Source: Candidatus Parcubacteria bacterium | GTDB taxonomy: Bacteria > Patescibacteriota > Minisyncoccia > UBA6257 > JAPLYJ01 | Direction: 5' to 3' | Assembly (NCBI GenBank): GCA_026395655.1 | Contig: JAPLYJ010000064.1 | Span: 1 to 34,259 of the forward strand | Length of the DNA stretch: 34,259 bases | Shown here: positions 1-34,259 of the stretch, one piece after another | Layout of the letters: every line of letters starts with the position of its first letter | How positions within the stretch are numbered: position 1 is the first letter of the stretch | Notes under the pieces: model-generated | What the model was told of the DNA's origin: nothing | The model's database searches: none | The model's input: the letters and a program-made list of their open reading frames with translations, nothing else | Made by a program: the position numbers and the translations under genes

Positions 1-1821
1 TCTATCTTTAAATTACATTCACACTATAAACCAGCCGGGGACCAACCTCAGGCTATTTCTGGTTTGATTAATGGGTTAAAATCAGGACATAGGTATCAAA
101 CTTTATTAGGGGTTACAGGATCTGGTAAAACATATACCATGGCTAATGTGATTAGCCATTTTAACAAGCCTGTTTTAGTTATTGCTCCTAATAAAGCATT
201 AGCTGCTCAGCTATATCGAGAATACAAAAATTTCTTTCCAGAAAACTCTGTCAACTATTTTGTTTCATATTACGATTATTACCAGCCAGAAGCATATATG
301 CCTTCTACTGATACCTATATTGGCAAAGAATCTATGATTAATGAAGAAATAGATAAATTAAGACACAAAGCTACAACAGCCTTACTGTCTCGCAGAGATG
401 TGATTATTGTTGCTTCTGTATCTTGTATTTACAATTTAGGCGTACCTGTTAATTATTTAGGTTCAGCTTTGCATTTAACTTTAAATCAAGTCATTACCAG
501 AGGTGATCTTTTACGTCAATTAGTTAAAATTCAATTCAAAAGAACAAATGGGACTTTGTTAAGAGGATATTTTAGAGCTAGGGGAGATGTATTTGAAATC
601 ATGCCAGCTTCTGGAGAACATATATTAAAAATAGAAATATCAGATCAAAAAATCAAATCATTATATTTTTTAGATCCTCTTACTAGACATATCACATCAA
701 AAACCCAAGATTTAGCAATTTTTCCTCCTAAACATTTTATTTCTAATGAACCACAAATTAAATCAGCTATTAAAGAGATAGGGCAAGAATTAAAAGAAAG
801 ATTGATATATTTTAAAAAAAATAAATTGTATTTAGAAGCAGAAAGATTACAACGTCGTACAAAATATGATATGGAAATGATGAAATCTTTGGGATATTGT
901 CATGGCATTGAAAATTATTCTAGATCTCTTTCTGGCAAATTAGCTGGTGAAACTGCTGATACCTTATTGTCATATTTTCCTTTAAACGAAAAAAACCAAC
1001 CTGATTTTTTGACTATTATTGATGAATCACATATCAGTGTACCACAAGTTAGGGGTATGTATGCCGGTGATCAAAGTCGTAAAAAAGTTTTAGTAGAATA
1101 TGGTTGGCGTTTACCATCAGCATTAGACAACAGACCATTAAAATTTGATGAATTTGAAAAAAGAATTGGTCAGACTATTTTTACCTCAGCTACTCCTAGC
1201 GATTGGGAAATACAAAAATCAGCATATATTGCCCAGCAGATTATCAGACCTACAGGACTGATAGACCCACCAGTATTAGTTAAACCTGTTTTTGATCAAG
1301 GAAAAAACAAGAGTCAGGTAGATGATGTTATTCTAGAAGCAAAAAAGATCACAGAAAAAAATGAAAGAATGATCATCAATGTTTTAACTAAGAAAATGGC
1401 AGAAGATCTTTGTGATTTTTTGAAAAAAAAGAAATTAAAAGTTCAATACATGCATTCTGATACCAAAACCATGGAACGCACAAAAATCATTACAGATTTT
1501 CGTAGAGGCAGATTTAATGTGTTAGTAGGAGTCAATCTTTTAAGGGAAGGTTTAGATTTACCCGAAGTAACCTTGGTAGCTATCTTAGACGCTGATAGAG
1601 AGGGTTTTTTGCGCAGTGAAACATCTTTGATTCAAACTATGGGTAGAGCTAGCAGAAATGTTTCTGGTAAAATTATTTTGTATGCAGATATTATTACCGG
1701 ATCTATTGAAAGAGCTATGAAAGAAGTAGATAGGCGAAGAGAAGTACAGAAGAAATACAATCAAAAACATCATATCAACCCTTTGACCATCAAGAAAGAT
1801 ATTGAACAATTATTAGATTAA
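1..1821 (+). CDS. uvrB: Excinuclease ABC subunit B (UvrB), 5' end lies just upstream of the window
   Basis: Frame 1 is open from nt 1 (SIFKLHSHYKPAGDQPQAISGLING...), matching the UvrB N-terminus, so the true start is a few codons upstream. Walker A GVTGSGKT, DESH box (IIDESH) and helicase C motifs (TSATP, VGVNLLREGLDLPEV, QTMGRASRN) are present. Confidence 0.95.
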   Translation, partial: SIFKLHSHYKPAGDQPQAISGLINGLKSGHRYQTLLGVTGSGKTYTMANVISHFNKPVLVIAPNKALAAQLYREYKNFFPENSVNYFVSYYDYYQPEAYMPSTDTYIGKESMINEEIDKLRHKATTALLSRRDVIIVASVSCIYNLGVPVNYLGSALHLTLNQVITRGDLLRQLVKIQFKRTNGTLLRGYFRARGDVFEIMPASGEHILKIEISDQKIKSLYFLDPLTRHITSKTQDLAIFPPKHFISNEPQIKSAIKEIGQELKERLIYFKKNKLYLEAERLQRRTKYDMEMMKSLGYCHGIENYSRSLSGKLAGETADTLLSYFPLNEKNQPDFLTIIDESHISVPQVRGMYAGDQSRKKVLVEYGWRLPSALDNRPLKFDEFEKRIGQTIFTSATPSDWEIQKSAYIAQQIIRPTGLIDPPVLVKPVFDQGKNKSQVDDVILEAKKITEKNERMIINVLTKKMAEDLCDFLKKKKLKVQYMHSDTKTMERTKIITDFRRGRFNVLVGVNLLREGLDLPEVTLVAILDADREGFLRSETSLIQTMGRASRNVSGKIILYADIITGSIERAMKEVDRRREVQKKYNQKHHINPLTIKKDIEQLLD

Positions 1822-1826
1822 AAAAT

Positions 1827-3533
1827 ATGCAAGACAAAATTATTATTAAAGGTGCTAGGGTACATAATCTAAAAGATGTTTCTTTAGAGTTACCTAAAAA
1901 CAAATTAATTGTTTTTTCCGGAGTTTCTGGTAGCGGTAAATCATCTTTAGCTTTTGATACCATTTTTGCTGAAGGTCAAAGAAGATATATAGAATCTCTT
2001 TCACCGTATGCTCGTCAATTTTTAGGTCAGATGGATAGGCCTGATGTGGATGAGATTACAGGTTTGTCTCCTGCTATTGCCATTGATCAAAAAGCGTTAA
2101 GTCACAATCCTAGATCTATTGTAGGCACCTTAACTGAAATATATGACTATTTAAGAGTTTTATATGCGCGTTTAGGAGAAGTATATTGTCCAAAATGTGA
2201 TAGAAAAATTCAAAAATTAGCTTTAGATGAAATGATTGATATTATTAATAAAAAAGCACATGAATTGAAAGAAGAATATGTTGTTATCCTTGCTCCGGTC
2301 ATTAAACATCGTAAAGGTGAATACTATCAAATGTTTTACGATTTTTTGAATTTAGGTTTTAGTCAAACAAGAGTAGATGGCAAAATTAAATCCTTACACG
2401 AAAGATTAACCTTATCTCGATATCAACCTCATAATATTGATATTGTCATGGACAAAGTTTTGTTAAAAGATCAAAGTCGTTTGTATGAAGCTGTAGAAAA
2501 TGCTTTACATTATAGTAAAGGTTTGGTGACAGCTCTCTTTAAGGAAGAAAAAGAATCAGAAGAAATTTTACTTTCTGCCCTGTGGACTTGTCCGCATGAT
2601 AATTTTTCTTTTCCGGAAATTGAACCACGTTTGTTTTCTTTTAACAGTCCCATGGGAGCGTGTCCTACCTGTCATGGTTTAGGTAAAGAGGATATATTTT
2701 TAAAAAACATCTGTCCTGATTGTTTGGGTAAAAGATTAAAACCAGAAGCTTTGTCTATTAGGATAGGTCAAAAAAACATTTGGGAAGTTACTAATTTAAC
2801 AATAGAAAAAGCTTACGAATTTTTTATAGAATATGAAAGTAAACTAGATAGTCGCTCTAAAACTATTGCATTCAGTGTTTTAAAAGAAATAATTAATCGT
2901 TTAGGTTTTCTTTTAGAAGTAGGTTTGGATTATTTAACTTTAGGAAGAGAAGCTGAAACTTTATCTGGAGGTGAAGCTCAAAGAATTCGTTTAGCATCAC
3001 AAATCGGTTCTAAACTTTCTGGTACCTTATACGTTTTAGACGAACCTACTATTGGTTTACATGAAAGAGATACAGCTAAATTAATTAAAACCTTAAAAGC
3101 ATTAAAAGAACAAAACAATACTGTCATAGTTGTAGAGCATGATGAAAAAACAATTTTAACTTCTGACTATCTCGTAGATATAGGACCAGGAGCAGGTCGT
3201 CATGGCGGAGAAATTGTTGCCATCGGTAGCTTAGATGATTTAATGTCAGACAAGAAAAAATTTAACAATTCTTTAACTTTAAAGTATTTGAAAGGTGAAA
3301 AAGAAATTAAAATACCAGAACACAGAAGGCATAAGTATACGGAAAAAATTAAAATCATTGGAGCGAGAGCTAATAATTTAAAAAACGTAGACGTAGAAAT
3401 ACCACTACGTAAGTTTATTTGTGTCACTGGTGTTTCAGGTAGCGGTAAATCATCTTTGCTTTATGATGTTTTATATAAAAATTTAACACGTATTAAAAGT
3501 AGAATTAATAAACCCTTAGAAGATGCTAGTTAA
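1827..3533 (+). CDS. uvrA: Excinuclease ABC subunit A (UvrA), N-terminal fragment ending at a stop created by a 37-bp tandem duplication
   Basis: Contains [23 protein letters not shown], zinc-finger Cys pairs ([15 protein letters not shown]...CPDCLGKR), the ABC signature [12 protein letters not shown], Walker [13 protein letters not shown] and a second P-loop GVSGSGKSS. The frame breaks inside the duplicated segment 3493-3566. Confidence 0.9.
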
Positions 3534-3566
3534 AAGTAGAATTAATAAACCCTTAGAAGATGCTAG
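3493..3566. repeat. Perfect tandem duplication, 2 x 37 bp (3493-3529 and 3530-3566), inside uvrA
   Basis: ttaaaagtagaattaataaacccttagaagatgctag occurs twice head to tail with no mismatch. 37 is not a multiple of 3. The peptide [12 protein letters not shown] is encoded at both ORF ends. Confidence 0.97.
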
Positions 3567-4371
3567 CCAGATTTTAGGAACAGAATATATAGACAAGATT
3601 ATTATGGTAGACCAATCTCCGATAGGACGCACGCCTAGGTCTAACCCAGCAACCTATACAGGTATTTTTACTCCTATTAGAGATTTCTATTCTAGTTTGC
3701 CAGAATCTCGAGAAAAAGGATACAAAGCTTCCCGTTTTTCTTTTAATGTTAGAGGAGGACGTTGTGAATCTTGCGAAGGTGCTGGTGCTAATTTGATAGA
3801 AATGCATTTTTTACCACCTGTTTTGGTAAAATGTGATGTTTGCCAAGGCAAAAGGTTTAACAGAGAAACATTACAAGTCAAATACAAAAAAAAGAATATC
3901 AGTGATGTATTAAATATGACTGTTGATGAAGCTTTGGATTTCTTTTTAGATAATTATTTGGTAGCAGAAAAACTTAAAGTGTTAAAAGAAGTAGGTTTGG
4001 GATATATTCAATTAGGTCAATCTGCTACTACACTTTCAGGCGGAGAAGCCCAAAGAATCAAATTAGGCAAAGAATTAACTCATCCTTTAGGTAAAAGAGC
4101 CATATATCTTTTAGATGAACCTACCGTGGGTTTGCATTATCATGATATTGAAATGCTTTTAAAGGTGATAAACAAATTAGTGGACAAAGGTAACACAGTT
4201 TTAGTTATTGAGCATAATATGCACATGATTAAATCAGCTGATCATATTATTGATTTAGGTCCAGAAGGAGGGGAACATGGTGGTAAATTAATAGCTCAAG
4301 GTAGCCCTGAAGAAGTGGTTAAAAACAAAATTTCATATACAGCTAAATACCTAAAAACGTATTTGCGTTGA
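3523..4371 (+). CDS. uvrA: UvrA C-terminal fragment (authentic in-frame continuation begins at about 3567)
   Basis: [40 protein letters not shown]...CDVCQGKR zinc finger, second [11 protein letters not shown], Walker [18 protein letters not shown]. Deleting one 37-bp copy fuses it in frame to 1827-3533. Confidence 0.9.
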
Positions 4372-4431
4372 CAAGGTTAAAAGAGTATAATAGTTATTAG
4401 AAAGGTTGTTAATTAATATTAATATAAAAAA

Positions 4432-5172
4432 ATGAAAGGAACTTTTACAATTATAGTGGCATTGGGTTTTATTATTATTTTGATTCTCTGTGATACTCTT
4501 TTTTTCCAGAAAAATAATATTACACCCCTGTCTTCTCCCGCGGTAAAATTAGATGATGGTATTAGCCAAAAAATCATTAAAAGCGAAACAGATTCTTTAA
4601 TGTTAGATGTTAGATATCCTCAGACTTCTAATGTTGCAATTAATAGCATGATAGAATCTTTTATTACCAAACAAGTAGATGATTATAAATTGCAGATAAC
4701 TGAATCTCCTATGATCGAAAACTTAAAAAATAGTATGTATGCCAGATACATAACTTCTTTTTTCCCTAATAATATTGTGAGTTTTGTTTTTACCATTTCA
4801 GAAATGAATTCTGGCGCAGCACATCCTAACCCGGTGATATTTACCAAAACCTACGATTTGAAATCAAACAAAGAATTAACTTTAGTGGATGTTTTTAAAC
4901 CAGATTCTGATTATATAAACAAAATTTCAGCTTTAGCTATTCCAAATATCATTTCTAATTTACCTTTAGAACAAGTTGATAATACATGGGTAACCGAAGG
5001 TGCAGGTCCAATAGCAGAAAACTATCAGAATTTTACAGTTAACGAAGAAGGTATGACATTCTATTTCAGCCCCTACCAAGTAGCTCCTTACGCTACCGGT
5101 ACTCGTGAAGTACATTTATTCTGGAGCGAGTTATATGATATGTTGCTACCTCCTTTTGATTCAGCGTTATAA
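4432..5172 (+). CDS. Membrane-anchored DUF4163/DUF3298-like (RsiV/PdaC C-terminal type) protein
   Basis: N-terminal TM helix. VRYPQ...INSMIESFI and C-terminal FYFSPYQVAPYATGTREV resemble the DUF4163+DUF3298 pair. Called from memory of family motifs only. Confidence 0.5.
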   Translation: MKGTFTIIVALGFIIILILCDTLFFQKNNITPLSSPAVKLDDGISQKIIKSETDSLMLDVRYPQTSNVAINSMIESFITKQVDDYKLQITESPMIENLKNSMYARYITSFFPNNIVSFVFTISEMNSGAAHPNPVIFTKTYDLKSNKELTLVDVFKPDSDYINKISALAIPNIISNLPLEQVDNTWVTEGAGPIAENYQNFTVNEEGMTFYFSPYQVAPYATGTREVHLFWSELYDMLLPPFDSAL

Positions 5173-5194
5173 TTTTTAAATAAAATTTGAAATA

Positions 5195-5992
5195 ATGAAA
5201 ATAAATTACAAACTGATTTTGATAATCATTGCTGTTTTAGCGATAAATGGATTATTTTATTATTGGGTTATTAGTGATATACCTAACCATAATATTGTAC
5301 CGACATCATCAACTAATACAGAATCCACAACATCTGATGCCATAGAAGAAGAAACATCTTTTTGTCTTAATCAAAAAATAGTTAACGAGAGTACTGATAT
5401 GTACGATATAAAATTTAGTTATCCTATCGTTTGTAATAAGAAAATCGATAATATGATAGAATCTTGGGCAACAGAGCAAATAGGATTATTTAAGAATAAT
5501 AATAAAAATGGCACTGAATCTACACAAACTGGGAAATGGATGAAAGCCAGTTTAAATGTTATGTATAGTTCTTCTTCTTTTTCGCCAAATATAGTTAGTT
5601 TTGCATTTTGGGATTCTGGTTATTTTATTAGAAAGACTATGACTTATGATTTGAAATTAAATAAAGAATTAGTTTTAAATGATATTATTAATGCAGATTT
5701 AGAAATCATTTCACAAAAAATTAGAGATAATATGCATTGGAAAATAACTGAATTGAGCATTGACGATAATGAAATATATGATTATATTGATCCTAAAATT
5801 GAAAGTATTGAGAGTATTAAATCTAAAATAAAAAATCAACAAGATTTTACAGTTAATGAAAAAGGTATCACTTTTTATTTTCCTGCTAGGAGTATATTAC
5901 CTAGTACGGCAGAAGTTTTTATACATTGGAACCAGATTAGAGAAATATCAAAGTCTCCATTTAATATTGCTTATTTAATGATTAATAAATAG
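5195..5992 (+). CDS. Paralogue of the preceding DUF4163/DUF3298-like membrane-anchored protein
   Basis: Same layout: TM anchor, FSYPIV...IDNMIESWATEQ, NIVSFAF, TYDLKLNKELVLNDI, QDFTVNEKGITFYFP. Collinear with 4432-5172. Confidence 0.45.
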   Translation: MKINYKLILIIIAVLAINGLFYYWVISDIPNHNIVPTSSTNTESTTSDAIEEETSFCLNQKIVNESTDMYDIKFSYPIVCNKKIDNMIESWATEQIGLFKNNNKNGTESTQTGKWMKASLNVMYSSSSFSPNIVSFAFWDSGYFIRKTMTYDLKLNKELVLNDIINADLEIISQKIRDNMHWKITELSIDDNEIYDYIDPKIESIESIKSKIKNQQDFTVNEKGITFYFPARSILPSTAEVFIHWNQIREISKSPFNIAYLMINK

Positions 5993-6068
5993 ATATAATC
6001 ATTCTTTTTCTGTTAAATATTTGACGATTTCTTAATTTTAAGATAAGATACATTAAATTTGACTTCGA

Positions 6069-6095
6069 ACCCTGAGGTCTCTCAGTGGTTTTTTA
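6069..6095 (+). terminator. Hairpin plus U-tract between the DUF3298-like gene and typA (terminator or leader attenuator)
   Basis: ACCCTGAG gtct CTCAG(t)GGT followed by TTTTT. A TTGACG-17-TAAGAT promoter-like pair (6021-6049) lies upstream of it. Confidence 0.4.
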
Positions 6096-6104
6096 ATGAT
6101 AATT

Positions 6105-7945
6105 ATGGATAACATTAGAAATGTAGCTATTATTGCTCACGTAGACCATGGTAAAACATTATTGCTCACGTAGACCATGGTAAAACCACTTTAGTGGACG
6201 CTCTTTTGCGTCAATCAAAAACCAAACTTAATAAGAATGTTATTGATGAAACTTGCATCATGGACTCTAATGATTTAGAGCGTGAAAGAGGTATTACTAT
6301 TTTTTCAAAAAATGCTTCTGTTGTTTACAACGGAACAAAAATTAATATTATTGATACCCCAGGTCATGCTGATTTTGGTGGTGAGGTAGAACGTGTTTTA
6401 GCCATGGCCGACGGTTGTTTACTTTTAGTAGATGCTAAAGAAGGACCCATGCCTCAGACTAGATTTGTTTTAAGAAAAGCCTTAGAGATGAAACACAGAA
6501 TCATTGTGGTTATCAATAAGGTAGACAAAGTTGAAGCTCGACCTGATTTTGCTTTGAATAAAACTTTTGATTTGTTTATGGATTTAGGTGCAGATGATCA
6601 TACTGCTGATTTTCCCGTAATTTATGCCGCTACTCGAGAAGGTAAAGCGGGTTTAGATTCTGATTTATCAAAAATGGTAGATATTACAGATATTTTTGAA
6701 GCTATCATCAAATATATTCCACCGCCTAAAGGAGATATTGATAAACCTTTGCAAATGTTAGCTACTACCATTAAAGGAGATAATTTTAAAGGCAGAATTG
6801 TTACCGGAAGAATTTCTAATGGGATAATACGCAGTGGACAAGAAGTAATGCATATTAATCATTTAGGAGTGATGAAAAAGTATAAATTAACTTCTCTTTA
6901 TACCTACGAAGGTTTAGAAAAAAAAGAAATTGAAGAAACTGTAGCTGGAGATATTGTAGCTGTTTCTGGTATTCCTGATATTAATATTGGAGAAACTATT
7001 GCTGATCCTATTAACCCCATAGCTTTACCTTTGTTATTTATCGATGAACCTACAGTTAAAATGGTTTTTAGTATTAATGACTCACCTTTTGCAGGTAAAG
7101 AAGGGGAATTTGGTAGTTCCAGGCAAATCAATGAAAGATTGCAAAAAGAATTAGAAACAGATATGGCTTTAAAAGTAGCTGACGGACCCAATGCTACCTG
7201 GATAGTTTCTGGTAGAGGTGAATTACATTTAGCCATTTTAATTGAAAGATTACGCCGTGAAGGATATGAATTTCAAGTATCTTCTCCACAAGTAATTTCT
7301 AAAGAAGAAAATGGTAAAAAATTATATCCTTTTGAACAGGTATATATTGAAGTTCCTGAAGAATATTCTGGAATAGTCATTCAAAAATTAGGTAGCCGTC
7401 ATGGAGAAATGAAAGAAATGTATACTGAAAATGGTATTGTGTTTTTAGAATTTATCGTACCTACCAGAGGTTTATTTGGCTACCGTGGTCAATTTTTAAC
7501 TGATACTAGAGGATTGGGTATTATCAACACTGCTTTTTACAAATATCTACCAGATGAAAAAGAATGGAGACCTAGAGAGCAAGGTTCTTTGGTAGCCCAC
7601 GAAACTGGTAAAACTAGATTGTATGGTTTAGTTAATGTCCAAGACAGAGGTATTCTTTTTATTGGCTCAGGAGTAGATGTGTATAAAGGACAGGTAGTGG
7701 GGCAAAATAATCGTAGCCAAGATATTAGCGTTAATATTTGCAAAGAAAAACAATTGTCTAATATGCGAGCTAAAAATGATGGGGCCACAGAACATTTTGA
7801 TACTCCTAAAACTATGGGTCTAGAAGCTGCCTTAGAATATATTGGGGAAGATGAATTAGTGGAAGTGACACCTTTAAATATCAGAATCAGAAAAAAGATT
7901 TTAGATGAGACAGAAGAAAGACGTCGTCAAAAGAATTTAGGTTAA
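6105..7945 (+). CDS. typA: Translational GTPase TypA/BipA, reading frame broken near the 5' end by a 29-bp tandem duplication (intact ORF part is 6194-7945)
   Basis: ATG at 6105 encodes [18 protein letters not shown], then runs into a stop at 6171-6173. After removing one repeat copy it reads [30 protein letters not shown]. Downstream motifs: DTPGHADFGGEVER, NKVD, EF-G-like domains. Confidence 0.92.
6129..6186. repeat. Perfect tandem duplication, 2 x 29 bp (6129-6157 and 6158-6186), inside the typA G1 motif
   Basis: attattgctcacgtagaccatggtaaaac occurs twice head to tail with no mismatch. 29 is not a multiple of 3. Confidence 0.97.
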
Positions 7946-7975
7946 CTATTTTTTAAAATTTGATATAATAAAGAT

Positions 7976-9313
7976 ATGAAAAAATTTTATTTGTTTTTAT
8001 TTGTTTTTATATTTTTAACATTATCTTCAAACGTTAGAGCGTGTGATTGGGGTTGTAGAAATATATATTACGGTTTGAATCAAAACAGTGATGTAAAAAT
8101 TCTTCAACAATTTTTAAAAGACAATAACTATTACCAGGGACCGGTTACTGGTAATTTTTTGTTTTTAACGAAAAAAGCAGTAATAGATTTTCAAATTAAA
8201 AATAATATTGCTCCTGCTAGTGGTTATGTAGGGAGTCAAACTTTATCAGCTATTGATATTATTAGGAAAAAAGACCAATTATTGAAAGATCAGATTGGTC
8301 AAATGTTTATTGTAGGTTTTAGGGGTTTAGAAGCTACAGAAGATTCATATATTGTCAAAGCTATCAAAGATTTGAATTTAGGAGGTATCATCCTTTTTGA
8401 TTATGACACAGCTAACAAATCTTCTGTAAGAAATATCTCAGCTTCTAATCAGGTAAAAAAATTAATATCTGATATTAAAACTTTAACAAAAAAATCATTG
8501 TTAGTAGCCGTAGACGCTGAAGGAGGATATGTTAATCGTTTAAAAACTAAATATGGATACATTACCATTCCTAGCGCTTTAGAAATGGGTACAAAAAATG
8601 ATGTTAAAGAAACTGAGAAAATAGGAGCTGACTTAGGTAAACAATTATCCGAGTTAGGATTTAATATGGATTTTGCTCCTGTTTTAGATGTTAACGTTAA
8701 TCCTACTAATCCAGTAATTGGTAACTTAGAAAGATCTTTTTCTGATAACCCTGATATTGTAGTTAGCCAAGCAGAAGCTTTTATCAAAGGTTTGCATCAA
8801 TATAATATTATTACAGCAGCTAAGCATTTTCCTGGTCATGGTAGCTCCCAAGCAGACAGCCACAAAGGTTTGGTAGATGTTACTAATACATATCAGCAAA
8901 AAGAATTAATACCATATGAAAAATTAATTAAAAATAATCAATTGGATTTAGTGATGACCGCGCATATTGTTAATACTAAAATAGACCCGGAATATCCTGC
9001 AACCTTGTCTCCTTTATTTTTACAAAATATTTTAAGAAACCAATTAAAATTTCAAGGTGTTATTGTTTCCGATGATATGCAAATGGGAGCCATCAGCCAG
9101 AATTATGGTTTTTCAGAATCAGTAGTTAGAGCAGTCATCGCTGGTTGCGATCTTTTAATAATTTCTAACAATGCCAGTGTATACGATGGCTTAGCTCCGT
9201 ATACAGCTCAAGAAGCAATTTTTAAAGCAGTCAAGCAAGGTCAAATCAGCGCAACTAGGATTCAAGAATCCTATGACAGAATCAAAAATCTCAAAGAAAA
9301 ATTCAAGATCTAA
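7976..9313 (+). CDS. nagZ: Secreted glycoside hydrolase family 3 beta-N-acetylhexosaminidase (NagZ-like) with N-terminal peptidoglycan-binding domain
   Basis: Signal peptide. PG_binding_1-like segment (DVKILQQFLKDNNYYQGPVTGNF...AVIDFQ). GH3 motifs GGIILFDYD, VAVDAEGG, KHFPGHG, VSDDMQMGA. Confidence 0.8.
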   Translation: MKKFYLFLFVFIFLTLSSNVRACDWGCRNIYYGLNQNSDVKILQQFLKDNNYYQGPVTGNFLFLTKKAVIDFQIKNNIAPASGYVGSQTLSAIDIIRKKDQLLKDQIGQMFIVGFRGLEATEDSYIVKAIKDLNLGGIILFDYDTANKSSVRNISASNQVKKLISDIKTLTKKSLLVAVDAEGGYVNRLKTKYGYITIPSALEMGTKNDVKETEKIGADLGKQLSELGFNMDFAPVLDVNVNPTNPVIGNLERSFSDNPDIVVSQAEAFIKGLHQYNIITAAKHFPGHGSSQADSHKGLVDVTNTYQQKELIPYEKLIKNNQLDLVMTAHIVNTKIDPEYPATLSPLFLQNILRNQLKFQGVIVSDDMQMGAISQNYGFSESVVRAVIAGCDLLIISNNASVYDGLAPYTAQEAIFKAVKQGQISATRIQESYDRIKNLKEKFKI

Positions 9314-10472
9314 TTTAAAAGATCAGATTAAAAAAATACCTGATAAGCCTGGTATCTATTTTTTTATTGATTCAAAAAACAAAATATTATATATCGGTAG
9401 GGCTATTTCTCTGAAAAGAAGATTAGCTAACTATTTTCAAAAAAACTTAGAATCCAGAATTAGAGAGATGGTTAATTTAGCAAAGACCATTAAGTTTCAA
9501 ACAACTGATAATCTTTTAGAAGCAATCATTTACGAAGCTTTGGCTATTAAAAAACATTGGCCTAAATACAATATCAAAGACAATGATGATCGGTCTTTTA
9601 TCTATATTGTTATTGACGAAAATCAAAAATATCCCAAACCTATCATTGTACGATCTAAAGAAGCTGATAAATTTTTAAATACTGCTCGAAAGAAAATTCA
9701 TATTTTTGGACCATATCAAAGTTTGTATTTGGTAAAAAACGCTTTGCAAATCATTAGAAGGATTTTCCCTTATAGTCTTTGCAAACCTAACAGTAAACCT
9801 TGTTTTGATTATCAAATTCATATGTGTCCAGGAATCTGTTGTGGACAGATTCTAATATCTGATTACAGAAGAAACATTTCGCATATTGTCATGCTTCTTA
9901 ACGGACAAAAACAAAAATTGTTATCAAAATTGATTAAAGAAAACCCGGAAAAAGCAAAAGCCTTAAAGCATATTCAAGATGTTACCTTATTGCAAAAAGA
10001 AAACTCTTTGATAAAGATAAAAAGCTTTAGGCGCTTAGAAGGATATGATATTTCTCATCTCTCAGGTCGTGAAACATTTGGAGCCATGGTGGTTTTTTCT
10101 GATTTTTTACCAGACAAGAAATCATATAGATTGTTTAAGATAAAAAGTGCTCCAGCCCATGATGATTTAAGGGCTTTAGCAGAAATGGTGCAACGTCGTT
10201 TCAAACATTTAGAATGGCCCAAGCCAGATTTGATTTTAATAGACGGAGGTAAACCTCAAGTCCAATTTTTGTCATTAGTATTGTCTCGTTTAAAAATTAA
10301 CATTCCATTAGTAGGACTATCTAAAATGGATAACGATCGTTTAGTTTTTGGTAAAAACATTAAAAAATCAACAGAAGAAATGATTTTAACATTATATGAT
10401 AATTTAAAATCTTTAAGAGATGAAGCCCATAGGTTTGCTAACAGAGGTAGAAAAAGTCAAAAAAATATATGA
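9273..10472 (+). CDS. uvrC: Excinuclease ABC subunit C, short form (GIY-YIG plus RNase H-like endonuclease domain, no C-terminal (HhH)2)
   Basis: PGIYFFIDSKNKILYIGRAISLKRRLANYF (GIY-YIG), LEGYDISHLSGRETFGAMVVF, DLILIDGGKPQ, DEAHRFA. Only 399 aa. The start overlaps the nagZ-like end. Confidence 0.8.
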   Translation: MTESKISKKNSRSNLKDQIKKIPDKPGIYFFIDSKNKILYIGRAISLKRRLANYFQKNLESRIREMVNLAKTIKFQTTDNLLEAIIYEALAIKKHWPKYNIKDNDDRSFIYIVIDENQKYPKPIIVRSKEADKFLNTARKKIHIFGPYQSLYLVKNALQIIRRIFPYSLCKPNSKPCFDYQIHMCPGICCGQILISDYRRNISHIVMLLNGQKQKLLSKLIKENPEKAKALKHIQDVTLLQKENSLIKIKSFRRLEGYDISHLSGRETFGAMVVFSDFLPDKKSYRLFKIKSAPAHDDLRALAEMVQRRFKHLEWPKPDLILIDGGKPQVQFLSLVLSRLKINIPLVGLSKMDNDRLVFGKNIKKSTEEMILTLYDNLKSLRDEAHRFANRGRKSQKNI

Positions 10473-11077
10473 AAATGATTAATTTTAAAAAGAAAATCAA
10501 GGGGAAAGAAATATCTAAGATTATTATAGACGGTGGGGTAGGAGTAATACCCACTGATACTATCTATGGTTTAGTAGCTAGCGCTTTTAATATTAAAGCT
10601 GTAGAAAAAGTATATCATTTGCGTCATCGCCAACCTGACAAACCTTGTATTATCTTAATCAGTCAAATATCAGATTTAAAAAAATTTAATATTAAATTAA
10701 GTATTAAATTAAAAAATATGCTTTCTCAGATTTGGCCTAATTCTATTAGTGTTATTCTTCCTTGTTCTAATGATAATTTAAAATATTTACATAGAGGTAC
10801 CAAGTCTTTAGCTTTTCGTTTACCTAGAGATAAGAAATTAAGGGATTTTTTAAAAATAACAGGACCTTTAATTGCTCCTAGCGCTAATTGGGAAGGCAAG
10901 GAACCAGCTAAAACCATACAAGCTGCAAAAAAGTATTTTAAAAATGAAATTGATTTTTATTTAGATGGTGGAAAAAGAGACAAACCATCTTCTACCTTGA
11001 TTACATATCAAAAAGGAAAATTTACAATTTTACGTTTAGGTAGTTTAAGCAAAAAACTCTGCAGATTAATATATTAA
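10469..11077 (+). CDS. tsaC: L-threonylcarbamoyladenylate synthase, YrdC/TsaC family
   Basis: GGVGVIPTDTIYGLVASAF, KPCIILI, LAFRLP, APSANWEG, SSTLI. ATGA overlap with the uvrC stop. Confidence 0.8.
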   Translation: MKMINFKKKIKGKEISKIIIDGGVGVIPTDTIYGLVASAFNIKAVEKVYHLRHRQPDKPCIILISQISDLKKFNIKLSIKLKNMLSQIWPNSISVILPCSNDNLKYLHRGTKSLAFRLPRDKKLRDFLKITGPLIAPSANWEGKEPAKTIQAAKKYFKNEIDFYLDGGKRDKPSSTLITYQKGKFTILRLGSLSKKLCRLIY

Positions 11078-11078
11078 T

Positions 11079-11107
11079 TTGACAAAATCATACAAAGAAA
11101 GTATAAA
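11079..11107 (+). promoter_or_regulatory. Consensus sigma70-type promoter for the 11227 cassette
   Basis: TTGACA (11079-11084), 17-nt spacer, TATAAA (11102-11107). It starts right after the tsaC stop and is followed by a leader of about 110 nt with an imperfect hairpin: GTAGCCGTAGCCAC...ATGGCTATGACTAC. Confidence 0.55.
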
Positions 11108-11226
11108 TTGAGAAGTTCTTTAATAATTTATTTATGAATGTAGCCGTAGCCACAAGATTCTAATTTTTTGGAATTTTATGGCTATGACTACTAATAATAG
11201 TTCTTTAGCAGAAAAGGAGACTGATC

Positions 11227-11916
11227 ATGCCTAGCGTGTTCGGTACACTTCACATGAGCACAGTAGCTGAAGCAATTACATTATTATATGAAAGATTGGC
11301 TAGTCCTGATGGAGAAACATGGTTAAACGCCTTTCAGAGATTCCTCTATATGGAAAACCCATGGGTAAATTTCGAAGTTTGGAAAACCATTACCCTTGAC
11401 GCAGAATTACGAACTGCTGACGATTTCCGTCGTACTCTATTATCTGGCGGCTTTTATAAAGATGATGGAGTTAACGACATGCTTAATAATTCTGCACTCG
11501 ACGTGGCAACCAGTGAAGTAAAAGTTCAACTTGTTAATATTTCAGCTGCCGAACTTGGCTTTTCGTGTAACATCATCCCTCTTATTAATATTTATCGAAA
11601 AGCCATAAGTCTTGGTCTTGAACTCTGCCCAGATAATCTAGGCCCTCAATTGCGTGTGCAATATATGGACCAGCCGGCTGATGAATATCTTCATGTAGCC
11701 ATGGAACAGATTAAATGTGCAAGTGGCGACTTTGTCTATACCATAGAGTGTGACAAAGAAGGCAAAAAAGGGATTAACAGTTTTGAAGTTAATATGAGAT
11801 CCAGTTGTTTGCGTGATAGCAACTGTCGTTTCATTTTTATTATCCCTTTCTGTCAACCTGTTCCTCGGTCTATACAAAGTGGATTTGAGACGAGGACTTT
11901 TCGTTGGATTTCCTGA
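11227..11916 (+). CDS. Hypothetical protein (229 aa) in a G+C-richer, SD-bearing stand-alone cassette
   Basis: Strong SD aaaaGGAGactgatcATG. Composition is clearly less AT-rich than the flanks. It has its own promoter and terminator. I recognise no family motif. Confidence 0.6.
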   Translation: MPSVFGTLHMSTVAEAITLLYERLASPDGETWLNAFQRFLYMENPWVNFEVWKTITLDAELRTADDFRRTLLSGGFYKDDGVNDMLNNSALDVATSEVKVQLVNISAAELGFSCNIIPLINIYRKAISLGLELCPDNLGPQLRVQYMDQPADEYLHVAMEQIKCASGDFVYTIECDKEGKKGINSFEVNMRSSCLRDSNCRFIFIIPFCQPVPRSIQSGFETRTFRWIS

Positions 11917-11941
11917 AGAGTTTAGCTTCTTAGTAATACAA

Positions 11942-11972
11942 GACCCCTCAAATAATTGAGGGGTCATTTTTT
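11942..11972 (+). terminator. Rho-independent terminator
   Basis: GACCCCTCA aataat TGAGGGGTC followed by ATTTTTTATT. Confidence 0.85.
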
Positions 11973-12046
11973 ATTCTAATTTTTTAAGATTTTAATGGAT
12001 ATTCATTTGCCTGGTTTATTGATATGATATATAATAGACAAAGTAT

Positions 12047-12397
12047 ATGTTTCCTACTAAAAAATTACCTGACAGCGATCGTTTTTCCTGGACTAATCAT
12101 GCTCAGAACAAGATGCAGCATTACCAATTGTCTGTTAATAGAGTAAAAAGGGTAACCCTTCATCCTGATCGTATCGAATATGGCGTAGCTCCTAAAACCA
12201 TTGCTGTCATGCAAACTTCCGGTACGAAAAAACATCCATATGAAATTTGGACCATGTACCAATTGATATCTAAAAAAACAATGTTATCAGGTCAAAAATT
12301 TAAAATTATCAGCGCTTGGAGATATCCGGGTATTAGTCCTAGAGACAAAGCCATACCCATCCCCGATGATATTAAAAAAGAATTAGGAATAGAATAA
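12047..12397 (+). CDS. Hypothetical protein (116 aa)
   Basis: ORF only. It is packed 1 nt from the next gene. No motif recognised. Confidence 0.5.
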   Translation: MFPTKKLPDSDRFSWTNHAQNKMQHYQLSVNRVKRVTLHPDRIEYGVAPKTIAVMQTSGTKKHPYEIWTMYQLISKKTMLSGQKFKIISAWRYPGISPRDKAIPIPDDIKKELGIE

Positions 12398-12398
12398 T

Positions 12399-12770
12399 AT
12401 GGATATAGATTTATTTGAAAAAATAGCTGATGAAGCCTTAAATAGATTGCCGGAAAAATTCTTAAAACGTTTGAATAATGTTGCTATCGTAGTAGCAGAA
12501 GTACCTAGCGAATATCAATTGAAAAAAATGAGAATGAGAAAAGGGGATTGTTTGTTAGGTTTGTATGAAGGTGTACCTTTAAATCAGCGTGGTCATTATT
12601 CCAATGTTTTACCAGACAAGATCACTATTTTTAAAAATGCCATTGAAAATCAAGCAGAATATGGGCAAGATTTAAAAGAAATTGTTTTTCATACCATTTG
12701 GCATGAGATCGCTCATCATTTTGGTTTTAATGAAAGAGAAGTTAGTATTTTAGAAAAAAATAAAAAATAA
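12399..12770 (+). CDS. Small zincin-like metallopeptidase family protein (DUF1025-like)
   Basis: C-terminal HEIAHHFGF zinc-binding motif. LLGLYEGVPL and the size of about 120 aa are typical of this family. Confidence 0.65.
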   Translation: MDIDLFEKIADEALNRLPEKFLKRLNNVAIVVAEVPSEYQLKKMRMRKGDCLLGLYEGVPLNQRGHYSNVLPDKITIFKNAIENQAEYGQDLKEIVFHTIWHEIAHHFGFNEREVSILEKNKK

Positions 12771-12777
12771 AAAACAT

Positions 12778-13554
12778 ATGAAGCTTAAAACATATCTAGG
12801 ATTGATTATCACCGTCATCGTATTATCTATTTTGTGGTGGGTTAGTATGTCTTTTAAAAATCTTTCTTTTCAACAAGAAGTTATCAATTATCAACCTAAC
12901 ACTGTCGCAGAATCAGAATCTTGGGATCCTGAAAATGTAGATATATATCCCTTTTTACCAAAATATGTAGATGGAGCACAATGGCAAAAAAAGATTGTTG
13001 ATATTAATAATGACAATATTAACGAAATCATGATTTTTGCTTGCGATCAAACTGAAAATAGCTACCAAGCTAATGTTTCTATTTTAGGTCCTAATGAAAA
13101 AAATCAACCTATTCTAAAATCAGAATTAGTTTTACCTAATAGCCAAGCTATGGGTAATTTTGATTGTCCTAGCTTCAAAGAATTAAAAGATGTTAATCAA
13201 GATAGCTTAAATGAAATTTTGATTAATCTAGGAGAACCAGAAACAGGGGTATCAAATTTTGGTATTTTCTCATATGATGGTACTAATTTAAATTGGGTAA
13301 AAATAGAAGATGTTTTAGGTAATGATTCTTTCTCAATTTTTAGTGAAGGATCATCAGAACAAGATCTTTCTGTTTTTGAATTAATACCTTTAGAAAAAGG
13401 CATTGTGCAATTTAAAGGAACAATATTAGAAAATAATTCTTGGTCAGGTATTGTAGATGCTTACATCTGGCAAGACAATATTTTTAAATATGATCAGAGT
13501 CTCTCTGAAAAATTAAAAAAACAAGGTCCTACCTTGGAAACATTAAATGGATAA
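12778..13554 (+). CDS. Membrane-anchored hypothetical protein, possible FG-GAP/Ca-binding-like repeats
   Basis: N-terminal TM helix. DINNDNINEIMIF and DVNQDSLNEILINLG look like DxNxD...E loops. Weak call. Confidence 0.45.
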   Translation: MKLKTYLGLIITVIVLSILWWVSMSFKNLSFQQEVINYQPNTVAESESWDPENVDIYPFLPKYVDGAQWQKKIVDINNDNINEIMIFACDQTENSYQANVSILGPNEKNQPILKSELVLPNSQAMGNFDCPSFKELKDVNQDSLNEILINLGEPETGVSNFGIFSYDGTNLNWVKIEDVLGNDSFSIFSEGSSEQDLSVFELIPLEKGIVQFKGTILENNSWSGIVDAYIWQDNIFKYDQSLSEKLKKQGPTLETLNG

Positions 13555-14398
13555 AAAAATATATGTAATTAATGGTGCTGGGGACCAAGAACCCCTTTCT
13601 GAGTTTAAGGTATATCGTAGCGCTAAACGTAGCGGGGCTAGTAATGATTTAGCCAAGCAAATTGTTTTTGAGATACAACAAAAAGCATATCCTGGTATTA
13701 CTACCCAGGAAATTCATGACAGAATAAAATCTTTTTTAATCAAAGAAGCTCCGTATTCTGCCATGCGTTTTAGTTTAAAAGAAGGTATTAGAAAATTAGG
13801 ACCTACTGGTTTTCATTTTGAAAAATACGTAGCTGATATTTTTGAAGACTATGGCTATGCTGTCCAAAACCATCAATATCTTCCCGGGGTATGTGTCAAT
13901 CACGAAGTTGATTTTTTAGCTAAAAAAGAAAAAAAGATTTTTGTGGGAGAATGTAAATATCACAATACCATTGGTTGCCGTGTAGACTTGAAAGTAGTTT
14001 TAGCTAATCATTCTCGTATCACAGATTTAGAAAATGGTAAATTCTTTAAAACAAAAGAATTAAAAGATTTAAAAATGCAAGGTATTGTGGTAACTAACAC
14101 CAAGTTTACTACTGAAGCTATCAAATACACTCAATGCGTAGGCTTGGATCTTTTAGGTTGGAGACACCCCAATGATCATGGCTTAGAATATATGATAGAA
14201 TCAAGAAAACTATACCCTGTGACTATTTTACCTTCTTTGACTGATAATTTTATTGGATCTTTTGCTGAAGAAAGAATCATGTTGGTTAAAGATGTTTTGG
14301 TGTTGGATTTAATACGTTTTGGTCGTAAATGGGGGATTCCGGAAAGCAGAATGAGACAGATTAAAAAAGAAGCAGAGTTATTGATGAATTCTAAATAG
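13547..14398 (+). CDS. ATP-cone domain fused to a restriction-endonuclease-like (Mrr/PD-(D/E)xK) domain
   Basis: N-terminal IYVINGAGDQEPLSEFKVYRS...TTQEIHDRI (ATP-cone-like). Nuclease core FEKYVADIFEDYGY...HEVDFLAKKEKKIFVGECKYH. Confidence 0.6.
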   Translation: MDKKIYVINGAGDQEPLSEFKVYRSAKRSGASNDLAKQIVFEIQQKAYPGITTQEIHDRIKSFLIKEAPYSAMRFSLKEGIRKLGPTGFHFEKYVADIFEDYGYAVQNHQYLPGVCVNHEVDFLAKKEKKIFVGECKYHNTIGCRVDLKVVLANHSRITDLENGKFFKTKELKDLKMQGIVVTNTKFTTEAIKYTQCVGLDLLGWRHPNDHGLEYMIESRKLYPVTILPSLTDNFIGSFAEERIMLVKDVLVLDLIRFGRKWGIPESRMRQIKKEAELLMNSK

Positions 14399-14399
14399 C

Positions 14400-15392
14400 A
14401 TGAATGAGATTATTGAAAAAATTAAACAATCAGGTTTAAAAGGCAGAGGAGGTGCTAATTTTCCTGTAGGAATTAAATGGGAAATTTTTAATGCAACCTT
14501 GGCTAACAAAAAATATGTAATCATGAATGCCGCTGAAGGTGAGCCTGATGTTTTTAAGGATAGATATATTTTAGAAAATCATTTAGAAGAAACATTGAAA
14601 GGTTTTAAGTTAGCTTTAGATTTATTTGAAAATACTCAAGGGTATATTTTCCTTAACAAAAGTTTATATGATCTTTTAGAAAACAAGATACGTAAGTTTG
14701 TAAATAAATGGCCAGTTAATTTGGTAAAAGAAAAAGGTGGATATTTAAACGGTGAAGAAACTGTTTTAATAGAATCTATAGAAGGTCATAGGTTGGAACC
14801 CAGGATTAAACCACCATACCCACCGGAAAAAGGTTTGTGGCAATTTCCCACTTTGATAAACAATGTAGAAACTTTTTACCATGTCTATCAAATCAGTCAA
14901 AACCAATATCATCAAACTAGATTTTATTCCCTTACAGGTGACTTAAATAATATAGGCGTATATGAGTTAAAAGAAGATTCAAATATTTTAGAAATTTTAA
15001 AACAAACAAAAAATCTTTCTGAAAAACCTTTTTTTGTTCAAGTAGGTGGAGGAGCGAGCGGTATTTTCTTAGAACAAGAGAATTTGGATCAACCAATCTC
15101 AGGCGCTGGTTCTTTAATTGTATATGATACAAATAAAACAGACAAAATTAAACTTTTAAAAAAGATATTAAGTTTTTTCTTAAAAGAAAATTGTGGTCAA
15201 TGTGTACCTTGTCGAGAAGGGATATATCGTTTGAATGAATTAATATTAAAAAAAAGTATAGATTGGCTTAAAGCTAAAGAGCTTTGCCAAACATTAAAAG
15301 AATCTAGTTTTTGCGGCTTAGGTGTAGGCTGTGGCATGGCTTGCGAATCTCTAATAGATATTATTGTTAAATTTAATCAAGCAAATGGATAA
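14400..15392 (+). CDS. NuoF/HydB-type flavoprotein subunit (NADH-binding 51-kDa-like, FMN and 4Fe-4S)
   Basis: GLKGRGGANFPVGIKWE motif. C-terminal CGQCVPCREG and SFCGLG cluster cysteines. Its stop overlaps the hydrogenase start (ATGGATAA). Confidence 0.7.
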   Translation: MNEIIEKIKQSGLKGRGGANFPVGIKWEIFNATLANKKYVIMNAAEGEPDVFKDRYILENHLEETLKGFKLALDLFENTQGYIFLNKSLYDLLENKIRKFVNKWPVNLVKEKGGYLNGEETVLIESIEGHRLEPRIKPPYPPEKGLWQFPTLINNVETFYHVYQISQNQYHQTRFYSLTGDLNNIGVYELKEDSNILEILKQTKNLSEKPFFVQVGGGASGIFLEQENLDQPISGAGSLIVYDTNKTDKIKLLKKILSFFLKENCGQCVPCREGIYRLNELILKKSIDWLKAKELCQTLKESSFCGLGVGCGMACESLIDIIVKFNQANG

Positions 15393-17091
15393 TCTTGTTA
15401 AAATAAAAATAGATGGAAAAGATTTTGAGTTAGCATCTAATTTAAGTATTTTAGATGTATCTAAAAATTTAAATTTAGATATTCCATATTTATGCGATCA
15501 TCCTGATTTAGATGTTAGGGCTAATTGTCGAATGTGTATGGTAGAAATCAAAGGTAAATTAGTGCCAGCTTGCAGTACCAAGATATCTGAAGGCATGGAA
15601 ATCATTACCCAATCAGAAAGAATACATAAAACAAGAAAAAGCAATTTGGAATTAATCATGGCTAACCATCAGCAAGATTGTTTTCATTGTCCGTATTTCG
15701 GATCTTGCCAATTAAAAAATTTGATGAAAACGTATGGATTAAATGCTTCTGCTTTTTCATCTCGCAAAAAAAACAGGGAAGATTTTTCCATGGGGAAATC
15801 AGTAGTTTTTAAAAGCCAAAAATGCATGGAATGTCGTGCTTGTGTGTCAGCTTGCGAAAAACAAGGTATCAATTTTTTAGAAATAGATGGTAATGGTTTG
15901 GAAATAAAAATTATACCTTCTTTAAACAAAAACAAAGATTGTGTGTATTGTGGTCAATGTGTTAGCCATTGTCCCGTGGGAGCCATGCTACCTGATATGA
16001 GTGACTTGGAAGAAATTGAAAAACTCTTAAAAGAAAAAAAATATATTTTGATAGCTCAGATTGCCCCAGCTATTAGAGCATCACTAGGAGAAGAATTTAA
16101 AATACCTTACGGCCAATTAACAGTAGGACATATTTCTACAGGATTAAAAGCTTTAGGTTTCCAATATGTTTTTGACGTTTCTACTGGAGCTGATTTGACT
16201 ACCATGGAAGAAGCTCAAGAATTAATTGAACGCATAGAGCATAACGGGAAATTACCGCTTTTAACTAGTTGTTGTCCTGCTTGGGTAAAATATGTAGAAT
16301 TTTATCGTCCTGAGTTTATTAACAATCTTACTACAGTGCGTTCTCCCCAAATGATCATGTCTAATGTTATCAAATCGTATTGGGCTAAAGAAAATAAAAT
16401 TAAATCTGCTAATATTAAATTAGTTTCTATCATGCCTTGTACAGCTAAAAAGTATGAAGCTAACAGACCTGAATTTAAAAAATTAGTAGACTATGTCTTA
16501 ACTACTCGTGAGTTAGCTTTGCTTTTAAAACGCCATCAAGTCATGCCTGAAAAGCTCAAGGAATCAAGCCTAGATGCACTTTTTAGCAGTTCTGGGGTCA
16601 TTTACGGCGCTTCTGGAGGGGTCATGGAGTCAGCCTTGAGGACAGCATATTACCTCATTACTGGGAAAGAACCTCAAGAAATTGCTTTTGAAAAAATGAG
16701 AGGTCTAGAAGGTTGCAGACAAGCTAAGTATAAGATTGGAAAATATACTTTAAATGTAGCTGCAGTGAGCGGATTAAAAAACGCAGAAAACCTTTTACAA
16801 AAAATTAAAGCTGATTCTAAGTTATATGACTATGTGGAAATAATGGCTTGCCCGGGAGGATGTTTATCTGGTGGGGGTCAGCCCGTGCCAGTTAATGATG
16901 AGATCAGAAAAAAGAGAGCGAATGTTTTATATCAATTAGATAAAAAATCTGAAATTAAATATGCTCATGATAATCCGTTTGTAAAAGAAATATATAAGAC
17001 TTTTTTGAAAGATGAAAAAAACAGAAAAACAGTTTGTCATACCCAATACGCTAAAAAGAAAAAAGAAGGACATATAATTAAAAAAATATGA
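15385..17091 (+). CDS. hydA: [FeFe]-hydrogenase catalytic subunit with N-terminal 2Fe-2S/4Fe-4S ferredoxin-like domains
   Basis: H-cluster signatures TSCCPAWVKY (L1), MPCTAKKYEA (L2), EIMACPGGCLSGGGQP (L3). N-terminal CDH...CRMCMVE and two CxxCxxCxxxCP motifs. The ATG at 15385 (MDNLVKIKIDGK) is preferred over the alternative start at 15364. Confidence 0.88.
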   Translation: MDNLVKIKIDGKDFELASNLSILDVSKNLNLDIPYLCDHPDLDVRANCRMCMVEIKGKLVPACSTKISEGMEIITQSERIHKTRKSNLELIMANHQQDCFHCPYFGSCQLKNLMKTYGLNASAFSSRKKNREDFSMGKSVVFKSQKCMECRACVSACEKQGINFLEIDGNGLEIKIIPSLNKNKDCVYCGQCVSHCPVGAMLPDMSDLEEIEKLLKEKKYILIAQIAPAIRASLGEEFKIPYGQLTVGHISTGLKALGFQYVFDVSTGADLTTMEEAQELIERIEHNGKLPLLTSCCPAWVKYVEFYRPEFINNLTTVRSPQMIMSNVIKSYWAKENKIKSANIKLVSIMPCTAKKYEANRPEFKKLVDYVLTTRELALLLKRHQVMPEKLKESSLDALFSSSGVIYGASGGVMESALRTAYYLITGKEPQEIAFEKMRGLEGCRQAKYKIGKYTLNVAAVSGLKNAENLLQKIKADSKLYDYVEIMACPGGCLSGGGQPVPVNDEIRKKRANVLYQLDKKSEIKYAHDNPFVKEIYKTFLKDEKNRKTVCHTQYAKKKKEGHIIKKI

Positions 17092-17597
17092 TGGCAGAAA
17101 CTTTAGTTTTAGAAAAAAAGAAAATAAGCACTTTAGTTTTTGTGGGTTTCTTAGCTATCTCCATTGTTGCTCCACTATTTTTAAAAACACAATTTTTAAG
17201 TGGACCTTTGGTTAATGCTGTGCTTTTTATTGTTACTATAATGTTGGGTTTAAGATATGGTATTTTAGTGAGTCTTATTCCCAGTGGGTTAGCTTTAGCC
17301 ATTGGTCTATTACCCATGGTCATTGCCCCCATGATCCCTATTATTATTTTAGGCAATATGTTAATGGTTATATCTTGTAATTACCTTAAAACAAAAAACT
17401 ATTGGCTCATGATTGTTTTTTCTAGTATTGTTAAATTTGTTTTTATATATGTTGTTTTTCAAATTGTTTTTCAAAATATCTTAGATACTAATTTAAGTAA
17501 TGTCATCTCATCCATGGTGGGCATCAATCAATTGTATACCGCGCTATTAGGCGGAGCTTTAGCTTTTTTGTTTTTAAAAAAATATAAAAAAATATGA
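17088..17597 (+). CDS. Polytopic membrane protein (about 5 TM), function unknown
   Basis: Hydrophobic throughout. Translationally coupled on both sides (ATGA-type overlaps with the hydrogenase and HIT genes). Confidence 0.55.
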   Translation: MMAETLVLEKKKISTLVFVGFLAISIVAPLFLKTQFLSGPLVNAVLFIVTIMLGLRYGILVSLIPSGLALAIGLLPMVIAPMIPIIILGNMLMVISCNYLKTKNYWLMIVFSSIVKFVFIYVVFQIVFQNILDTNLSNVISSMVGINQLYTALLGGALAFLFLKKYKKI

Positions 17598-17953
17598 CAG
17601 ATTCTAACTGTGTTTTTTGTAAAATCATTAAAAACGAAATTCCTGTTAAGAAATATTACGAAGATGATAAATTTTTAGCTGTTTTTGATATCAAACCTAT
17701 TAGCCCAGATCATATTGTTTTGATGTCAAAAAATCATTATACCCATACCAGTGATATGCCTAACTCAGACTGGCAGGAGTTTATCTTAAAAGCCAAAGAA
17801 TTAGCCGAAACTCATTTAAAAGAGATTGAAGCTGATGGTTATAACTTATTAATCAATGAAGGGGAAGCTGCTCAGTCCATGGTAGCTCACAGACCCCATT
17901 GTCATATCATTTTTAGAAAGATGGACGATGGCATTAAGATAGACCCACGTTAA
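17594..17953 (+). CDS. HIT (histidine triad) family nucleotide hydrolase/transferase
   Basis: CVFCKIIKNEIP, FLAVFDIKPISPDHIVLMSK, histidine-triad-like HRPHCHIIF. Confidence 0.7.
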   Translation: MTDSNCVFCKIIKNEIPVKKYYEDDKFLAVFDIKPISPDHIVLMSKNHYTHTSDMPNSDWQEFILKAKELAETHLKEIEADGYNLLINEGEAAQSMVAHRPHCHIIFRKMDDGIKIDPR

Positions 17954-17962
17954 ATTGACCAA

Positions 17963-17991
17963 TTGATTTATTTATGTTTTTGTATTAATAT
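17963..17991 (+). promoter_or_regulatory. Candidate sigma70-type promoter for the SIS gene
   Basis: TTGATT, 17 nt, TAATAT. The AT-rich context makes chance matches likely. Confidence 0.3.
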
Positions 17992-18000
17992 TTTTCAGAT

Positions 18001-19044
18001 ATGATTCAAAAAAGAGGGGTAAACACTATAAAAGAAATTTTAGAGATTCCAACAGCTTTAGAGAGAGTTATTTTTCAAGATTCTAAAAATATTAATAAGG
18101 TAGCTAGTGTTATTAAAAAAGCTAAAGAAGTGTATTTTATAGGTTCTGGCACAGCTGGCCATGCAGCTTTAGAAGCTAACTATCTTTTTTCTAAATTTGG
18201 TTTAAATCACAGTAATTTTGTACCTGCCAGCGAGTTTTCAAATTTTGCATCATTTTTAAAGAAAAACAGTATCATTGTAGCTATTTCCCAGGGTGGGGAA
18301 AACATTGATATTATTGAAGCTGTTAAAACAGCAAAAAAACAAGGATGTAAGATTATTGGTATTACTAATGAGATGTCTTCTACACTTTCAAATTTAAGTG
18401 ATTTTTCTTTAGATATTTTAGCAGGATCGGAAAAAAGCGTGGTAGCTACTAAAACATATATTAATCAATTAGCTACCATCATTTTAATAGTTTTTCAGAT
18501 ACGTAAAAAATACCAAAAGGGGATTAAGCTGTTACAAGAAACTATCATCGCTATCTCTGAAATTTTGTTAAAAGAAAATCAAACTAAAATTCAAAAGTTA
18601 TCTAAAAAATTAAAAAACAAAGAAGATTTTTTTGCTATTGGTAGGGGATTAAATTATCCTACAGCCTTAGAAACTAGTTTAAAAATCAAAGAAGCTTGCT
18701 ACATTCACGCAGAAGGATTAGCTGGAGGAGAATTTAAACATGGTGTTTTAGCCATGGTAGAAAAGGGTTTTCCTTGTATTATTCATACCTCAAATGGTAA
18801 CAATGAAAAATCAATTTTGTTAGATGCTAAAAACATGTCTACAAAAGGAGCTTTGATTATTGGTGTAGGTTCTGAAAAGAAAAAAATCTTTAATGTTTGG
18901 TTAAAAACACCAAAAGTTGATGAGGTTATTTCACCTTTAACAAATATTATACCTATTCAAATGTTAGCGTACCATTTAAGTTTGTTACGAAACATCAACC
19001 CAGACAAACCTAGAAATCTTGTAAAAAGCGTAAAAAAGCATTAG
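18001..19044 (+). CDS. Double-SIS-domain sugar-phosphate isomerase (GlmS isomerase-domain-like, no glutaminase domain)
   Basis: FIGSGTAGHAA, AISQGGEN, GITN, then a second SIS with GRGLNYPTALETSLKIKE, AGGEFKHG and NPDKPRNLVKSV. Confidence 0.7.
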   Translation: MIQKRGVNTIKEILEIPTALERVIFQDSKNINKVASVIKKAKEVYFIGSGTAGHAALEANYLFSKFGLNHSNFVPASEFSNFASFLKKNSIIVAISQGGENIDIIEAVKTAKKQGCKIIGITNEMSSTLSNLSDFSLDILAGSEKSVVATKTYINQLATIILIVFQIRKKYQKGIKLLQETIIAISEILLKENQTKIQKLSKKLKNKEDFFAIGRGLNYPTALETSLKIKEACYIHAEGLAGGEFKHGVLAMVEKGFPCIIHTSNGNNEKSILLDAKNMSTKGALIIGVGSEKKKIFNVWLKTPKVDEVISPLTNIIPIQMLAYHLSLLRNINPDKPRNLVKSVKKH

Positions 19045-19057
19045 CATATTATCACTT

Positions 19058-20293
19058 ATGACTATTTTTGAAATTCTTACATACTTTTCTATCTTCATTG
19101 GTTTGTATTTTGCCATTTTTATTTTTAGTACTTTTTTTGAAAACAGAAAAAAAATACATCTTAAAGATGACAAACAATATGATTTTCCGTTAGTAAGCTT
19201 AGTGGTGCCTTGCTACAATGAAGAATTAAATATTGCTAAAACTATTCAATCAATTTTAAACCTTGATTACCCATCTGATAAATTAGACATTATTGTTATT
19301 GATGATGGTAGCAATGATCAAACATATCAAAAAGCAAAAGAATTTGAATTAGAAGACAATCGCGTAAGAGTTTTTAAAAAAGAAAATGGGGGAAAATATA
19401 CAGCTTTAAACTTAGGTATTTCTAAGGCTAAAGCTAATTTTGTTGCTACCGTAGACGCTGATTCATATCTGCATACGTTATCACTTAGAAAAATGATGTT
19501 GTATTTTGCTGATTCATCAATTAAAGCTACTATTTCTACAGTAGTAGTAGATCGTCCTAAAAATATCTTAGAAGGTGTTCAATACGTAGAATATCTCATG
19601 GGAGGGTTTTTAAGAAAAGTTTTTTCTTTTGTAGGTGGTATCAATGTTGTGCCTGGTCCCTTAGCTGTTTTTCGCAAAGAAGTTTTTGAAAAATTAGGTG
19701 CATTCCGCAGAGCATACCAAACTGAGGACTTAGAGATAGCTTTAAGAATGCAAAGAGCCAATTACAAGATAGCCCATGCCATTGATGCCATTGTGTATAC
19801 CAATGGTTGTAAAACATTTAAAGAATTGTTCTATCAAAGATTACGCTGGCGCCAAGGTTTGATTTTTAATTTCATTGATTACAAAGATTTACTTAATTTA
19901 AAAAAACATGGTAATTTAGCGTTTTTGATGATAAATAGTATTGTTGGTATTTTTCTTTCAGTAGTTATCTTTTTATTTGTCGCCTACCAAACTATTAGTT
20001 TAATTATCAGACAAATTCATTTTTTGTTTTTAATCAGATGGGATACCTTAACTTTTTCTTTACCAAAATTAAGCTGGATCACTTTAAACACTACACCAGT
20101 TGCTTTATTAAGTTTAGTAGCTATCATTTGTTGTTTAATATATATTCTTTTAAGTAAAATATATACCCTAAATCAAGAGATGAAATATACCAATATTGCT
20201 TTCTATATCTTACTTTTTCCAATCCTTAATGCCGTTTGGTGGATTTCCACTTTTTGGTCAACCTTAATTAGAAAAGAAGTGATATGGAAGTAA
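19058..20293 (+). CDS. Processive family-2 glycosyltransferase (PgaC/IcaA/cellulose-synthase-like) with N- and C-terminal TM segments
   Basis: VVPCYNEE, IIVIDDGSND, VDADS, TEDLE, QRLRWRQG (QxxRW). Confidence 0.75.
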   Translation: MTIFEILTYFSIFIGLYFAIFIFSTFFENRKKIHLKDDKQYDFPLVSLVVPCYNEELNIAKTIQSILNLDYPSDKLDIIVIDDGSNDQTYQKAKEFELEDNRVRVFKKENGGKYTALNLGISKAKANFVATVDADSYLHTLSLRKMMLYFADSSIKATISTVVVDRPKNILEGVQYVEYLMGGFLRKVFSFVGGINVVPGPLAVFRKEVFEKLGAFRRAYQTEDLEIALRMQRANYKIAHAIDAIVYTNGCKTFKELFYQRLRWRQGLIFNFIDYKDLLNLKKHGNLAFLMINSIVGIFLSVVIFLFVAYQTISLIIRQIHFLFLIRWDTLTFSLPKLSWITLNTTPVALLSLVAIICCLIYILLSKIYTLNQEMKYTNIAFYILLFPILNAVWWISTFWSTLIRKEVIWK

Positions 20294-21006
20294 ACGAAAA
20301 AAAAATAAGTTGGGTAAGATACCTTCTAATTTTCTTTCTAACTTTAGTTATCTTTGGTAGTGGTTTTTATTTAAGCAATACCATTGTAGAAAAAAAGATT
20401 ACCGCTATTTCTAAGTTACAACAAGGGTTAAGTATTGATATTTTGTCCATTGAAACTCAATTTTCCATTTTAACTCAAGTACCTTGTAAAAATCTTAATG
20501 AGTCTACTTTAGCTAAAGAGTTATATGACATTGCCTTAAAACTTTCTTCGGTAGGTAGCTCTTTAGGTGAAAACAATCCTGACTATTTAATTTTAAAAAA
20601 ATATTATTCCATCTTAGAAATCAAACATTGGTTGCTATTAAAAAAAGCAGCCAAAGAATGCCAAATGGATTTAGTGTCTGTAGCATATTTCTATGGGGAT
20701 AAGAAAAGTTGTCAGAATTGTGAAGATCAAGGTTACATTTTAACTGCCTTAAGAGAAAAATATCCTTTTTTACGTGTATATTCTTTTGATTACCTTTTGC
20801 CTTTAGTACCTTTAGAAACTATCAAATCCATCTATAATTTAAAAAATAATCTACCCGTTTTAGTTATTAACGATGATGTCTATTACGGTCTTAAATCACA
20901 AGAAGAATTAGAAACAATATTTAAAACATATATCAAATTAAACAAATTAGAACCTACAGAAACTAGTACCCCTACAACCAGTTCAACATCTACAAAGAAA
21001 AATTAA
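20284..21006 (+). CDS. Membrane-anchored hypothetical protein with a CxxC pair and a Thr/Ser-rich tail
   Basis: N-terminal TM helix. SCQNCEDQG. C-terminal PTETSTPTTSSTSTKKN. Overlaps the GT2 gene by 10 nt. Confidence 0.5.
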   Translation: MEVNEKKISWVRYLLIFFLTLVIFGSGFYLSNTIVEKKITAISKLQQGLSIDILSIETQFSILTQVPCKNLNESTLAKELYDIALKLSSVGSSLGENNPDYLILKKYYSILEIKHWLLLKKAAKECQMDLVSVAYFYGDKKSCQNCEDQGYILTALREKYPFLRVYSFDYLLPLVPLETIKSIYNLKNNLPVLVINDDVYYGLKSQEELETIFKTYIKLNKLEPTETSTPTTSSTSTKKN

Positions 21007-21011
21007 AAAAA

Positions 21012-21036
21012 CCATCAGATTTATGATGGCTTTTTT
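21012..21036. terminator. Bidirectional rho-independent terminator between convergent genes
   Basis: AAAAAAA CCATCA gattta TGATGG C TTTTTT. It has an A-run on one side and a T-run on the other. Confidence 0.75.
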
Positions 21037-21040
21037 AATG

Positions 21041-21604
21041 TTATTCGTTAGCTCTTTCTACATATTCTCCACTTTCCGTGTTTATTCTAATAACTTCTCC
21101 TTCTTTAATAAAAATAGGAACATTAACTTCTAACCCGGTTTCTAATTTTACTGTTTTAAAAGCTCCTCCCGAAGTATTACCTTTAATAGCTGGGGCTGCT
21201 TCTGTAATTTTTAATGAAACTTTTTTAGGTATGTTTAAACTCAATAACTCATCGTCTACGTATAATAAATCTATATCTGAGTTCTGTCTAAGATATATGA
21301 CTTTGTCTTTAACCGAATCAATGGGTAAAGATACCCTTTGATTGTCATTTTTAATTAAAAACACGGAATTTTGTCTGTCACTGTAAAGATAGCTAGCTTT
21401 CTTATATGTTAACTCTGATTCTTCAAATTTTTCACCAGATTTAAAAGTTCTTTCTACCACTTTTTCAGTTTTCATGTTTTTTAATTTGGTTCTGAAAAAA
21501 GCTGAACCTTTACCGGGACTGACAAATTGAAAATCAACAATCACCCAAGGTTGATCCTCTATATTCAATATCATGCCTTTTGTAAAATCTGAAGTAGAAA
21601 TCAT
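21041..21604 (-). CDS. efp: Elongation factor P
   Basis: MISTSDFTKGMIL...WVIVDFQFVSPGKGSAFFRTKLKN (conserved modified-Lys loop). 187 aa. Confidence 0.92.
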   Translation of the reverse strand: MISTSDFTKGMILNIEDQPWVIVDFQFVSPGKGSAFFRTKLKNMKTEKVVERTFKSGEKFEESELTYKKASYLYSDRQNSVFLIKNDNQRVSLPIDSVKDKVIYLRQNSDIDLLYVDDELLSLNIPKKVSLKITEAAPAIKGNTSGGAFKTVKLETGLEVNVPIFIKEGEVIRINTESGEYVERANE

Positions 21605-21611
21605 ATATAAA

Positions 21612-22646
21612 TTATTTAAAGATTTGTTTAGCTGGGAACATCAATAAATCGTTGATATCATTAATGTTTAATATTAACATTTGTAATCTATCTACGCCTA
21701 GAGCTATCCCACCAGAATCAGGCATTTTTGATTTTAAAGCATTAATGAAGTCATTGTCAATGGGAATGATTTTTTTGTTTAACTTTTCTCTGACATCTTG
21801 TTCTTCTTTGAAACGTTTGTATTGTTCTTTGTAGTCTGTTAATTCTGAAAAAGCATTAGCTAATTCCATACCACCAATATATGCTTCAAACCTTTCAGCG
21901 TAAAAGCTTTTTTTATTTTTTCTTTTAGCTAAAGAAGCTTGGTGCAGGGGATATTCATATATGATCATAGGTCTATCTTTAGGTAACCTAGGCTCTATAG
22001 CATTTAAAAATACCTTGTAAAAAACATCATCCCAATTGTCTTGGATATCTATTGTAAAATCTTTTTGGATAGCTAATTTTTTAAAATTTTTCAAATTCTT
22101 ACATTGATCTAAATCTAAATGAGCGTATTTTTTAAAAGCTTGTTTGACAGTCATCTTAGGCCAAGGCAAGCTTAAATCAATTTTGTTATTTTCGTATACA
22201 AGATATTTAGATTTATTGATTTTTTTGTTAACTTCAAAAACCAATTGTTCTAGATCTAACATTATTTGATAATAGTTTGAATGACTACGATACCATTCTA
22301 ACATGGTAAATTCTGGATTATGATTTGGTCCAAAGCTTTCATCTGATCTAAAAACTCTAGCTAGCTCAAATACCTTATCAAACCCAGCACAAAGCATTTT
22401 TTTTAAAGAATATTCCGGGGAAGTGATTAAGTACCCTAAATACGATTTACCTTTTTCATCATAAAATTCAGTTTGAAAAGGATTTAAATATGGTTCTTGC
22501 CCAGCACATTCAACCAGAATTGGAGTTTGAGCTTCTAAGAACCCTCTCACCTTAAAAAACGATCTAATGTAATCATTAATCTCAGCTCTCTTTTTTTGCA
22601 CAGAGGTAAGCTTAGGATCTTTTTTAATTTTTTCCCAATTTTGCAT
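21612..22646 (-). CDS. epmA: EF-P beta-lysine ligase (EpmA/GenX/PoxA), class II LysRS paralogue without an anticodon-binding domain
   Basis: FLEAQTPIL, ITSPEYSLKKML, VFELARVFRSDE, NPEFTMLEWY, ANAFSEL, GIALGVDRL. 344 aa. Adjacent to efp. Confidence 0.85.
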   Translation of the reverse strand: MQNWEKIKKDPKLTSVQKKRAEINDYIRSFFKVRGFLEAQTPILVECAGQEPYLNPFQTEFYDEKGKSYLGYLITSPEYSLKKMLCAGFDKVFELARVFRSDESFGPNHNPEFTMLEWYRSHSNYYQIMLDLEQLVFEVNKKINKSKYLVYENNKIDLSLPWPKMTVKQAFKKYAHLDLDQCKNLKNFKKLAIQKDFTIDIQDNWDDVFYKVFLNAIEPRLPKDRPMIIYEYPLHQASLAKRKNKKSFYAERFEAYIGGMELANAFSELTDYKEQYKRFKEEQDVREKLNKKIIPIDNDFINALKSKMPDSGGIALGVDRLQMLILNINDINDLLMFPAKQIFK

Positions 22647-22825
22647 GTTAGATGTTTAATTGTTAAACATTGTAGCATTTTTTTGTATGTTTTGTCATTC
22701 TTTCTGCCATTGACAAAAATGGTATAACTTGTTAAGGTATTTAATAAAAAGTACATTGAAAATATATTTTCCCTCATAAACCCTGAATTCGCAATAAAAT
22801 GTGACAGGTAGAGGCAGGAGGAAAG

Positions 22826-23461
22826 ATGTACCAATATTGTGATAAGTTAGCGCCGGCAGGGAGGTATCCTTGCCTTTACCTTGCCAAGGGTGGCGAGGTA
22901 AAAAAATTTAAAGGAGAAAATATTTCAGATTTTTGCTGTATTGCTACAGAGCAGTACAGCAAAAATGGTAAGTGGTCTAGCACCACTTACCAACTGGAGC
23001 TCTCTCCAGGTGTACGCCCTCTCTATTTTCTCTCCCCGATGCATGGGACATGGGGAGATGACCTCAAATCATGGGGGGAAGTAGTTGAGAAACTCAGTCT
23101 TCCGGTTGATGTCGCAAAAGCGATAATTGGGACTGAGTTCAAGACGACTGCAAATCGCCTCGACAAACTTGAAGAGTTTGCCTTGGCGACCGAGACCGAA
23201 GAAGTCACGACGGAAACTGTCATTATCTCCTTTGGATCGCCCTCTAACCGGGCGATTAGAGAAGGGTATTGGGAGGAACCCAAATCCTCACAGACGAGTA
23301 ACGGTCAAACCGTTACTGTAGCACCGGGCGTGGATGCCGATTGGGGTAATCCTTCGGTTGTGGAACCGGAAGGTGCGAAAGTTATCTCCTCCCGGCACGT
23401 TCCAGGGATGCACGGCGGATATTGGACAGTAGAAGTGATTGTTCCAATCCTCGCCGCGTAA
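22826..23461 (+). CDS. Hypothetical protein (211 aa) in a second G+C-richer, SD-bearing stand-alone cassette
   Basis: Strong SD gcAGGAGGaaagATG. Composition differs from the flanks. Followed by a strong terminator. No motif recognised. Confidence 0.6.
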   Translation: MYQYCDKLAPAGRYPCLYLAKGGEVKKFKGENISDFCCIATEQYSKNGKWSSTTYQLELSPGVRPLYFLSPMHGTWGDDLKSWGEVVEKLSLPVDVAKAIIGTEFKTTANRLDKLEEFALATETEEVTTETVIISFGSPSNRAIREGYWEEPKSSQTSNGQTVTVAPGVDADWGNPSVVEPEGAKVISSRHVPGMHGGYWTVEVIVPILAA

Positions 23462-23480
23462 TCGCGTAGTAACAACAATC

Positions 23481-23523
23481 GAGCCCCAGTGGTTAAACAT
23501 CTACCACATGGGGCTCTTTTTTT
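23481..23523 (+). terminator. Rho-independent terminator
   Basis: GAGCCCCAGTGG ...11-nt loop... CCAC(a)TGGGGCTC followed by TTTTTTT. Confidence 0.85.
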
Positions 23524-23657
23524 AACTATAGTTTTTGAATAATATATTTTTAAAAAATATTTTTGATATTTAAACAAAAATTTGAACTTTTTAATTATTG
23601 TTTTTTGTGTTAAATTATTATTAATGGAAAAACCAAAAATAACTATAAAATAAAAAC

Positions 23658-25385
23658 ATGGACGGGAAAAAGATTATATCAGGGATGCCATCAATGTCTC
23701 CAAAAACACCAGAGGCAATGGAGCAACCAAAAGAAATTGAAAAAAAGTTTTTAATTGAAACCTTGCCTGATAATTTAGAAGATTATCCTTCTGAAGAAAT
23801 TATGCAAGGATATATTGCTATTACCGACGATGGTACGGAAGTTCGTTTACGCAAAAAAGGTGATATGTATTTTCAAACAATTAAAAGTGGGAATGGAAAA
23901 ACAAGAACAGAATCTGAAATTGAGATAACAGAAGAACAATTTAATATACTTTGGAAAACAACGGTTGGTAAAAGATTAGAAAAAAAGAGATATAAAATTC
24001 CTCATGCAAATGGAGTGATTGAATTAGATATCTATGGCGAAGGCTTAGAAGGTCTTGTAACAGCTGAAATAGAGTTTCCATCCGAAGAGGAAAGTGATGC
24101 GTTTGTTGTCCCAACTTGGTTTGGCGAAGAAGTAACAGAAGACAAAAGATATAAAAATCAAAAATTAGTATCTAGTGGTATGCCTGAAGAAGAGAATTTA
24201 GAAATATTAGATATCCCTGAATATAATTTAGAAGATGGCATAGAAAAAATAGTATCTCTTATTAATGAAAAATTATCCTCACAAACAGGTCCTGTTTTGA
24301 TTGAAATTGCAGGGGGTTCGGCTTCTGGCAAAACAAGCGCTGTCTCTCGGAAAATAAAAGAAATTTTTGGTGATGAAGCAATTATTTTTTCAATGGATGA
24401 TTACTATCGCGGAAAAACATTTATGAACAGCGAAGCAGAAAAAGGGAATAATCTAAATTGGGATCAACCAGAAGCTCTTAATTTAGAACTATTGCAAGAA
24501 CATTTAAAAAATTTAAAAAGCGGAGAGCAAATTGAAAAACCAGTATATGATATGAAAACTAGCGAACCCATAGATACAGAGATAATTCAACCTAACAGAG
24601 TTATTATCGTAGAAGGTCTATTCGCCCTTAATGATATCATCTCAGGAGAGGGTGATATTAAAGTATTTGTTGATATTGGTACGCATGGAAGGATTTTAAG
24701 AAGACTTTTGCGTGATATAGAGAGAACGGGTCAAAAGCCTGCTGATATTTTAAGGTATTTTGCTGAGGTAGTAGAGCCAATGCATGAAAAGTATATTCAA
24801 AACACGAAAAAGAACGCTAACATCATTGTAGATAATGAATATAGTCCAAAAGTAGAAGCTCAAAAGTCTGGCTTACATGAAATTCAATTAAAATTTAAAA
24901 TTGAATTAGATGCAGAAACTTTACGCAAGCTTGGCGCAGAAAGATTAAGTTCAACTACTCAAGTTGATTATTATTACAATCCTAAGGACAGAAATTTGAT
25001 TGAAACGAATGAGATTTTAAGAATTCGCCAAGAAGGGGATCACAAAATCTTAACTTATAAAGGTCCGAGGATGGAATCGGAATATAGGAAAAGACCAAAA
25101 TTTGAATTTGAAATTGATGAAGAAACAAATGAAAAATTCTTATCAATTTATGGTGACCAGATAAAAGAGATTAGAAAAGAAAGAATTTTATATGAATTAG
25201 AGGGAATAATATTTTCCATAGATTCAGTCATGAAAATAGAAGATGGGAAAGAAATAGATTTAGGCAAATTTATTGAGATTAGATCTACTAATAAAGAAAT
25301 AAATGATGAAAAAATAAAAGATGTAATATCAAAGCTTGGTCTGTCTTTACCGGATGGTATCAAAGAGTCGTATTTTGAAATGTAA
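23658..25385 (+). CDS. Triple-domain protein: CYTH (triphosphate tunnel metalloenzyme), uridine-kinase/PRK-family P-loop kinase, then a second CYTH (CyaB-like)
   Basis: CYTH1: EIEKKFL (ExExK), EVRLRKKG, ESEIEI, RYKI, ELDIY, AEIEF. Kinase: IAGGSASGKTS, SMDDYYRG, NWDQPEALN, VIIVEGLFAL, RRLLRDI. CYTH2: HEIQLKFKI, ILRIRQEG, LTYKGP, FEFEI. Confidence 0.8.
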   Translation: MDGKKIISGMPSMSPKTPEAMEQPKEIEKKFLIETLPDNLEDYPSEEIMQGYIAITDDGTEVRLRKKGDMYFQTIKSGNGKTRTESEIEITEEQFNILWKTTVGKRLEKKRYKIPHANGVIELDIYGEGLEGLVTAEIEFPSEEESDAFVVPTWFGEEVTEDKRYKNQKLVSSGMPEEENLEILDIPEYNLEDGIEKIVSLINEKLSSQTGPVLIEIAGGSASGKTSAVSRKIKEIFGDEAIIFSMDDYYRGKTFMNSEAEKGNNLNWDQPEALNLELLQEHLKNLKSGEQIEKPVYDMKTSEPIDTEIIQPNRVIIVEGLFALNDIISGEGDIKVFVDIGTHGRILRRLLRDIERTGQKPADILRYFAEVVEPMHEKYIQNTKKNANIIVDNEYSPKVEAQKSGLHEIQLKFKIELDAETLRKLGAERLSSTTQVDYYYNPKDRNLIETNEILRIRQEGDHKILTYKGPRMESEYRKRPKFEFEIDEETNEKFLSIYGDQIKEIRKERILYELEGIIFSIDSVMKIEDGKEIDLGKFIEIRSTNKEINDEKIKDVISKLGLSLPDGIKESYFEM

Positions 25386-25410
25386 TTTATTAATTAAAAA
25401 AACAAAAAAA

Positions 25411-26271
25411 ATGAATCAAAACAATTTTGTATCTGGAATGCCTCAGATGCCTCAAGAAAGCAAAGAGAGCGAACCAAAAATTGCGAAATTATCAGTTAAT
25501 GATTTTGCTGAAAAAATTGGGATTCAGCCCGATCAGCAAGGTCGTGTTACTTTTGCTCCAGAGCATGATAGGTTAGCATATGAATACGCTGAGAAATTTG
25601 CTCGCGACAATAAAGCAGAAAGAGTTATTATAGATGGTATTGCTTCTCCTGGAGTGATAGCTAGTTTTTTACATGGTATGCACCCAGCAGAAGGTTATTT
25701 AACCTATATGTCAAAAGACGCAGAAGGTAAAATGACAAAAGGTGAGACTAAAGTTTTAGAACCATTACCTCAAGGCGAAGGACAAGGACCAGAAGGTTTT
25801 ACATGGGTAAAAAAAGAAACCGAGGATTATACCTTAGTGGAATTTAATCTTGCTGGAGATTTTAAGATAGAAGATTTAGATAAAGTTATTCCTCCTGATG
25901 TTAATCCTGCAAAACCAGTGTTAATTTCCGGTCGTGGTCCTCTTTATCTAACTCATACAATTGCTGCTGGGTACAGGCATTATAAAGGCATTCCAGGGGT
26001 TGGTTTTTATCAGCCAGCAAGTAAATTCGGACCAGCTAAAACTGAAGTTGGTGTTTCTCACAATGAAGAGTTACCTTTAGGATTGAATTTTGGTGAACCA
26101 TCTGAAATTGGCACAGCTAAAGAGTTACATGAAAAACGAATTAAAGAGGGATTATCTGAAATAAAAAAGGGTAAAATTGTTTCTGTAGAAACAAATGATA
26201 AAATCATAAAATTTACTTTAGATAGCGGTGAAACATACAGTTTATCTGTTCGCGAGGTAACAAAAGAATAA
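25411..26271 (+). CDS. Csx3-like protein (possible tandem/pseudo-dimeric Csx3 fold), 286 aa
   Basis: YTLVEFNL...KPVLISGRGPLYLTHTIAAGYRH...VGFYQP...VGVSHNEE is collinear with my recollection of A. fulgidus Csx3 (FTLIHFEI...GVVISGRGPIWLHCFLAHKYHH...VAVYDPRLG...VVQSHSE). An upstream segment RVIIDGIASPGVIASFLHGMHP looks like a degenerate second copy. The ATG at 25411 is preferred over the alternative start at 25336. Confidence 0.55.
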   Translation: MNQNNFVSGMPQMPQESKESEPKIAKLSVNDFAEKIGIQPDQQGRVTFAPEHDRLAYEYAEKFARDNKAERVIIDGIASPGVIASFLHGMHPAEGYLTYMSKDAEGKMTKGETKVLEPLPQGEGQGPEGFTWVKKETEDYTLVEFNLAGDFKIEDLDKVIPPDVNPAKPVLISGRGPLYLTHTIAAGYRHYKGIPGVGFYQPASKFGPAKTEVGVSHNEELPLGLNFGEPSEIGTAKELHEKRIKEGLSEIKKGKIVSVETNDKIIKFTLDSGETYSLSVREVTKE

Positions 26272-26357
26272 TCTCAAAAATATAGAAGATTCTAATTCAA
26301 TACGACAAGGATATTAAAATATAATTAATAAGAGATAATTGATAATGAGTTAATACT

Positions 26358-29300
26358 ATGTCAGAACAAATTAATCTTTCAAAAGGGAAAGAAAAAAAGG
26401 AAACCATCTTAATACCTGAGCAACAAGTTATTAAAAATTATATTAATGAAGTTCTTGTAGCTGATAATAAATTAGATCTACCAGTAGTAATAATTTCTAG
26501 TCCCGAAGCCCAAGAAATAGTGAAGCAAAAGCTCATTACGTGTTTTAAAAACAATAATATTAATGATGCTATTAAAATTAATGATACATTTAAGCTACCA
26601 AAGGAAATAATCCAAGAAGCAGTTAAACAAGGAATTATTTATCATTTGAGAGGCCATTATATTTATAATGCTTTTGAAATTAGTAATGCATTTAATTTGC
26701 CACCAAAAATAGTCCAAGAAGTAACCAAACAAGCGCTCATTAACTATTTTGAATATGGATATATTGAGTCTGCTATCGAAATTACTGAGATATTTAATTT
26801 ACCTGATGAAATAATTTTTAGTCTTGAAGTGCAACAGGCAGCAGCACAACCATTTATTAGTAAATTTAAATATGGTTCTCTTGACGATGCTATTAAAATT
26901 AATGATACATTTAAGCTACCAAAGGAAATAATTCAAGAAACAGCTAAACAAGCGTTTATTGTATGGTTTTGCAACCATCGTATTGATGATGTTATTTATG
27001 ATATTAGCATAGCCCAATATGCATTTAATTTACCCAAAACAATAGCCCAAGATGCACCTAAACAAGGATATATTGAATGCCTTAAGAGTGGTTTAATTGA
27101 CGCTGCTATAGAAATCAAAGATATATGCAAATTATCTTTATCTAAAGAGATAATTTCTGATCCAGAAGTACAAAAAGGAATTGAAGAAGGATTTATTAAT
27201 TATCTTCATAATAATCAAATTGATATTGCTATTAAAATTAAAGATGAATTTAATCTACCAGACGAAATAGTCCAAAAAGCAGTAGAACAAGTAGTTATTA
27301 AACATTTGCGTGAGCATCAAGTTAATATTGCCATTAAAATCAAAGACAAGTTTAATTTATACATATCTCCACAAAAAATAATTGATCAGATCCCTAAGCT
27401 AGTTGATATCATTGAACAAATATCTCAATTGGCACCACCATTTAAGATGCAAACGGAGAAATCTAGCGAGTTGGTAATTGGATTGTGTCGTTTTATTAAT
27501 AAGCCAGATTATTTAATAAATCTATTAAAAGAAAAACTCTATTTGATTGATGCCATAATGAGTAACCCTCGTTTTGGTTCAAGACTTCTTTTGAAATATC
27601 CTGAATTTGACGAAATGTCTAAAGAAAATATAGAAAAACTTTTTTTAACTAAACAAAAAATATTAGAGCAAAATCCTGATATAGATCCGGAATCATTAGA
27701 ATTTCGTCAATTAATGCAGGAGGAATTAAAAACATTCAAAAACAATCCCGAAATAATGGAAGAAATCGAAAAGCAAGGAATTAATTTAGAAGAATGGCTT
27801 AATCATTCTGAAACTAGTTATTTTAACCTTTCTTCTAAGGGTAGCGAGATTAGTTTTTCAGAGAAAATCAGAACGCCAATAGATAGAATTAAAGAAACTA
27901 TTGATAGCTATGCCCATACCATTAAATCAGTTTTAAAAGAATATATACTAGAATTAAAAAAACATGAGATAGCTTTAGAAAATGATGAATCTGTTAAAGA
28001 GCAGATTACAAAAATGGAGGGTGCTTTAGAACAAGCCCAAGCAGAAGGCAATGATACAAAAATTAAAGGAATAGAAAGAGGTCTATTGACTCAAAGAGAA
28101 AGATTAAATAATCCTAAAAAGGGTATTCTTTGGGACAAACTCATGGGTGATATTGAAGCTTTCCAAGGTCTTAAAAATGATTGTTTTGATGCTCAAAAGA
28201 AATTAATAGAAGCAGAGGACAAATTAACAGGAGCTCTTGCAGGTAAAGCACCTTCTGGCAAAGGTGTTTTAGAGATAAAACAAAAAATTGCTCAAGCTAA
28301 AGAAGAATTAAGAAATAAGTTTAATGTTTTAGAAAGAAGAATTGAAAATTTTAAAATTAATTTACCCAAACTTTTATCACCGTGCCTTGGGCAAGAAAGA
28401 AGTGAAGCCTTGATTCAGGAAATAGACCAGGCAGTAGCTGAGCAATTTTATCATTTTGAATTAGATAGAACTGTTTTAGCAAATATGTTTTCTGAAAGAA
28501 ACGACAAGGAAACAGAGCAATTAGAGTCCAGACCAATGAGTATTTTTGTTTGGGCGAGAAATCCTGACATTGATCTTTATCAAGGTGATTATTCACCCTG
28601 TTGCATTTGCATAGATAGTTATGATGCTACAGAATCAACAATAGCAGATTATAATACAGATCTTGGCATTCAAATCGTTAATATTTGGGATGAAGCAAAA
28701 AACGAACCAGTTACTGCTGCCTGGTGTTGGTTGGGTCAAAACGAAAATGGAGAAAAGGCATTAGTGATAGATAACATTGAATCCAATGTACTTTTTAGTA
28801 CTAATTTTTCAGAACAATTATCTAAAGAATTATTAGATTATATTATAAATTACGCTAAAAAAATTGGAGTTGATAAAGTAATTCTAGGAGTAGACTATAG
28901 TGACCTACCTAGTGCTTCTAAGTTATTAGAATTAAAATGGGATAATAATGAATATGAAAAAATTGGTGGAAGCAATAGAGAATATGGGTATTATTTAGAG
29001 TCGGAAGGAGATATTATCAAGCTTATTTGGGACAGGAAAGAAGACGAAACAATAAAACAACCAAAAGAAGCAAGAAAACAAAAAGAAACTATTAAATTTG
29101 AAAACATATCTGTTACTAATTTGACTGAAGAAAATTTTGATGAGATTAGACAATTAGAAGCTAAAATTTATCAAGATACTGGATTAGCCCAAGGTTCAGG
29201 ATTAATAGAAAATATAAAATCTGATAATGGCTTAGAATACTCATTAATAATTAGAGGTAAACAACCAGATCAAGAAGAAAAAATTATTGGATATATCGTA

Positions 29301-29621
29301 GCCGTAGATGACGAAACCGATGAAGGTGATCCCTGCATATATTTAGAAGATATTGCAGTGTTAGATGAAGCCCAGGGTCAAGGATTGGGTTGGGAGATGC
29401 TTAAAGAATTAGTTAATAAGTTAAAAATTAAAGCACAAAAAAACAAAAAACCAATATTGCTAGATATGCATTTAAGAAAAAATTCCCAGGGATTATTACA
29501 AAAACACAAAGAAGATTTAGAAGAGATGGGGGTAAGATTAACAGAAGAAGCATTAGAACCTAATTATTATGATACAAATGAAGATGCGTTGTATCAGATT
29601 TATCAAATTCAAATAGATTAA
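26358..29621 (+). CDS. Large multidomain protein (1087 aa): N-terminal array of about 34-aa helical repeats, a coiled-coil-like middle, a Cys/Trp-rich domain and a C-terminal GNAT N-acetyltransferase
   Basis: Repeats F(N/K)LPxEIxQxAxKQxxIxxL...I(D/N)xAIxIxD x about 8. GNAT motif A IYLEDIAVLDEAQGQGLGWEMLKELV at roughly aa 995-1020. Confidence 0.8.
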   Translation: MSEQINLSKGKEKKETILIPEQQVIKNYINEVLVADNKLDLPVVIISSPEAQEIVKQKLITCFKNNNINDAIKINDTFKLPKEIIQEAVKQGIIYHLRGHYIYNAFEISNAFNLPPKIVQEVTKQALINYFEYGYIESAIEITEIFNLPDEIIFSLEVQQAAAQPFISKFKYGSLDDAIKINDTFKLPKEIIQETAKQAFIVWFCNHRIDDVIYDISIAQYAFNLPKTIAQDAPKQGYIECLKSGLIDAAIEIKDICKLSLSKEIISDPEVQKGIEEGFINYLHNNQIDIAIKIKDEFNLPDEIVQKAVEQVVIKHLREHQVNIAIKIKDKFNLYISPQKIIDQIPKLVDIIEQISQLAPPFKMQTEKSSELVIGLCRFINKPDYLINLLKEKLYLIDAIMSNPRFGSRLLLKYPEFDEMSKENIEKLFLTKQKILEQNPDIDPESLEFRQLMQEELKTFKNNPEIMEEIEKQGINLEEWLNHSETSYFNLSSKGSEISFSEKIRTPIDRIKETIDSYAHTIKSVLKEYILELKKHEIALENDESVKEQITKMEGALEQAQAEGNDTKIKGIERGLLTQRERLNNPKKGILWDKLMGDIEAFQGLKNDCFDAQKKLIEAEDKLTGALAGKAPSGKGVLEIKQKIAQAKEELRNKFNVLERRIENFKINLPKLLSPCLGQERSEALIQEIDQAVAEQFYHFELDRTVLANMFSERNDKETEQLESRPMSIFVWARNPDIDLYQGDYSPCCICIDSYDATESTIADYNTDLGIQIVNIWDEAKNEPVTAAWCWLGQNENGEKALVIDNIESNVLFSTNFSEQLSKELLDYIINYAKKIGVDKVILGVDYSDLPSASKLLELKWDNNEYEKIGGSNREYGYYLESEGDIIKLIWDRKEDETIKQPKEARKQKETIKFENISVTNLTEENFDEIRQLEAKIYQDTGLAQGSGLIENIKSDNGLEYSLIIRGKQPDQEEKIIGYIVAVDDETDEGDPCIYLEDIAVLDEAQGQGLGWEMLKELVNKLKIKAQKNKKPILLDMHLRKNSQGLLQKHKEDLEEMGVRLTEEALEPNYYDTNEDALYQIYQIQID
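26466..27390 (+). repeat. Intragenic array of about 8 degenerate 34-codon repeats. Two segments 321 nt apart are nearly identical at the DNA level.
   Basis: gatgctattaaaattaatgatacatttaagctaccaaaggaaataat is identical at 26565-26611 and 26886-26932 (both encode DAIKINDTFKLPKEII). Confidence 0.85.
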
Positions 29622-29637
29622 GATGTTTTACCACCTA

Positions 29638-29666
29638 TTGACAAATCTTTAAGAATATGCATAATA
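29638..29666 (+). promoter_or_regulatory. Consensus sigma70-type promoter P1, 17 nt after the stop of the 1087-aa gene
   Basis: TTGACA (29638-29643), 17 nt, ATAATA (29661-29666). Confidence 0.6.
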
Positions 29667-29671
29667 ACAAA

Positions 29672-29976
29672 TAGAACATTGAGATTAGTTTTTTAAAAAT
29701 GCTTTGGATGATTGCTGACTGTTATTTAGCTACTTAGAGATAGGTGATTAAATAACAGCCAGCAACATCGGCTGACACCTCGCCCTAGGTGGAAAGGCAC
29801 CCCTAGGAACGAAAGGAGACGCCTCCGTATGGTTCCATACCCTGCAGGTGTTCCCCCTTAGCATTTTTTTAAGGCGACGACACCGCCTTATTCATCCCCG
29901 CCCAGTCTGGTGTCGAGACTAGGGCTTATAGAAAAAAATTTGGTAAGTCTCAGCCGAAATATGACTGAGACTTACC
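29672..29976 (+). ncRNA. Candidate structured RNA A1 (about 300 nt), unknown class
   Basis: No long ORF. Contains a 17-bp AT-rich hairpin (29712-29765), a CCTAGG hairpin, a 10-codon mini-ORF (29829-29861), an AAGGCG/CGCCTT hairpin (29871-29889), a hairpin with a GGUGUCG loop (29901-29924) and a terminal 12-bp hairpin (29942-29976). Confidence 0.45.
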
Positions 29977-29981
29977 ACCAT

Positions 29982-30010
29982 TTGACAAATTCTGATAGAT
30001 ATGCTATACT
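29982..30010 (+). promoter_or_regulatory. Consensus sigma70-type promoter P2
   Basis: TTGACA (29982-29987), 17 nt, TATACT (30005-30010). Confidence 0.6.
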
Positions 30011-30015
30011 AAGTG

Positions 30016-30206
30016 AGTAATTGAATAGAGTTAGGTTTTTAAGCTAGTTTGTCCCCAAAGCTTCCAGAACTTTACAATTTAAAAAGTATACATTAAGGAG
30101 AGGCCGCCCGAGCTGGGGCGGTAATACAAATCAGCTAAAACGGCTAAGCGAAGTATCTTTAGGTTAATTTTTAATCTTCTCCGGATATTTCGCTTAGCCG
30201 TTTTTT
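30016..30206 (+). ncRNA. Candidate small RNA B (about 190 nt) ending in a long intrinsic terminator
   Basis: No ORF after its AAGGAGAGG motif. Contains a CCGCCC gagct GGGCGG hairpin. The terminator CGGCTAAGCGAA...TTCGCTTAGCCG (30141-30200, extendable to about 18 bp) is followed by TTTTTT. Confidence 0.45.
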
Positions 30207-30752
30207 AAACGGTTAACAGCACCTTAACATATTGTTCAAAATCATCTGCCATTCACTTTTTAAGGAGAGAGTGGCTACCTTAATAGGTAGTAACAGGAGA
30301 GAGTCCAAGGAGAGAGAATGGATTATAGATAATTTTGAATGAAGCCCAAACCAAATTAGCGAGTTAGAGAATTAAATTAAAAGGGCAAAAATATTTAATT
30401 CTTCAAATACCAAATATTGGTTAAAAAATAAACTCGCTGCTCCTAATTTAGCGGTAAAACTGCGGTTAGGACTGCTGCAATTAAGATTAACCCCCTTAAT
30501 TGGTCAGCAGGCCTTAGATTTGCTTGATACAAATTAAGAAAATTTAAGGCCTGCTAATTCTCAGCAGGAGAAAGGTGGTGGTGCCGATGATCGCATCGGG
30601 CATCCCGCCGTAACAAATCAAGGACGGCACCGTCCTCTCTATCCGAGAAGGGTTGACACATCAGTCTTGGTGCCGAGATTGATGGAAAAACGGTTTATGG
30701 GGTAAGTTTACCGAGACTTCGAGAGAAATAAACTCTCGGCTAAACTTACCCC
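30207..30752 (+). ncRNA. Hairpin-dense non-coding stretch including RNA A2, the 3'-module paralogue of A1
   Basis: Three AGGAGAGAG copies (30263-30316). A multibranch unit closed by GCGAGTT/AACTCGC. A perfect 10-bp GCAGGCCTTA/TAAGGCCTGC stem. A mini-ORF at 30587-30613. An AGGACG/CGTCCT hairpin (30621-30636). A GGUGCCG-loop hairpin (30659-30684). A terminal hairpin at 30699-30752. Confidence 0.4.
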
Positions 30753-30843
30753 CTCACATTCAGATTATAAATTAAAAATAATTTGTAATTTGAAACATGA
30801 GGATAGAGTTCTTTTAAAAATAAAAAATCGCTTCTAGCTATTT

Positions 30844-30892
30844 CTGGCTGCTGTTTAGGTATTTAATATTTAGATATTTGAATAGCAGTCAG
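30844..30892 (+). promoter_or_regulatory. Conserved 14-bp leader hairpin (copy 1)
   Basis: CTGGCTGCTGTTTA ...21 nt... TGAATAGCAGTCAG with three G-U pairs. The paralogue at 31800-31848 differs only on the 3' arm, and pairing is kept. Confidence 0.6.
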
Positions 30893-30947
30893 AACGACCC
30901 TCAGAAGTCCTGACCGTAGTATAGCAGGCCGAGGAAGAAGGAGAAAC

Positions 30948-31217
30948 ATGCAATGCACGAAGGAGTGGAAAACCCAGGATGTTATTACACGCGGGGAACG
31001 CGTAACCTGGTGGGAGGCAAACCACTACCGGGTAATTGTCCCGGTATTCGAAAGTAGCAATGAGGAATTTGAGTTTCTCATTGCCCACAAGCTAGAACAT
31101 GCGGACCAGTACGGTGATTCTTCCGGAGATTCTTCCTTCTCAGATTTCTTTTGGGACAGGATAGAGAGCTTAGCAGAGACACTCGGGGTGCCTGCCCCGC
31201 AAAGGTCGTCTCGCTAA
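30948..31217 (+). CDS. Possible small protein (89 aa) in module copy 1. Coding status uncertain because the segment is hairpin-rich.
   Basis: SD gaAGGAGaaacATG. Protein-like sequence with a GDSSGDSS tandem repeat. It also contains perfect inverted repeats (31026-31046, 31057-31084, 31184-31199). Confidence 0.35.
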   Translation: MQCTKEWKTQDVITRGERVTWWEANHYRVIVPVFESSNEEFEFLIAHKLEHADQYGDSSGDSSFSDFFWDRIESLAETLGVPAPQRSSR

Positions 31218-31268
31218 GTCTACGGAATAATAGTTGGAGAGGTGTCCCGAATCCTCTAAAAAATCGGG

Positions 31269-31294
31269 GGCAGAGCGATGCCGATCGCTCTGCC
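31269..31294 (+). promoter_or_regulatory. Conserved GC-rich hairpin downstream of the module ORF (copy 1)
   Basis: GGCAGAGCGAT gccg ATCGCTCTGCC. The paralogue at 32112-32135 (AGCAGAGCGA tgcg TCGTTCTGCT) carries a G-C to A-T compensatory pair. Confidence 0.6.
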
Positions 31295-31327
31295 AAATGG
31301 CCCTTCGGGGTTTATTCGGGAGGTTCT

Positions 31328-31363
31328 GGAAAGTTTCCTCGGTAAAAACTTTCCAATCTTTTT
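31328..31363 (+). terminator. Rho-independent terminator (module copy 1, first unit)
   Basis: GGAAAGTTT cctcggtaa AAACTTTCC then AATCTTTTT. Confidence 0.7.
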
Positions 31364-31441
31364 CAGCTCATAAACAAAATTTGTGGTCTGAAAGAGGAGA
31401 AATATTAGTTCTTTACAATTTTTAATATTTCCTTATTCTAA

Positions 31442-31496
31442 TTTTGTGTTGCTAATTTAGTAATTTATTTTAGATTATTAAATCGGCAACACAAAA
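31442..31496 (+). promoter_or_regulatory. Conserved leader hairpin immediately upstream of the SD of the small TM ORF (copy 1)
   Basis: TTTTGTGTTGC ...33 nt... GCAACACAAAA. Paralogue at 32267-32321. Confidence 0.6.
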
Positions 31497-31517
31497 AAGA
31501 AAGGAGAAAAGAGAAAA

Positions 31518-31667
31518 ATGAGTCCAGAAGATACGGGACCTTTTTGGGGCCCACTGGTTATCTACGGTCCCTTGTTGTTGGGGCTCGCAATTGTAGCGGT
31601 TATATCCCGTTACAATGAATGGAAAAAGGAGATCACTAATCTCCTAGAAAGGAGAAAAAGAAAATAA
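31518..31667 (+). CDS. Small membrane peptide (49 aa): one TM helix plus a basic tail
   Basis: SD aAAGGAGaaaagagaaaaATG. Sequence MSPEDTGPFWGPLVIYGPLLLGLAIVAVISRYNEWKKEITNLLERRKRK. Below the ORF-track size cut-off. Confidence 0.5.
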   Translation: MSPEDTGPFWGPLVIYGPLLLGLAIVAVISRYNEWKKEITNLLERRKRK

Positions 31668-31679
31668 GAAAAGGCGGAC

Positions 31680-31716
31680 GGCAGGTTCCGCTAAGGGTTA
31701 TAACCTGCCTCTTTTT
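31680..31716 (+). terminator. Rho-independent terminator (end of module copy 1)
   Basis: GGCAGGTT ...14 nt... AACCTGCC then TCTTTTT. Confidence 0.75.
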
Positions 31717-31799
31717 CAGATTATAAATTAAAAAAAATTTGTAATTTGAAACATGAGGTTAGAGTTCTTTTAAAAATTAAAAAACGCTTCTAGTTATTT

Positions 31800-31848
31800 C
31801 TGGCTGCTGTTTAGATATTTAATATTTAGATATTTAAATAGCGGCCAG
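31800..31848 (+). promoter_or_regulatory. Conserved 14-bp leader hairpin (copy 2)
   Basis: CTGGCTGCTGTTTA ...21 nt... TAAATAGCGGCCAG. Confidence 0.6.
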
Positions 31849-31898
31849 GAATTGGTCGACTAATTCTTACCTAAGAAGGTAAGAGAAAGGAGTATGGG

Positions 31899-32090
31899 AT
31901 GGGGATCCCAGTTGGTTATACAAAACACCTAATACTGTGTTTTGTGGAACAGGCGCAGGATCAGGCGCCTGTCACGGGCACAGGCGACTCCACGTGGTAT
32001 GTGGAGTCGCTATGTAATATCATCCGCCGTTTATTGGCGGATGAGCCAGATGAGCCATTCCTAGCAGTAGTTAATCAAGGGGTGCCCTAA
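31899..32090 (+). CDS. Possible small protein (63 aa). More likely a multi-hairpin RNA, or dual-use.
   Basis: SD aAAGGAGtatgggATG, but 31865-32043 consists of six consecutive perfect hairpins. The start codon sits inside one of them. Confidence 0.25.
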   Translation: MGIPVGYTKHLILCFVEQAQDQAPVTGTGDSTWYVESLCNIIRRLLADEPDEPFLAVVNQGVP

Positions 32091-32111
32091 ATCCTCTTTA
32101 AAAAAAATCGG

Positions 32112-32135
32112 AGCAGAGCGATGCGTCGTTCTGCT
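32112..32135 (+). promoter_or_regulatory. Conserved GC-rich hairpin downstream of the module ORF (copy 2)
   Basis: AGCAGAGCGA tgcg TCGTTCTGCT, homologous to 31269-31294. Confidence 0.55.
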
Positions 32136-32163
32136 AGGTTGTGCCCTGCGGGGTATAGATTCG

Positions 32164-32203
32164 CAGGGAGGCGTGTTGGTTACACGAACTCCCTGTTCTT
32201 TTT
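32164..32203 (+). terminator. Rho-independent terminator (module copy 2, first unit)
   Basis: CAGGGAG ...18 nt with inner GTGT/ACAC... CTCCCTG then TTCTTTTT. Same position as 31328-31363 but a different sequence. Confidence 0.7.
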
Positions 32204-32266
32204 CAGCTCATAAACAGAATTTGTGATCTGAAAGAGGAGAAAGTATTAGTTTTTTTCTTTTTCTAA

Positions 32267-32321
32267 TTTTGTGTTGCTAATTTAGTAATTTACTTTAGAT
32301 TATTAAATCGACAACACAAAA
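32267..32321 (+). promoter_or_regulatory. Conserved leader hairpin upstream of the small TM ORF (copy 2)
   Basis: TTTTGTGTTG ... CAACACAAAA. Confidence 0.55.
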
Positions 32322-32338
32322 AAAGAGGAGGCATTAAA

Positions 32339-32482
32339 ATGACCATCGAACAATTAGCACGGCTCCTACTTTTAGTAGGAGTGATCATGATTGCAGCTTA
32401 GATCATGGCTGCAATCACCTGGAAGAAGTATTCCAGGTGGTGGATCTGGAAGTATAAAATAGAAAGGAGGGAAAAAAGATAA
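32339..32482 (+). pseudogene. Paralogue of the small TM peptide interrupted by an in-frame TAG (32399-32401)
   Basis: SD agAGGAGGcattaaaATG. Sequence MTIEQLARLLLLVGVIMIAA*IMAAITWKKYSRWWIWKYKIERREKR. It shares TM + WKK + ERR(K/E)KR architecture with 31518-31667. The TAG lies in the loop of a perfect 10-bp hairpin, TGATTGCAGC/GCTGCAATCA. Confidence 0.35.
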
Positions 32483-32528
32483 AAAAAGCGGATGGCAGGT
32501 TTCGCTAACGGTTATACCCTACCTCTTT

Positions 32529-32641
32529 TTCAGATTATAAATTAAAAATAATTTGTAGTTTGAAAGAAGGGGATATTAGCTCTTTAAAAAACATTTTTGC
32601 AAGGAATACAATTATATTTTAGATGTAGTTGTATTCCTCGC
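32529..32641 (+). repeat. Third, partial module copy (box retained, different leader hairpin)
   Basis: 32529-32565 matches the box at 30759-30795 and 31715-31751. This is followed by the hairpin GCAAGGAATACAA...TTGTATTCCTCGC (32599-32641). Confidence 0.7.
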
Positions 32642-32689
32642 AAAAAGATAGCCACTAAAAACTATACGTGGCAGAAAGGAGGTAATAAA

Positions 32690-33076
32690 ATGAAAGAATT
32701 GGAAGATGCTTTCAACTTTTTGGATAAAAAAATCCAAGAAGTAAAAGATGAGGAAGAGGCAACAAAAAAACGTGCTGCCATTTTTCCCGAAACTGCCCTG
32801 AAGTTGTTACAAAGGGCAACTAGAGAGACAGTGCATATTCTTCTGCCTCACTCCACAGGCAAAATGTGCCTAATCTTTTCACCTCCCATCGAAAAGATTC
32901 AAAAATGGTGGCTTTGCATATATCATGGAGAGCCATTATCGTTTGTTTTTGACGACGACGGATGGGCCAATAACATGCTCGTCAAAGAATGCCTCCAGGC
33001 GTTTATTGATAGGGCTGTTGAGCCCAAAGTATTTCTGGCTTTTCCCAAAGAGCCAGAAATGTTTCCTCAAGTTTAA
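32690..33076 (+). CDS. Hypothetical protein (128 aa)
   Basis: SD aAAGGAGGtaataaaATG at the internal Met of ORF 32597-33076. Protein-like sequence (MKELEDAFNFLDKKIQEVKDEEE...). No motif recognised. Confidence 0.55.
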   Translation: MKELEDAFNFLDKKIQEVKDEEEATKKRAAIFPETALKLLQRATRETVHILLPHSTGKMCLIFSPPIEKIQKWWLCIYHGEPLSFVFDDDGWANNMLVKECLQAFIDRAVEPKVFLAFPKEPEMFPQV

Positions 33077-33167
33077 CTTTAACGTTAGCTCTTTCTGATG
33101 CGAGGCAGAAAGGAAAAAAATGGGGGAGGGATAAATAACATTCCTCCCCAATTTCTCATAAAAAAAA

Positions 33168-33195
33168 TTGACAGTTAATCTCAGTTTGATAATAT
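33168..33195 (+). promoter_or_regulatory. Consensus sigma70-type promoter for the rod-like RNA
   Basis: TTGACA (33168-33173), 16 nt, TAATAT (33190-33195). Confidence 0.55.
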
Positions 33196-33202
33196 TAAAG
33201 TA

Positions 33203-33323
33203 CAAACAAGAACCGCTTAGAGGCGGACTAAAGTGAAGAAGTGATGTCCATCTTTCGGGGTGGAGGAATCTCTCTCCTTACATCATTAATTCATATTTGG
33301 TCTGCCCTTAAGCGGTTTTTTTT
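33203..33323 (+). ncRNA. Candidate rod-like small RNA (about 115 nt), unknown class
   Basis: Long closing helix AACCGCTTAGAGGCGGAC / GTCTGCCCTTAAGCGGTT. Inner GTGATGT/ACATCAT helix. Apical hairpin with a UUCG loop. Followed by TTTTTTT. No ORF. Confidence 0.45.
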
Positions 33324-33342
33324 ATTTTTTAAAAAATATTTC

Positions 33343-33370
33343 TTGCCAAAATATGTTAAAAGTGTATAAT
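33343..33370 (+). promoter_or_regulatory. Promoter of tRNA-Lys
   Basis: TTGCCA, 16 nt, TATAAT (33365-33370). The tRNA 5' end lies about 10 nt downstream. Confidence 0.55.
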
Positions 33371-33379
33371 ATTTTTTAT

Positions 33380-33452
33380 GCCTCCATAGCTCAATTGGTA
33401 GAGCAATAGCCTTTTAAGCTAGTGGTTGCAGGTCCGAGTCCTGCTGGAGGCA
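33380..33452 (+). tRNA. tRNA-Lys (anticodon UUU), 73 nt, no encoded CCA
   Basis: Cloverleaf folded by hand: GCCTCCA TA GCTC AATTGGTA GAGC A ATAGC CTTTTAA GCTAG TGGTT GCAGG TCCGAGT CCTGC TGGAGGC A. Confidence 0.88.
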
Positions 33453-33476
33453 CAATTTAAAAAAATTAATAAAAAT

Positions 33477-34259
33477 ATGTTTAAATTAGATCTCAAAAAA
33501 AAGTCTTGGCTCACAACAATTATCATTTTTGTTTTAGCCATCTTAGCTGTTTTCTACGTGTATCCTGCGCCATGGAATAATCTAGCTATTAAAATTAATA
33601 ACAGTCAGAAAGCTAAATACAATCGTGTTATTGTTCATTTTCCATATTTTATCAACAAACCTTTTAGCTTGGGCTTAGATTTAATTGGAGGTACGGCTTT
33701 AACTTATAAAGCAGATTTATCTAATATTGCTCCTTCAAATTACACTAATGCCATGGATGGTTTGCGTGATGTTATTGAAAGAAGGGTAAACTTTTTTGGA
33801 GCTAAAGAACCTAGAATCGCTGTAGAAAAAGTAGGGGATGAATGGCGTTTGGTTGCAGAATTAGCTGGTATCACTGATATTAAAGAAGCTATCGCTGCCA
33901 TCGGAGAAACACCTTTTTTGGAATTCAAAGAAGCTAGAACCGATGAAGAAACTAAAAGTATTTTAGAACTTCAAAAAGCAGAATCTGTAAAACCAGAACC
34001 TGACATTACTATCTTGTCCCAAGATCCATATTTCAAACCTACCAGCTTAAATGGTAGATATCTTAAAACTGCCAATGTACAATTTGATTCTACAACTAAC
34101 GAACCTATCATTGATATCCAATTTGATGAACAAGGTTCTCAGATTTTTCAAGAATTAACAAAAAATAATATTAACAAACCTTTAGCTATTTATTTAGATG
34201 GTGCCCCTATCAGTACCCCAGTAGTACGTGAAGAAATTTCTGGAGGTAAAGCACAAATC
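33477..34259 (+). CDS. secD: Protein translocase subunit SecD, 3' end beyond the window
   Basis: MFKLDLKKKSWLTTIIIFVLAIL (TM), LGLDLIGGTALTYKAD, VIERRVNFFGAKEPRIAVEKVGDEWRLVAELAGI. Open to the last base of the window. Confidence 0.85.
   Translation, partial: MFKLDLKKKSWLTTIIIFVLAILAVFYVYPAPWNNLAIKINNSQKAKYNRVIVHFPYFINKPFSLGLDLIGGTALTYKADLSNIAPSNYTNAMDGLRDVIERRVNFFGAKEPRIAVEKVGDEWRLVAELAGITDIKEAIAAIGETPFLEFKEARTDEETKSILELQKAESVKPEPDITILSQDPYFKPTSLNGRYLKTANVQFDSTTNEPIIDIQFDEQGSQIFQELTKNNINKPLAIYLDGAPISTPVVREEISGGKAQI

What the first reader, a model, noticed from the sequence alone, without database searches (positions are those of the whole stretch)
11200..32700. Two translation-initiation regimes on one contig: 0 of 14 backbone genes versus 7 of 7 island ORFs carry a Shine-Dalgarno
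I inspected the 20 nt upstream of 14 starts: uvrA, 4432, 5195, typA, nagZ-like, 12047, 12778, 18001, 19058, efp, 23658, 25411, 26358 and secD. All are A/T-only with no GGAG.

Every ORF in the G+C-richer cassettes (11227, 22826, 30948, 31518, 31899, 32339, 32690) has AGGAG or GGAGG 4-10 nt before its ATG.

This points to one of three explanations. The cassettes may have been acquired recently from an SD-using donor such as a phage or mobile element. They may form a dedicated, differently translated gene class. Or many of the motifs may serve a non-initiation role.
Basis: seen in the sequence. Interest (0 to 1): 0.65.

Follow-up and report, generated by a model that had tools for sequence, protein, structure and literature searches.

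The report
SD-led GC-rich cassettes in SD-less Patescibacterium
In this tiny-genome (Patescibacteria/CPR) bacterium the ordinary AT-rich genes have no ribosome-binding (Shine-Dalgarno) motif. A few G+C-richer add-on gene units do carry one, each with its own promoter and terminator, and they give the most abundant transcripts of this stretch in lake samples. A relative keeps the same motif although its ribosomal RNA has lost the matching sequence.

Summary
None of 23 scored backbone starts has a Shine-Dalgarno (SD) motif, and all 7 island ORFs have AGGAG or GGAGG (Fisher p = 5e-7). GC3 is 0.18-0.31 in backbone genes and 0.33-0.57 in island ORFs.

The islands are self-contained units: a TTGACA-17-TAnnnT promoter, a structured leader, an SD, an ORF and a hairpin terminator. 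They are single-copy and physically linked to the backbone, because DNA depth is flat across them.

In lake metatranscriptomes they give discrete transcripts far more abundant than neighbouring genes. One 49-aa membrane-peptide mRNA reaches depth 1,367-2,555, against 2-16 for backbone pieces.

The 211-aa ORF at 22826 belongs to a Patescibacteria-wide family of at least 149 proteins with a confident fold that has no PDB match. Its members are GC-richer than every AT-rich host examined, SD-led in about 16 of 20 loci, and sit in different neighbourhoods. One lies next to RecT and replication genes on a 60%-GC phage-like contig. The unit is nevertheless syntenic in a sister species, so it is not a recent import.

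Minisyncoccus archaeiphilus shows the same contrast, yet its 16S rRNA ends in GGAUCAUUUAUUUA with no anti-SD.

Most likely these are long-resident accessory cassettes from a phage-linked gene pool. Who reads their SD is open.

The parts
11079..11973 (+). Cassette 1. TTGACA (11079-11084), 17 nt, TATAAA (11102-11107); leader with a strong hairpin (about 11140-11191); GGAG at 11216-11219; 229-aa ORF 11227-11916 (GC 0.40, GC3 0.33); terminator hairpin 11942-11965 plus T-run.
   Evidence: Sequence. Leader fold -32.5 kcal/mol, z = -4.35. SD energy -8.7. 20 homologues, none in Pfam or PHROGs. RNA contigs 11195-11345, 11291-11551 and 11520-11670. Same unit in the near-identical loci L008 and L009.
22710..23525 (+). 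Cassette 2. TTGACA (22710-22715), 17 nt, TAAGGT (22733-22738); about 80-nt leader; AGGAGG at 22816-22821; 211-aa ORF 22826-23461 (GC 0.49, GC3 0.48); terminator hairpin 23481-23516 plus T-run.
   Evidence: Sequence. RNA contigs start at 22746/22746/22750 and end at 23468/23424/23471 in three runs, depth 18-47. DNA depth is flat, and a 12.3-kb DNA contig spans both junctions. Family of at least 149 proteins. AF2 pLDDT 92 with no PDB fold match. Syntenic in L015.
29622..33330 (+). A 3.7-kb G+C-richer, ORF-poor island between the GNAT giant gene and tRNA-Lys. It contains promoters, hairpins, about 2.1 tandem composite modules and five SD-led small ORFs. Its right-hand part varies between populations.
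   Evidence: GC 0.40 against 0.31 for the backbone. SD-like motifs are 13.2 per kb on the + strand and 4.9 per kb on the - strand. Repeat families D2-D4 and D8. No Rfam family. RNA contigs cover most of it. Runs X1 and X2 have almost no DNA depth over 32376-33440.
30948..31217 (+). 89-aa orphan ORF behind AAGGAG (GC 0.51).
   Evidence: SD energy -8.8. RNA contigs 30892-31363, 31063-31308 and 31074-31307 at depth 44-147. No homologue among 1.8 billion representatives.
31518..31667 (+). 49-aa peptide ORF: hydrophobic helix plus basic tail. It follows a perfect leader hairpin (31442-31496) and AAGGAG. It gives the most abundant RNA of the window.
   Evidence: RNA contigs 31483-31678 at depth 2,555 (X8) and 1,367 (X11), against DNA depth 14 and 63 in the same samples. 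Leader fold z = -8.1.
31899..32090 (+). 63-aa orphan ORF behind AAGGAG. It occupies the slot of module copy 2 that the 89-aa ORF occupies in copy 1.
   Evidence: SD energy -8.2. RNA contigs 31848-32092 and 31885-32055 at depth 13-28.
32339..32481 (+). Paralogue of the 49-aa peptide ORF behind GAGGAGG, interrupted by an in-frame TAG at 32399-32401.
   Evidence: Between the two copies the leader is about 95% identical and the ORF body about 45%, with the same length and architecture. One RNA contig, 32322-32496, at depth 9.9.
32690..33076 (+). 128-aa orphan ORF behind AAGGAGG, followed by hairpin 33123-33149.
   Evidence: SD energy -12.9. RNA contigs from about 32636-32647 to 33055-33104 at depth 48-60 in three runs. 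Only itself found among 5.8 billion clusters.
1827..11077 (+). Backbone block 1 (uvrA, two DUF3298 genes, typA, nagZ-like, uvrC, tsaC). AT-rich, with no SD.
12047..22646 (.). Backbone block 2 (zincin-like, Mrr/ATP-cone, NuoF-like, Fe-hydrogenase-like, ECF-S, HIT, SIS, glycosyltransferase, efp, epmA). AT-rich, with no SD.
23658..29621 (+). Backbone block 3 (CYTH-kinase-CYTH, Csx3-like, GNAT giant). AT-rich, with no SD.
33380..33453 (+). tRNA-Lys (UUU), which bounds the 3.7-kb island.

Best explanation
The window mixes two gene populations with different expression syntax.

(1) The AT-rich core genes start translation without an SD. Their upstream 15-20 nt are A-rich, almost G-free and often end in U directly before AUG. 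Several have a -10-like box so close to the AUG that the mRNA would be leaderless or nearly so.

(2) Three G+C-richer segments hold autonomous accessory cassettes. Each has its own sigma-70-type promoter, a 60-120-nt leader with a 5' stem-loop, a strong SD-like motif, an ORF without known function and an intrinsic terminator.

These cassettes belong to a gene pool that is exchanged among Patescibacteria and phage-like elements, in which GC-rich, SD-led genes are the norm. They keep that syntax after integration. At least one has been resident since before two species split. They are transcribed far more strongly than their neighbours.

Shown: the two classes, the unit architecture, physical linkage, strong transcription, the family-wide GC excess and SD, and the phage-contig copy.

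Inferred: the structured, GC-rich mRNAs cannot use the unstructured A-rich route of the core genes. The SD either anchors the ribosome, if this organism still has an anti-SD, or is inherited baggage, if it does not.
For: - SD contrast of 0 of 23 scored backbone starts against 7 of 7 island ORFs, plus the GC3 gap.
- Upstream profile of 24 backbone starts: A 50-79% at -2 to -14, G 12% or less at all but two positions, T 62% at -1.
- RNA contig ends agree with the predicted promoter and terminator of cassette 2 in three runs.
- RNA against DNA depth in the same samples: cassettes 47-2,555 against 12-15 in sample S4. Backbone pieces are 2-16 and sparse.
- Share of sampled words held by RNA runs: 0.71-0.78 (cassette 2), 0.43-0.59 (island), 0.14-0.19 (backbone control).
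- Flat DNA depth and contigs spanning the junctions.
- The 22826 family has at least 149 members. It lies in different contexts, is GC-richer than its flanks in AT-rich hosts and is SD-led in window, L001, L004, L006 and about 12 of 16 further loci.
- Core genes in those AT-rich loci (alaS, infA, rpmJ, rpsM, secD, secF) lack an SD.
- Phage-like contig L032 carries RecT, an O-like initiator, an AAA ATPase and a reverse transcriptase, and most of its 15 listed ORFs have an SD (9 at -8 kcal/mol or stronger).
- Synteny and conserved promoter, leader and SD in sister species L015.
- The island lies next to a tRNA and varies between populations.
Against: - This organism's 16S 3' end was not read, so it is unknown whether anything can pair with the SD.
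- In Minisyncoccus archaeiphilus the 16S ends GGAUCAUUUAUUUA without CCUCC, yet the family gene 3.7 kb away keeps GGAAGGAG 7 nt before AUG. The SD is therefore not explained by canonical pairing there.
- In 14 loci with proven anti-SD-less 16S, SD-led ORFs are not significantly above chance: 6 of 141 against 2.3%, p = 0.1.
- No mobility gene, integrase or empty site was found for any cassette in the window.
- Three of the island ORFs are orphans, so their translation is unproven.
- Logan contig depth is a rough expression measure, and Illumina libraries under-represent 30%-GC RNA. A few-fold of the excess could be bias. This cannot account for the 100-fold case.
Confidence: 0.55

Rival explanations
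1. Native second translation channel. The organism keeps a functional anti-SD and uses it only for a small, separately controllable set of highly expressed, structured mRNAs. Core mRNAs use an SD-independent route. The SD is under selection and the cassettes are a regulon rather than imports.
For: - The SD is retained at canonical spacing in about 16 of 20 family loci, although protein divergence exceeds 30-50%.
- Promoter, leader and SD are conserved between two species.
- Transcript abundance is very high.
- The leaders leave the SD region unpaired behind a 5' stem-loop.
Against: - Minisyncoccus shows the same pattern without an anti-SD.
- Family members sit in unrelated neighbourhoods and on phage-like contigs.
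- Three cassette ORFs are orphans, and the island differs between populations. This looks like turnover, not a conserved regulon.
Confidence: 0.22
2. The SD-like motifs mostly act at the RNA level rather than as start signals. They could be 5' stabiliser or ribosome-standby elements, or parts of structured non-coding RNAs. Several 'ORFs' of the 3.7-kb island would then be chance frames in GC-richer RNA genes.
For: - About 20 of 33 SD-like motifs on the + strand of 29622-33330 precede no ORF of note.
- The motif density is strongly strand-biased, 13.2 against 4.9 per kb.
- The 89-aa and 128-aa ORFs are orphans.
- ORF-free parts at 29762-30091 and 30211-30480 are also transcribed.
- The motif persists in an anti-SD-less relative.
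Against: - The ORFs at 22826 and 11227 are clearly protein-coding families.
- The two TM-peptide copies keep their length and architecture while the nucleotide sequence diverges to about 45%.
- No Rfam family matches.
- A stabiliser that works by binding 30S subunits would also need an anti-SD.
Confidence: 0.13
3. Recent horizontal import from a high-GC, SD-using non-CPR donor, not yet ameliorated.
For: GC and GC3 excess together with the SD. A few family members are binned with Gammaproteobacteria, Smithella or Methylomirabilis.
Against: - Cassette 2 is syntenic in a sister species and diverges about as much as its flanks: 87% against 90-94% nucleotide identity.
- The promoters are embedded in AT-rich host-like sequence.
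- Most named family members are from Patescibacteria.
- The odd bins are short contigs.
Confidence: 0.05
4. Assembly chimera or contamination. The GC-rich pieces would come from another organism and were joined in by the assembler.
For: The contig does contain two assembler-made tandem duplications.
Against: - DNA depth is flat across islands and backbone in four runs from two studies.
- Single contigs span the junctions: 12.3 kb across cassette 2, and 3.3-3.5 kb from the GNAT gene into the island.
- The same arrangement occurs in independent assemblies L008, L009, L011, L012 and L015.
Confidence: 0.01

Closest known systems
SD-independent translation in Bacteroidia (Flavobacterium johnsoniae; Baez et al. 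2019, PMC6847099). From my own knowledge, a few genes such as rpsU stay SD-led there and the anti-SD is sequestered.
   Same: Nearly all genes lack an SD. Upstream regions are A-rich and unstructured. A small minority of genes carry a strong SD.
   Different: In Bacteroidia the anti-SD is retained and the SD-led exceptions are core genes. Here the SD-led genes are GC-rich accessory units with their own promoter and terminator. At least one relative with the same pattern has no anti-SD at all.
Loss of the anti-SD motif in a Parcubacteria subgroup (Tsurumaki et al. 2022, PMC9297842; read)
   Same: Same clade. I reproduced the loss directly for Minisyncoccus. I also found it in about 45 Parcubacteria-type 16S genes from metagenomes; 14 of these were checked with Rfam.
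   Different: In the passages I read, the paper does not mention that SD-led genes persist in such genomes. The status of this organism is unknown.
Phage 'morons': autonomous promoter-ORF-terminator units between conserved genes (concept of Hendrix and colleagues, from my own knowledge)
   Same: Self-contained transcription units, deviating composition, unknown accessory functions, strong expression independent of neighbours, and a link to phage gene pools (L032).
   Different: They sit in a cellular chromosome among housekeeping genes, not in a prophage. No phage genes are in the window. One unit is conserved in place across species.
Genomic islands and HGT in Patescibacteria (Gios et al. 2025, PMC12455944; abstract read)
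   Same: Compositionally deviant, mostly Patescibacteria-to-Patescibacteria exchange, partly mediated by viruses. The 3.7-kb island is tRNA-adjacent and variable between strains.
   Different: The units here are 0.8-1 kb single genes, much smaller than classical islands. The translation-signal dichotomy is not mentioned in the abstract, and that paper did not appear in full-text searches for 'Shine-Dalgarno' with Patescibacteria.
5' mRNA stabilisers with an SD-like element (STAB-SD of Bacillus thuringiensis cryIIIA; from my own knowledge)
   Same: An SD-like motif in a leader, sometimes with no start codon behind it, on very abundant transcripts.
   Different: STAB-SD works by pairing with the 16S 3' end. 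That was not tested here, and it would fail in anti-SD-less relatives.

Membership tests
Canonical SD:anti-SD initiation | Purine-rich GGAGG-type core 4-12 nt upstream of the start codon | tested here: met
   All 7 island ORFs, with duplex energies of -8.2 to -12.9 kcal/mol and spacing of 5-11 nt.
Canonical SD:anti-SD initiation | Complementary CCUCC at the 3' end of the same organism's 16S rRNA | not testable with these tools
Attempts through sequencing runs failed. In the relative Minisyncoccus the tail is GGAUCAUUUAUUUA, so the feature is not met there.
Canonical SD:anti-SD initiation | Translation of the ORF depends on the motif | not testable with these tools
   No proteomic or ribosome-profiling data were accessible.
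Moron-like autonomous expression cassette | Own promoter and own terminator, giving a monocistronic transcript | tested here: met
   Consensus promoters and hairpin plus T-run. RNA contigs at 22746-23470 and about 32636-33104 are bounded by them in 3-4 runs.
Moron-like autonomous expression cassette | Composition deviates from the surrounding genome | tested here: met
   GC 0.40-0.51 against 0.26-0.36. GC3 0.33-0.57 against 0.18-0.31.
Moron-like autonomous expression cassette | Present or absent between otherwise collinear relatives (an empty site exists) | tested here: inconclusive
   Cassette 2 is present in both species compared and cassette 1 in all near-identical loci. Only the right-hand part of the 3.7-kb island differs between populations. 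No empty site was seen.
Moron-like autonomous expression cassette | Resides in a phage or prophage | tested here: not met
   No phage genes in the window. Only a homologue lies on a phage-like contig.
Classical genomic island | tRNA-adjacent, compositionally deviant, strain-variable | tested here: met
   For 29622-33330 only: tRNA-Lys at 33380, GC 0.40, and variability in X1 and X2.
Classical genomic island | Integrase or other mobility gene, and flanking direct repeats | tested here: not met
   No such ORF. No flanking repeat among the 20 repeat families shown.
Bacteroidia-type SD-independent initiation (backbone genes) | Absence of an SD with an A-rich, G-poor upstream region | tested here: met
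   None of 23 scored starts has an SD. Over 24 starts, A is 50-79% at -2 to -14 and G is 12% or less at all but two positions.
Bacteroidia-type SD-independent initiation (backbone genes) | Anti-SD retained but occluded | not testable with these tools
Type I toxin-like small hydrophobic peptide (49-aa ORF) | Small TM peptide with a charged tail on a stable, abundant, structured mRNA | tested here: met
   Sequence, RNA depth 1,367-2,555 and leader hairpin z = -8.1.
Type I toxin-like small hydrophobic peptide (49-aa ORF) | Cognate antisense RNA antitoxin | not tested
   The RNA contigs carry no strand information.

The most novel reading that the evidence does not exclude
In Parcubacteria-type lineages that have lost the anti-SD, possibly including this one, the GGAGG motif in front of GC-rich accessory genes is kept by selection. 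It would be read by something other than the 16S 3' tail, such as another rRNA segment, a ribosomal protein or a phage-supplied factor. That would give these cells a second, separately addressable initiation channel for a mobile, highly expressed gene set.
Probability: 0.12. Interest if true: 0.9.

Novelty: new variant of a known kind. Interest (0 to 1): 0.6.

Why it matters
SD-poor genomes are known, and anti-SD loss in some Parcubacteria has been published. I found no paper describing a distinct class of SD-led, GC-rich, self-contained genes inside such genomes. These genes are strongly transcribed and shared with phage-like elements.

If the motif is functional where no anti-SD exists, it points to an unknown way of recruiting ribosomes. 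If it is baggage, it marks the mobile gene pool of Patescibacteria with a simple sequence signature. That signature could be used to chart gene flow and phage-host links in a phylum with almost no cultures.

There are also practical consequences:
- Gene callers trained on one start model will mis-annotate one of the two classes.
- The very abundant small-ORF transcripts are candidates for the proteins these episymbionts make most.

Tried and rejected
Laying DNA runs on a metagenomic Parcubacteria 16S end (L044) gave only short mixed contigs that cannot be assigned.
- Extending the sample along the 71.8-kb relative contig: the 1,087-aa protein is not on record.
- rRNA or known ncRNA as the cause of the GC-rich stretches: Rfam finds only tRNA-Lys at gathering threshold and only chance-level miRNA-like hits at E up to 1.
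- Pfam, PHROGs and PADLOC for the island proteins: no hit.
- PDB fold search for the 22826 family: best TM-score about 0.15, so no match.
- Alternative genetic code as the cause of the split uvrA and typA: rejected. The cause is two exact tandem duplications that DNA contigs skip.
- Testing the two-class pattern in proven anti-SD-less genomes: 6 of 141 ORFs are SD-led against a 2.3% null, p = 0.1, which is inconclusive. The metagenome pattern also pulled in many eukaryotic 18S ends, which share GGATCATTA.
- Viral link of the 11227 family: three distant IMG/VR hits, but the one region inspected (L160) has no recognisable phage genes.
- The RNA contigs carry no strand information, and their ends often coincide with repeat boundaries. 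Except for cassette 2, transcript ends were not interpreted.

Full report
**What the window is.** The window is 34.3 kb at about 31% G+C. It is densely packed with housekeeping genes: uvrB/A/C, typA, nagZ-like, tsaC, efp/epmA, secD and a NuoF/Fe-hydrogenase-like pair. Earlier notes on the same genome and the names attached to homologues place it in Patescibacteria (CPR). Everything below therefore rests on the window, on related loci and on public sequencing runs.

**Observation.** I listed the 20-25 nt upstream of every plausible start.
- None of 23 scored backbone starts contains GGAG or GAGG. Mean duplex energy with a canonical anti-SD is -0.2 kcal/mol. The typA start (6105) also shows no motif by eye but was not scored.
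- All seven island ORFs do contain the motif, at -8.2 to -12.9 kcal/mol (Fisher p = 5e-7, Mann-Whitney p = 8e-5).
- GC3 is 0.18-0.31 for the backbone and 0.33-0.57 for the islands.
- Backbone upstream regions are A-rich (50-79% A from -2 to -14) and nearly G-free, with T at -1 in 62% of cases. Several have a TAnnnT box ending 5-13 nt before the AUG. That would make the mRNA leaderless or nearly so. This is an inference and was not tested.

Caveats on the count:
- The small ORFs were partly chosen because an SD precedes them.
- The GGAG-to-AUG spacing at 31518 is 11 nt.
- The ORF at 32339 meets an in-frame TAG after 20 codons.
- About 20 of 33 SD-like motifs on the + strand of 29622-33330 precede no ORF of note.

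**Anatomy of the islands.** Each is a self-contained unit.
- Cassette 1 (11079-11973) has TTGACA-17-TATAAA, a leader with a strong hairpin (z = -4.35), GGAG, a 229-aa ORF and a terminator.
- Cassette 2 (22710-23525) has TTGACA-17-TAAGGT, an 80-nt leader, AGGAGG, a 211-aa ORF and a 12-bp terminator stem.
- The 3.7-kb stretch 29622-33330 lies between the last backbone gene and tRNA-Lys. It contains consensus promoters, many hairpins and about 2.1 tandem composite modules.
- In those modules the leaders and tails are 90-96% identical while the ORF cores differ.
- No Rfam family matches any of it.

**Not an artefact.** In four DNA runs from two studies the depth is flat across islands and backbone. 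Examples are 11.5-18.7 in X4 and 59-91 in X5. Single contigs cross the junctions. Independent assemblies show the same arrangement.

The contig does carry two assembler-made exact tandem duplications, 37 nt at 3493-3566 and 29 nt at 6129-6186. They break uvrA and typA. DNA contigs skip them, and the relative L008 has intact genes. They do not affect the finding.

**Expression.** Metatranscriptome runs from the same lake samples hold far more of the cassettes than of the backbone.

| Stretch | Share of sampled words in RNA runs |
|---|---|
| Cassette 2 | 0.71-0.78 |
| Island 30890-33110 | 0.43-0.59 |
| Equal-length backbone control | 0.14-0.19 |

Laid on the window, perfect-match RNA contigs form discrete units:

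| RNA contig position | Depth |
|---|---|
| 22746-23470 | 18-47, in three runs |
| 31063-31308 | 77-147 |
| 31483-31678 | 1,367 and 2,555 |
| 31848-32092 | 13-28 |
| 32636-33104 | 48-60 |
| 29792-30091 | 39 |
| Backbone pieces (sparse) | 2-16 |

DNA depth in the same two samples is 12-15 and 60-85. The 49-aa peptide mRNA is therefore about 100-fold or more above typical backbone signal.

The 5' ends at 22746, 22746 and 22750 fall 7-11 nt after the predicted -10 box. Contig depth is a rough measure, GC bias favours the cassettes somewhat, and strand is unknown.

**Are the ORFs genes?**
- The 211-aa ORF has at least 149 homologues at 46-74% identity. Where sources name them, they are Kaiserbacteria, Pacebacteria and Minisyncoccus (MNSN_01920).
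- An AlphaFold model built from 35 family members has pLDDT 92. It has no PDB fold match and no Pfam, PHROG or PADLOC hit.
- The 229-aa ORF has 20 homologues.
- The 128-aa and 89-aa ORFs are orphans.
- The two copies of the TM-peptide ORF keep their length and architecture (polar N-terminus, helix, W-K-K, basic tail) at about 45% nucleotide identity. That argues for coding. Copy 2 has an in-frame TAG.

**The pattern is a family property.** The homologue carries a strong SD in each of three loci while called neighbours do not.
- Minisyncoccus (L001): GGAAGGAG. Neighbours alaS, infA, rpmJ and rpsM lack an SD.
- A 37%-GC relative (L004): AGGAGG. Neighbours secD and secF lack an SD.
- Kaiserbacteria (L006): AAGGAG.

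The gene is also GC-richer than its flanks: 0.45 against 0.38-0.39, 0.54 against 0.37, and 0.59 against 0.51-0.54. In 16 further loci from species-representative genomes, about 12 have a clear SD at the true start. Gene GC is 0.39-0.67 and exceeds every AT-rich host. The neighbourhoods are unrelated to one another.

**Link to phages.**
- Five IMG/VR contigs encode family members.
- On L032 (42 kb, 60% GC) the gene, 65% identical, sits among RecT, an O-like replication initiator, an AAA ATPase and a reverse transcriptase. Most of the 15 ORFs listed there have an SD (9 at -8 kcal/mol or stronger).
- In L004 the next gene is an SD-led STIV_B116-like gene.
- In the family tree the viral copies are interspersed. 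The window's copy groups with copies from hosts of very different GC.
- The 11227 family has three distant IMG/VR relatives, but the region I inspected is not recognisably phage.

**Not recent.** L015 is a different species representative, 91% identical over 3.8 kb. It has the same epmA-cassette-CYTH order. Promoter hexamers, most of the leader and AGGAGGAAA are conserved. Nucleotide identity is 87% in the ORF against 90-94% in the flanks.

By contrast, the right-hand part of the 3.7-kb island has almost no depth in two runs from another study. Turnover therefore does occur.

**Anti-SD.** Tsurumaki et al. 2022 reported that only 48% of Parcubacteria show the CCUCCU motif.

By chance, locus L001 includes the end of the Minisyncoccus 16S. 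Its alignment reaches the last position of the Rfam model, and the tail reads GGAUCAUUUAUUUA. No CCUCC occurs in the next 100 nt. A genome without an anti-SD therefore keeps a canonical SD, at canonical spacing, in front of this family's gene.

A metagenome scan found about 45 more Parcubacteria-type 16S ends with AT-only tails. Fourteen were verified with Rfam. In their flanks SD-led ORFs are rare: 6 of 141 against a 2.3% null, p = 0.1. Those ORFs are slightly GC-richer (p = 0.035). This is inconclusive.

This organism's own tail could not be recovered.

**Reading.** The best-supported account is two gene populations.
- SD-independent, A-rich core genes.
- Long-resident but exchangeable accessory cassettes from a Patescibacteria and phage gene pool. 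They keep that pool's syntax: a strong promoter, a structured leader, an SD, GC-rich codons and a terminator. They are strongly transcribed.

Whether the SD is read in this host depends on a 16S sequence I could not see. The Minisyncoccus case shows that canonical pairing cannot be the whole story across the clade.

**Relation to earlier work.** Earlier AI notes of this scan report the same dichotomy in many CPR genomes. I treated them as leads. The tests here were made independently, and I gave my reading before seeing them. In the searchable literature I found the anti-SD loss and Patescibacteria HGT described, but not this two-class signal.

Noticed in passing
window 3493-3566 and 6129-6186: Two exact tandem duplications (37 nt x2 and 29 nt x2) split uvrA and typA into shifted frames. 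DNA contigs of four runs skip the 37-nt copy and one run skips the 29-nt copy. The relative L008 has intact 835-aa UvrA and 603-aa TypA. These are assembly-join artefacts, not biology or recoding.
   Followed up: yes
window 5195-5992: A second DUF3298 paralogue is present here and in the lake DNA runs (contig 4378-6046). It is absent from the otherwise near-identical JGI contig L008. This is a one-gene indel between populations.
   Followed up: partly
window 31483-31686: In RNA run X8 the very abundant contig (depth 2,555) joins 31686 back to 31483, a step back of 204 nt. This could be a circular or tandem RNA or cDNA form, or a template-switch or assembly artefact of an extremely abundant transcript. 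It was seen in one run only.
   Followed up: no
L001 1-325 (Minisyncoccus archaeiphilus 16S 3' end): The 16S ends GGAUCAUUUAUUUA. About 45 Parcubacteria-type 16S genes in metagenomes end similarly, for example GGAUCAUUUUUUUAAAAA and GGAUCAAUUAAACU. The start of the tail resembles the eukaryotic 18S end GGAUCAUUA. Its complement (UAAAUAAA-like) resembles the A/U-rich tracts before core-gene starts, which raises the untested idea of an altered 'AT-type' pairing.
   Followed up: partly
window, -1 to -14 of 24 backbone starts: T is at -1 in 62% of starts, A is at 50-79% from -2 to -14, and G is almost absent. This is a Kozak-like context for SD-less starts.
   Followed up: partly
window 32376-33440: This part of the island, including the 128-aa ORF, has almost no DNA depth in runs X1 and X2 (another study). 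It has full depth in X4 and X5. The cassette content varies between populations.
   Followed up: partly
window 22826-23461 and alignment A1: The 211-aa family has invariant Trp, Gly and His positions (for example GKW at 48-50, H73, W76-G77, W83). Its confidently predicted architecture is two beta domains plus a helical hairpin, with no PDB neighbour. It is a candidate new fold in a widespread CPR and phage protein.
   Followed up: partly
L158 8375-8596: In another Patescibacteria lineage infA itself is preceded by TAGGAGG. SD use by core genes therefore differs between CPR lineages.
   Followed up: no
window 29941-29977: A 15-bp perfect hairpin followed by a T-run on the minus strand suggests that part of 29.7-30.0 kb is transcribed leftwards. 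RNA contigs cover 29762-30091, but their strand is unknown.
   Followed up: no
L152 13813-13902: There is a group II intron D1-D4 match right after an anti-SD-less 16S gene in a metagenomic Parcubacteria-type locus.
   Followed up: no

What the first reader, a model, noticed from the sequence alone, without database searches (positions are those of the whole stretch)
23658..29621. Orphan nucleotide/RNA-centred three-gene module: CYTH-kinase-CYTH, Csx3-like and repeat-GNAT giant protein
Three co-directional genes with short spacers and native-like AT-rich composition combine domains typical of nucleotide-signalling, RNA-end-processing or conflict systems.

- Two triphosphate-tunnel (CYTH) domains. 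This family includes CyaB adenylyl cyclases, RNA triphosphatases and tripolyphosphatases.
- A P-loop uridine-kinase/PRK-type kinase.
- A Csx3-like domain. Csx3 is known as a cyclic tetra-adenylate ring nuclease and RNA deadenylase of type III CRISPR systems.
- A GNAT. This fold is used by the aminoacyl-tRNA-acetylating toxins TacT/AtaT, among many other roles.

There are no cas genes, CRISPR array, CARF or cyclase (Cas10/CD-NTase) genes in the window.

The module lies between an isolated foreign-looking cassette (22.7-23.5 kb) and the structured-RNA island, near a tRNA-Lys gene. I do not recognise this combination as a described system. Whether it is a defence, RNA-repair or signalling system is inference.
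Basis: partly seen in the sequence, partly recalled or inferred. Interest (0 to 1): 0.8.

Follow-up and report, generated by a model that had tools for sequence, protein, structure and literature searches.

The report
Csx3-like gene pair, not triad
The three genes and their domains are real, but across related candidate-phyla-radiation (CPR) bacteria they are not a conserved trio: the CRISPR-type Csx3-like protein usually sits with an RNA helicase operon that is absent here, only the CYTH-kinase gene recurs beside it, and the giant acetyltransferase is an unrelated neighbour.

Summary
**Observation: confirmed.** Three co-directional, AT-rich ORFs carry the stated domains.
- **g1** (23658-25385): CYTH, uridine-kinase-like domain, CYTH.
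- **g2** (most likely 25411-26271): a Csx3 fold in its central ~95 residues.
- **g3** (26358-29621): about 8 helical repeats, a conserved core, and a GNAT.

**Interpretation as one orphan three-gene system: only partly supported.**
- **g2** defines a small, highly conserved family in Patescibacteria (39 lineages found).
  - Its usual neighbours are an HrpA/Prp22-like DEAH RNA helicase (19 lineages), a P-loop ATPase related to the ATPase of "Csx3-AAA" proteins (15), and a SpoT/MESH1-type HD protein (8). None of these is in this window.
  - g1 lies upstream of g2 in 3 lineages. g3 follows g2 only in this species.
- **g1** (at least 388 relatives) and **g3** (at least 36 full-length relatives) are widespread in Patescibacteria, in unrelated housekeeping contexts.
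- Two g2 residues align with what I recall to be the Mn2+ ligands of AfCsx3. In g2 they are invariantly replaced (H60 to R, D69 to Q).
- g3's GNAT resembles protein N-terminal acetyltransferases.
- No cas gene, CRISPR array or recognised defence partner is present.

**Unexpected:** proteins of the helicase/Csx3-like operon share an N-terminal peptide. In this window g1 and g2 share their own version of it (SGMPxM).

**Best reading:** g1 and g2 belong to CRISPR-independent RNA/nucleotide processing. g3 is a bystander.

The parts
23658..25385 (+). g1: 575-aa CYTH / uridine-kinase-like P-loop kinase / CYTH protein
   Evidence: Pfam PRK 6e-31 and CYTH 3e-22. NCBIfam udk 1e-45, below its equivalog cut-off; cyaB 70 bits against a cut-off of 57.95. 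At least 388 relatives in Patescibacteria, 54-94% identical among the best 120 listed.
23718..24161 (+). g1 N-terminal CYTH domain (about residues 21-168), catalytic motif intact
   Evidence: The family profile matches the NeuTTM tripolyphosphatase (2fbl/3typ) at 3e-46. E26-x-E28-x-K30, R63, R65, K76, E137 and E139 are invariant in 18 family members.
24298..24833 (+). g1 uridine-kinase/PRK-type P-loop kinase domain (residues 214-392)
   Evidence: Pfam PRK covers residues 214-392. The P-loop residues 218-226 (AGGSASGKT) are invariant except G220, which is nearly invariant. PDB matches: uridine kinase 3w8r 6e-36, UCK2 6e-32, Arabidopsis TTM1 7z66 9e-40.
24876..25373 (+). g1 C-terminal CYTH domain (about residues 407-572) with a variant motif, E408-x-Q410-x-K412
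   Evidence: Pfam CYTH covers residues 407-572. Q410 is invariant where the second glutamate of ExExK is expected. PDB matches: Saci_0718 TTM 1e-15 and PH1819 2e-12.
25411..26271 (+). g2: 286-aa two-lobed Csx3-like protein (N-lobe, Csx3 fold, C-terminal helix plus small beta domain)
   Evidence: The family has 70 clusters, 47-97% identical, with 53 invariant columns in a 22-sequence alignment. AF2 model pLDDT 89.5.
25786..26070 (+). g2 Csx3-fold domain (about residues 126-220)
   Evidence: Foldseek matches AfCsx3/Crn3 (6yud, 3wzg): TM 0.75-0.80 normalised to the target, rmsd about 2 A, 31-33% identity. The profile matches AfCsx3 at 1.7e-10, and the SGRGP motif is shared. The aligned positions are AfCsx3 H60 / g2 R189, H61 / H190 and D69 / Q201, all invariant in the family.
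23673..23702 (+). g1 N-terminal peptide, residues 6-15 (IISGMPSMSP), shared with g2
   Evidence: S8-G9-M10-P11-x-M13 sits at identical positions in g1 and g2. The DNA differs at synonymous sites, so this is not recent gene conversion. Most listed g1 relatives outside the Csx3 operon lack the peptide.
25426..25455 (+). g2 N-terminal peptide, residues 6-15 (FVSGMPQMPQ): this lineage's version of the operon-wide tag
   Evidence: It is homologous to 'MNEKNFTPEAQMPQE' in other g2 family members. The motif E[KQ]x0-3[FY]xP occurs in 41 of 83 operon-family N-termini against 5 of 363 other genes in the same loci.
26358..29621 (+). g3: 1087-aa helical-repeat / conserved core / GNAT protein. Adjacent, but not part of a conserved module.
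   Evidence: The family has 52 hits, 850-1700 aa, across Patescibacteria. Contexts L027 and L028 lack both g1 and g2. g3 lies next to g2 only in the window and L011.
26490..27392 (+). g3 N-terminal array of about 8 repeats of 34-38 aa
   Evidence: Repeat anchors 'F(N/K)LP' occur at residues 78, 112, 146, 185, 223, 257, 298 and 332. The repeat is seen in the protein only; there is no DNA tandem repeat.
29085..29618 (+). g3 C-terminal GNAT domain (about residues 910-1087)
   Evidence: Pfam Acetyltransf_1 1e-9. AF2 pLDDT is about 90 for this part. The best Foldseek matches are Naa10/Naa50/Ard1/RimI, E 1e-8 to 3e-6.

Best explanation
The region is not one three-gene system.

**g1 and g2.** They are a loosely coupled pair from a CRISPR-independent RNA/nucleotide-processing toolkit of Patescibacteria.
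- g2 is a stand-alone, two-lobed Csx3-fold protein. I infer that it binds, and possibly cleaves, oligoadenylate or RNA 3' ends.
- In most relatives g2 is the last gene of an operon with an HrpA/Prp22-like DEAH RNA helicase, a SpoT/MESH1-type HD phosphohydrolase and a P-loop ATPase related to the ATPase of 'Csx3-AAA' proteins. Some variants add a Pol-beta nucleotidyltransferase, a radical-SAM protein, a small GNAT or g1.
- g1 is a plant-TTM1-like enzyme with an extra N-terminal CYTH domain.
  - The N-terminal CYTH is NeuTTM-like and I infer it acts as a triphosphatase.
  - The kinase domain I infer to be a nucleoside kinase.
  - The second CYTH has ExQxK in place of ExExK. I infer that it binds substrate rather than hydrolysing it.
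  - I infer that g1 handles the phosphorylated nucleotide products, which would feed salvage in organisms that I recall lack de novo nucleotide synthesis.
- g1 and g2 share an N-terminal peptide. I infer that it docks them to a common partner.

**g3.** It is an independently conserved giant protein: a helical-repeat scaffold carrying a RimI/Naa-like protein acetyltransferase. It merely lies downstream.

**Shown versus inferred.** The folds, motifs, gene-neighbourhood statistics and the shared peptide are shown. All activities and the salvage logic are inferred.
For: **Domains and folds:**

**Neighbourhoods from 39 g2 lineages**
- Helicase in 19 lineages, P-loop protein in 15, HD protein in 8, g1 in 3, g3 in 1.

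**Identity of the partners**
- Helicase: Prp22-like 2e-108, HrpA 4e-95; NCBIfam HrpA 3e-115.
- HD protein: MESH1, small alarmone hydrolases and RelA/SpoT hydrolase domains.
- P-loop protein: PADLOC 'Csx3-AAA' 7e-7.
- Nucleotidyltransferase and radical-SAM variants.

**g1 and g3 are widespread and occur elsewhere without g2:**

**The families look housekeeping-like**
- High sequence conservation: g2 55% and g1 65% mean column identity.
- Chromosomal housekeeping neighbours in the window.
- No viral copies of g2.
- No PADLOC hit for g1 or g3.

**Shared N-terminal peptide:**
Against: - No activity has been measured for any member.
- The helicase, HD and P-loop partners are absent from this 34-kb contig. 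g2 may therefore work without them here, or they may lie elsewhere in the genome.
- In one of the three g1-g2 lineages (L065), three unrelated small genes separate the pair.
- In 4 of 4 distinct contexts sampled from the g1 side there is no g2 nearby.
- The C-terminal CYTH scores above NCBI's class IV adenylate cyclase cut-off, which fits a signalling reading.
- More distant Csx3 relatives are fused to MazF, HD and AAA domains, as in defence sensors.
- The shared-peptide statistic counts homologous sequences within families, so its p-value overstates independence.
Confidence: 0.45

Rival explanations
1. A CRISPR-independent cyclic-nucleotide or cyclic-oligoadenylate signalling or defence module. 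A CYTH domain of g1 (class IV cyclase-like), or an unseen synthase, makes a signal. g2 senses or degrades it like a ring nuclease. The g3 GNAT is the effector.
For: - The C-terminal CYTH scores 70 bits against TIGR00318 cyaB, cut-off 57.95.
- g2 has a true Csx3 fold.
- The whole g2 model weakly resembles SAVED sensors: probability 0.95-0.97, TM 0.37.
- Distant relatives of the two-lobed unit are fused to MazF, HD and AAA domains.
- Some operon variants carry a Pol-beta nucleotidyltransferase.
Against: - No Cas10, CD-NTase or known effector is present in the window or in the loci of the 39 lineages.
- The AfCsx3 positions I recall to be Mn2+ ligands are replaced (H60 to R, D69 to Q).
- The closest solved relatives of both CYTH domains are ones I recall as tri/pyrophosphatases (NeuTTM, TTM1, Saci_0718), not cyclases.
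- g3 is unlinked elsewhere, and its GNAT looks like a protein N-terminal acetyltransferase.
- The families are strongly conserved and vertically distributed, which is unlike typical defence islands.
- None was found in viral contigs.
Confidence: 0.2
2. Chance juxtaposition: three unrelated conserved Patescibacteria genes that merely happen to be neighbours on one strand in this lineage, with no functional coupling.
For: - The contexts of g1 and g3 differ at every distinct place sampled.
- g2 also occurs next to OTCase, GIY-YIG/NYN genes or an unrelated 979-aa protein.
- Small CPR genomes pack co-directional genes tightly in any case.
Against: - g1 is upstream of g2 in three g2 lineages whose g2 proteins are 97%, 73% and 56% identical to the window's.
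- In L009 g1 is inserted between the helicase and g2, and only that g1 copy carries the operon-type N-terminus.
- In the window g1 and g2 share S8-G9-M10-P11-x-M13, encoded with different synonymous codons.
Confidence: 0.25
3. An RNA-repair or end-healing cassette in the manner of Pnkp/Hen1 or RtcB. Kinase and phosphoesterase domains heal broken RNA ends, and the Csx3-like protein trims 3' ends.
For: - A P-loop kinase combined with phosphohydrolase-type CYTH domains.
- From memory, AfCsx3 was first described as an RNA deadenylase. A crystal structure of AfCsx3 bound to ssRNA (3wzi) is among the Foldseek matches.
- A tRNA gene and a non-coding island lie downstream.
Against: - No ligase (RtcB, Rnl or LigT-type) or Hen1 was found in the window, and none recurs among the conserved neighbours of g2 in the related loci.
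- The kinase is of uridine-kinase/PRK type, not polynucleotide-kinase type.
- The non-coding island is not conserved next to g2 elsewhere.
Confidence: 0.1

Closest known systems
Csx3/Crn3 ring nuclease of type III CRISPR systems (Archaeoglobus fulgidus AF_1864; PDB 3wzg, 3wzi, 6yud, 6vjg)
   Same: The fold of the central ~95 residues is the same: TM 0.75-0.80, rmsd 2 A, 31-33% identity. The SGRGP loop and the Y-x-H and S-H motifs are shared.
   Different: - g2 is 286 aa, with an extra N-terminal lobe and a C-terminal helix plus beta domain.
- It scores below the NCBIfam Crn3/Csx3 cut-off: 27.3 against 55.4 bits.
- The positions aligned to H60 and D69 are invariant R and Q. That these are the Mn2+ ligands is from memory; the papers could not be opened.
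- There is no CRISPR-Cas context in the window or in any of the 39 lineages.
'Csx3-AAA' / 'AAA-Csx3' accessory proteins (PADLOC PDLC01045, PDLC01059)
   Same: The g2 Csx3 part hits AAA-Csx3 at 2.9e-6. The P-loop protein that usually heads the g2 operon hits Csx3-AAA at 7e-7. Distant relatives carry the whole two-lobed unit fused behind an AAA domain.
   Different: Here the ATPase and the Csx3-like parts are separate genes, joined by a DEAH helicase and an HD protein. The ATPase gene is not in this window at all.
Arabidopsis TTM1/TTM2 (uridine-kinase-like domain plus CYTH; PDB 7z66) and the NeuTTM tripolyphosphatase (PDB 2fbl/3typ)
   Same: The kinase plus C-terminal CYTH of g1 align with TTM1 over residues 192-531 at 9e-40. 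The N-terminal CYTH aligns with NeuTTM at 3e-46.
   Different: g1 has CYTH domains on both sides of the kinase. It has ExQxK in the TTM1-like CYTH. It is a family found so far only in Patescibacteria-type assemblies.
Protein N-terminal acetyltransferases (RimI, Ard1/Naa10, Naa50)
   Same: The C-terminal GNAT of g3 gives its best structural matches to these enzymes, E 1e-8 to 3e-6. There is a weak hit to the rimI model.
   Different: g3 is a 1087-aa protein with 8 helical repeats, coiled-coil-like segments and a highly conserved Cys-rich core ('SPCCICID') ahead of the GNAT. It scores far below the rimI cut-off: 23.9 against 86.4 bits.

Membership tests
Csx3/Crn3 (CRISPR ring nuclease) | Csx3 fold and sequence signature | tested here: met
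   Pfam PF09620 scores 24.2 bits against a cut-off of 21. The profile matches AfCsx3 at 1.7e-10. Foldseek TM 0.75-0.80.
Csx3/Crn3 (CRISPR ring nuclease) | Equivalog-level score to the NCBIfam Crn3/Csx3 model | tested here: not met
   TIGR02579 scores 27.3 bits against a cut-off of 55.4.
Csx3/Crn3 (CRISPR ring nuclease) | Metal-binding and catalytic residues of AfCsx3 (H60, D69; identity of these residues recalled from memory, papers not retrievable) | tested here: not met
   The aligned g2 residues are R189 and Q201, invariant in 22 family members. H61/H190 and S79-H80/S216-H217 are kept. The S-H pairing was read by eye.
Csx3/Crn3 (CRISPR ring nuclease) | Genomic association with type III CRISPR-Cas | tested here: not met
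   No cas gene or array is in the window. None is among the recurrent neighbours in 39 lineages.
Csx3/Crn3 (CRISPR ring nuclease) | Cleavage of cyclic tetra-adenylate | not testable with these tools
   Needs biochemistry.
CYTH / triphosphate tunnel metalloenzymes | ExExK motif plus conserved basic and acidic tunnel residues | tested here: met
   N-terminal domain: E26, E28, K30, R63, R65, K76, E137 and E139 are invariant. C-terminal domain: E408-x-Q410-x-K412, so only partly met.
Class IV adenylate cyclase (CyaB) | Score above the TIGR00318 cut-off, and cyclase activity | tested here: inconclusive
   It scores 70 bits against a cut-off of 57.95. However, the nearest solved relatives (Saci_0718, NeuTTM, TTM1) are ones I recall as phosphohydrolases. 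The activity is not testable here.
Uridine kinase (Udk) | P-loop kinase of PRK/Udk type at equivalog level | tested here: inconclusive
   The Pfam PRK criterion is met (108 bits). NF004018 scores 155 against 180 and TIGR00235 scores 150 against 220, both below cut-off. The P-loop is conserved throughout, invariant at 8 of 9 positions.
GNAT toxins TacT/AtaT | Small stand-alone GNAT paired with an antitoxin; tRNA-acetylating fold subgroup | tested here: not met
   The GNAT is the C-terminal domain of a 1087-aa protein. No antitoxin-like neighbour was seen. The top 50 Foldseek matches listed are dominated by protein N-terminal acetyltransferases and include no TacT or AtaT entry. There is no PADLOC hit.
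   The three occur together only in the window and the same-species contig L011. g1+g2 occur in 3 of 39 lineages and g2+g3 in 1 of 39.

The most novel reading that the evidence does not exclude
g1 and g2 are the visible part of an undescribed Csx3-centred, CRISPR-independent system of Patescibacteria. Its components would be a DEAH RNA helicase, a SpoT/MESH1-like HD protein, a P-loop ATPase and a Csx3-like protein, with optional Pol-beta nucleotidyltransferase, radical-SAM, CYTH-kinase or GNAT partners. The different subunits would be marked by a common N-terminal docking or targeting peptide. The system would carry out either tail-and-degrade RNA surveillance or a new oligonucleotide signalling pathway.
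Probability: 0.3. Interest if true: 0.75.

Novelty: new variant of a known kind. Interest (0 to 1): 0.55.

Why it matters
- Csx3 is known, as far as I recall, only as a CRISPR type III accessory ring nuclease and deadenylase.
- Here a strongly conserved, CRISPR-less Csx3-fold family has altered active-site residues. It is tied to an HrpA/Prp22-like helicase and nucleotide phosphohydrolases in reduced-genome symbionts.
- That would extend the Csx3 fold to core RNA/nucleotide metabolism, or to a new signalling route.
- The peptide shared by unrelated proteins of one operon gives a directly testable handle on how such a complex is assembled.
- For annotation, the result warns against reading 'Csx3 + CYTH + GNAT' adjacency as a defence system without checking the neighbourhood in related genomes.

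Tried and rejected
- **Internal duplication in g2.** hhalign of the N-lobe against the Csx3 lobe gave no signal (probability 0.2). A tandem-Csx3 pseudo-dimer is therefore not supported by sequence. Only weak whole-model similarity to SAVED remains.
- **Defence databases.** PADLOC returned nothing for g1, g3 or the GC-rich ORF.
- **Viral origin.** No g2 relative was found in 2.9 million viral contigs.
- **g3 GNAT against the small GNATs near g2 in L009.** No similarity.
- **L002's 979-aa gene downstream of g2.** It is not a g3 homologue.
- **DHH-like motifs in the P-loop protein.** I read them by eye in its N-terminal half ('PDAHG...DHHST'). Neither Pfam nor a PDB profile search confirmed them, so this is left as a lead only.
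- **Link between the module and the downstream non-coding island.** The island has no match in any of 69 loci. The 2.3-kb gap after g2 in L001 is simply a 16S rRNA gene plus a tRNA gene.
- **Literature tools.** They failed at every attempt. Statements about published Csx3 residues, TTM1/2, NeuTTM and CPR metabolism rest on my own memory. I could not check whether this operon has already been described.


Full report
**1. The observation**

- The window carries three + strand ORFs.
  - 23658-25385: g1, 575 aa.
  - 25336-26271: g2. Its homologues begin at the ATG at 25411, giving 286 aa.
  - 26358-29621: g3, 1087 aa.
- With the corrected g2 start, the spacers are 25 nt and 86 nt. The simple scan shows no convincing terminator between the genes.
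- GC is 0.29-0.34 over the three genes, like the rest of the window. The cassette just upstream (windows 22501-23500 and 23001-24000) has GC 0.44 and 0.39.
- tRNA-Lys lies at 33380-33453.
- The rest of the window is ordinary chromosomal content: uvrABC, bipA, a [FeFe]-hydrogenase module, HIT, EF-P and a class II aaRS-like gene.
- No tandem array resembling a CRISPR was found.

**2. Domain checks**

*g1*
- Pfam PRK 6e-31 (residues 214-392); CYTH 3e-22 in two stretches.
- NCBIfam udk 1e-45, below the equivalog cut-off. cyaB 70 bits, above its 57.95 cut-off.
- A profile of 18 family members gives these PDB matches:
  - N-terminal CYTH to the NeuTTM tripolyphosphatase, 3e-46.
  - Kinase plus C-terminal CYTH to Arabidopsis TTM1 (7z66), 9e-40.
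  - Kinase to uridine kinases, 6e-36.
  - C-terminal CYTH to Saci_0718, 1e-15.
- Conserved residues:
  - E26xE28xK30 and the basic tunnel residues of the first CYTH are invariant.
  - The P-loop residues 218-226 (AGGSASGKT) are invariant except G220, which is nearly invariant.
  - The second CYTH carries E408xQ410xK412, with an invariant Q.

*g2*
- Pfam Cas_csx3 24.2 bits against a cut-off of 21. NCBIfam Crn3/Csx3 27.3 against 55.4 bits. PADLOC Csx3 1.7e-9.
- The family profile hits AfCsx3 at 1.7e-10.
- The AF2 model is confident: pLDDT 89.5, pTM 0.83. Its central domain superposes on AfCsx3/Crn3 at TM 0.75-0.80, rmsd about 2 A, 31-33% identity.
- The whole model gives only weak two-lobe matches to SAVED domains.
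- The printed alignment pairs these residues, all invariant in the family:
  - AfCsx3 S44-G-R-G-P48 with g2 S173-P177.
  - Y59 with Y188.
  - H60 with R189.
  - H61 with H190.
  - D69 with Q201.
- From memory, H60 and D69 are the Mn2+ ligands and catalytic residues of AfCsx3. I could not open the papers to confirm this.

*g3*
- Only the GNAT is recognised by Pfam (residues 972-1028, 1e-9).
- There are about 8 protein repeats of 34-38 aa in roughly residues 45-345. They do not form a DNA tandem repeat.
- The family is very strongly conserved over its C-terminal ~700 residues, including an 'SPCCICID' core.
- An AF2 model of residues 690-1087 is confident only for the GNAT. Its best structural matches are Naa10/Naa50/Ard1/RimI protein N-terminal acetyltransferases.

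**3. Is it a module? Comparative genomics**

*g2 family*
- 70 clusters at 90% identity, 47-97% identical to the window's protein. The source names are Falkowbacteria and 'Patescibacteria group'.
- I collected 64 loci carrying a g2 homologue from public assemblies. They collapse to 39 lineages at 95% g2 identity.
- I searched their six-frame ORFs with the window's proteins and with the neighbours seen in L009, L001 and L002, and clustered all neighbours.
- The recurrent partners all lie upstream on the same strand:

| Partner | Lineages |
|---|---|
| 640-aa DEAH helicase | 19 |
| 650-870-aa P-loop protein | 15 |
| 688-aa HD_4 protein | 8 |
| g1 | 3 |
| g3 (downstream) | 1 (this species only) |

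- By my own tally, about 32 lineages have at least ~0.9 kb of upstream sequence.
- No protein family recurs downstream of g2 in more than three lineages.

*Identity of the partners*
- The helicase is HrpA/Prp22/Prp16/DHX8-like: 2e-108 to a Chaetomium splicing helicase and 4e-95 to HrpA. NCBIfam HrpA is 3e-115.
- The HD domain matches MESH1, small alarmone hydrolases and RelA/SpoT hydrolase domains.
- The P-loop protein hits PADLOC 'Csx3-AAA' at 7e-7 and, weakly, MinD/MipZ-type ATPases.
- Operon variants substitute or add:
  - a radical-SAM protein and a polyprenyl-synthase-like protein (L032/L061/L062, L037);
  - a 231-aa Pol-beta nucleotidyltransferase (L033/L035/L047);
  - small GNATs (L009, L047);
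  - g1 (L009).
- None of the helicase, HD or P-loop genes is in this window.

*g1 family*
- At least 388 relatives. The best 120 listed are nearly all near full length (most 560-590 aa) and carry both CYTH and PRK domains.
- Four distinct contexts sampled from the g1 side lack any Csx3-like gene: ATP synthase/metK, trmB, dnaA-dnaN, and SDR/NUDIX/rnpA.

*g3 family*
- 52 hits, of which about 36 cover most of the length.
- Both contexts sampled lack g1 and g2.

*Result*
- The triple exists only here and in L011, a 3.3-kb contig 97% identical in g2.
The g1-g2 pair is not.
- The three g1-g2 lineages have g2 proteins 97%, 73% and 56% identical to the window's. In L009 g1 sits inside the operon, between the helicase and g2. 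In L065 three unrelated small genes intervene.

**4. An unexpected feature: a shared N-terminal peptide**

The different proteins of the Csx3-like operon begin with a similar peptide.

| Protein | N-terminus |
|---|---|
| P-loop protein | MSEKPIEQFxP |
| HD protein | MNNQEKFIPQ |
| Helicase | MMSEKGGEFPPQEQ |
| g2 family | MNEKNFTPEAQMPQE |
| Radical-SAM protein | MNEQEKFQPQ |
| Nucleotidyltransferase | MSDQEKFVPQ |
| g1 copy inside the operon (L009) | MSEEKFIPKAQ |

- Most of the other listed g1 family members do not carry it.
- The pattern E[KQ]x0-3[FY]xP within the first 18 residues occurs in 41 of 83 non-identical operon-family proteins. It occurs in 5 of 363 other genes in the same loci. 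Four of those five are themselves encoded within the operon, and one is GyrA.
- The Fisher p-value is 4e-29. It is inflated by homology within families. The recurrence across five unrelated families is the real point.
- In the window both proteins carry S8-G9-M10-P11-x-M13 at identical positions: g1 is MDGKKIISGMPSMSP and g2 is MNQNNFVSGMPQMPQ.
- The codons differ at synonymous sites. This argues for selection on the peptide rather than recent gene conversion.
- No other gene in the window has this peptide.
- g3-family N-termini ('MPEKFDFSK', 'MSEKFNFSK'; the window has 'MSEQINLSK') look loosely similar. I do not rely on that.

**5. Wider relatives of g2**

- A full HMMER scan of 1.84 billion representative proteins finds only 117 hits at E<=1e-3 and 5 at E<=1e-30.
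- Several distant hits match both lobes of g2 as a C-terminal module behind other domains: AAA, HD, a MazF/PemK toxin, or DUF4116 repeats.
- The two-lobed Csx3 unit is therefore used elsewhere as a fused sensor-like or nuclease-like domain. This keeps the signalling rival alive.

**6. Mechanism**

*Shown*
- The folds and motifs.
- The loss of the two AfCsx3-type positions.
- The operon partners.
- The independence of g3.
- The shared peptide.

*Inferred*
- g2 binds or trims oligo(A) or RNA 3' ends delivered by the DEAH helicase. I recall DEAH helicases to be 3'-to-5' translocases.
- The HD domain and the CYTH domains remove (pyro/tri)phosphates.
- The uridine-kinase-like domain recycles nucleosides. 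From memory, Patescibacteria generally lack de novo nucleotide synthesis, which would make this coherent.
- The optional Pol-beta nucleotidyltransferase suggests a tail-and-degrade logic reminiscent of TRAMP.
- In this genome only g1 and g2 are seen together. The other partners may be elsewhere or absent.
- g3 is best read as a separate, widely conserved protein acetyltransferase on a helical-repeat scaffold.

*Rivals*

| Explanation | Confidence |
|---|---|
| Best explanation (CRISPR-independent RNA/nucleotide processing) | 0.45 |
| Chance adjacency | 0.25 |
| Signalling or defence | 0.2 |
| RNA repair | 0.1 |

**7. Novelty and verdict**

- The domains are known kinds.
- The following appear to be a new variant, and I know of no description of them:
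  - the CRISPR-less, active-site-altered, two-lobed Csx3 family;
  - its helicase/HD/ATPase operon;
  - the common N-terminal peptide.
- I could not confirm that they are undescribed, because the literature tools failed throughout.
- The finding as framed, an orphan three-gene conflict system, is overstated. It does point to something of moderate interest.

Noticed in passing
window 29622-33380: A gene-poor stretch with raised GC (0.35-0.43 against about 0.30) and no credible Rfam match. It contains three direct copies of a unit spaced 814-956 nt apart (104-141-nt blocks 62-91% identical, plus 46-71-nt blocks 94-96% identical). Two near-consensus sigma-70 promoters lie at 29638-29665 and 29982-30010, inside a 33-nt direct repeat. 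It looks like tandem paralogous non-coding RNA or small-ORF genes. No similarity to any of the 69 loci fetched at the time.
   Followed up: partly
L009, L013-L019, L030, L034, L043, L045, L047, L048 and other loci (upstream of the Csx3-like gene): A conserved operon of P-loop ATPase, SpoT/MESH1-like HD protein, HrpA/Prp22-like DEAH helicase and Csx3-like protein. Variants carry radical-SAM, Pol-beta nucleotidyltransferase, GNAT or CYTH-kinase genes. The unrelated proteins share an N-terminal peptide (E[KQ]x0-3[FY]xP): 41 of 83 against 5 of 363 other genes.
   Followed up: partly
window 22826-23461 (+): A GC-rich (0.44) 211-aa ORF directly upstream of g1. It has no significant Pfam hit (best E 0.13), no NCBIfam or PADLOC hit, and its DNA has no match in the related loci. 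A terminator-like hairpin lies inside it at 22855-22874.
   Followed up: partly
window 3493-3566 and 6129-6186: Perfect tandem duplications of 37 nt and 29 nt (2.0 copies, 100% identity). They coincide with a split uvrA (1827-3533 / 3523-4371) and with the region just before the GTG start of bipA (6194). These are possible assembly artefacts or recent frameshifting duplications.
   Followed up: no
window 13547-14398 (+): A 283-aa protein combining an ATP-cone, an Mrr-type restriction-endonuclease catalytic domain and an AF1548-like C-terminal domain. A zincin-like metallopeptidase gene lies at 12399-12770.
   Followed up: no
L023 9291-9928 and L026 9270-9967: In two unrelated g1 contexts, the same arrangement of two small genes (96-100 aa and 116 aa, no Pfam hit) immediately precedes the CYTH-kinase-CYTH gene. 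This is a possible conserved partner pair. It is not present in the window.
   Followed up: no
L001 10930-13201: The 2.3-kb 'gene-free' gap after the Csx3-like gene of the most divergent family member is a 16S rRNA gene plus a tRNA gene on the opposite strand. It is not a counterpart of the window's non-coding island.
   Followed up: yes
P0246, P0271, P0254, P0280 (distant relatives of g2): The two-lobed Csx3 unit occurs fused to a MazF/PemK toxin, an HD domain, an AAA ATPase, or DUF4116 repeats.
   Followed up: partly

What the first reader, a model, noticed from the sequence alone, without database searches (positions are those of the whole stretch)
25411..26271. Csx3-like protein without any CRISPR-Cas context, possibly an internally duplicated pseudo-dimer
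The C-terminal half carries VLISGRGPLYL...AAGYRH...GFYQP...GVSHNEE. It aligns residue for residue with the core of archaeal Csx3 as I remember it (VVISGRGPIWL...AHKYHH...AVYDP...QSHSE).

The N-terminal half (RVIIDGIASPGVIASFLHGMHP...YLTYM) looks like a degenerate copy of the same segment. Csx3 acts as a dimer, so a tandem fusion could form the substrate cleft within one chain.

A stand-alone ring-nuclease-like protein beside CYTH domains hints at turnover of an adenylate-based signal or RNA-tail trimming (inference). The identification rests on memory of one sequence and needs a profile search.
Basis: partly seen in the sequence, partly recalled or inferred. Interest (0 to 1): 0.7.

Follow-up and report, generated by a model that had tools for sequence, protein, structure and literature searches.

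The report
CRISPR-free single-chain double Csx3 protein
This gene from an ultra-small (CPR/Patescibacteria) bacterium encodes a real relative of the CRISPR "ring nuclease" Csx3. Two Csx3-type halves are fused in one chain, two key catalytic residues are missing, and no CRISPR genes lie nearby; in most relatives it sits in an operon with an RNA helicase and a P-loop protein.

Summary
ORF 25411-26271 (+) encodes a 286-aa protein. Residues about 128-228 are a genuine Csx3/Crn3 fold: Pfam PF09620 scores above its gathering cut-off, HHalign to canonical Csx3 gives 99.7%, and Foldseek to AfCsx3 gives TM 0.75-0.80 at 2 Å.

The N-terminal half (about 20-127) is a degenerate, partial Csx3 repeat. This shows only through intermediate relatives: CPR N-half to wider N-half 99.1%, and wider N-half to canonical Csx3 97.2%. 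On its own the N-half model resembles CARF/SAVED domains only weakly and does not hit Csx3.

No cas gene occurs in the window or within the flanks held (up to 8 kb each side) of 56 related loci.

The CYTH neighbour is not the conserved partner. In 23 of 32 informative lineages an HrpA-like DEAH helicase lies directly upstream. It is usually preceded by a protein carrying the P-loop domain that is fused to Csx3 elsewhere, with variable HD, nucleotidyltransferase, radical-SAM or GNAT genes in between.

The cA4-binding loop, H57/H60 (in the N-half) and H80 (in the C-half) are kept. D69 and R71, both needed for AfCsx3 activity, are lost in both halves.

Best reading: a CRISPR-independent, pseudo-dimeric nucleotide or oligonucleotide-binding module whose catalytic status is uncertain. 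It is a new variant of a known kind, of moderate interest.

The parts
25411..26271 (+). Whole gene: 286-aa tandem (pseudo-dimeric) Csx3-family protein
   Evidence: ORF. 70 full-length homologues at 47-97% identity. dN/dS 0.06-0.16. AF2 model with pLDDT 89.5 and pTM 0.83.
25411..25467 (+). Variable N-terminal extension (aa 1-19) with low model confidence
   Evidence: pLDDT below 50 for residues 1-19. Poorly conserved in alignment A1.
25468..25791 (+). N-half (aa 20-127): degenerate, partial Csx3-like repeat. It keeps the strand-helix-strand core and the His pair H88/H91, equivalent to AfCsx3 H57/H60.
   Evidence: HHalign: CPR N-half to wider-family N-half 99.1% (E 4.4e-19); wider N-half to canonical Csx3 97.2% (E 2.9e-11). 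A canonical-Csx3 HMM finds this half in about 40 relatives at i-E 1e-5 to 3.7e-10. H88 is conserved in 39/45 and H91 in 40/45. Modelled alone (pLDDT 89.8), its best Foldseek hits are CARF/SAVED domains at E 0.007-0.1, with no Csx3 hit.
25792..26094 (+). C-half (aa 128-228): bona fide Csx3/Crn3 fold. It has an intact S173-G174-R175-G176-P177-L178 ligand loop and H217 (=H80), but R189 (=H60), Q201 (=D69) and A203 (=R71).
   Evidence: Pfam, PADLOC and PDB hits. HHalign 99.7%. Foldseek to 3wzg/3wzi/6yud: TM 0.75-0.80, rmsd about 2.0 Å, 31-33% identity. Residue mapping.
26095..26268 (+). C-terminal tail (aa 229-286): a long helix plus a three-stranded sheet. It is specific to this subfamily and its role is unknown (oligomerisation is a guess).
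   Evidence: Secondary structure of the model. No Pfam hit. Present in the CPR family and in P0072 but absent from most wider relatives.
23658..25385 (+). Context only: upstream CYTH - uridine-kinase-like P-loop - CYTH protein, 25 nt from the target gene. The association is seen in only two lineages.
   Evidence: Pfam and NCBIfam. PDB: NeuTTM 2fbl at E 2e-36, and AtTTM1 7z66. Synteny.
26358..29621 (+). Context only: downstream 1087-aa repeat protein with a C-terminal GNAT domain. It is conserved only in the same species (L005).
   Evidence: Pfam Acetyltransf_1 at E 1.2e-9. tblastn.

Best explanation
The gene encodes a single-chain pseudo-dimer of the Csx3 fold that works independently of CRISPR-Cas.

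Shown:
- The C-half is a Csx3 domain that keeps the loop AfCsx3 uses to bind cyclic tetra-adenylate (S-G-R-G-P-L) and the H80 equivalent.
- The N-half is a diverged copy that keeps only the H57/H60 histidine pair.
- Both halves lack the D69/R71 pair.
- The same two-half module occurs in many other proteins, fused to P-loop, HD, MazF or 2H-like domains.
- In most CPR relatives the gene is the last gene of an operon. The operon starts with a large protein carrying the Csx3-associated P-loop domain, and an HrpA-like DEAH helicase lies just upstream of the Csx3-type gene.

Inferred:
- Fusing two different halves breaks the two-fold symmetry of the Csx3 dimer. The protein therefore probably binds an asymmetric adenylate-containing ligand on its C-half face. 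Candidates are a short linear or cyclic oligoadenylate, an RNA 3' end, or a polyphosphorylated nucleotide.
- It would then act as the ligand-binding or ligand-turnover subunit for the P-loop and helicase partners.
- Canonical Mn-dependent cA4 ring-nuclease chemistry is unlikely to be intact.
- In this genome the gene has been separated from that operon. The CYTH-kinase neighbour is probably a local rearrangement rather than a functional clue.
For: - Csx3 identity of the C-half.
- Duplication origin of the N-half. Alignment A3 has nearly invariant H88, H91, P92, G174, P177, Y188, Q201, P202 and H217.
- Confident two-lobed model (pTM 0.83) with full-length SAVED hits.
- The module recurs in at least 45 representatives at 50% identity, with varied fusions: AAA/P-loop, HD, MazF, DUF4116.
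- Operon: helicase directly upstream in 23 of 32 informative lineages. It matches TIGR01967 HrpA at E 6e-112.
- The first operon protein matches the PADLOC 'Csx3-AAA' and 'AAA-Csx3' profiles. Its P-loop HMM also hits P-loop domains fused to Csx3 in P0139, P0171, P0128 and others, which is a domain-fusion link.
- Purifying selection.
- No cas genes in any locus. CPR bacteria rarely carry CRISPR-Cas (PMC4742961).
- Roles of the AfCsx3 residues come from PMC7371418.
Against: - No ligand, activity or partner interaction has been tested.
- This window does not contain the operon partners, so the link is by homology only.
- The N-half model alone does not hit Csx3 by Foldseek. N-half against C-half within the narrow family is not significant.
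- I could not inspect model coordinates. It is therefore unverified that the two halves pack like the AfCsx3 dimer.
- Invariant residues could form a rewired active site, so catalysis cannot be excluded. Candidates are H88, H91, R189, H190, Q201, K210 and H217.
- Loci come from metagenome bins with inconsistent taxon labels and are partly redundant; they collapse to 35 groups at 95% identity.
Confidence: 0.55

Rival explanations
1. It is an ordinary Crn3/Csx3 ring nuclease. It degrades cA4 made by a type III CRISPR-Cas system (or another oligoadenylate cyclase) encoded elsewhere in the genome, and it simply became a single-chain dimer.
For: - Csx3 fold, with the cA4-contacting loop S44-G45-R46-x-P48-I49 conserved as S173-L178 and H80 as H217.
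- The H57/H60 pair is conserved in the N-half.
- Some sources already name relatives 'CRISPR-associated protein Csx3'.
Against: - D69 is replaced by invariant Q201 and R71 by A203 in the C-half. The N-half equivalents Y99 and S101 are variable. D69A abolishes and R71A strongly reduces AfCsx3 activity (PMC7371418).
- The TIGR02579 equivalog score is 27.5 against a cut-off of 55.4.
- No cas gene lies within the flanks held (up to 8 kb each side) in 57 loci.
- CPR bacteria are largely devoid of CRISPR-Cas (PMC4742961).
Confidence: 0.15
2. It is an RNA 3'-end binding or trimming factor (Csx3 was first described as a Mn-dependent deadenylase). It would work with the HrpA-like RNA helicase and the variable nucleotidyltransferase, HD, GNAT or radical-SAM enzymes in RNA surveillance, repair or modification.
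For: - The directly adjacent, co-oriented HrpA-like DEAH RNA helicase is the most conserved neighbour.
- Operon variants carry NTP_transf_2, radical SAM, GNAT and a Mesh1/SAH-like HD domain.
- One relative (P0079) has HxT/S motifs in front of the module that, from memory, recall 2H phosphoesterases (sequence read only).
- AfCsx3 binds an RNA tetranucleotide in PDB 3wzi.
Against: - AfCsx3 binds RNA about 100-fold more weakly than cA4 (PMC7371418).
- The residue essential for the reported deadenylase activity (H60) is Arg in the C-half.
- The helicase may be a housekeeping HrpA whose adjacency reflects shared ancestry among related genomes.
- This window lacks the helicase.
Confidence: 0.2
3. 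It is a counter-defence or mobile-element gene. It would act as a sponge or nuclease for immune signalling nucleotides and be spread by horizontal transfer.
For: - Patchy distribution: only 13 loci among the species-representative genomes.
- Context varies even among copies that are at least 95% identical.
- A wider relative (P0185) sits between two VirD4/TraG coupling-protein genes and an HNH gene.
Against: - No relative in 2.9 million viral contigs, and no viral structural match.
- Neighbours here and in most loci are chromosomal housekeeping genes such as EF-P, EpmA-like, GroEL and ribosomal protein S9.
- There is a stable operon with a helicase.
Confidence: 0.07

Closest known systems
Csx3/Crn3 ring nuclease (AfCsx3, AF_1864; PDB 3wzi, 6yud; Pfam PF09620)
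   Same: - The C-half has the same fold (TM 0.75-0.80, 31-33% identity).
- It has the same S-G-R-G-P-(I/L) ligand loop, Y59 and H80.
- The N-half keeps the H57/H60 pair.
   Different: - One chain with two unequal halves instead of a homodimer of subunits of about 100 aa.
- D69 and R71 are lost in both halves, and H60 is Arg in the C-half.
- An extra 58-aa tail.
- Not next to type III CRISPR-Cas.
- Below the TIGR02579 equivalog cut-off.
AAA-Csx3 (C3a67) and Csx3-AAA type III accessory proteins (Shah et al. 2019, PMC6546367)
   Same: - PADLOC C3a67 matches aa 126-192 (E 2.9e-6).
- Relatives such as P0084 are P-loop plus the same two-half module.
- The operon partner in CPR relatives carries the same P-loop domain.
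   Different: - Here the P-loop domain is not fused. In this window it is not even adjacent.
- Those families were defined by adjacency to type III cas cassettes, which is absent here.
SAVED domains (Cap4, Cap5, Cap14, CalpL): fused CARF-like pseudo-dimers that sense cyclic oligonucleotides
   Same: - The same design principle: two related alpha/beta halves in one chain, which allows an asymmetric ligand.
- Foldseek hits over the full length (E 6.5e-4 to 3e-3), and the N-half alone hits Cap4/Cap5 SAVED and Csm6/Csa3 CARF domains weakly.
   Different: - TM-scores are only about 0.35, with rmsd 9-11 Å.
- Sequence profiles place the protein in Csx3, not SAVED.
- No fused effector domain.

Membership tests
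Csx3/Crn3 (PF09620 / TIGR02579) | Sequence profile match above the curated threshold | tested here: inconclusive
   Pfam: 24.4 bits against a gathering cut-off of 21, so met. NCBIfam equivalog TIGR02579: 27.5 bits against 55.4, so not met. The protein is a family member at domain level but not an equivalog.
Csx3/Crn3 (PF09620 / TIGR02579) | Csx3 three-dimensional fold | tested here: met
   The C-half of the AF2 model against 3wzg/3wzi/6yud: E about 1e-5, TM 0.75-0.80, rmsd 1.9-2.1 Å over 90-98 columns.
Csx3/Crn3 (PF09620 / TIGR02579) | cA4-contacting loop S44-G45-R46 and I49 (the 'D69 face') | tested here: met
   S173-G174-R175-G176-P177-L178 in the C-half. G174, G176 and P177 are invariant; S173 and R175 are at least 90% conserved. 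The N-half has D75-G76-I77-A78-S79-P80 instead.
Csx3/Crn3 (PF09620 / TIGR02579) | Catalytic and metal-binding histidines H57, H60 and H80 (absolutely conserved in Csx3 according to PMC7371418) | tested here: inconclusive
   The set is split between the halves. H57 and H60 correspond to H88 and H91 in the N-half only; the C-half has A186 and R189. H80 corresponds to H217 in the C-half only.
Csx3/Crn3 (PF09620 / TIGR02579) | D69 and R71 (D69A inactive, R71A strongly reduced) | tested here: not met
   Q201 (invariant) and A203 in the C-half; Y99 and S101 (variable) in the N-half. About half of the wider two-half relatives keep D-P-K/R in the N-half, but this family does not.
Csx3/Crn3 (PF09620 / TIGR02579) | Homodimer of small subunits that stacks head-to-tail around cA4 | not testable with these tools
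   The protein is a fused two-half chain. Oligomerisation cannot be assessed, and no model coordinates or multimer prediction were available.
Csx3/Crn3 (PF09620 / TIGR02579) | Genomic association with type III (or type I) CRISPR-Cas | tested here: not met
   No cas gene or array in the window. None among the conserved or Pfam-checked neighbours in the flanks held of the 56 related loci.
Csx3/Crn3 (PF09620 / TIGR02579) | Mn2+-dependent cleavage of cA4 to A2-P | not testable with these tools
   This is a biochemical assay.
AAA-Csx3 / Csx3-AAA (PADLOC C3a67, PDLC01045) | Csx3 module fused to the characteristic P-loop ('AAA') domain | tested here: not met
   The target has no P-loop domain. The domain is on a separate operon protein in relatives and is absent from this window.
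SAVED / CARF superfamily | Two CARF-like Rossmann-type halves in one chain forming one ligand pocket | tested here: inconclusive
   Full-length Foldseek hits to 9om7, 9wq3, 9wq2 and 6wam at E 6.5e-4 to 3e-2, but TM is only about 0.35. The N-half alone hits Csm6 CARF at E 7e-3 and Cap4/Cap5 SAVED at E 0.03-0.1.

The most novel reading that the evidence does not exclude
The two-half Csx3 protein could be the ligand sensor or turnover subunit of a previously undescribed nucleotide-signalling or RNA-surveillance system in CPR bacteria that does not depend on CRISPR. The system would comprise a large protein carrying the Csx3-type P-loop domain, an HrpA-like DEAH helicase, and interchangeable HD, nucleotidyltransferase, radical-SAM or GNAT enzymes. 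The broken symmetry of the pseudo-dimer would let it recognise an asymmetric ligand other than cA4.
Probability: 0.3. Interest if true: 0.75.

Novelty: new variant of a known kind. Interest (0 to 1): 0.55.

Why it matters
Csx3/Crn3 is known as an off-switch for type III CRISPR signalling, and it needs two dimers to build one active site.

This variant is conserved and under purifying selection in bacteria that largely lack CRISPR-Cas. It has the dimer hard-wired into one chain, with its functional residues split between the halves, and it is tied to an RNA helicase and a P-loop protein. That would show the Csx3 fold has a life outside CRISPR, much as SAVED is the non-CRISPR counterpart of CARF.

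It also gives a concrete entry point (one small soluble protein and a four-gene operon) into accessory nucleotide or RNA biology of CPR bacteria. In addition, the two-half architecture in the wider family may explain the uncharacterised 'AAA-Csx3' CRISPR accessory proteins.

Tried and rejected
- Direct HHalign of N-half against C-half within the narrow family gave nothing. The N-half link became significant only after adding wider relatives.
- Foldseek of the N-half model alone gave no Csx3 hit in the top 50, only weak CARF/SAVED hits.
- CYTH as the functional partner: rejected as the general rule. It is upstream in only 2 of 32 informative lineages. The window's Udk-like P-loop domain shows no similarity to the Csx3-type P-loop.
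- The downstream 1087-aa protein shows no detectable similarity to the large downstream protein in L002.
- Operon partners elsewhere in the window: none found by tblastn or HMM.
- Phage origin: no relative in IMG/VR and no BFVD structural match.
- My reading of 'GGxDxHG / DIPLD / DHH / GFGQ' motifs in the N-terminal part of the P-loop protein as a DHH phosphoesterase rests on memory only. Pfam, phmmer and a profile search of PDB gave no support, so I make no claim.
- The second alignment-based homologue search added only three new relatives.
- The CARF classification paper (Makarova et al. 2020) could not be read. Whether it mentions tandem Csx3 is therefore unchecked. Full-text searches for 'tandem Csx3', 'two Csx3' and Csx3 together with HrpA found nothing relevant.

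Full report
**1. What is at the coordinates**

The window is AT-rich (about 31% G+C). It carries ordinary bacterial genes:
- uvrB, uvrA and uvrC
- typA/bipA
- an FeFe hydrogenase
- EF-P and an EpmA-like synthetase
- secD

No cas gene and no CRISPR array is present. The closest relatives come from CPR/Patescibacteria metagenome bins labelled Falkowbacteria, Uhrbacteria, Berkelbacteria and 'Saccharibacteria'. A few labels are obviously wrong.

**2. The C-terminal half is a real Csx3 domain**

- Pfam Cas_csx3 is above its gathering score (24.4 against 21 bits, aa 146-203).
- Four PADLOC Csx3 profiles hit, down to E 1.7e-9.
- phmmer finds AfCsx3 structures at E 1.7e-5.
- A profile of aa 128-228 against an alignment of canonical Csx3 proteins of about 100 aa gives HHalign probability 99.7%, E 8.6e-26.
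- An AlphaFold2 model built on 24 homologues is confident (pLDDT 89.5, pTM 0.83). Its best PDB matches are AfCsx3 entries 3wzg, 3wzi, 6yud and 6vjg, with target TM 0.72-0.80, rmsd about 2 Å and 31-33% identity.
- The NCBIfam equivalog model is not reached (27.5 against 55.4 bits). This is a Csx3-family domain, not an orthologue of Crn3.

**3. The N-terminal half**

Within the narrow family, N-half against C-half gives nothing.

A search of 1.84 billion representative proteins with the family profile found 116 relatives. Only five are close (E below 1e-30). Many match both halves (query positions about 15-225) inside other architectures, whereas Csx3 proteins of about 100 aa match only positions 127-226.

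In those wider relatives the N-half reads DGPAPAWL...H.VHP...DP[KR].G:
- A canonical-Csx3 HMM detects it at i-E 1e-5 to 3.7e-10.
- Pfam reports two Csx3 stretches in several of them.

The profile chain is:
- CPR N-half to wider N-half: 99.1% (E 4.4e-19)
- wider N-half to canonical Csx3: 97.2% (E 2.9e-11, 39 columns covering strand 3, helix 2 and strand 4)
- wider N-half to wider C-half: 88%

The N-half is therefore a diverged, partial Csx3 repeat. Its first beta-hairpin has been replaced by a strand plus helices.

The structural evidence is softer. The N-half modelled alone (pLDDT 89.8) hits Csm6 and Csa3 CARF domains and Cap4/Cap5 SAVED domains only weakly (E 0.007-0.1), and it does not hit Csx3. 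The full-length model hits SAVED domains over its whole length (E 6.5e-4 to 3e-3, TM about 0.35). I could not inspect coordinates, so Csx3-dimer-like packing of the two halves is inferred, not shown.

**4. Functional residues**

In AfCsx3, cA4 is sandwiched between two faces of adjacent dimers (PMC7371418):
- the 'D69 face' of one dimer (I22, S44, G45, R46, I49, D69, R71)
- the 'H60 face' of the next (H57, H60, H80)

H60A and D69A are inactive, and R71A and H80A are strongly impaired.

Mapped onto this protein:

| AfCsx3 residue | C-half | N-half |
|---|---|---|
| S44-I49 loop | S173-G174-R175-G176-P177-L178 (kept) | D75-G76-I77-A78-S79-P80 |
| H57 | A186 | H88 (invariant) |
| H60 | R189 (invariant) | H91 (invariant) |
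| H61 | H190 | P92 |
| D69 | Q201 (invariant) | Y99 (variable) |
| R71 | A203 | S101 (variable) |
| H80 | H217 (invariant) | no equivalent |

Across 45 two-half relatives:
- Q201 is conserved in 42/45
- H88 in 39/45
- H91 in 40/45
- P92 in 45/45
- G174 in 44/45

About half keep D-P-K/R in the N-half, but this CPR family does not. The residues are thus partitioned between the halves, and the D69/R71 pair is gone. The family-specific invariant loop A203-S-K-F-G-P-A-K210 might supply a substitute basic residue; this is my inference.

**5. Genomic context**

I fetched 56 related loci and clustered the neighbouring genes. The 57 gene copies, counting the window's own, collapse into 35 groups at 95% identity or more. 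Of these, 32 are informative:

| Upstream context | Groups |
|---|---|
| Co-oriented HrpA-like DEAH helicase directly upstream | 23 |
| P-loop protein - radical SAM - 528-aa protein | 2 |
| Divergent helicase-like fragment | 1 |
| CYTH-Udk-CYTH (this species, and L054 with the related L055) | 2 |
| Unrelated housekeeping genes | 4 |

Details of the operon partners:
- The helicase matches TIGR01967 at E 6e-112 and carries the DEAD, Helicase_C, HA2 and OB_NTP_bind domains.
- The helicase variants usually begin with a protein of about 660 aa. Its residues about 412-640 match the PADLOC 'Csx3-AAA' and 'AAA-Csx3' profiles. Its HMM hits P-loop domains fused to Csx3 modules in P0139, P0171, P0128 and others. 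This is a domain-fusion link to the Csx3-type gene.
- Between that protein and the helicase lies one of several variable genes:
  - a protein of about 690 aa with a Mesh1/small-alarmone-hydrolase-like HD domain
  - a 231-aa NTP_transf_2 protein, with or without a GNAT
  - nothing
- L050 also has a separate single-domain Csx3 and another radical-SAM gene.
- None of these partners is in the window.

No relative was found in viral contigs. One wider relative lies in a conjugative-element context.

**6. Interpretation**

The observation and the pseudo-dimer idea hold. The CYTH inference does not generalise, and plain ring-nuclease function is doubtful.

I commit to a CRISPR-independent, single-chain pseudo-dimeric Csx3 module. 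It would bind an adenylate-type ligand on the conserved C-half face and serve the P-loop and helicase system in most lineages. Its catalytic status is unresolved (confidence 0.55).

Rivals, with my confidence in each:
- canonical ring nuclease acting in trans: 0.15
- RNA 3'-end factor working with the helicase: 0.2
- mobile counter-defence gene: 0.07

A decayed remnant is excluded by dN/dS of 0.06-0.16 and by the invariant motifs.

**7. Novelty**

Databases already tag many of these proteins with PF09620, and some name them Csx3. The Csx3 identity is therefore not new.

Full-text searches found no description of the following:
- a tandem or pseudo-dimeric architecture
- the partition of catalytic residues between the halves
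- the helicase and P-loop operon in CPR bacteria

One key classification paper could not be read. I rate this a new variant of a known kind, with interest 0.55.

Noticed in passing
window 29650-33300: About 3.5 kb with almost no long ORFs and higher G+C (0.39-0.41 against about 0.31). RNA-folding z-scores are extreme (-10.5 and -12.6) because of many long, near-perfect hairpins. A module repeats every 830-960 bp with blocks that are 91-96% identical. Each module has an RBS-like AGAAAGGAG(G) before a small ORF. Near-consensus promoter-like sites lie at 29638 and 29982. There is no Rfam hit and no phage DNA match. It looks like a cassette-like array of small genes separated by conserved hairpin repeats; any resemblance to integron cassettes is unverified.
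   Followed up: partly
window 3493-3566 and 6129-6186: Two exact tandem duplications. A 37-bp unit (two copies) lies at the junction that splits uvrA into two ORFs (1827-3533 and 3523-4371). A 29-bp unit (two copies) lies just 5' of the typA/bipA ORF, and the duplicated unit encodes the GTPase G1 motif. These are either frameshifting duplications or assembly artefacts.
   Followed up: no
window 23658-23700 and 25411-25450: The CYTH-kinase protein and the Csx3-type protein both begin with a similar peptide containing SGMPxM (MDGKKIISGMPSM against MNQNNFVSGMPQM). Homologues of the Csx3-type protein lack it, and the DNA similarity is weak.
   Followed up: partly
L008 348-2381, L013 4060-6045, L001 2854-5478 (first gene of the operon in relatives): The N-terminal 400 aa of the P-loop protein are very highly conserved. 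Their invariant motifs (GGxDxHG, DIPLD, DHHxTT, GFGQ) reminded me of DHH/DHHA1 phosphoesterases. Pfam and PDB profile searches gave no support.
   Followed up: partly
L057 8001-8795 (protein P0185): A 264-aa two-half Csx3 relative lies between two VirD4/TraG-type coupling-protein genes and an HNH nuclease gene. This is a conjugative-element context with no cas genes, which raises the possibility that some members are counter-defence genes.
   Followed up: no
window 26358-29621: A 1087-aa protein with about ten N-terminal repeats of roughly 36 aa (…AIKINDTFKLPKEIIQEAVKQG…), a coiled-coil-like middle and a C-terminal GNAT domain. It is conserved only in the same species. GNAT genes also appear inside one operon variant of the relatives (L036).
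   Followed up: no
window 13547-14398: A 283-aa protein that combines an ATP-cone with an Mrr-like restriction endonuclease domain and an AF1548-like C-terminal domain. It may be a nucleotide-regulated nuclease.
   Followed up: no

What the first reader, a model, noticed from the sequence alone, without database searches (positions are those of the whole stretch)
29622..33330. 3.7-kb ORF-poor island packed with promoters, SD motifs, perfect hairpins and small ORFs, directly downstream of the CYTH/Csx3-like/GNAT genes
The rest of the window is more than 90% coding and AT-rich. This stretch has only one ORF over 100 aa and is visibly richer in G+C (for example ggtggtggtgccgatgatcgcatcgggcatcccgccg).

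It contains at least three TTGACA-16/17-TAnAnT promoters (29638, 29982, 33168) and at least five hairpin+U-tract terminators. It also has dozens of perfect 6-12 bp stem-loops and 16 AGGAG motifs on the + strand.

I looked for hallmark sequences of tmRNA, RNase P, SRP, 6S and group II intron domain V and did not see them. It looks like an array of independently transcribed structured RNAs and micro-proteins of unknown class.

P1 starts 17 nt after the stop of the 1087-aa repeat/GNAT gene. A functional link to the upstream module is therefore conceivable (inference).
Basis: partly seen in the sequence, partly recalled or inferred. Interest (0 to 1): 0.85.

Follow-up and report, generated by a model that had tools for sequence, protein, structure and literature searches.

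The report
Strain-variable hairpin-rich small-gene island
A 3.7-kb stretch beside a lysine tRNA gene in an uncultured Patescibacteria genome is a real insert that varies between strains; it holds small orphan genes and candidate small RNAs that share a reusable set of RNA hairpins, its function is unknown, and it is not tied to the genes upstream.

Summary
Compared with the rest of the contig, 29622-33330 is ORF-poor and richer in G+C. It is also enriched in consensus promoters, terminators, perfect hairpins and plus-strand AGGAG, and it folds far better than shuffled sequence. No Rfam family matches it.

It is not a loose pile of hairpins. It holds three promoter-to-terminator units without ORFs (candidate sRNAs). 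After them comes a co-directional array of five small orphan ORFs: 89, 49, 63, 20/46 and 128 aa. Two of these encode single-span membrane peptides.

Each ORF is preceded by the same modular leader: a T hairpin with a U-run, a ~22-bp helix 'hp2', and a ~25-bp helix 'hp3'. The leaders are 75-93% identical between units, while the ORFs are unrelated.

Independent assemblies reproduce both ends of the island. Conspecific contigs (L087/L090) carry a minimal allele instead: P1-RNA, T, hp2 and one membrane peptide. They also lack the upstream CYTH/Csx3/GNAT block, so the proposed link to that block is not supported.

Tests for integron attC sites and for TIGR arrays were both negative. My best reading is a strain-variable array of modular expression cassettes resembling phage PeSLs or morons, possibly built around a type-I-toxin-like peptide. 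The function remains unproven.

The parts
29638..29665 (+). Promoter P1 (TTGACA-16-CATAAT)
   Evidence: 11/12 match. It is a paralogue of P2, including the upstream TTACCACC (family D6). It is conserved in L087.
29672..29870 (+). P1-RNA: ORF-less structured transcript (candidate sRNA or long leader). A closing stem spans 29695-29870 and ends in U7. An hp3-like hairpin lies at 29712-29765.
   Evidence: Fold z = -8.1. It is 86% identical in L087, with 3 compensatory pairs. No Rfam match. The 5' end is inferred from the -10 element.
29941..29977 (.). T-family hairpin T0 (TGGTAAGT...ACTTACCA), 13-bp perfect stem with an A-run upstream. On the - strand it reads as a terminator.
   Evidence: Same stem family as 30699-30752 and the two T copies in L087.
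29982..30010 (+). Promoter P2 (TTGACA-17-TATACT, with TG)
30017..30206 (+). P2-RNA: ORF-less unit that ends in a 22-bp terminator hairpin plus U6 (30139-30206). It contains an exposed AAGGAGAGG with no start codon after it.
   Evidence: (z = -4.5). The 5' end is inferred.
30207..30698 (+). Region X: a cluster of hairpins with no credible ORF. It has three AAGGAGAGAG repeats (30260-30321) and a weak TTGACA promoter at 30653.
   Evidence: z = -9.4.
30699..30894 (+). Leader A1: T hairpin (30699-30752, no U-run), hp2 (30752-30802), AGAGTTCTTTTAAAAA motif (30805), hp3 (30842-30894).
30948..31217 (+). ORF A1, 89 aa, SD-preceded, acidic, an orphan.
   Evidence: No Pfam, PHROG, PADLOC or NCBIfam match. 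No true homologue in 1.84 billion representatives. GC3 = 0.57.
31238..31506 (+). Leader B1: GC hairpin (31269-31294), T hairpin plus U-run (31327-31362), hp2 (31356-31397), hp3 extended by an anti-SD/SD helix (31429-31506).
   Evidence: (SD unpaired probability 0.04).
31518..31667 (+). ORF B1, 49 aa: one hydrophobic span followed by a Lys/Arg-rich tail.
   Evidence: The membrane span is judged from the sequence. L087 has an analogous peptide at the same position.
31645..31851 (+). Leader A2: T (31673-31709) plus U-run, hp2 (31708-31758), hp3 (31798-31851). 93% identical to A1 over 134 nt.
31899..32090 (+). ORF A2, 63 aa, an orphan unrelated to A1. It is almost covered by four perfect hairpins (31920-32044), so its coding status is uncertain.
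32078..32331 (+). Leader B2: GC hairpin (32112-32135), T (32163-32196) plus U-run, hp2 (32196-32239), hp3 plus anti-SD/SD (32256-32331). 75% identical to B1.
   Evidence: (SD unpaired probability 0.10).
32339..32482 (+). ORF B2: a hydrophobic peptide of 20 aa, or 46 codons if the in-frame TAG at 32399 is read through. The tail is W/K/R-rich.
32460..32646 (+). Leader A3: T (32488-32523) plus U-run, hp2 (32522-32572), a different hp3 (32594-32646).
32690..33076 (+). ORF of 128 aa, an orphan, followed by a terminator hairpin at 33123-33149.
   Evidence: Only itself found among 5.8 billion proteins (29). AF2 single-sequence model is poor, pLDDT 43 (54).
33168..33323 (+). Promoter P3 (33168-33195) and P3-RNA (about 33202-33323). 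An 18-bp closing stem ends in U8. Absent from the L087 allele.
   Evidence: (window at 33201, z = -8.7).
33343..33453 (+). tRNA-Lys(UUU) with its promoter. This is the right-hand anchor of the variable locus.
   Evidence: Conserved at 97% in L087 (70).

Best explanation
The island is a strain-variable accessory locus at a recombination hot spot between an EpmA-like gene and tRNA-Lys/secDF in a Patescibacteria chromosome. It is built from modular expression cassettes.

Components:
- Three units are promoter-to-terminator transcripts without ORFs: P1-RNA, P2-RNA and P3-RNA (candidate sRNAs).
- The other 2.5 kb is a co-directional array of five small orphan genes.
- Each gene sits behind a portable structured leader made of a T hairpin with a U-run, the ~22-bp helix hp2, and the ~25-bp helix hp3.

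How it works at the RNA level (inferred): the leaders act on the + strand as partial terminators, as long double-stranded hairpins for processing or stability (RNase III-type substrates), and as translation gates. For the two membrane-peptide genes, hp3 is extended by a helix that buries the Shine-Dalgarno sequence.

How it works at the DNA level (inferred): the same leaders are repeated homology blocks. Through them, cassettes (SD plus ORF) are duplicated, swapped, gained and lost. This explains conserved leaders around unrelated ORFs, and the one-cassette allele in a sister strain.

Shown: the anatomy, the strand bias, the structure conservation, the strain polymorphism, and the orphan status and foreign composition of the ORFs.

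Inferred: transcription boundaries, processing, translation control and the recombination mechanism.
For: Tandem architecture:
- Leader A copies are 93% and 87% identical. Leader B copies are 75% identical. The intervening ORFs do not align.

RNA structure:
- Leader segments fold with z of about -8. The island-wide mean is z = -4.7, against -0.5 elsewhere (45).
- The + strand is favoured: energy asymmetry; an invariant U-G and G-U/G-C alternation in hp2 (74, 117).
- In hp2, 88.9% of cells are paired, against 40-58% when the partners are slid. The outer stem changes CCUC/GAGG to CCAU/AUGG in L087.
- A covariance model of hp2 finds exactly the 5 window copies plus the L087/L090 copies.
- hp3 copies differ in sequence but keep a ~24-bp helix at the same place.
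- The SD is buried for B1 and B2 (unpaired probability 0.04 and 0.10).

Strain polymorphism:
- L087/L090 are 97-98% identical in the flanks. They carry only P1-RNA, two T copies, hp2, one 49-aa membrane peptide and a terminator before tRNA-Lys.

The island is real:
- Logan contigs from other runs match 29399-31465 and 32261-34259 at 100% and break at the B-hp3 repeat.

ORFs:
- They are orphans (29, 62) with GC3 of 0.40-0.57, against 0.19-0.25 for host genes (118).

Same cassette style elsewhere:
- The 229-aa ORFan leader at 11081-11226 in this window.
- Another Patescibacteria contig, L102, has repeated promoter-leader modules (83% identical), a shared AGAGTTCTTTWAAAAA leader motif, small GC-rich ORFs and tRNA adjacency.
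Against: - There are no transcript data, so units 'A' and 'B' could be read-through products or could have unrecognised promoters.
- The internal leaders lack canonical sigma-70 promoters, unlike true PeSLs.
- Covariation in hp2 is modest: 4 pairs with double changes, and 28 of 500 shuffles reach the score. It rests on six copies from two strains.
- The apparent covariation in hp3 partly comes from aligning independent hairpins at their loops.
- Recent duplication followed by gene conversion of the leaders, with no exchange of cassettes, would give the same picture.
- No hp2 or leader homologue was found outside this species in 596 Gb of genomes, JGI metagenomes or IMG/VR.
- Coding of the 63-aa and 20/46-aa ORFs is doubtful.
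Confidence: 0.5

Rival explanations
1. The locus is a type I toxin-antitoxin-like locus (or a membrane-active peptide locus). Its conserved core is a ~49-aa single-span peptide gene whose mRNA leader keeps the SD buried, controlled by an adjacent sRNA such as P1-RNA. The window allele would be a tandem expansion of this core, with one decayed copy and hitch-hiking orphan genes. This overlaps with the best explanation rather than excluding it.
For: - Both alleles keep P1-RNA, T, hp2 and a ~49-codon hydrophobic peptide with a basic tail at the same position, although the peptide sequences differ.
- The SD of B1 and B2 is strongly sequestered.
- One copy carries an in-frame stop.
- Tandem duplication, strain-variable copy number and location in an intergenic hot spot are typical of hok, ldr, ibs/sib and aapA loci (general knowledge).
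- L102 has tandem W/K-rich small peptide genes behind the same leader motif, next to a tRNA.
Against: - No antisense promoter was found opposite the peptide genes by the consensus scan.
- No significant complementarity was found between P1-, P2- or P3-RNA and any translation start region.
- Three of the five ORFs are not hydrophobic.
- The membrane span is judged only from the sequence.
- There is no homology to any known toxin family.
Confidence: 0.22
2. The island is essentially non-coding. It encodes one or several large multi-hairpin RNAs of an undescribed class, and most of the small ORFs are accidental.
For: - Raised G+C in an AT-rich genome is a known signature of structured RNA genes (the GC-IGR approach; PMC6429828, from its abstract and general knowledge).
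- Strong folding continues through the ORFs.
- The 63-aa ORF is nearly all perfect hairpins, and the B2 stop codon lies in a hairpin loop.
- The first 1.1 kb has no ORF, yet it has exposed AAGGAGAG repeats.
Against: - Five ORFs have well-spaced SD plus ATG.
- Their GC1>GC2 pattern is typical of coding sequence, most clearly for the 128-aa and 63-aa ORFs.
- The variable parts are exactly the SD-plus-ORF segments, while the conserved parts are intergenic. This fits genes with leaders better than one large RNA.
- There is no Rfam hit, and the conserved pieces are short modules.
Confidence: 0.12
3. The island is a guide-RNA array: a TIGR stem-loop or dual-repeat array (known in CPR bacteria), or a CRISPR-like array.
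For: - CPR bacteria are the main non-viral hosts of TIGR stem-loop arrays, which are tandem variable palindromes that repeat finders miss (PMC12045711; bioRxiv 10.64898/2026.09.09.750476).
- The island is full of variable palindromes.
Against: - My re-implementation of the published stem-loop rule finds 0 units on either strand. The rule is two 14-nt box C...box D intervals at most 15 nt apart, flanked by a stem of at least 5 bp.
- There is no array with a ~36-nt period.
- No protein in the window has a Nop domain.
- The nearby 211-aa protein gives a confident model with no PDB match at E <= 0.001; the top hits are immunoglobulin chains.
- Most hairpins here have 3-12-nt loops, not ~37-nt loops.
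Confidence: 0.03
4. The island is an integron-type cassette array (a CALIN), with the palindromic intergenic elements acting as attC sites.
For: Co-oriented small orphan ORFs are separated by similar imperfect palindromes.
Against: - No RYYYAAC...GTTRRRY pair was found on either strand, and the core motifs are not enriched.
- There is no tyrosine recombinase on the contig.
- Each spacer holds two or three separate helices.
- The wobble pairs favour the transcribed + strand RNA.
Confidence: 0.02
5. The island is an assembly chimera or contaminating DNA.
For: Its composition differs from the flanks, and contigs of other assemblies break inside it.
Against: - Independent per-run assemblies reproduce the GNAT/P1 junction (L093) and the island/tRNA-Lys/secD junction at 100% identity, each contig being recorded in several sequencing runs.
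- The breaks fall exactly at the 32-nt exact hp3-B repeat.
- P1-RNA, T and hp2 are present at the same place in a sister strain.
- The middle 31466-32260 was not independently covered.
Confidence: 0.02

Closest known systems
PeSL (promoter-early stem-loop) mobile regulatory cassettes in hyperplastic regions of T4-type phages, and phage 'morons'
   Same: - Conserved composite regulatory modules (stem-loop/terminator plus expression signals) flank unrelated small ORFan genes.
- The modules coincide with insertions, deletions and replacements between very close relatives.
- The genes have atypical composition.
- P1 and P2 are near-consensus sigma-70 promoters with the same stem-loop remnant upstream (PMC4122927 and PMC2839356; here).
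   Different: - The island is on a cellular Patescibacteria chromosome next to a tRNA gene, not in a phage.
- The internal modules have no recognisable promoter.
- They carry two additional long helices (hp2, hp3) of 22-25 bp that are not part of PeSLs.
- There is no sequence relation.
Type I toxin-antitoxin repeat loci (hok/sok, ldr/rdl LDR repeats, ibs/sib, aapA/isoA)
   Same: - Tandem, strain-variable repeats.
- Each encodes a hydrophobic peptide of fewer than 60 aa behind a long, highly structured leader that hides the SD.
- sRNA genes lie adjacent.
- Decayed copies occur (general knowledge; here).
   Different: - No antisense or complementary sRNA was found.
- Non-hydrophobic ORFs alternate with the peptides.
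- No family homology.
- Toxicity is untested.
Intercistronic RNase III processing hairpins of phage T7/T3 early operons
   Same: Helices of more than 20 bp, with an internal loop (hp2) or near-perfect (hp3), sit between short cistrons of a co-directional array (general knowledge).
   Different: Cleavage is untested, there is no sequence similarity, and the context is a host chromosome.
TIGR stem-loop arrays of CPR bacteria
   Same: The host group is the same, and both consist of tandem, sequence-variable palindromes that escape repeat finders.
   Different: There are no box C/D spacer intervals, no large loops and no Tas/Nop protein.

Membership tests
Any Rfam 15 RNA family | Covariance-model score at or above the family's gathering threshold | tested here: not met
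   Only tRNA-Lys passes. The best other hits are far below threshold: miRNA-precursor models and RAGATH-19 at 30.9 bits against 85.6.
Integron cassette array / CALIN | attC sites with R'' RYYYAAC and R' GTTRRRY cores flanking an imperfect palindrome | tested here: not met
   0 pairs on either strand in the whole window. The core motifs are not enriched in the island. No attC covariance model was available.
Integron cassette array / CALIN | IntI tyrosine recombinase next to the array (not required for a CALIN) | tested here: not met
   No recombinase domain in any protein of the contig that was scanned.
TIGR-Tas (stem-loop arrays) | Units made of two 14-nt box C...box D intervals, at most 15 nt apart, enclosed by a stem of at least 5 bp | tested here: not met
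   My own re-implementation of the published rule gives 0 units on both strands. The rule is taken from bioRxiv 10.64898/2026.09.09.750476.
TIGR-Tas (dual-repeat arrays) / CRISPR | Short-period (~36 nt, or 55-75 nt) array of alternating repeats and spacers | tested here: not met
   TRF and the repeat finder show only 7-15-nt micro-repeats and the ~0.8-0.95-kb unit.
TIGR-Tas | Adjacent Tas protein with a Nop domain | tested here: not met
   No Nop hit by Pfam. The 211-aa neighbour model (pLDDT 92.8) has no PDB match at E <= 0.001.
Type I toxin-antitoxin | Toxin of fewer than 60 aa with one hydrophobic span | tested here: met
   B1 (49 aa) contains FWGPLVIYGPLLLGLAIVAVIS followed by a basic tail. 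The L087 peptide contains MWLGFYTGVAMLVGVIVVEIVW followed by a basic tail. This is judged by inspection only; no membrane-span predictor was run.
Type I toxin-antitoxin | Toxin mRNA leader folds so that the SD is inaccessible | tested here: met
   SD unpaired probability is 0.04 (B1) and 0.10 (B2). It is 0.4-0.5 for the 89-aa and 63-aa ORFs. This is a prediction only.
Type I toxin-antitoxin | sRNA antitoxin, antisense or partly complementary to the toxin mRNA | tested here: inconclusive
   No consensus promoter was reported opposite the peptide ORFs. By eye, the - strand inside B1's hp3 reads TTGTGT-16-TAAAAT, which is below the scan's threshold. Duplex energies of P1-, P2- and P3-RNA with the start regions are not better than shuffles (z > -3).
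Type I toxin-antitoxin | Peptide is toxic when over-expressed and is neutralised by the RNA | not testable with these tools
   Needs an experiment.
PeSL-type regulatory cassettes / morons | Conserved composite stem-loop plus sigma-70 promoter flanking variable ORFans | tested here: inconclusive
   P1 and P2 share 76% identity over 33 nt, including a stem-loop remnant. The internal leaders are conserved around unrelated ORFs but have no canonical promoter.
PeSL-type regulatory cassettes / morons | Modules coincide with indels or replacements between close relatives | tested here: met
   The window and L087/L090 are 97-98% identical in the flanks. The island is replaced by a one-cassette allele that shares P1-RNA, T and hp2.
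PeSL-type regulatory cassettes / morons | Located in a phage or prophage genome | tested here: not met
   The contig is housekeeping throughout, with no phage genes. There is no DNA match in phage or plasmid collections.
tRNA-linked integrative island | Integrase, plus a direct repeat of the tRNA 3' end at the far border | tested here: not met
   There is no integrase. The island lies 5' of tRNA-Lys. The only tRNA-like repeat is a weak 27-nt match at 70% identity (family D7).

The most novel reading that the evidence does not exclude
Patescibacteria may carry an integrase-independent gene-capture platform next to tRNA genes. In it, portable RNA-hairpin leaders (T/hp2/hp3, with the AGAGTTCTTTWAAAAA motif) would serve two roles at once. 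They would be the expression and translation-gating module, and they would be the recombination joint for foreign small genes. Those genes would include membrane-active peptides that could matter for the episymbiotic lifestyle. Hints of the same design appear in a second species (L102).
Probability: 0.15. Interest if true: 0.7.

Novelty: new variant of a known kind. Interest (0 to 1): 0.42.

Why it matters
Regulatory RNAs and small proteins of Patescibacteria appear to be little described: no Rfam family matched here, and one literature search turned up only TIGR-Tas. This locus provides three things:
- Undescribed, internally replicated RNA modules (hp2, hp3, T, P1-RNA), with strand and structure evidence.
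- A natural pair of alleles, a minimal one and an expanded one, that shows how small orphan genes are added to a reduced genome.
- Candidate membrane-active peptides under tight translational control.

If the modular-leader design proves general (see L102), it would be a handle for finding accessory small genes that gene callers miss in these genomes. If not, it remains a species-specific oddity.

Tried and rejected
- hp2 consensus pattern in public collections: 0 hits in genome contigs and viral contigs. The single metagenome hit (L001) is an unrelated chance match on another contig.
- A 23-nt leader motif in IMG/VR: 0 hits.
- blastn against phage and plasmid collections: nothing.
- Protein searches: the 128-aa ORF finds only itself. 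The 89-aa ORF has one apparent hit that is an artefact of six identical repeats in an 872-aa protein.
- AF2 of the 128-aa ORF without an alignment: pLDDT 43, unusable, so no fold search was run on it.
- Synteny through GNAT homologues (L002-L004) and through secD in 80 GTDB genomes: no conserved neighbourhood and no tRNA-Lys upstream. The exception is L007, the same species, whose contig starts inside secD.
- sRNA-target duplex search: not significant, and duplexfold on long RNAs gives unrealistic structures.
- Promoters inside hp2 or hp3: hexamers are found on one strand or the other in some copies but are not conserved across the A, B and L087 types (by eye). Left open.
- The hp3 apical TTTAGAT as a special loop motif: the heptamer is common throughout the window, so this was dropped.
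- The 211-aa neighbour as a Tas/Nop protein or a purely mobile phage gene: rejected. It is a new fold and sits among housekeeping genes in Minisyncoccus-like genomes.

Full report

Yes. The window is a whole 34,259-bp contig. Its proteins find Patescibacteria relatives such as Falkowbacteria, Buchananbacteria and Azambacteria.

- ORFs: between 29622 and 33330 the only ORF of 100 aa or more is 32597-33076, which is 128 aa from the SD-preceded ATG at 32690.
- G+C: 0.37-0.425, against about 0.30 elsewhere.
- Promoters: the three TTGACA promoters at 29638, 29982 and 33168 are found by the scan.
- Terminators: terminator-like sites are 3.6-fold above shuffles.
- Hairpins: perfect hairpins of 8 bp or more number 14, against 0.8 expected, and are six times denser than in the rest of the contig.
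- AGGAG: 18 on the + strand against 4 on the - strand.
- Folding: 150-nt windows have mean z = -4.7 (72% below -3), against -0.5 (5%) elsewhere. The + strand folds about 8 kcal/mol better than the - strand.
- Rfam: only tRNA-Lys(UUU) at 33380-33453.

**2. Anatomy**

The region is organised; coordinates are.

(a) P1 (29638-29665) drives an ORF-less, closed structure that ends in U7. This is P1-RNA, about 29672-29870, with fold z = -8.1.

(b) Next comes a 'T' hairpin (29941-29977). P2 (29982-30010), a paralogue of P1, then drives a second ORF-less unit that ends at a 22-bp terminator (30139-30206).

(c) 30207-30698 is a hairpin cluster with three AAGGAGAGAG repeats and no credible ORF.

(d) From 30699 to 33149 there is a tandem array, in this order:
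- leader A1, then ORF 89 aa
- leader B1, then ORF 49 aa
- leader A2, then ORF 63 aa
- leader B2, then ORF 20/46 codons (in-frame TAG)
- leader A3, then ORF 128 aa, then a terminator

Leaders A are 93% and 87% identical to each other, and leaders B are 75% identical. The ORFs between them do not align at all.

Every leader has the same three parts:
- A G+C-rich T hairpin, usually followed by a U-run.
- hp2, a helix in which that U-run and a CCUC pair with a downstream GAAAGAGG-like purine tract (UGAGG in the A-type leaders), around a CAGnUnAUAAA/UUUGUnnUnUG core.
- hp3, a near-perfect ~25-bp A+U-rich helix just upstream of the SD.

(e) P3 (33168-33195) drives a third ORF-less closed RNA that ends in U8 (about 33202-33323). 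It lies immediately before the tRNA-Lys promoter.

**3. RNA or DNA, and which strand?**

- The helices contain G-U pairs that would be A-C mismatches on the other strand.
- hp2 has an invariant U-G, a G-U/G-C alternation and a U-A to C-G exchange.
- 88.9% of its cells pair, against 40-58% when the partners are slid.
- The energy asymmetry across the island points the same way.

Together this argues for + strand transcripts. Covariation support is modest: six copies, and 28 of 500 shuffles reach the score. The 'compensatory' changes in hp3 partly reflect aligning separate hairpins at their loops.

For the two hydrophobic-peptide genes, hp3 is extended by a pyrimidine tract that pairs with the SD (unpaired probability 0.04 and 0.10). 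The SDs of the 89-aa and 63-aa ORFs are about half open.

**4. Are the ORFs genes?**

All five have a well-spaced SD and ATG.
- The 128-aa and 89-aa products have no homologue in 5.8 billion proteins or 1.84 billion representatives. The one apparent hit is a repeat artefact.
- No Pfam, PHROG, PADLOC or NCBIfam family matches any of them.
- GC3 is 0.40-0.57, against 0.19-0.25 in host genes. GC1>GC2, as in coding sequence.
- The 63-aa ORF is almost covered by four perfect hairpins, and the TAG of ORF B2 lies in a hairpin loop. These two are doubtful.

**5. Comparative evidence (the decisive part)**

Exact-protein look-ups recovered contigs of the same species.
- Logan contigs recorded in several sequencing runs are 100% identical to 29399-31465 (L093-L095) and to 32261-34259 (L096-L098). 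L093 crosses the GNAT/P1 junction; L096 and L097 cross the island/tRNA-Lys/secD junction.
- These contigs stop exactly at the 32-nt exact repeat in hp3-B.
- So the island is not a chimera. The middle unit (31466-32260) was not independently covered.

Contigs L087 (JGI, 71.8 kb) and L090 are 97-98% identical in the flanks but differ in two ways.
- First, 22699-29622 is absent. This block holds a 211-aa gene, the uridine-kinase/CYTH fusion, the Csx3-like gene and the 1087-aa GNAT gene. The junction lies at an imperfect 12-nt repeat (ATGTTTTGTCAT / ATGTTTTACCAC).
- Second, the island is replaced by about 0.7 kb. This consists of P1 and P1-RNA (86% identical, 3 compensatory pairs), two T hairpins of the same family, one hp2 with a compensated outer stem, an SD, a different 49-aa hydrophobic peptide with a basic tail, and a terminator, followed by tRNA-Lys.

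GNAT homologues elsewhere have unrelated neighbours. secD neighbourhoods in 79 other Patescibacteria genomes show neither tRNA-Lys (checked in the 17 closest loci) nor hp2.

The hp2 pattern occurs nowhere else in the genome, metagenome or viral collections that were scanned.

**6. The same style elsewhere**

- Inside the window, the 229-aa ORFan at 11227 has a TTGACA promoter, an AGTTCTTTAATAA motif, a hairpin, a second AGTTCTTT next to its SD, and its own terminator.
- The 211-aa gene at 22826 is likewise a self-contained unit richer in G+C.
- In another Patescibacteria contig (L102), a homologue of that gene lies in a tRNA-adjacent, ORF-poor 4-kb stretch.
  - It has duplicated promoter-leader modules (83% identical), the same AGTTCTTTNRAAA motif, a long leader hairpin and a small GC-rich ORF.
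  - At the contig end, a second tRNA is followed by TTGACA, then AGAGTTCTTTAAAAAATAAAAAAGAAAGGAGG, then tandem W/K-rich small peptide genes.
  - The 23-nt leader is nearly identical to window 30805-30827.

So modular leaders in front of small accessory genes are probably not unique to this contig. This rests on one other locus.

**7. Mechanism**

Best-supported reading (confidence 0.5): a strain-variable array of modular expression cassettes.

Shown:
- conserved leaders around unrelated ORFs
- + strand structure
- SD occlusion for the peptide genes (predicted)
- presence, absence and expansion polymorphism
- foreign composition and orphan status of the ORFs

Inferred:
- The T hairpins act as leaky terminators.
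- hp2 and hp3, at more than 20 bp of duplex, act as processing or stability elements of the RNase III type.
- The leaders double as homology blocks for duplication and exchange of SD-plus-ORF cassettes.

Main rival, which overlaps with this reading (0.22): the conserved core is a type-I-toxin-like peptide gene with an sRNA partner. The peptide architecture, the buried SD, the tandem copies and the decayed copy all fit. No antisense or complementary RNA was found.

A purely non-coding reading gets 0.12.

**8. Known systems tested and not met**

- Integron attC arrays: no core sites and no integrase.
- TIGR stem-loop or dual-repeat arrays, a real possibility in CPR bacteria (PMC12045711; bioRxiv 10.64898/2026.09.09.750476):
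  - 0 units by the published rule
  - no short-period array
  - no Nop protein
  - the 211-aa neighbour has an unmatched fold
- CRISPR arrays.
- tRNA-integrated islands with an integrase.
- Any Rfam family.

The closest analogues are the PeSL cassettes and morons of phages (PMC4122927, PMC2839356) and type I TA repeat loci. This locus differs from both in defining respects.

**9. Verdict**

With current data it is a new variant of known kinds (modular regulatory cassettes and small-peptide loci) rather than a new category. It is known from one species, with hints in a second, and there is no functional evidence. Interest 0.42.

Noticed in passing
window 22710-23520 (ORF 22826-23461): A self-contained gene richer in G+C (GC 0.49, GC3 0.48), with its own TTGACA promoter and terminator, encodes a 211-aa protein. 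Its family has about 150 clusters at 46-74% identity, in many Patescibacteria (including Minisyncoccus archaeiphilus) and on IMG/VR contigs. There is no Pfam match. AF2 gives pLDDT 92.8 but no fold match in PDB or BFVD. A STIV_B116-like gene follows it in L103/L104, with a decayed copy in L102.
   Followed up: yes
window 22699-29622: A 6.9-kb indel relative to conspecific contigs L087/L090. It contains the 211-aa gene, a uridine-kinase plus CYTH (CyaB-like) fusion, a Csx3-like protein and the 1087-aa repeat/GNAT protein. It is bounded by an imperfect 12-nt direct repeat (ATGTTTTGTCAT / ATGTTTTACCAC). The three large genes have host-like GC3 (0.19-0.22). No PADLOC system matches apart from the Csx3 domain.
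   Followed up: partly
window 11081-11965: The 229-aa ORFan (no Pfam, GC 0.40) has the same cassette style as the island: TTGACA-17-TATAAA, an AGTTCTTTAATAA motif, a 13-bp leader hairpin (fold z = -6.7), a second AGTTCTTT abutting the SD, and its own terminator. It is present in both strains.
   Followed up: partly
L102 14436-14804 and 6984-7770: In another Patescibacteria contig, tRNA genes are followed by TTGACA promoters and a leader (AGAGTTCTTTAAAAAATAAAAAAGAAAGGAGG) nearly identical to window 30805-30827. Behind it lie tandem W/K-rich small peptide genes (MKVIKKW...). A promoter-leader module is duplicated at 83% identity with different downstream content.
   Followed up: partly
window 21612-22646 (-) and 21041-21604 (-): A 344-aa class II Lys-tRNA-synthetase catalytic core with no anticodon-binding domain lies directly next to efp. 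This looks like EpmA/PoxA (EF-P lysyl transferase) rather than a LysRS.
   Followed up: no
window 1827-4371: uvrA appears to be split into two overlapping ORFs (568 aa and 282 aa). This could be a frameshift, a sequencing error or a genuinely split gene.
   Followed up: no
window 32388-32417: The in-frame TAG of ORF B2 (32399-32401) lies in the loop of a perfect 10-bp hairpin. The downstream frame continues into a W/K/R-rich tail that resembles the tails of the other two peptides.
   Followed up: no
L007 (GTDB MAG CAYNAL010000065.1): A same-species MAG (93.5% nt identity over secD) has a contig that begins inside secD, about 170 nt past tRNA-Lys. The hp2 pattern is absent from all GTDB contigs. 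In that MAG the island was therefore either not assembled or binned, or is different.
   Followed up: partly
L103 7700-7810: Upstream of the 214-aa homologue, next to secD in another genome, there is a tRNA-like 3' half (GGTTCAAATCTCGCC...) interrupted by a long palindrome. ARAGORN was not run on this locus.
   Followed up: no

What the first reader, a model, noticed from the sequence alone, without database searches (positions are those of the whole stretch)
29829..30613. Paralogous mini-ORFs ending in Gly-(Val/Ile)-Pro-Pro-stop at equivalent positions of RNAs A1 and A2
29829-29861 encodes MVPYPAGVPP* and 30587-30613 encodes MIASGIPP*.

Their last five codons are ggt gtt ccc cct tag versus ggc atc ccg ccg taa. 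They differ at six positions. Four are third-codon positions (Gly and both Pro codons stay synonymous, and the stop changes tag to taa). The other two together make a conservative Val to Ile change. That is the signature expected for a translated sequence.

Both are followed by the same structural series: an AAGGnCG hairpin, a hairpin with a GGUG(U/C)CG loop and covarying stem (29901-29924 versus 30659-30684), an A-rich linker, and a long terminal hairpin.

Pro-Pro followed by a stop codon is an established context for slow peptide-bond formation and termination that depends on EF-P. These could therefore be regulatory arrest or leader peptides (inference). The efp-epmA pair lies 7 kb upstream, which may be coincidence.

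The sample is tiny, and the A1 start codon is buried in a GTATG/CATAC hairpin.
Basis: partly seen in the sequence, partly recalled or inferred. Interest (0 to 1): 0.6.

Follow-up and report, generated by a model that had tools for sequence, protein, structure and literature searches.

The report
Conserved Pro-Pro-stop mini-genes in small RNAs
Two abundant, tightly folded RNAs of about 200 bases in an ultra-small lake bacterium each carry an 8-10-codon reading frame ending in Gly-Val/Ile-Pro-Pro-stop; that ending stays the same across strains while the silent codon positions change freely, so it is very probably translated and most likely makes the ribosome pause.

Summary
Both mini-ORFs sit where stated: 29829-29861 MVPYPAGVPP*, 30587-30613 MIASGIPP*. 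In both, the stop lies exactly 45 nt after an AGGAG, in the same frame.

Contigs from other lake metagenomes give four more alleles. Across six sequences the last six codons (Ser/Ala-Gly-Val/Ile-Pro-Pro-stop) need at least 12 changes at third positions, 2 at first and 0 at second. One strain keeps the frame through a +1/-1 indel pair.

None of 354 long host ORFs ends in Pro-Pro.

Metatranscriptome contigs cover about 29762-29985 and 30562-30759 on the + strand, with untemplated A/G-rich tails. A1 and A2 therefore look like self-contained small RNAs, not leaders of a gene.

The two hairpins after the stop have complementary loops (CGRCACCG/UGGUGYCG) that covary.

Best reading (0.45): a translated mini-ORF that pauses at termination and acts in cis on its own RNA. 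EF-P dependence and arrest are untested.

One puzzle remains: this lineage's 16S rRNA has no anti-Shine-Dalgarno sequence and host genes have no SD.

No homologue was found outside this species-level lineage. Earlier, unchecked scan notes describe Pro-Pro mini-ORFs in small-RNA cassettes of other Patescibacteria.

The parts
29638..29665 (+). sigma-70-type promoter of unit A1 (TTGACA, 16 nt, CATAAT)
   Evidence: 11 of 12 matches. The same module is repeated at 29982-30010 (D7).
29712..29765 (+). long 5' hairpin of A1. RNA contigs start just after it.
   Evidence: (I13)
29784..29807 (+). hairpin CCUAGG...CCUAGG. Variant strains carry a compensatory change (G29792U with C29800A).
29814..29818 (+). 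AGGAG, 10 nt before the A1 start codon and 45 nt before its stop. Unchanged in the variant strain.
29829..29861 (+). mini-ORF A1, MVPYPAGVPP-stop (TAG)
   Evidence: Alleles MVPRQSGVPP*...SGVPP* and MIPPYLSGVP... come.
29871..29889 (+). hairpin 1 of A1. Its loop holds CGACACC(G) (29878-85). Invariant in the variants seen.
29900..29925 (+). hairpin 2 of A1. Loop GGUGUCG (29909-15) is complementary to the loop of hairpin 1.
29941..29977 (+). terminal hairpin of A1, with no U-tract after it. An RNA 3' end with an untemplated A/G-rich tail lies at 29985.
30506..30555 (+). long hairpin before the A2 core. RNA contigs start at 30562-64.
   Evidence: (I8)
30566..30570 (+). AGGAG, 45 nt before the A2 stop
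30587..30613 (+). mini-ORF A2, MIASGIPP-stop (TAA). It lies wholly inside a 15-bp hairpin (30574-30609) in the reference strain.
   Evidence: The variant has only a synonymous CCG to CCT change, plus a 1-nt deletion just 5' of the ATG.
30621..30636 (+). hairpin 1 of A2, holding CGGCACC(G) (30625-32)
30659..30684 (+). hairpin 2 of A2, loop (U)GGUGCCG (30668-75). Stem changes in the variant keep the pairing (C-G to U.G, G.U to A-U).
30699..30752 (+). terminal hairpin of A2. Tailed RNA ends lie at 30690/30697 (before it) and at 30759 (after it).

Best explanation
A1 (about 29762-29985) and A2 (about 30562-30759) are self-contained, highly structured small RNAs on the + strand. They belong to a Parcubacteria-type (Patescibacteria) bacterium.

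Each carries a mini-ORF of 8-11 codons that is really translated. Selection acts on the peptide ending Ser/Ala-Gly-Val/Ile-Pro-Pro and on the stop codon right after it, not on the nucleotides.

With Pro-Pro-tRNA in the P site and a stop codon in the A site, peptide release is slow. This rests on established knowledge of C-terminal Pro-Pro, not on anything shown here.

A ribosome paused there would reach to the foot of hairpin 1, which starts 7-9 nt after the stop. The loop of hairpin 1 pairs with the loop of hairpin 2.

Inferred: the parked ribosome acts in cis on its own RNA. It either shields the 5' part from RNase J-type decay or sets the fold of the kissing-loop domain. Either way, the amount or shape of the small RNA would follow the cell's translation capacity (EF-P, Pro-tRNA, release factor).

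Shown: the ORF, its codon-type conservation, expression and strand of the RNA, its tailed 3' ends, and the conserved hairpins.

Inferred: initiation, pausing, EF-P dependence and the effect on the RNA.
For: 1. Codon-type conservation. Six homologous sequences were compared: two paralogues and four alleles from other lake metagenomes (rebuilt). Over the last six codons they need at least 12 substitutions at third positions, 2 at first and 0 at second. All six third positions vary. P=0.0015 that all six would be among the 8 variable sites of 18.

2. Frame keeping. One strain has a +1 insertion (after 29834) and a -1 deletion (29844). Together they keep the frame, the length (10 codons) and GVPP-stop, while changing codons 4-6.

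3. Local conservation in A2. The variant has 7 changes in the 30 nt before the ATG, including a deletion that breaks the upstream GTG frames. Inside the ORF it has only one change, and that is synonymous.

4. Pro-Pro-stop is avoided by the host: 0 of 354 long ORFs end that way.

5. Expression. RNA-library contigs cover the ORF-bearing RNAs but not the upstream gene. They carry untemplated A/G-rich tails on the + strand at 29985, 30690, 30697 and 30759.

6. The genome encodes the factors this model needs. They are EF-P and EpmA, tmRNA and SmpB, RNase III, PNPase and RNase J.

7. Geometry is the same in both copies. AGGAG to stop is 45 nt, and stop to hairpin 1 is 7-9 nt.

8. Short peptides that block termination are established, for example the 14-residue PepNL, plus TnaC, SpeFL and MsrDL (PMC11890864).
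Against: - There are no ribosome data.
- The alleles are known only from difference tables and 30-letter contig ends of four runs. Three substitutions of one contig were not listed.
- The two RNA runs come from one study, and contigs cannot fix RNA ends.
- The lineage's 16S rRNA lacks CCUCC, and 389 host genes with clear starts show no SD. The AGGAG therefore cannot be assumed to recruit ribosomes.
- Host starts sit in A/U-rich unstructured leaders, whereas these AUGs lie in G+C-rich structure.
- Part of the conserved codons (GGU GUU of A1) is also paired in a helix with 29774-79. RNA constraints therefore overlap the coding signal.
- No regulated target is known.
- No homologue outside this species-level lineage was found.
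Confidence: 0.45

Rival explanations
1. The peptide itself is the product. A free 8-11-residue peptide with a conserved SG[VI]PP end would act in trans, for example as a signal or an inhibitor. The RNA would be just a very stable mRNA for it.
For: It rests on the same codon-type conservation. It also fits the strong promoter and the abundant RNA.
Against: The N-terminal half varies freely in sequence and length (VPYPA, VPRQ, IPPYL, IA). Only the residues nearest the peptidyl-transferase centre and the stop are fixed. There is no export signal and no modifying-enzyme or transporter gene beside it. Pro-Pro-stop is a poor choice for efficient production, and host ORFs avoid it.
Confidence: 0.12
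2. It is an RNA-only element. The conserved letters would be contacts or pairings of a structured non-coding RNA, and the open frame would be a by-product.
For: The region is extremely structured (z -8.6 and -10.2). Strain variants show compensatory changes in the hairpins. The GGUGUU of A1 pairs with 29774-79, and CCGCC of A2 pairs with GGUGG. The host has no SD-type initiation.
Against: A strict three-base periodicity of substitutions (12/2/0) is not expected from pairing or protein contacts. The pairing partners of the Pro codons in A2 mutate in the variant (G30575A, U30576A) without compensation, while the Pro codons stay the same. The hairpins around the start codons are not conserved, but the ATG, the frame and the stop are.
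Confidence: 0.17
3. It is a relic of foreign gene cassettes. The whole 3.7-kb island would have come from an SD-using donor. A1 and A2 would be units whose gene shrank to a stub, and the apparent conservation would date from the donor.
For: The island has 39-41% G+C against about 31% for the host. It holds 18 AGGAG in 3.7 kb against 0.85 per kb in the genome. Its ORFs are orphans. Units with real ORFs share the same 3' grammar of a GGUGYC element, an A-rich linker and a long hairpin.
Against: A1 and A2 are otherwise far diverged; a covariance model built from A1 finds A2 at only 11 bits. Yet they keep the same peptide ending. Present-day strains of this lineage still show synonymous-only change, a frame-restoring indel pair and expression.
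Confidence: 0.1
4. It is a minigene that acts on the translation machinery in trans. A highly expressed short ORF with slow release would trap ribosomes or tRNA-Pro as peptidyl-tRNA. This resembles the bar minigenes of phage lambda (my own knowledge).
For: The promoters are strong and the RNA is abundant and stable. Pro-Pro-stop is present. Another SD-led 4-codon ORF (MDYR*) lies at 30318 in the same island.
Against: There is no phage context. The conserved SG[VI] residues before Pro-Pro are not needed for a simple sink. No evidence of toxicity exists.
Confidence: 0.08

Closest known systems
Short arrest peptides that block termination: TnaC, SpeFL, MsrDL, PepNL, NanCL (PMC11890864, PMC8450073)
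   Same: They are tiny ORFs. The amino acids near the C terminus matter rather than the nucleotides. The ribosome is held with a stop codon in the A site.
   Different: Those peptides sit upstream of a regulated gene and have other sequences. Here there is no downstream cistron, the motif is SG[VI]PP, and stalling has not been shown.
Pro-Pro-stop termination stalls: SsrA tagging at C-terminal Pro-Pro in E. coli, and uORF2 of human cytomegalovirus UL4, which ends ...Ile-Pro-Pro-stop (my own knowledge, not checked in a paper here)
   Same: The last residues are identical (I/V-P-P-stop), and it is a context known to slow peptide release.
   Different: Those cases come from other organisms and other release factors. 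They give no evidence that a Patescibacteria ribosome behaves the same way.
EF-P-dependent XPPX stalling motifs used for regulation (CadC, mgtL/mgtP-type leaders; my own knowledge)
   Same: There are consecutive Pro codons, and the genome has EF-P and its modifying enzyme EpmA.
   Different: EF-P is known to help Pro-Pro bond formation. A role at a stop codon in bacteria is not established. No regulated gene is known here.
5' stabilisers that work through a bound or stalled ribosome: the ermC leader and STAB-SD of Bacillus (my own knowledge)
   Same: An SD-like motif plus a short ORF lies near the 5' end of a stable RNA, in an organism that has RNase J.
   Different: The host ribosome has no anti-SD. 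No stabilisation has been measured.
Classical leader-peptide attenuators (trpL, hisL and others)
   Same: There is a mini-ORF followed by hairpins, and repeated GGUG/CACC segments could pair in alternative ways.
   Different: No U-tract terminator follows on the + strand. There is no biosynthetic operon downstream. The conserved codons sit at the stop, not in a run of regulatory codons.
Dual-function small RNAs (SgrS/SgrT, RNAIII/hld, SR1/SR1P; my own knowledge)
   Same: They are stable structured small RNAs that also hold a small translated ORF.
   Different: Those ORFs are 26 or more codons long and encode active peptides. No base-pairing target is known here.

Membership tests
Ribosome arrest peptides acting at termination | Conservation lies at the amino-acid level near the C terminus, with free synonymous change. 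| tested here: met
   at least 12/2/0 substitutions at codon positions 3/1/2 over the last six codons of six sequences.
Ribosome arrest peptides acting at termination | The ribosome demonstrably stalls with the stop codon in the A site. | not testable with these tools
   This needs toeprinting, ribosome profiling or detection of peptidyl-tRNA.
Ribosome arrest peptides acting at termination | The ORF lies upstream of a gene whose expression it controls. | tested here: not met
   A1 ends at a terminal hairpin and is followed by the next promoter. Tailed RNA 3' ends lie at 29985 and 30759. Nothing longer than 40 codons lies between 29622 and 30870.
EF-P-dependent polyproline motifs | There are consecutive Pro codons and the organism has EF-P. 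| tested here: met
   Pro-Pro is present in all alleles. EF-P scores TIGR00038 206.9 bits and EpmA scores TIGR00462 343.6 bits.
EF-P-dependent polyproline motifs | Translation of the motif depends on EF-P. | not testable with these tools
   This needs in-vitro translation with and without EF-P.
Classical leader-peptide transcription attenuator | An intrinsic terminator (hairpin plus U-tract) follows the leader ORF on the same strand. | tested here: not met
   no + strand terminator-like site lies in 29600-30800. The terminal hairpins lack a U-tract.
Known RNA families (Rfam 15), including tmRNA, riboswitches and ribozymes | The sequence matches a covariance model at or near its gathering score. 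| tested here: not met
   Searches give only sub-threshold miRNA-like hairpin matches. The real tmRNA lies on another contig.
SD-led bacterial cistron | The SD pairs with the anti-SD of the organism's own 16S rRNA. | tested here: not met
   The 16S tail reads ...GAUGAAACAUUUCUUUU. No tail recovered from genomes of the same order contains CCUCC. Host genes show no SD enrichment. Only a weak pairing with two G.U wobbles is possible.

The most novel reading that the evidence does not exclude
The island's canonical SD motifs and its SD-led Pro-Pro-stop mini-ORFs may not be meant for this bacterium's own ribosomes, which have no anti-SD. Instead, the very stable, hairpin-armoured RNAs of this presumed episymbiont would be handed to the host cell it lives on. 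There they would be read by SD-using ribosomes, which would be stalled or occupied at Pro-Pro-stop. A less extreme version is a new class of stand-alone small RNAs that sense translation state. In that version a termination-pause mini-ORF switches a kissing-loop domain (I put that at about 0.25).
Probability: 0.03. Interest if true: 0.95.

Novelty: new variant of a known kind. Interest (0 to 1): 0.6.

Why it matters
Peptides that stall the ribosome are known as switches in front of genes. Here the same kind of signal sits inside self-contained, abundant, elaborately folded small RNAs, in a bacterium with a 0.6-Mb genome.

If the pause is real, it would be a way to tie the life or shape of a small RNA directly to the state of the translation machinery. 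It would also give a short natural termination-stall motif (SG[VI]PP-stop) that can be tested on any ribosome.

The finding also sharpens a puzzle. This lineage has lost the anti-Shine-Dalgarno sequence, yet it carries an expressed island built on Shine-Dalgarno logic. Either initiation in these bacteria is less understood than thought, or the island is read by something else.

Tried and rejected
- **Rfam:** nothing but sub-threshold hairpin look-alikes at the gathering and E<=10 thresholds.
- **BLASTN:** A1-A2 against the own genome and 60 relatives gave only short chance matches. The same-genus genome G001 has SecD at 97% identity, but its contig ends inside secD, so the locus is not assembled there.
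- **Protein anchors:** the island ORFs P0001 and P0002 are orphans. Contigs that carry P0001 are identical to the window. Relatives of the flanking GNAT gene at 53-66% identity have ordinary genes downstream and no array.
- **Kissing-loop pattern scans:**
True hits may therefore have been missed.
  - A stricter pattern found nothing in the GTDB species genomes or in IMG/VR.
  - 400 genomes of the order gave only simple hairpins.
- **Covariance model:** a model built from A1 alone finds A2 at only 11 bits, so remote searches with it are pointless. MAFFT alignments of A1 and A2 are structurally wrong outside the conserved blocks.
- **Stop-codon read-through or frameshifting:** the frames after the stops are unrelated between A1 and A2, and the slippery CCC-CCU of the reference is not kept in the other alleles. 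Rejected.
- **A longer A2 ORF from upstream GTG codons:** it would give 10-12 codons, but a 1-nt deletion in the variant breaks it. Rejected.
- **Minus-strand transcript:** the hairpin at 29977-29941 followed by a T-run looks like a terminator on that strand. The untemplated A-rich tails lie behind + strand ends. Rejected.
- **Parts without RNA cover:** 29600-29760 and 30480-30560 have no cover in the RNA runs. Contigs cannot prove absence, so this is only a weak hint of processing after the long hairpins.

Full report
**Setting.** The window is a whole contig (C65) of a 613-kb, 83-contig genome that is 94.6% complete. Its closest protein relatives are named Paceibacterota. The host has about 31% G+C. 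Between the end of a 1087-residue GNAT gene (29621) and a tRNA at 33380 lies a 3.7-kb stretch of 39-41% G+C. It has few ORFs, many promoters and many hairpins. The finding concerns its first and third units, A1 and A2.

**The observation.**
- Both mini-ORFs are exactly where stated: ATG 29829 to TAG 29861 (MVPYPAGVPP*) and ATG 30587 to TAA 30613 (MIASGIPP*).
- In both units an AGGAG starts exactly 45 nt before the stop, in the same frame.
- Both stops are followed after 7-9 nt by hairpin 1, a spacer, hairpin 2, an A-rich linker and a long terminal hairpin.
- Both RNAs fold far better than shuffled controls (z -8.6 and -10.2).
- New here: the loop of hairpin 1 (CGACACCG in A1, CGGCACCG in A2) is complementary to the loop of hairpin 2 (UGGUGUCG, UGGUGCCG). 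All 8 of 8 pairs form in both, with one A-U to G-C double change. With two sequences this is suggestive, not proof.
- The exact GG-N-RT-N-CC-N-CC-N-TAR pattern occurs nowhere else in the genome. Only 11 short ATG ORFs ending in Pro-Pro-stop exist in 1.2 Mb of both strands.

**Homologues from other samples.**
- No homologue was found in other genomes.
- Twenty public runs from 11 studies hold part or all of the stretch.
- Four runs were laid on 29600-30800. This gave a diverged strain (X10, 90-99% alike) and minor variants.
- The X10 contigs, rebuilt from the tables, give A1 = ATG GTT CCC AGA CAA TCT GGT GTT CCT CCC TAG (MVPRQSGVPP*).
  - A +1 insertion and a -1 deletion 10 nt apart restore the frame.
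  - Both Pro codons carry synonymous changes.
  - The 2-nt deletion that destroys the GUAUGG/CCAUAC hairpin lies just outside the ORF.
- X10's A2 keeps MIASGIPP* with CCG changed to CCT. The 30 nt before the ATG carry seven changes, among them a deletion that breaks the upstream GTG frames.
- Two further contig ends read ...TCT GGG GTA CCT CCT TAG and ATG ATC CCC CCG TAC CTA TCT GGA GTC CCT... . A matching variant contig over 29780-29824 is also present in an RNA library.
- Over the last six codons the six sequences need at least 12 substitutions at third positions, 2 at first and none at second. Gly is written with all four codons.
- This three-base periodicity, plus the frame-restoring indels, is what translation-level selection produces. 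I cannot explain it by pairing. In A2 the partners of the Pro codons mutate without compensation.

**RNA structure is under selection too.** There is a compensatory G29792U/C29800A change. Changes in the stem of A2 hairpin 2 preserve pairing. Hairpin 1 is invariant.

**Expression.**
- Contigs of two lake metatranscriptomes (one study) cover 29762/29768-29985 and 30562/30564-30690/30697, plus 30723-30759. They do not cover the GNAT gene end.
- They carry untemplated A/G-rich or poly(A) extensions after 29985, 30315, 30690, 30697 and 30759.
- Such heteropolymeric tails fit PNPase, which the genome has. They also place the RNA on the + strand.
- The ends 7-8 nt after each terminal hairpin, the absence of U-tract terminators and the promoter right after A1 argue that A1 and A2 are discrete RNAs of about 200-220 nt, not leaders.
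- Contigs cannot fix ends, so this is a hint rather than a measurement.

**Context for a ribosome-directed role.**
- None of 354 long host ORFs ends in Pro-Pro.
- EF-P and EpmA are present. So are tmRNA and SmpB, RNase III and RNase J.
- From established knowledge, C-terminal Pro-Pro slows release.
- Short peptides that block termination are well documented (PMC11890864).
- A ribosome with the last Pro codon in the P site would reach about to the first base of hairpin 1.
- I therefore favour a cis-acting termination pause that protects or refolds the RNA. This step is inference.

**A puzzle.**
- The 16S rRNA of this genome ends ...GAUGAAACAUUUCUUUU instead of ...GAUCACCUCCUUA.
- None of the 16S tails recovered from genomes of the same order contains CCUCC. 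This matches a published loss of the anti-SD in part of the Parcubacteria (PMC9297842).
- 389 host genes with unambiguous starts have A/U-rich, G-poor leaders and no SD.
- Yet the island has 18 AGGAG in 3.7 kb, placed at SD distance before every ORF. The AGGAG of A1 and A2 are unchanged in the variant strain.
- Only a weak pairing with two G.U wobbles is possible.
- So how these ORFs are initiated is open. This is the main argument against my reading.

**Verdict.** Translation of the mini-ORFs is likely (about 0.75). A cis-acting pause at Pro-Pro-stop is the best mechanism (0.45). A leader-peptide role is not supported. EF-P dependence is untested. The family is new as far as these searches reach, and it is a variant of a known kind of device.

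**Earlier scan notes.** Unchecked notes on other Patescibacteria genomes report Pro-Pro or Arg-Gly-Pro-Pro mini-ORFs in small-RNA-like units. They hint at a wider theme that I did not test.

Noticed in passing
L184:1652-1700 (16S rRNA 3' end, contig C35) versus window 29622-33330: The 16S rRNA has no CCUCC anti-SD (UUUCU in its place), and neither does any 16S tail recovered from genomes of the same order. Host genes have no SD. Yet the island carries 18 AGGAG, each at SD distance from an ORF start. The anti-SD loss is published for part of the Parcubacteria (PMC9297842). The SD-rich island inside such a genome is unexplained.
   Followed up: partly
window 29985, 30315, 30690, 30697, 30759: RNA-library contigs end here and continue with untemplated A/G-rich or poly(A) letters. 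This looks like PNPase-type tailing of 3' ends in a Patescibacteria bacterium.
   Followed up: partly
window 29982-30210: Unit B has a near-consensus promoter (TTGACA, 17 nt, TATACT), an AAGGAG with no start codon after it, and a perfect 21-bp terminator hairpin with a U-tract (30137-30210). It is a separate small-RNA gene of about 190 nt between A1 and A2, and RNA contigs cover it.
   Followed up: no
window 30032-30048 and 33407-33423: A 17-nt stretch of unit B matches 15 of 17 letters of the anticodon arm of the tRNA(UUU) gene at 33380-33452. It could be a leftover attachment-site repeat of an integrated element, or chance.
   Followed up: no
window 30307-30332: A third SD-led mini-ORF, AAGGAGAGAGA-ATG GAT TAT AGA TAA (MDYR*), sits behind three AGGAGAGAG copies. 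One variant base (A30332G) falls in its stop codon region in strain X10.
   Followed up: no
window 31232-31250, 32066-32092, 29908-29917, 30668-30677: A GGUG(U/C)C element lies just before the A-rich linker and long terminal hairpin in four units (A1, A2 and the two ORF-bearing units). In unit C2 it forms the ORF end ...Gln-Gly-Val-Pro-stop.
   Followed up: no
window 29892-30094: One low-depth contig of run X10 replaces these 203 bases with 117 other letters, while keeping hairpin 1 and a ...SGVPP-stop ORF before it. The array is therefore structurally polymorphic between strains.
   Followed up: no
window 29628-29660 and 29972-30004: A module TTACCACC-(T/A)(T/A)-TTGACAAAT... is repeated: the 3' arm of a terminal hairpin plus the next promoter. 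The units seem to have multiplied as hairpin-plus-promoter blocks, and the first copy overlaps the end of the GNAT gene.
   Followed up: no

Follow-up and report, generated by a model that had tools for sequence, protein, structure and literature searches.

What separates the short genes in a stretch of a Patescibacteria chromosome, and why is the same non-coding sequence repeated between coding segments that do not resemble each other? The question arose from the window, the complete 34,259 nt stretch of Candidatus Parcubacteria DNA analysed here (contig JAPLYJ010000064.1), in which the original prediction described a tandem composite module of 2.1 copies at 30759–32641, with conserved regulatory and structural parts and diverging ORF-like cores. 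We confirmed this observation, whereas the accompanying interpretation was only partly supported: selection on RNA structure, rather than a mere recent duplication, was borne out, but divergence of the ORF cores from a common ancestor and a stand-alone box placed after terminators were not. Our preferred reading, to which we assign a probability of roughly 0.5, is that the locus is a polycistronic operon of acquired orphan genes, punctuated by RNA processing or stability modules, and as such it looks like an undescribed way of packaging and expressing acquired genes.

The conserved box was detected five times, all on the + strand and all at the positions originally given (30759–30795, 31362–31393, 31715–31751, 32202–32233 and 32529–32565), while no box was found in 100 dinucleotide-preserving shuffles. 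Repeat finding and alignment confirmed the tandem structure, and showed that copies 1 and 2 form a sharp mosaic. The head (30759–30893 versus 31715–31849) is identical at 125/135 positions (93%) without gaps, the second box with its leader (31355–31517 versus 32195–32338) is 80% identical overall, which reflects about 92% identity interrupted by a 16 nt indel, and the blocks 31240–31294 versus 32078–32135 and 31641–31714 versus 32456–32528 are 74% and 80% identical, respectively. In contrast, the ORF segments (30894–31239 versus 31850–32077) are 42% identical, the same as shuffled sequence (40 ± 2%), and the two proteins encoded there gave no BLASTP alignment. The ORF cores are therefore unrelated sequences set in a conserved scaffold, rather than diverged copies. 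The third, partial copy shares only the first hairpin of the junction, the box and about 25 nt behind it (87%), and is unrelated beyond that point (47%).

The box is not a free-standing element, but is the upper stem of a longer hairpin of 50–60 nt (H2), of which the lower stem lies outside the original box coordinates and pairs a pyrimidine tract with a purine tract. H2 abuts a GC hairpin (H1) directly upstream, and is followed by a leader hairpin of 22–30 bp (H3) in front of the next ribosome binding site. The array is preceded by a promoter at 29982–30010 (+) with the sequence TTGACA-17-TATACT (11/12 matches, with TG), of which a near-identical copy lies at 29638–29665, and which by eye closely resembles the promoter at the head of the array in locus L007 of another Patescibacteria genome (TTGACAAATCTGAAATATATGCTATAGT). 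This promoter is followed by a long, hairpin-rich non-coding leader (30017–30698), which has no ORF of 40 aa or more, contains RAGGAGAGAG motifs at 30262 and 30307, and is strongly folded (MFE −262.8 kcal/mol for 30017–30760, z = −12.2).

All features of the array are on the + strand, and the H2 hairpins were scored on both strands with a covariance model. Junction 1 consists of a long GC-rich H1 without a subsequent U-tract (30699–30753), H2 at 30748–30806 (55.7 bits on + and 24.5 on −), and H3 at 30842–30894 (24–25 bp, 6 G-U pairs), and leads into gene A (30948–31217, 89 aa, preceded by GAAGGAG). Gene A is followed by the conserved 3′ block at 31240–31294, which holds a GC hairpin (31269–31294) that is preceded by an A-run and was flagged as terminator-like on the − strand. 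Junction 2 consists of H1 at 31328–31356, H2 at 31351–31404 (lower stem TCTTTT / AAAGAG, 64.0 bits on + and 19.3 on −), and H3 at 31432–31505 (about 32 bp), and precedes gene B (31518–31667, 49 aa, preceded by AAAGGAG), with one predicted membrane helix and a basic tail. Junction 3 has H1 at 31679–31709 (GGCAGGTT...AACCTGCC) followed by TCTTTTT, H2 at 31704–31762 (56.8 bits on + and 26.0 on −) and H3 at 31796–31852 (27 bp), and precedes gene A′ (31899–32090, 63 aa, preceded by AAAGGAG), an orphan unrelated to gene A. The second copy of the 3′ block (32078–32135, with GC hairpin 32112–32135) is followed by junction 4, with H1 at 32163–32198, H2 at 32191–32244 (64.0 bits on + and 29.9 on −) and H3 at 32257–32331, in which CTTTTTCT pairs with AGAGGAGG, the Shine-Dalgarno sequence of gene B′ (32339–32482). 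This counterpart of gene B has an in-frame TAG at 32399–32401, and is a likely pseudogene or needs read-through. Junction 5 has a degenerate H1 (32487–32523), in which a G-to-A change breaks the stem seen at 31679–31709, H2 at 32518–32576 (lower stem CCTCTTTT / AGAAGGGG, 59.7 bits on + and 23.3 on −) and H3 at 32594–32646 (24 bp, 88% complementary), and precedes the fifth gene (32690–33076, 128 aa, preceded by AAAGGAGG). The array ends with a minimal pyrimidine/purine hairpin (CTCTTTCTG...CAGAAAGGA, 33087–33112), read directly from the sequence, and a terminator-like hairpin at 33123–33149.

The hairpins show the signature of selection on the sense strand. In the 19 named hairpins there were 47 G-U pairs against 3 A-C 1×1 mismatches on the + strand, where a strand-neutral palindrome would show roughly equal numbers, and most hairpins are far more stable on + than on −, such as the H3 of gene A (−29.5 versus −8.9 kcal/mol) and that of gene A′ (−33.3 versus −14.6 kcal/mol). 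The original prediction that the leader hairpin differs between copies at three positions, all on the 3′ arm, was corrected to five stem positions for the hairpin at 30842–30894, one on the 5′ arm and four on the 3′ arm, but all five are indeed swaps between G-U and Watson-Crick pairs, and simulation gave P = 0.001–0.017 for such complete preservation of pairing at realistic transition fractions. The predicted G-C to A-T double change in the GC hairpin was correct, and this hairpin also has a C-to-T change giving a G-U pair and a 2 nt loop deletion, while the hairpins at 31328 and 32164 do share position but not sequence, as originally described. Overall, the H2 model scored 51–69 bits on + and 15–39 bits on −, and in an alignment of 13 H2 sequences 82% of cells paired in register, against 56% or less when slid. 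This alignment contained 7 pairs and 16 cells with double changes, and although only 6 of 500 shuffles reached the cell count, 98 of 500 reached the pair count and 38 of 500 the covariation score, so that with 13 related sequences the alignment-wide covariation is modest. Since G-T wobbles would also be tolerated in a folded single DNA strand, a top-strand DNA hairpin is not strictly excluded.

Absence of the box from all relatives had been named beforehand as an outcome that would refute the prediction, but the box hairpin recurs in other Patescibacteria lineages with compensatory changes. H1-H2 junctions were found between unrelated, GC-rich orphan genes in locus L001 (Nomurabacteria) and in loci L007, L012, L013, L018, L027, L028 and L030 from relatives, whereas no convincing match was found outside the arrays in about 30 kb of the window or in 57 kb of loci from relatives, and the motif is absent from Rfam. 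The H2 termini look like short inverted repeats (CCTTTCTTTCAG ... CTGAAAGAAGGG) around a variable interior, and L021 and L007 differ by insertion or deletion of whole hairpin units in the array leader, which could indicate selfish palindromic repeats of the MITE or REP kind, conserved through recent spread rather than function. This is unlikely, as the elements were found only inside arrays, always on the coding strand, exactly one per gap and always abutting H1, as the mismatches show the G-U bias expected of RNA rather than strand-neutral decay, and as the same family is kept across distant lineages with compensatory changes.

The position of promoters and terminators also bears on the function of the junctions. 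The only + strand promoter-like sites in the window with 10/12 or more matches are at 29638, 29982, 33168 and 33343, with none between 30011 and 33167. The arrays L007/L019, L013 and L018 begin with one TTGACA-17-TAnAAT promoter, which in L013 lies upstream of the first H1-H2, and L018, the one array seen whole, ends with a single canonical terminator before the next gene's own promoter. This indicates that the junctions are intercistronic RNA, rather than per-gene promoter boxes. Alternatively, each junction may be a regulatory cassette, the direction taken by the original prediction, with H1 and its U-tract terminating the upstream gene and the box acting as an operator palindrome overlapping a weak promoter that has the TTGAAA of the 3′ arm as its −35, so that every small gene is its own transcription unit. 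Four of the five window junctions have 5 or more T in the 9 nt after H1, and H1 with TCTTTTT in these looks like an intrinsic terminator, while TTGAAA or CTGAAA in the 3′ arm of H2 is followed at 19–20 nt by TAAAAA or TACAAT in junctions 1, 2, 3 and 5 and in L018. However, the claim that each box sits right after a terminator U-tract fails for the first copy and for most relatives, with 2–4 T in the preceding 9 nt in 5 of the 8 boxes outside the window, and the tract after H1 is not U-rich in L007, L012, L013 and L018. Furthermore, the −35 to −10 spacing is 13–26 nt across family members, the −10-like hexamers mostly lack the conserved final T, none of these sites reached 10/12, and the loop between the box arms varies from 3 to about 45 nt, which does not fit a dimeric operator. 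Both arms of the box and the lower stem are also kept complementary through G-U and double changes, which would require the whole hairpin to be in one RNA, and we consider per-gene cassettes improbable.

Such cassettes would resemble the PeSL (promoter-early stem-loop) elements in the hyperplastic regions of T4-type phages (Arbiol et al. 2010, PMC2839356), which combine a stem-loop terminator with a promoter. Both are conserved non-coding cassettes of about 100 nt with a GC-rich stem-loop containing G-T pairs, both flank database-orphan ORFs in a hypervariable region, and in PeSLs, and by inference also here, the repeats provide homology for modular shuffling, giving replaced ORFs in a constant scaffold. 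PeSLs, however, each contain a strong σ70 promoter shown to be active, whereas no junction here has a good promoter and the array has one at its head. PeSLs are located in phage genomes rather than in bacterial chromosomes between housekeeping genes, have no sequence similarity to the junctions described here, and do not feature the two- or three-hairpin H1-H2-H3 layout or the pyrimidine/purine lower stem.

In sister arrays, self-cleaving ribozymes were predicted in the same gaps. L030 carries twister-P5 matches between H2 and the Shine-Dalgarno sequence at 7240–7297 (42.6 bits) and 7974–8028 (44.4 bits), above the gathering score of 37.6, while the twister match in L027 (5195–5250, 33.9 bits) and a hammerhead-like match in L028 (9019–9081) are below their gathering scores. 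No known ribozyme was detected in the window, where the best RAGATH match was RAGATH-19 at 30.9 bits against a gathering score of 85.6, and hence the ribozyme analogy is positional only. Neighbourhoods of twister and hammerhead ribozymes are the context from which pistol, hatchet, twister-sister and the RAGATH motifs were mined (PMC5737381), and the motif described here is a conserved structured RNA in such a neighbourhood, between small uncharacterised genes. The papers examined that mention these ribozymes give no description of such arrays in Patescibacteria. The junctions also resemble the intercistronic RNase III sites of phage T7 mRNAs and the transcribed palindromic repeats cut by RNase III in Neisseria (Correia elements), which are helices of about 20–30 bp with small internal loops between cistrons of a polycistronic RNA, are similar to one another within a genome, and leave a hairpin at the 3′ end of the upstream message. 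There is no sequence relationship with these, and the conserved pyrimidine/purine sequence and conserved U-G pair of the H2 lower stem suggest a more specific recognition than generic double-stranded RNA.

We propose that the region is the core of a roughly 3.2 kb single-promoter operon (29982–33149) of five short genes, in which H1 and H2 would cap and stabilise the upstream cistron and damp read-through, while the long H2 and H3 helices would be processing sites, most plausibly cut by a double-strand-specific RNase such as RNase III, releasing each cistron with its own defined 5′ end. The repeated modules may also supply homology for recombination, which would account for the 2.1 tandem copies and for unrelated ORFs in the same scaffold. 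We consider the anatomy, the selection on the sense strand, the intercistronic position, the recurrence in relatives and the foreign character of the genes to be demonstrated by the sequence comparisons, whereas co-transcription, cleavage or stabilisation as the biochemical role and recombination as the shuffling route are inferred from sequence alone. A translational switch cannot be the common function: the base of H3 buries the Shine-Dalgarno sequence of gene B (probability of being unpaired 0.08–0.12, versus 0.44 after shuffling) and gene B′ (0.11–0.12), but the mean over 30 cassettes was 0.42, and also 0.42 in shuffled controls.

The genes in the arrays are foreign in character to their host. 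GC3 of the cassettes is 0.40–0.57 (0.57 for gene A, 0.52 for A′ and 0.40 for the fifth gene) against 0.19–0.24 for host genes, set between AT-rich, strongly folded non-coding modules, and a Shine-Dalgarno motif precedes 30 of 33 cassette ORFs but only 8 of 65 host genes (Fisher P = 1e-14). There were no Pfam or PHROG hits, an exhaustive phmmer search with gene A found only itself and two weak matches to long repetitive proteins, and the only hit for the fifth gene among 5.8 billion proteins was itself. With one promoter, co-oriented promoterless orphan cassettes and a structured repeat between them, of which the stem base is more conserved than the variable top, the architecture is that of an integron array, including those lacking an integrase (CALINs), and cassette content differs completely between arrays at the same rpsP-trmD locus. 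In chromosomal integrons the repeats within one array are highly similar and species-specific, as the boxes are here. H1-H2 might thus fold in single-stranded DNA as the site at which a recombinase inserts and excises gene cassettes, but this is unlikely. No tyrosine recombinase or transposase was present in the Pfam results for 23 of the 27 window ORFs of 100 aa or more outside the array (ORFs at 20284–23461 excluded) or for the genes called around the arrays in L026–L028, L030 and L032, and the flanks of L007, L013 and L018, read from ORF translations only, show only housekeeping genes. No RYYYAAC...GTTRRRY core pair exists on either strand, the 5′ leaders are long, the best-folding strand is the coding strand whereas attC sites recombine as the bottom strand, and the conserved/variable breakpoints between copies 1 and 2 are located about 100 nt downstream of H2 and near the stop codon, rather than inside H2.

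Finally, the small membrane ORFs B and B′ could represent toxins of tandem type I toxin-antitoxin loci, which are commonly duplicated in tandem, held off by their structured 5′ leaders and an antisense RNA. The hydrophobic helix and basic tail of the 49 aa gene B product and its buried Shine-Dalgarno sequence fit this, and a weak, putative − strand promoter-like site in the H3 of gene B (only 8/12 matches), together with the GC hairpin 31269–31294, followed by a T-run on the − strand, could delimit an antisense RNA. This possibility is remote, since only two of the five genes fit and B′ carries an in-frame stop, while most cassettes in sister arrays are soluble proteins of 57–394 aa, and the same junction modules are located in front of genes that are not toxin-like.

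The box pattern TTCAGMTYATAAA-N(3-10)-ATTTGTRRTYTGAAA matched five times in the window, in each case exactly where the original prediction had placed it and always on the + strand, whereas no match occurred in 100 dinucleotide-preserving shuffles. Repeat finding and alignment confirmed a tandem structure with start-to-start spacings of 956 and 814 nt, and the predicted observation thus held, although some of its details needed correction. A global alignment of copies 1 and 2 showed a sharp mosaic rather than uniform divergence: the head (30759–30893 versus 31715–31849) was 93% identical without gaps, box 2 plus the leader (31355–31517 versus 32195–32338) was about 92% identical apart from a 16-nt indel, the 3′ block of the A unit (31240–31294 versus 32078–32135) was 74% identical, and the 3′ end of gene B plus H1 (31641–31714 versus 32456–32528) was 80% identical. 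In contrast, the ORF A segment (30894–31239 versus 31850–32077) was only 42% identical, compared with 40 ± 2% for shuffled sequence, and the two ORF A proteins gave no BLASTP alignment at all. The third copy shared only H1, the box and about 25 nt after it. The predicted leader hairpin at 30842–30894 differed from its copy at five stem positions rather than the three originally claimed, all being exchanges of G-U for Watson-Crick pairs or the reverse. The GC hairpin has the predicted G-C to A-T double change, but also a C-to-T change that gives a G-U pair, and the hairpins at 31328 and 32164 do share position but not sequence. The original interpretation was partly supported: selection on RNA structure is supported, but the ideas that the box is an operator placed after a terminator, and that the ORFs diverged from a common ancestor, are not.

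Folding of the box with its flanks showed that it is the upper stem of a longer hairpin (H2), of which the lower stem pairs the pyrimidine-rich bases just upstream of the box with the purine-rich bases just downstream, for example CCTCTTTT/AGAAGGGG and TCTTTT/AAAGAG, with CCTCA/TGAGG at the first copy. A GC-rich hairpin (H1) abuts H2 without a spacer, and a third, long and nearly perfect hairpin of 22–32 bp (H3) lies between H2 and the ribosome binding site of the next ORF, so that each unit reads H1 - H2 - H3 - Shine-Dalgarno - ORF. The boxes are 327–603 nt apart and the intervals hold ORFs led by Shine-Dalgarno sequences, which does not match a CRISPR array with repeats of 28–37 nt and unique spacers of about 30–40 nt; retron and diversity-generating retroelement readings were likewise dropped for lack of any defining feature. 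The whole interval 29622–33379 has no long ORF apart from the 128-aa fifth gene (listed as a 159-aa ORF from an upstream TTG), and is about twice as structured as coding sequence (-35 kcal/mol per 120 nt, against -16 to -19), while the 744 nt upstream of the first box fold with z = -12. Short upstream ORFs were also considered and rejected, as reading frames after the H2 purine tract were not consistent between members.

The 19 named hairpins hold 47 G-U pairs on the + strand but only 3 A-C 1x1 mismatches, whereas folding the minus strand gave 17 G-U pairs and 22 A-C mismatches. A DNA palindrome decaying without strand preference should give about equal numbers, and although some of the 19 hairpins are duplicates of one another, the bias survived their removal. 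The H3 hairpin of gene A folds at -29.5 kcal/mol on the + strand and -8.9 on the minus strand. In a simulation, five random stem substitutions all kept pairing with a probability of 0.001–0.017 for transition fractions of one third to two thirds, and of 0.11 if every change were a transition. A covariance model of H2 built from 12 sequences scored 51–69 bits on the + strand and 15–39 bits on the minus strand of the same sites. In an alignment of 13 sequences, 82% of cells paired in register, against 56% or less when the partner was slid by 1–3 columns, and seven pairs and 16 cells carried changes on both sides; six of 500 shuffles reached the cell count, but 98 of 500 reached the pair count and 38 of 500 the covariation score. 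This is modest covariation from a shallow alignment, but together with the G-U bias it supports a structure selected in the sense-strand transcript.

The window is a chromosomal fragment of a Patescibacteria (Parcubacteria-group) bacterium, encoding UvrABC, BipA and an [FeFe] hydrogenase, and its 1087-aa GNAT protein upstream of the array is 61% identical to a Falkowbacteria protein. Pattern scans of genome and metagenome collections recovered the same H1-H2 element in a Nomurabacteria MAG (locus L001), with three copies in a row, and in the metagenome contigs L007 (the same sequence as L019 and L021), L012, L013 and L018. A 313-aa cassette gene of L013 has more than 1000 uncharacterised homologues, and the contexts of some of these gave further arrays (L026–L028, L030 and L032). 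In L027, L028 and L030 the junctions keep the H1 plus pyrimidine/purine lower stem, often exactly CCTTTCTT...AAGAAGGG with a conserved U-G pair, while their interiors vary from about 30 to 110 nt. Other matches were set aside: L002–L006 are isolated single matches in other phyla or inside genes (L004 lies in a purH-like ORF), and L008–L011, L014–L017, L020 and L022 lack the flanking architecture and score low. Homologues of the GNAT protein were also fetched with their flanks (L023–L025), but gene order was not conserved and no convincing junction element was present. The elements found all lie in arrays on the coding strand, with nothing above noise in the other 30 kb of the window or in 57 kb of loci from relatives that lack arrays, and three pattern scans of IMG/VR viral contigs, for the box and for the lower stem, gave no match. 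Within these sequences this does not fit REP or MITE-type repeats, which are scattered in many copies through intergenic regions in both orientations, with target-site duplications for MITEs.

In L007/L019, L013 and L018 the array sits at the same place, after rnc-rpsP, with the downstream flank (the KH-protein gene and trmD) seen in L007 and L018, whereas L013 ends inside its array. Each of these arrays begins with one consensus promoter, TTGACA-17-TAnAAT, which in L013 lies about 70 nt upstream of the first H1-H2, and L018 ends with a canonical terminator carrying a long U-run, after which the KH gene has its own promoter. The cassette ORFs differ completely between these arrays. The same logic holds in the window, where the only + strand promoter-like sites of 10/12 or better are at 29638, 29982, 33168 and 33343, with none between 30011 and 33167, and where the 29982 promoter closely resembles that of L007 when compared by eye. 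H1 is present at every junction, and a U-rich tract follows it in four of the five window junctions, but this tract is U-poor in L007, L012, L013 and at the first window junction, which suggests that H1 is not generally a terminator. From sequence, we conclude that H1-H2 junctions are internal, transcribed, intercistronic elements of an operon. Weak promoters for each gene cannot be excluded, since TTGAAA in H2 lies 19–20 nt from TAAAAA or TACAAT in the window, but this reading fails for lack of good promoters, and the candidate -35/-10 pairs have spacers of 13–26 nt across the family. A single-stranded-DNA (Frpo-like) promoter was also considered and dropped, because the candidate -35 and -10 lie on opposite arms of the hairpin rather than along one stem. 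The lack of a σ70-type promoter of 10/12 or better at the window junctions likewise separates them from the PeSL regulatory cassettes of T4-type phages, although like these they flank orphan ORFs in a hypervariable region, set in a mosaic scaffold with different cassettes at the same locus in L007, L013 and L018.

Co-oriented promoterless cassettes behind one promoter are also a feature of integron arrays, and an integron-like role at the DNA level cannot be excluded, but this reading fails several defined tests. No recombinase domain was found with Pfam among the window ORFs scanned (which left out those at 20284–23461) or among the genes called around the arrays in L026–L028, L030 and L032, and none was noted in the flanks of L007, L013 and L018, which were read from ORF translations only; as the contigs are partial, a distant integrase cannot be excluded. 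No RYYYAAC and GTTRRRY core pair was present within 40–160 nt on either strand of 29600–33400, the base of H2 being CCTCTTTT/AAAGAGG or CCTTTCTT/AAGAAGGG. The coding strand is the one that folds better, rather than the bottom strand as in attC sites, and the mosaic breakpoints lie outside H2. Cassette boundaries could not be mapped from DNA homology, since similarity between arrays was confined to the coding part of one shared gene family. Hairpin modules are gained and lost as units within populations, since two samples of almost the same array (97% identical) differ by insertion or deletion of whole hairpin units in the leader (L021 130–271 versus L007 49–92), with one unit inserted into the loop of an existing hairpin.

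The two window ORFs searched for homologues, gene A and the fifth gene, have no detectable relatives: the fifth gene found only itself among 5.8 billion proteins, and gene A found only itself in an exhaustive phmmer search of 1.84 billion representatives, apart from two weak matches to long repetitive proteins. None of the four window ORFs scanned (A, B, A′ and the fifth gene) had a Pfam or PHROG hit, and the cassettes tested from relatives had no Pfam hit above the curated cut-off. In an all-against-all BLASTP of array ORFs, apart from near-identical copies of the same array (L007/L021), only the 313-aa family used to fetch the loci was shared, together with overlapping alternative-frame ORFs inside that gene, and no window ORF had a relative in any other array. 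The window ORFs still look like real genes, as GC2 is below GC1 in all four intact ORFs and position 1 is purine-rich (0.56–0.62), and they are foreign to the host, with a GC3 of 0.40–0.57 against 0.19–0.24 in host genes. Of 33 cassette ORFs across all arrays, 30 carry a Shine-Dalgarno motif, usually GAAAGGAG, compared with only 8 of 65 host genes in the same loci (window, L001, L007, L018, L028 and L030; Fisher P = 1e-14). The arrays are therefore strongly Shine-Dalgarno-led genes in genomes that largely do without such sites.

The one shared cassette family (L013 1672–2613, with homologues in L026–L032) is widespread (more than 1000 clusters), has no Pfam domain, and has conserved DHH and GGY motifs. 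Its structure is predicted with high confidence (pLDDT 88.5) and resembles the DHH-type phosphodiesterase NrN bound to SAM-AMP (Foldseek E = 4e-6), NrN being an enzyme that degrades SAM-AMP. The family stays near 60% GC (57–64%) in hosts whose fetched loci are 41–54% GC, and in one phage-like contig it sits next to an AcrVA2-like gene, behind its own promoter. At least part of the cargo therefore comes from mobile elements, and may be anti-defence, with this family a possible anti-defence enzyme.

Rfam searches of the window, using either gathering scores or E-values up to 5, found only the tRNA and none of the known self-cleaving ribozymes (twister, hammerhead, pistol, hatchet or HDV-like), while RAGATH-19 (RF03096) reached only 30.9 bits at 31590–31746, against a gathering score of 85.6. 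Sister arrays do carry ribozyme matches, located between a junction hairpin and the next gene. L030 has two type-P5 twister ribozymes above the gathering score of 37.6 bits, at 7240–7297 (42.6 bits) and 7974–8028 (44.4 bits), each between an H2 and the ribosome binding site of the next gene. L027 has a twister-like match at 5195–5250 with 33.9 bits, below that score, and L028 has a hammerhead-like sequence at 9019–9081, also below its gathering score, in which an A replaces the core G of GAAA. The slot that holds H3 in the window is thus filled by a self-cleaving RNA elsewhere, which is positional evidence that the transcripts are cut between cistrons. Bacterial self-cleaving ribozymes are known to cluster near particular gene classes, and such neighbourhoods have yielded new RNA motifs, including several ribozyme classes (PMC5737381), but a search of the literature at hand found no account of such arrays in Patescibacteria.

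Taken together, we favour RNA punctuation of a polycistronic orphan-gene operon, in which H1 and H2 would act as the 3′ cap and attenuator of the upstream cistron, and the long H2 and H3 helices would be processing sites, with RNase III as the most plausible enzyme; an rnc gene is present in relatives. The repeated modules would also serve as homology for recombination, which explains the tandem duplication and the unrelated ORFs in a constant scaffold, as proposed for PeSL cassettes (PMC2839356). The feature itself is real, non-random and conserved beyond this genome, but all statements on function, including processing, attenuation and the shuffling of cassettes, are inferred from sequence. 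A translational switch is not a general function: the ribosome binding site is buried for B, B′ and the fifth gene but open for A and A′, and over 30 cassettes it was no more buried than in shuffled leaders (0.42 versus 0.42, Wilcoxon P = 0.98). The closest known systems are PeSL cassettes, integron cassette arrays, ribozyme-associated gene neighbourhoods and intercistronic RNase III sites, but by their defining features the array is a member of none of these.

The H1-H2 junction is a conserved and structured RNA motif that is absent from Rfam and shares its niche with twister ribozymes. Patescibacteria have tiny genomes and live on other microbes, and how they acquire and express new genes is poorly understood; these arrays represent a recurring, recognisable type of locus, which in three sampled lineages sits in the rpsP-trmD ribosomal gene cluster, and their genes differ from the host in base composition and in how translation starts. 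If the junctions prove to be processing signals or exchange sites, they would define how foreign genes are made expressible and shuffled in a very large, uncultivated part of the bacterial tree, and the motif would offer a way to mine cargo genes, which may include anti-defence genes. A more far-reaching possibility, which we consider unlikely but which would be of high interest if true, is that Patescibacteria possess a dedicated platform for stockpiling acquired genes, comparable to an integron but without an integrase, consisting of a conserved head promoter followed by a growing and shrinking row of orphan genes taken from mobile elements. Each gene would be bracketed by the junction RNA and a leader module, either a hairpin or a twister ribozyme, and the junction would be a new RNA class (a specific processing signal or a small ribozyme-like element) that makes each foreign gene expressible in a host whose own genes largely lack Shine-Dalgarno sites. 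It would double as the homology or recognition site through which cassettes are exchanged, and part of the cargo would be anti-defence enzymes such as the NrN-like phosphodiesterase.

A small hydrophobic ORF with a structured leader hiding the ribosome binding site, as in type I toxin-antitoxin loci, was seen for B and B′ only (49 aa, with a probability of the Shine-Dalgarno sequence being unpaired of about 0.1). The second copy of this small membrane ORF (32339–32482) has an in-frame TAG at 32399–32401, inside a local palindrome, and is either a pseudogene or contains a read-through site. The conserved GC hairpin after the A-type ORFs (31269–31294 and 32112–32135) is followed on the minus strand by a T-run, scored as a borderline minus-strand terminator at 31294–31269, and a weak (8/12) minus-strand promoter-like site (TTGCCG-16-TAAATT) lies in the B leader hairpin; together these could delimit an antisense RNA of about 190 nt across box 2.

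The motif RAGGAGAGAG recurs in the promoter-proximal leaders of several arrays (window 30262–30271 and 30307–30316, L007 47–56, L027 3073–3082, and L032 7623–7632 and 7825–7834), with 3 matches in the window where 0.17 is expected. The two near-identical promoters at 29638 and 29982 bracket a GC-rich, strongly folded segment of about 300 nt (29638–29985, z = -7.7) without an Rfam match, which ends in a 15-bp hairpin preceded by an A-run and may be another structured RNA or a decayed cassette. Two genes upstream of the array, a 311-aa protein (25336–26271) has a weak but above-threshold match to the Csx3 (CRISPR ring-nuclease-like) domain (E = 3e-5), although no CRISPR array is present in the window. 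Finally, a consensus-like promoter (TTGACA-16-TAATAT, 33168–33195) is followed by a rod-like RNA of about 120 nt (33200–33322) ending in a terminator with a U-run, which folds at -54.9 kcal/mol (z = -7.8), has no Rfam match and lies just upstream of the tRNA-Lys promoter, and is probably an unannotated small RNA gene.
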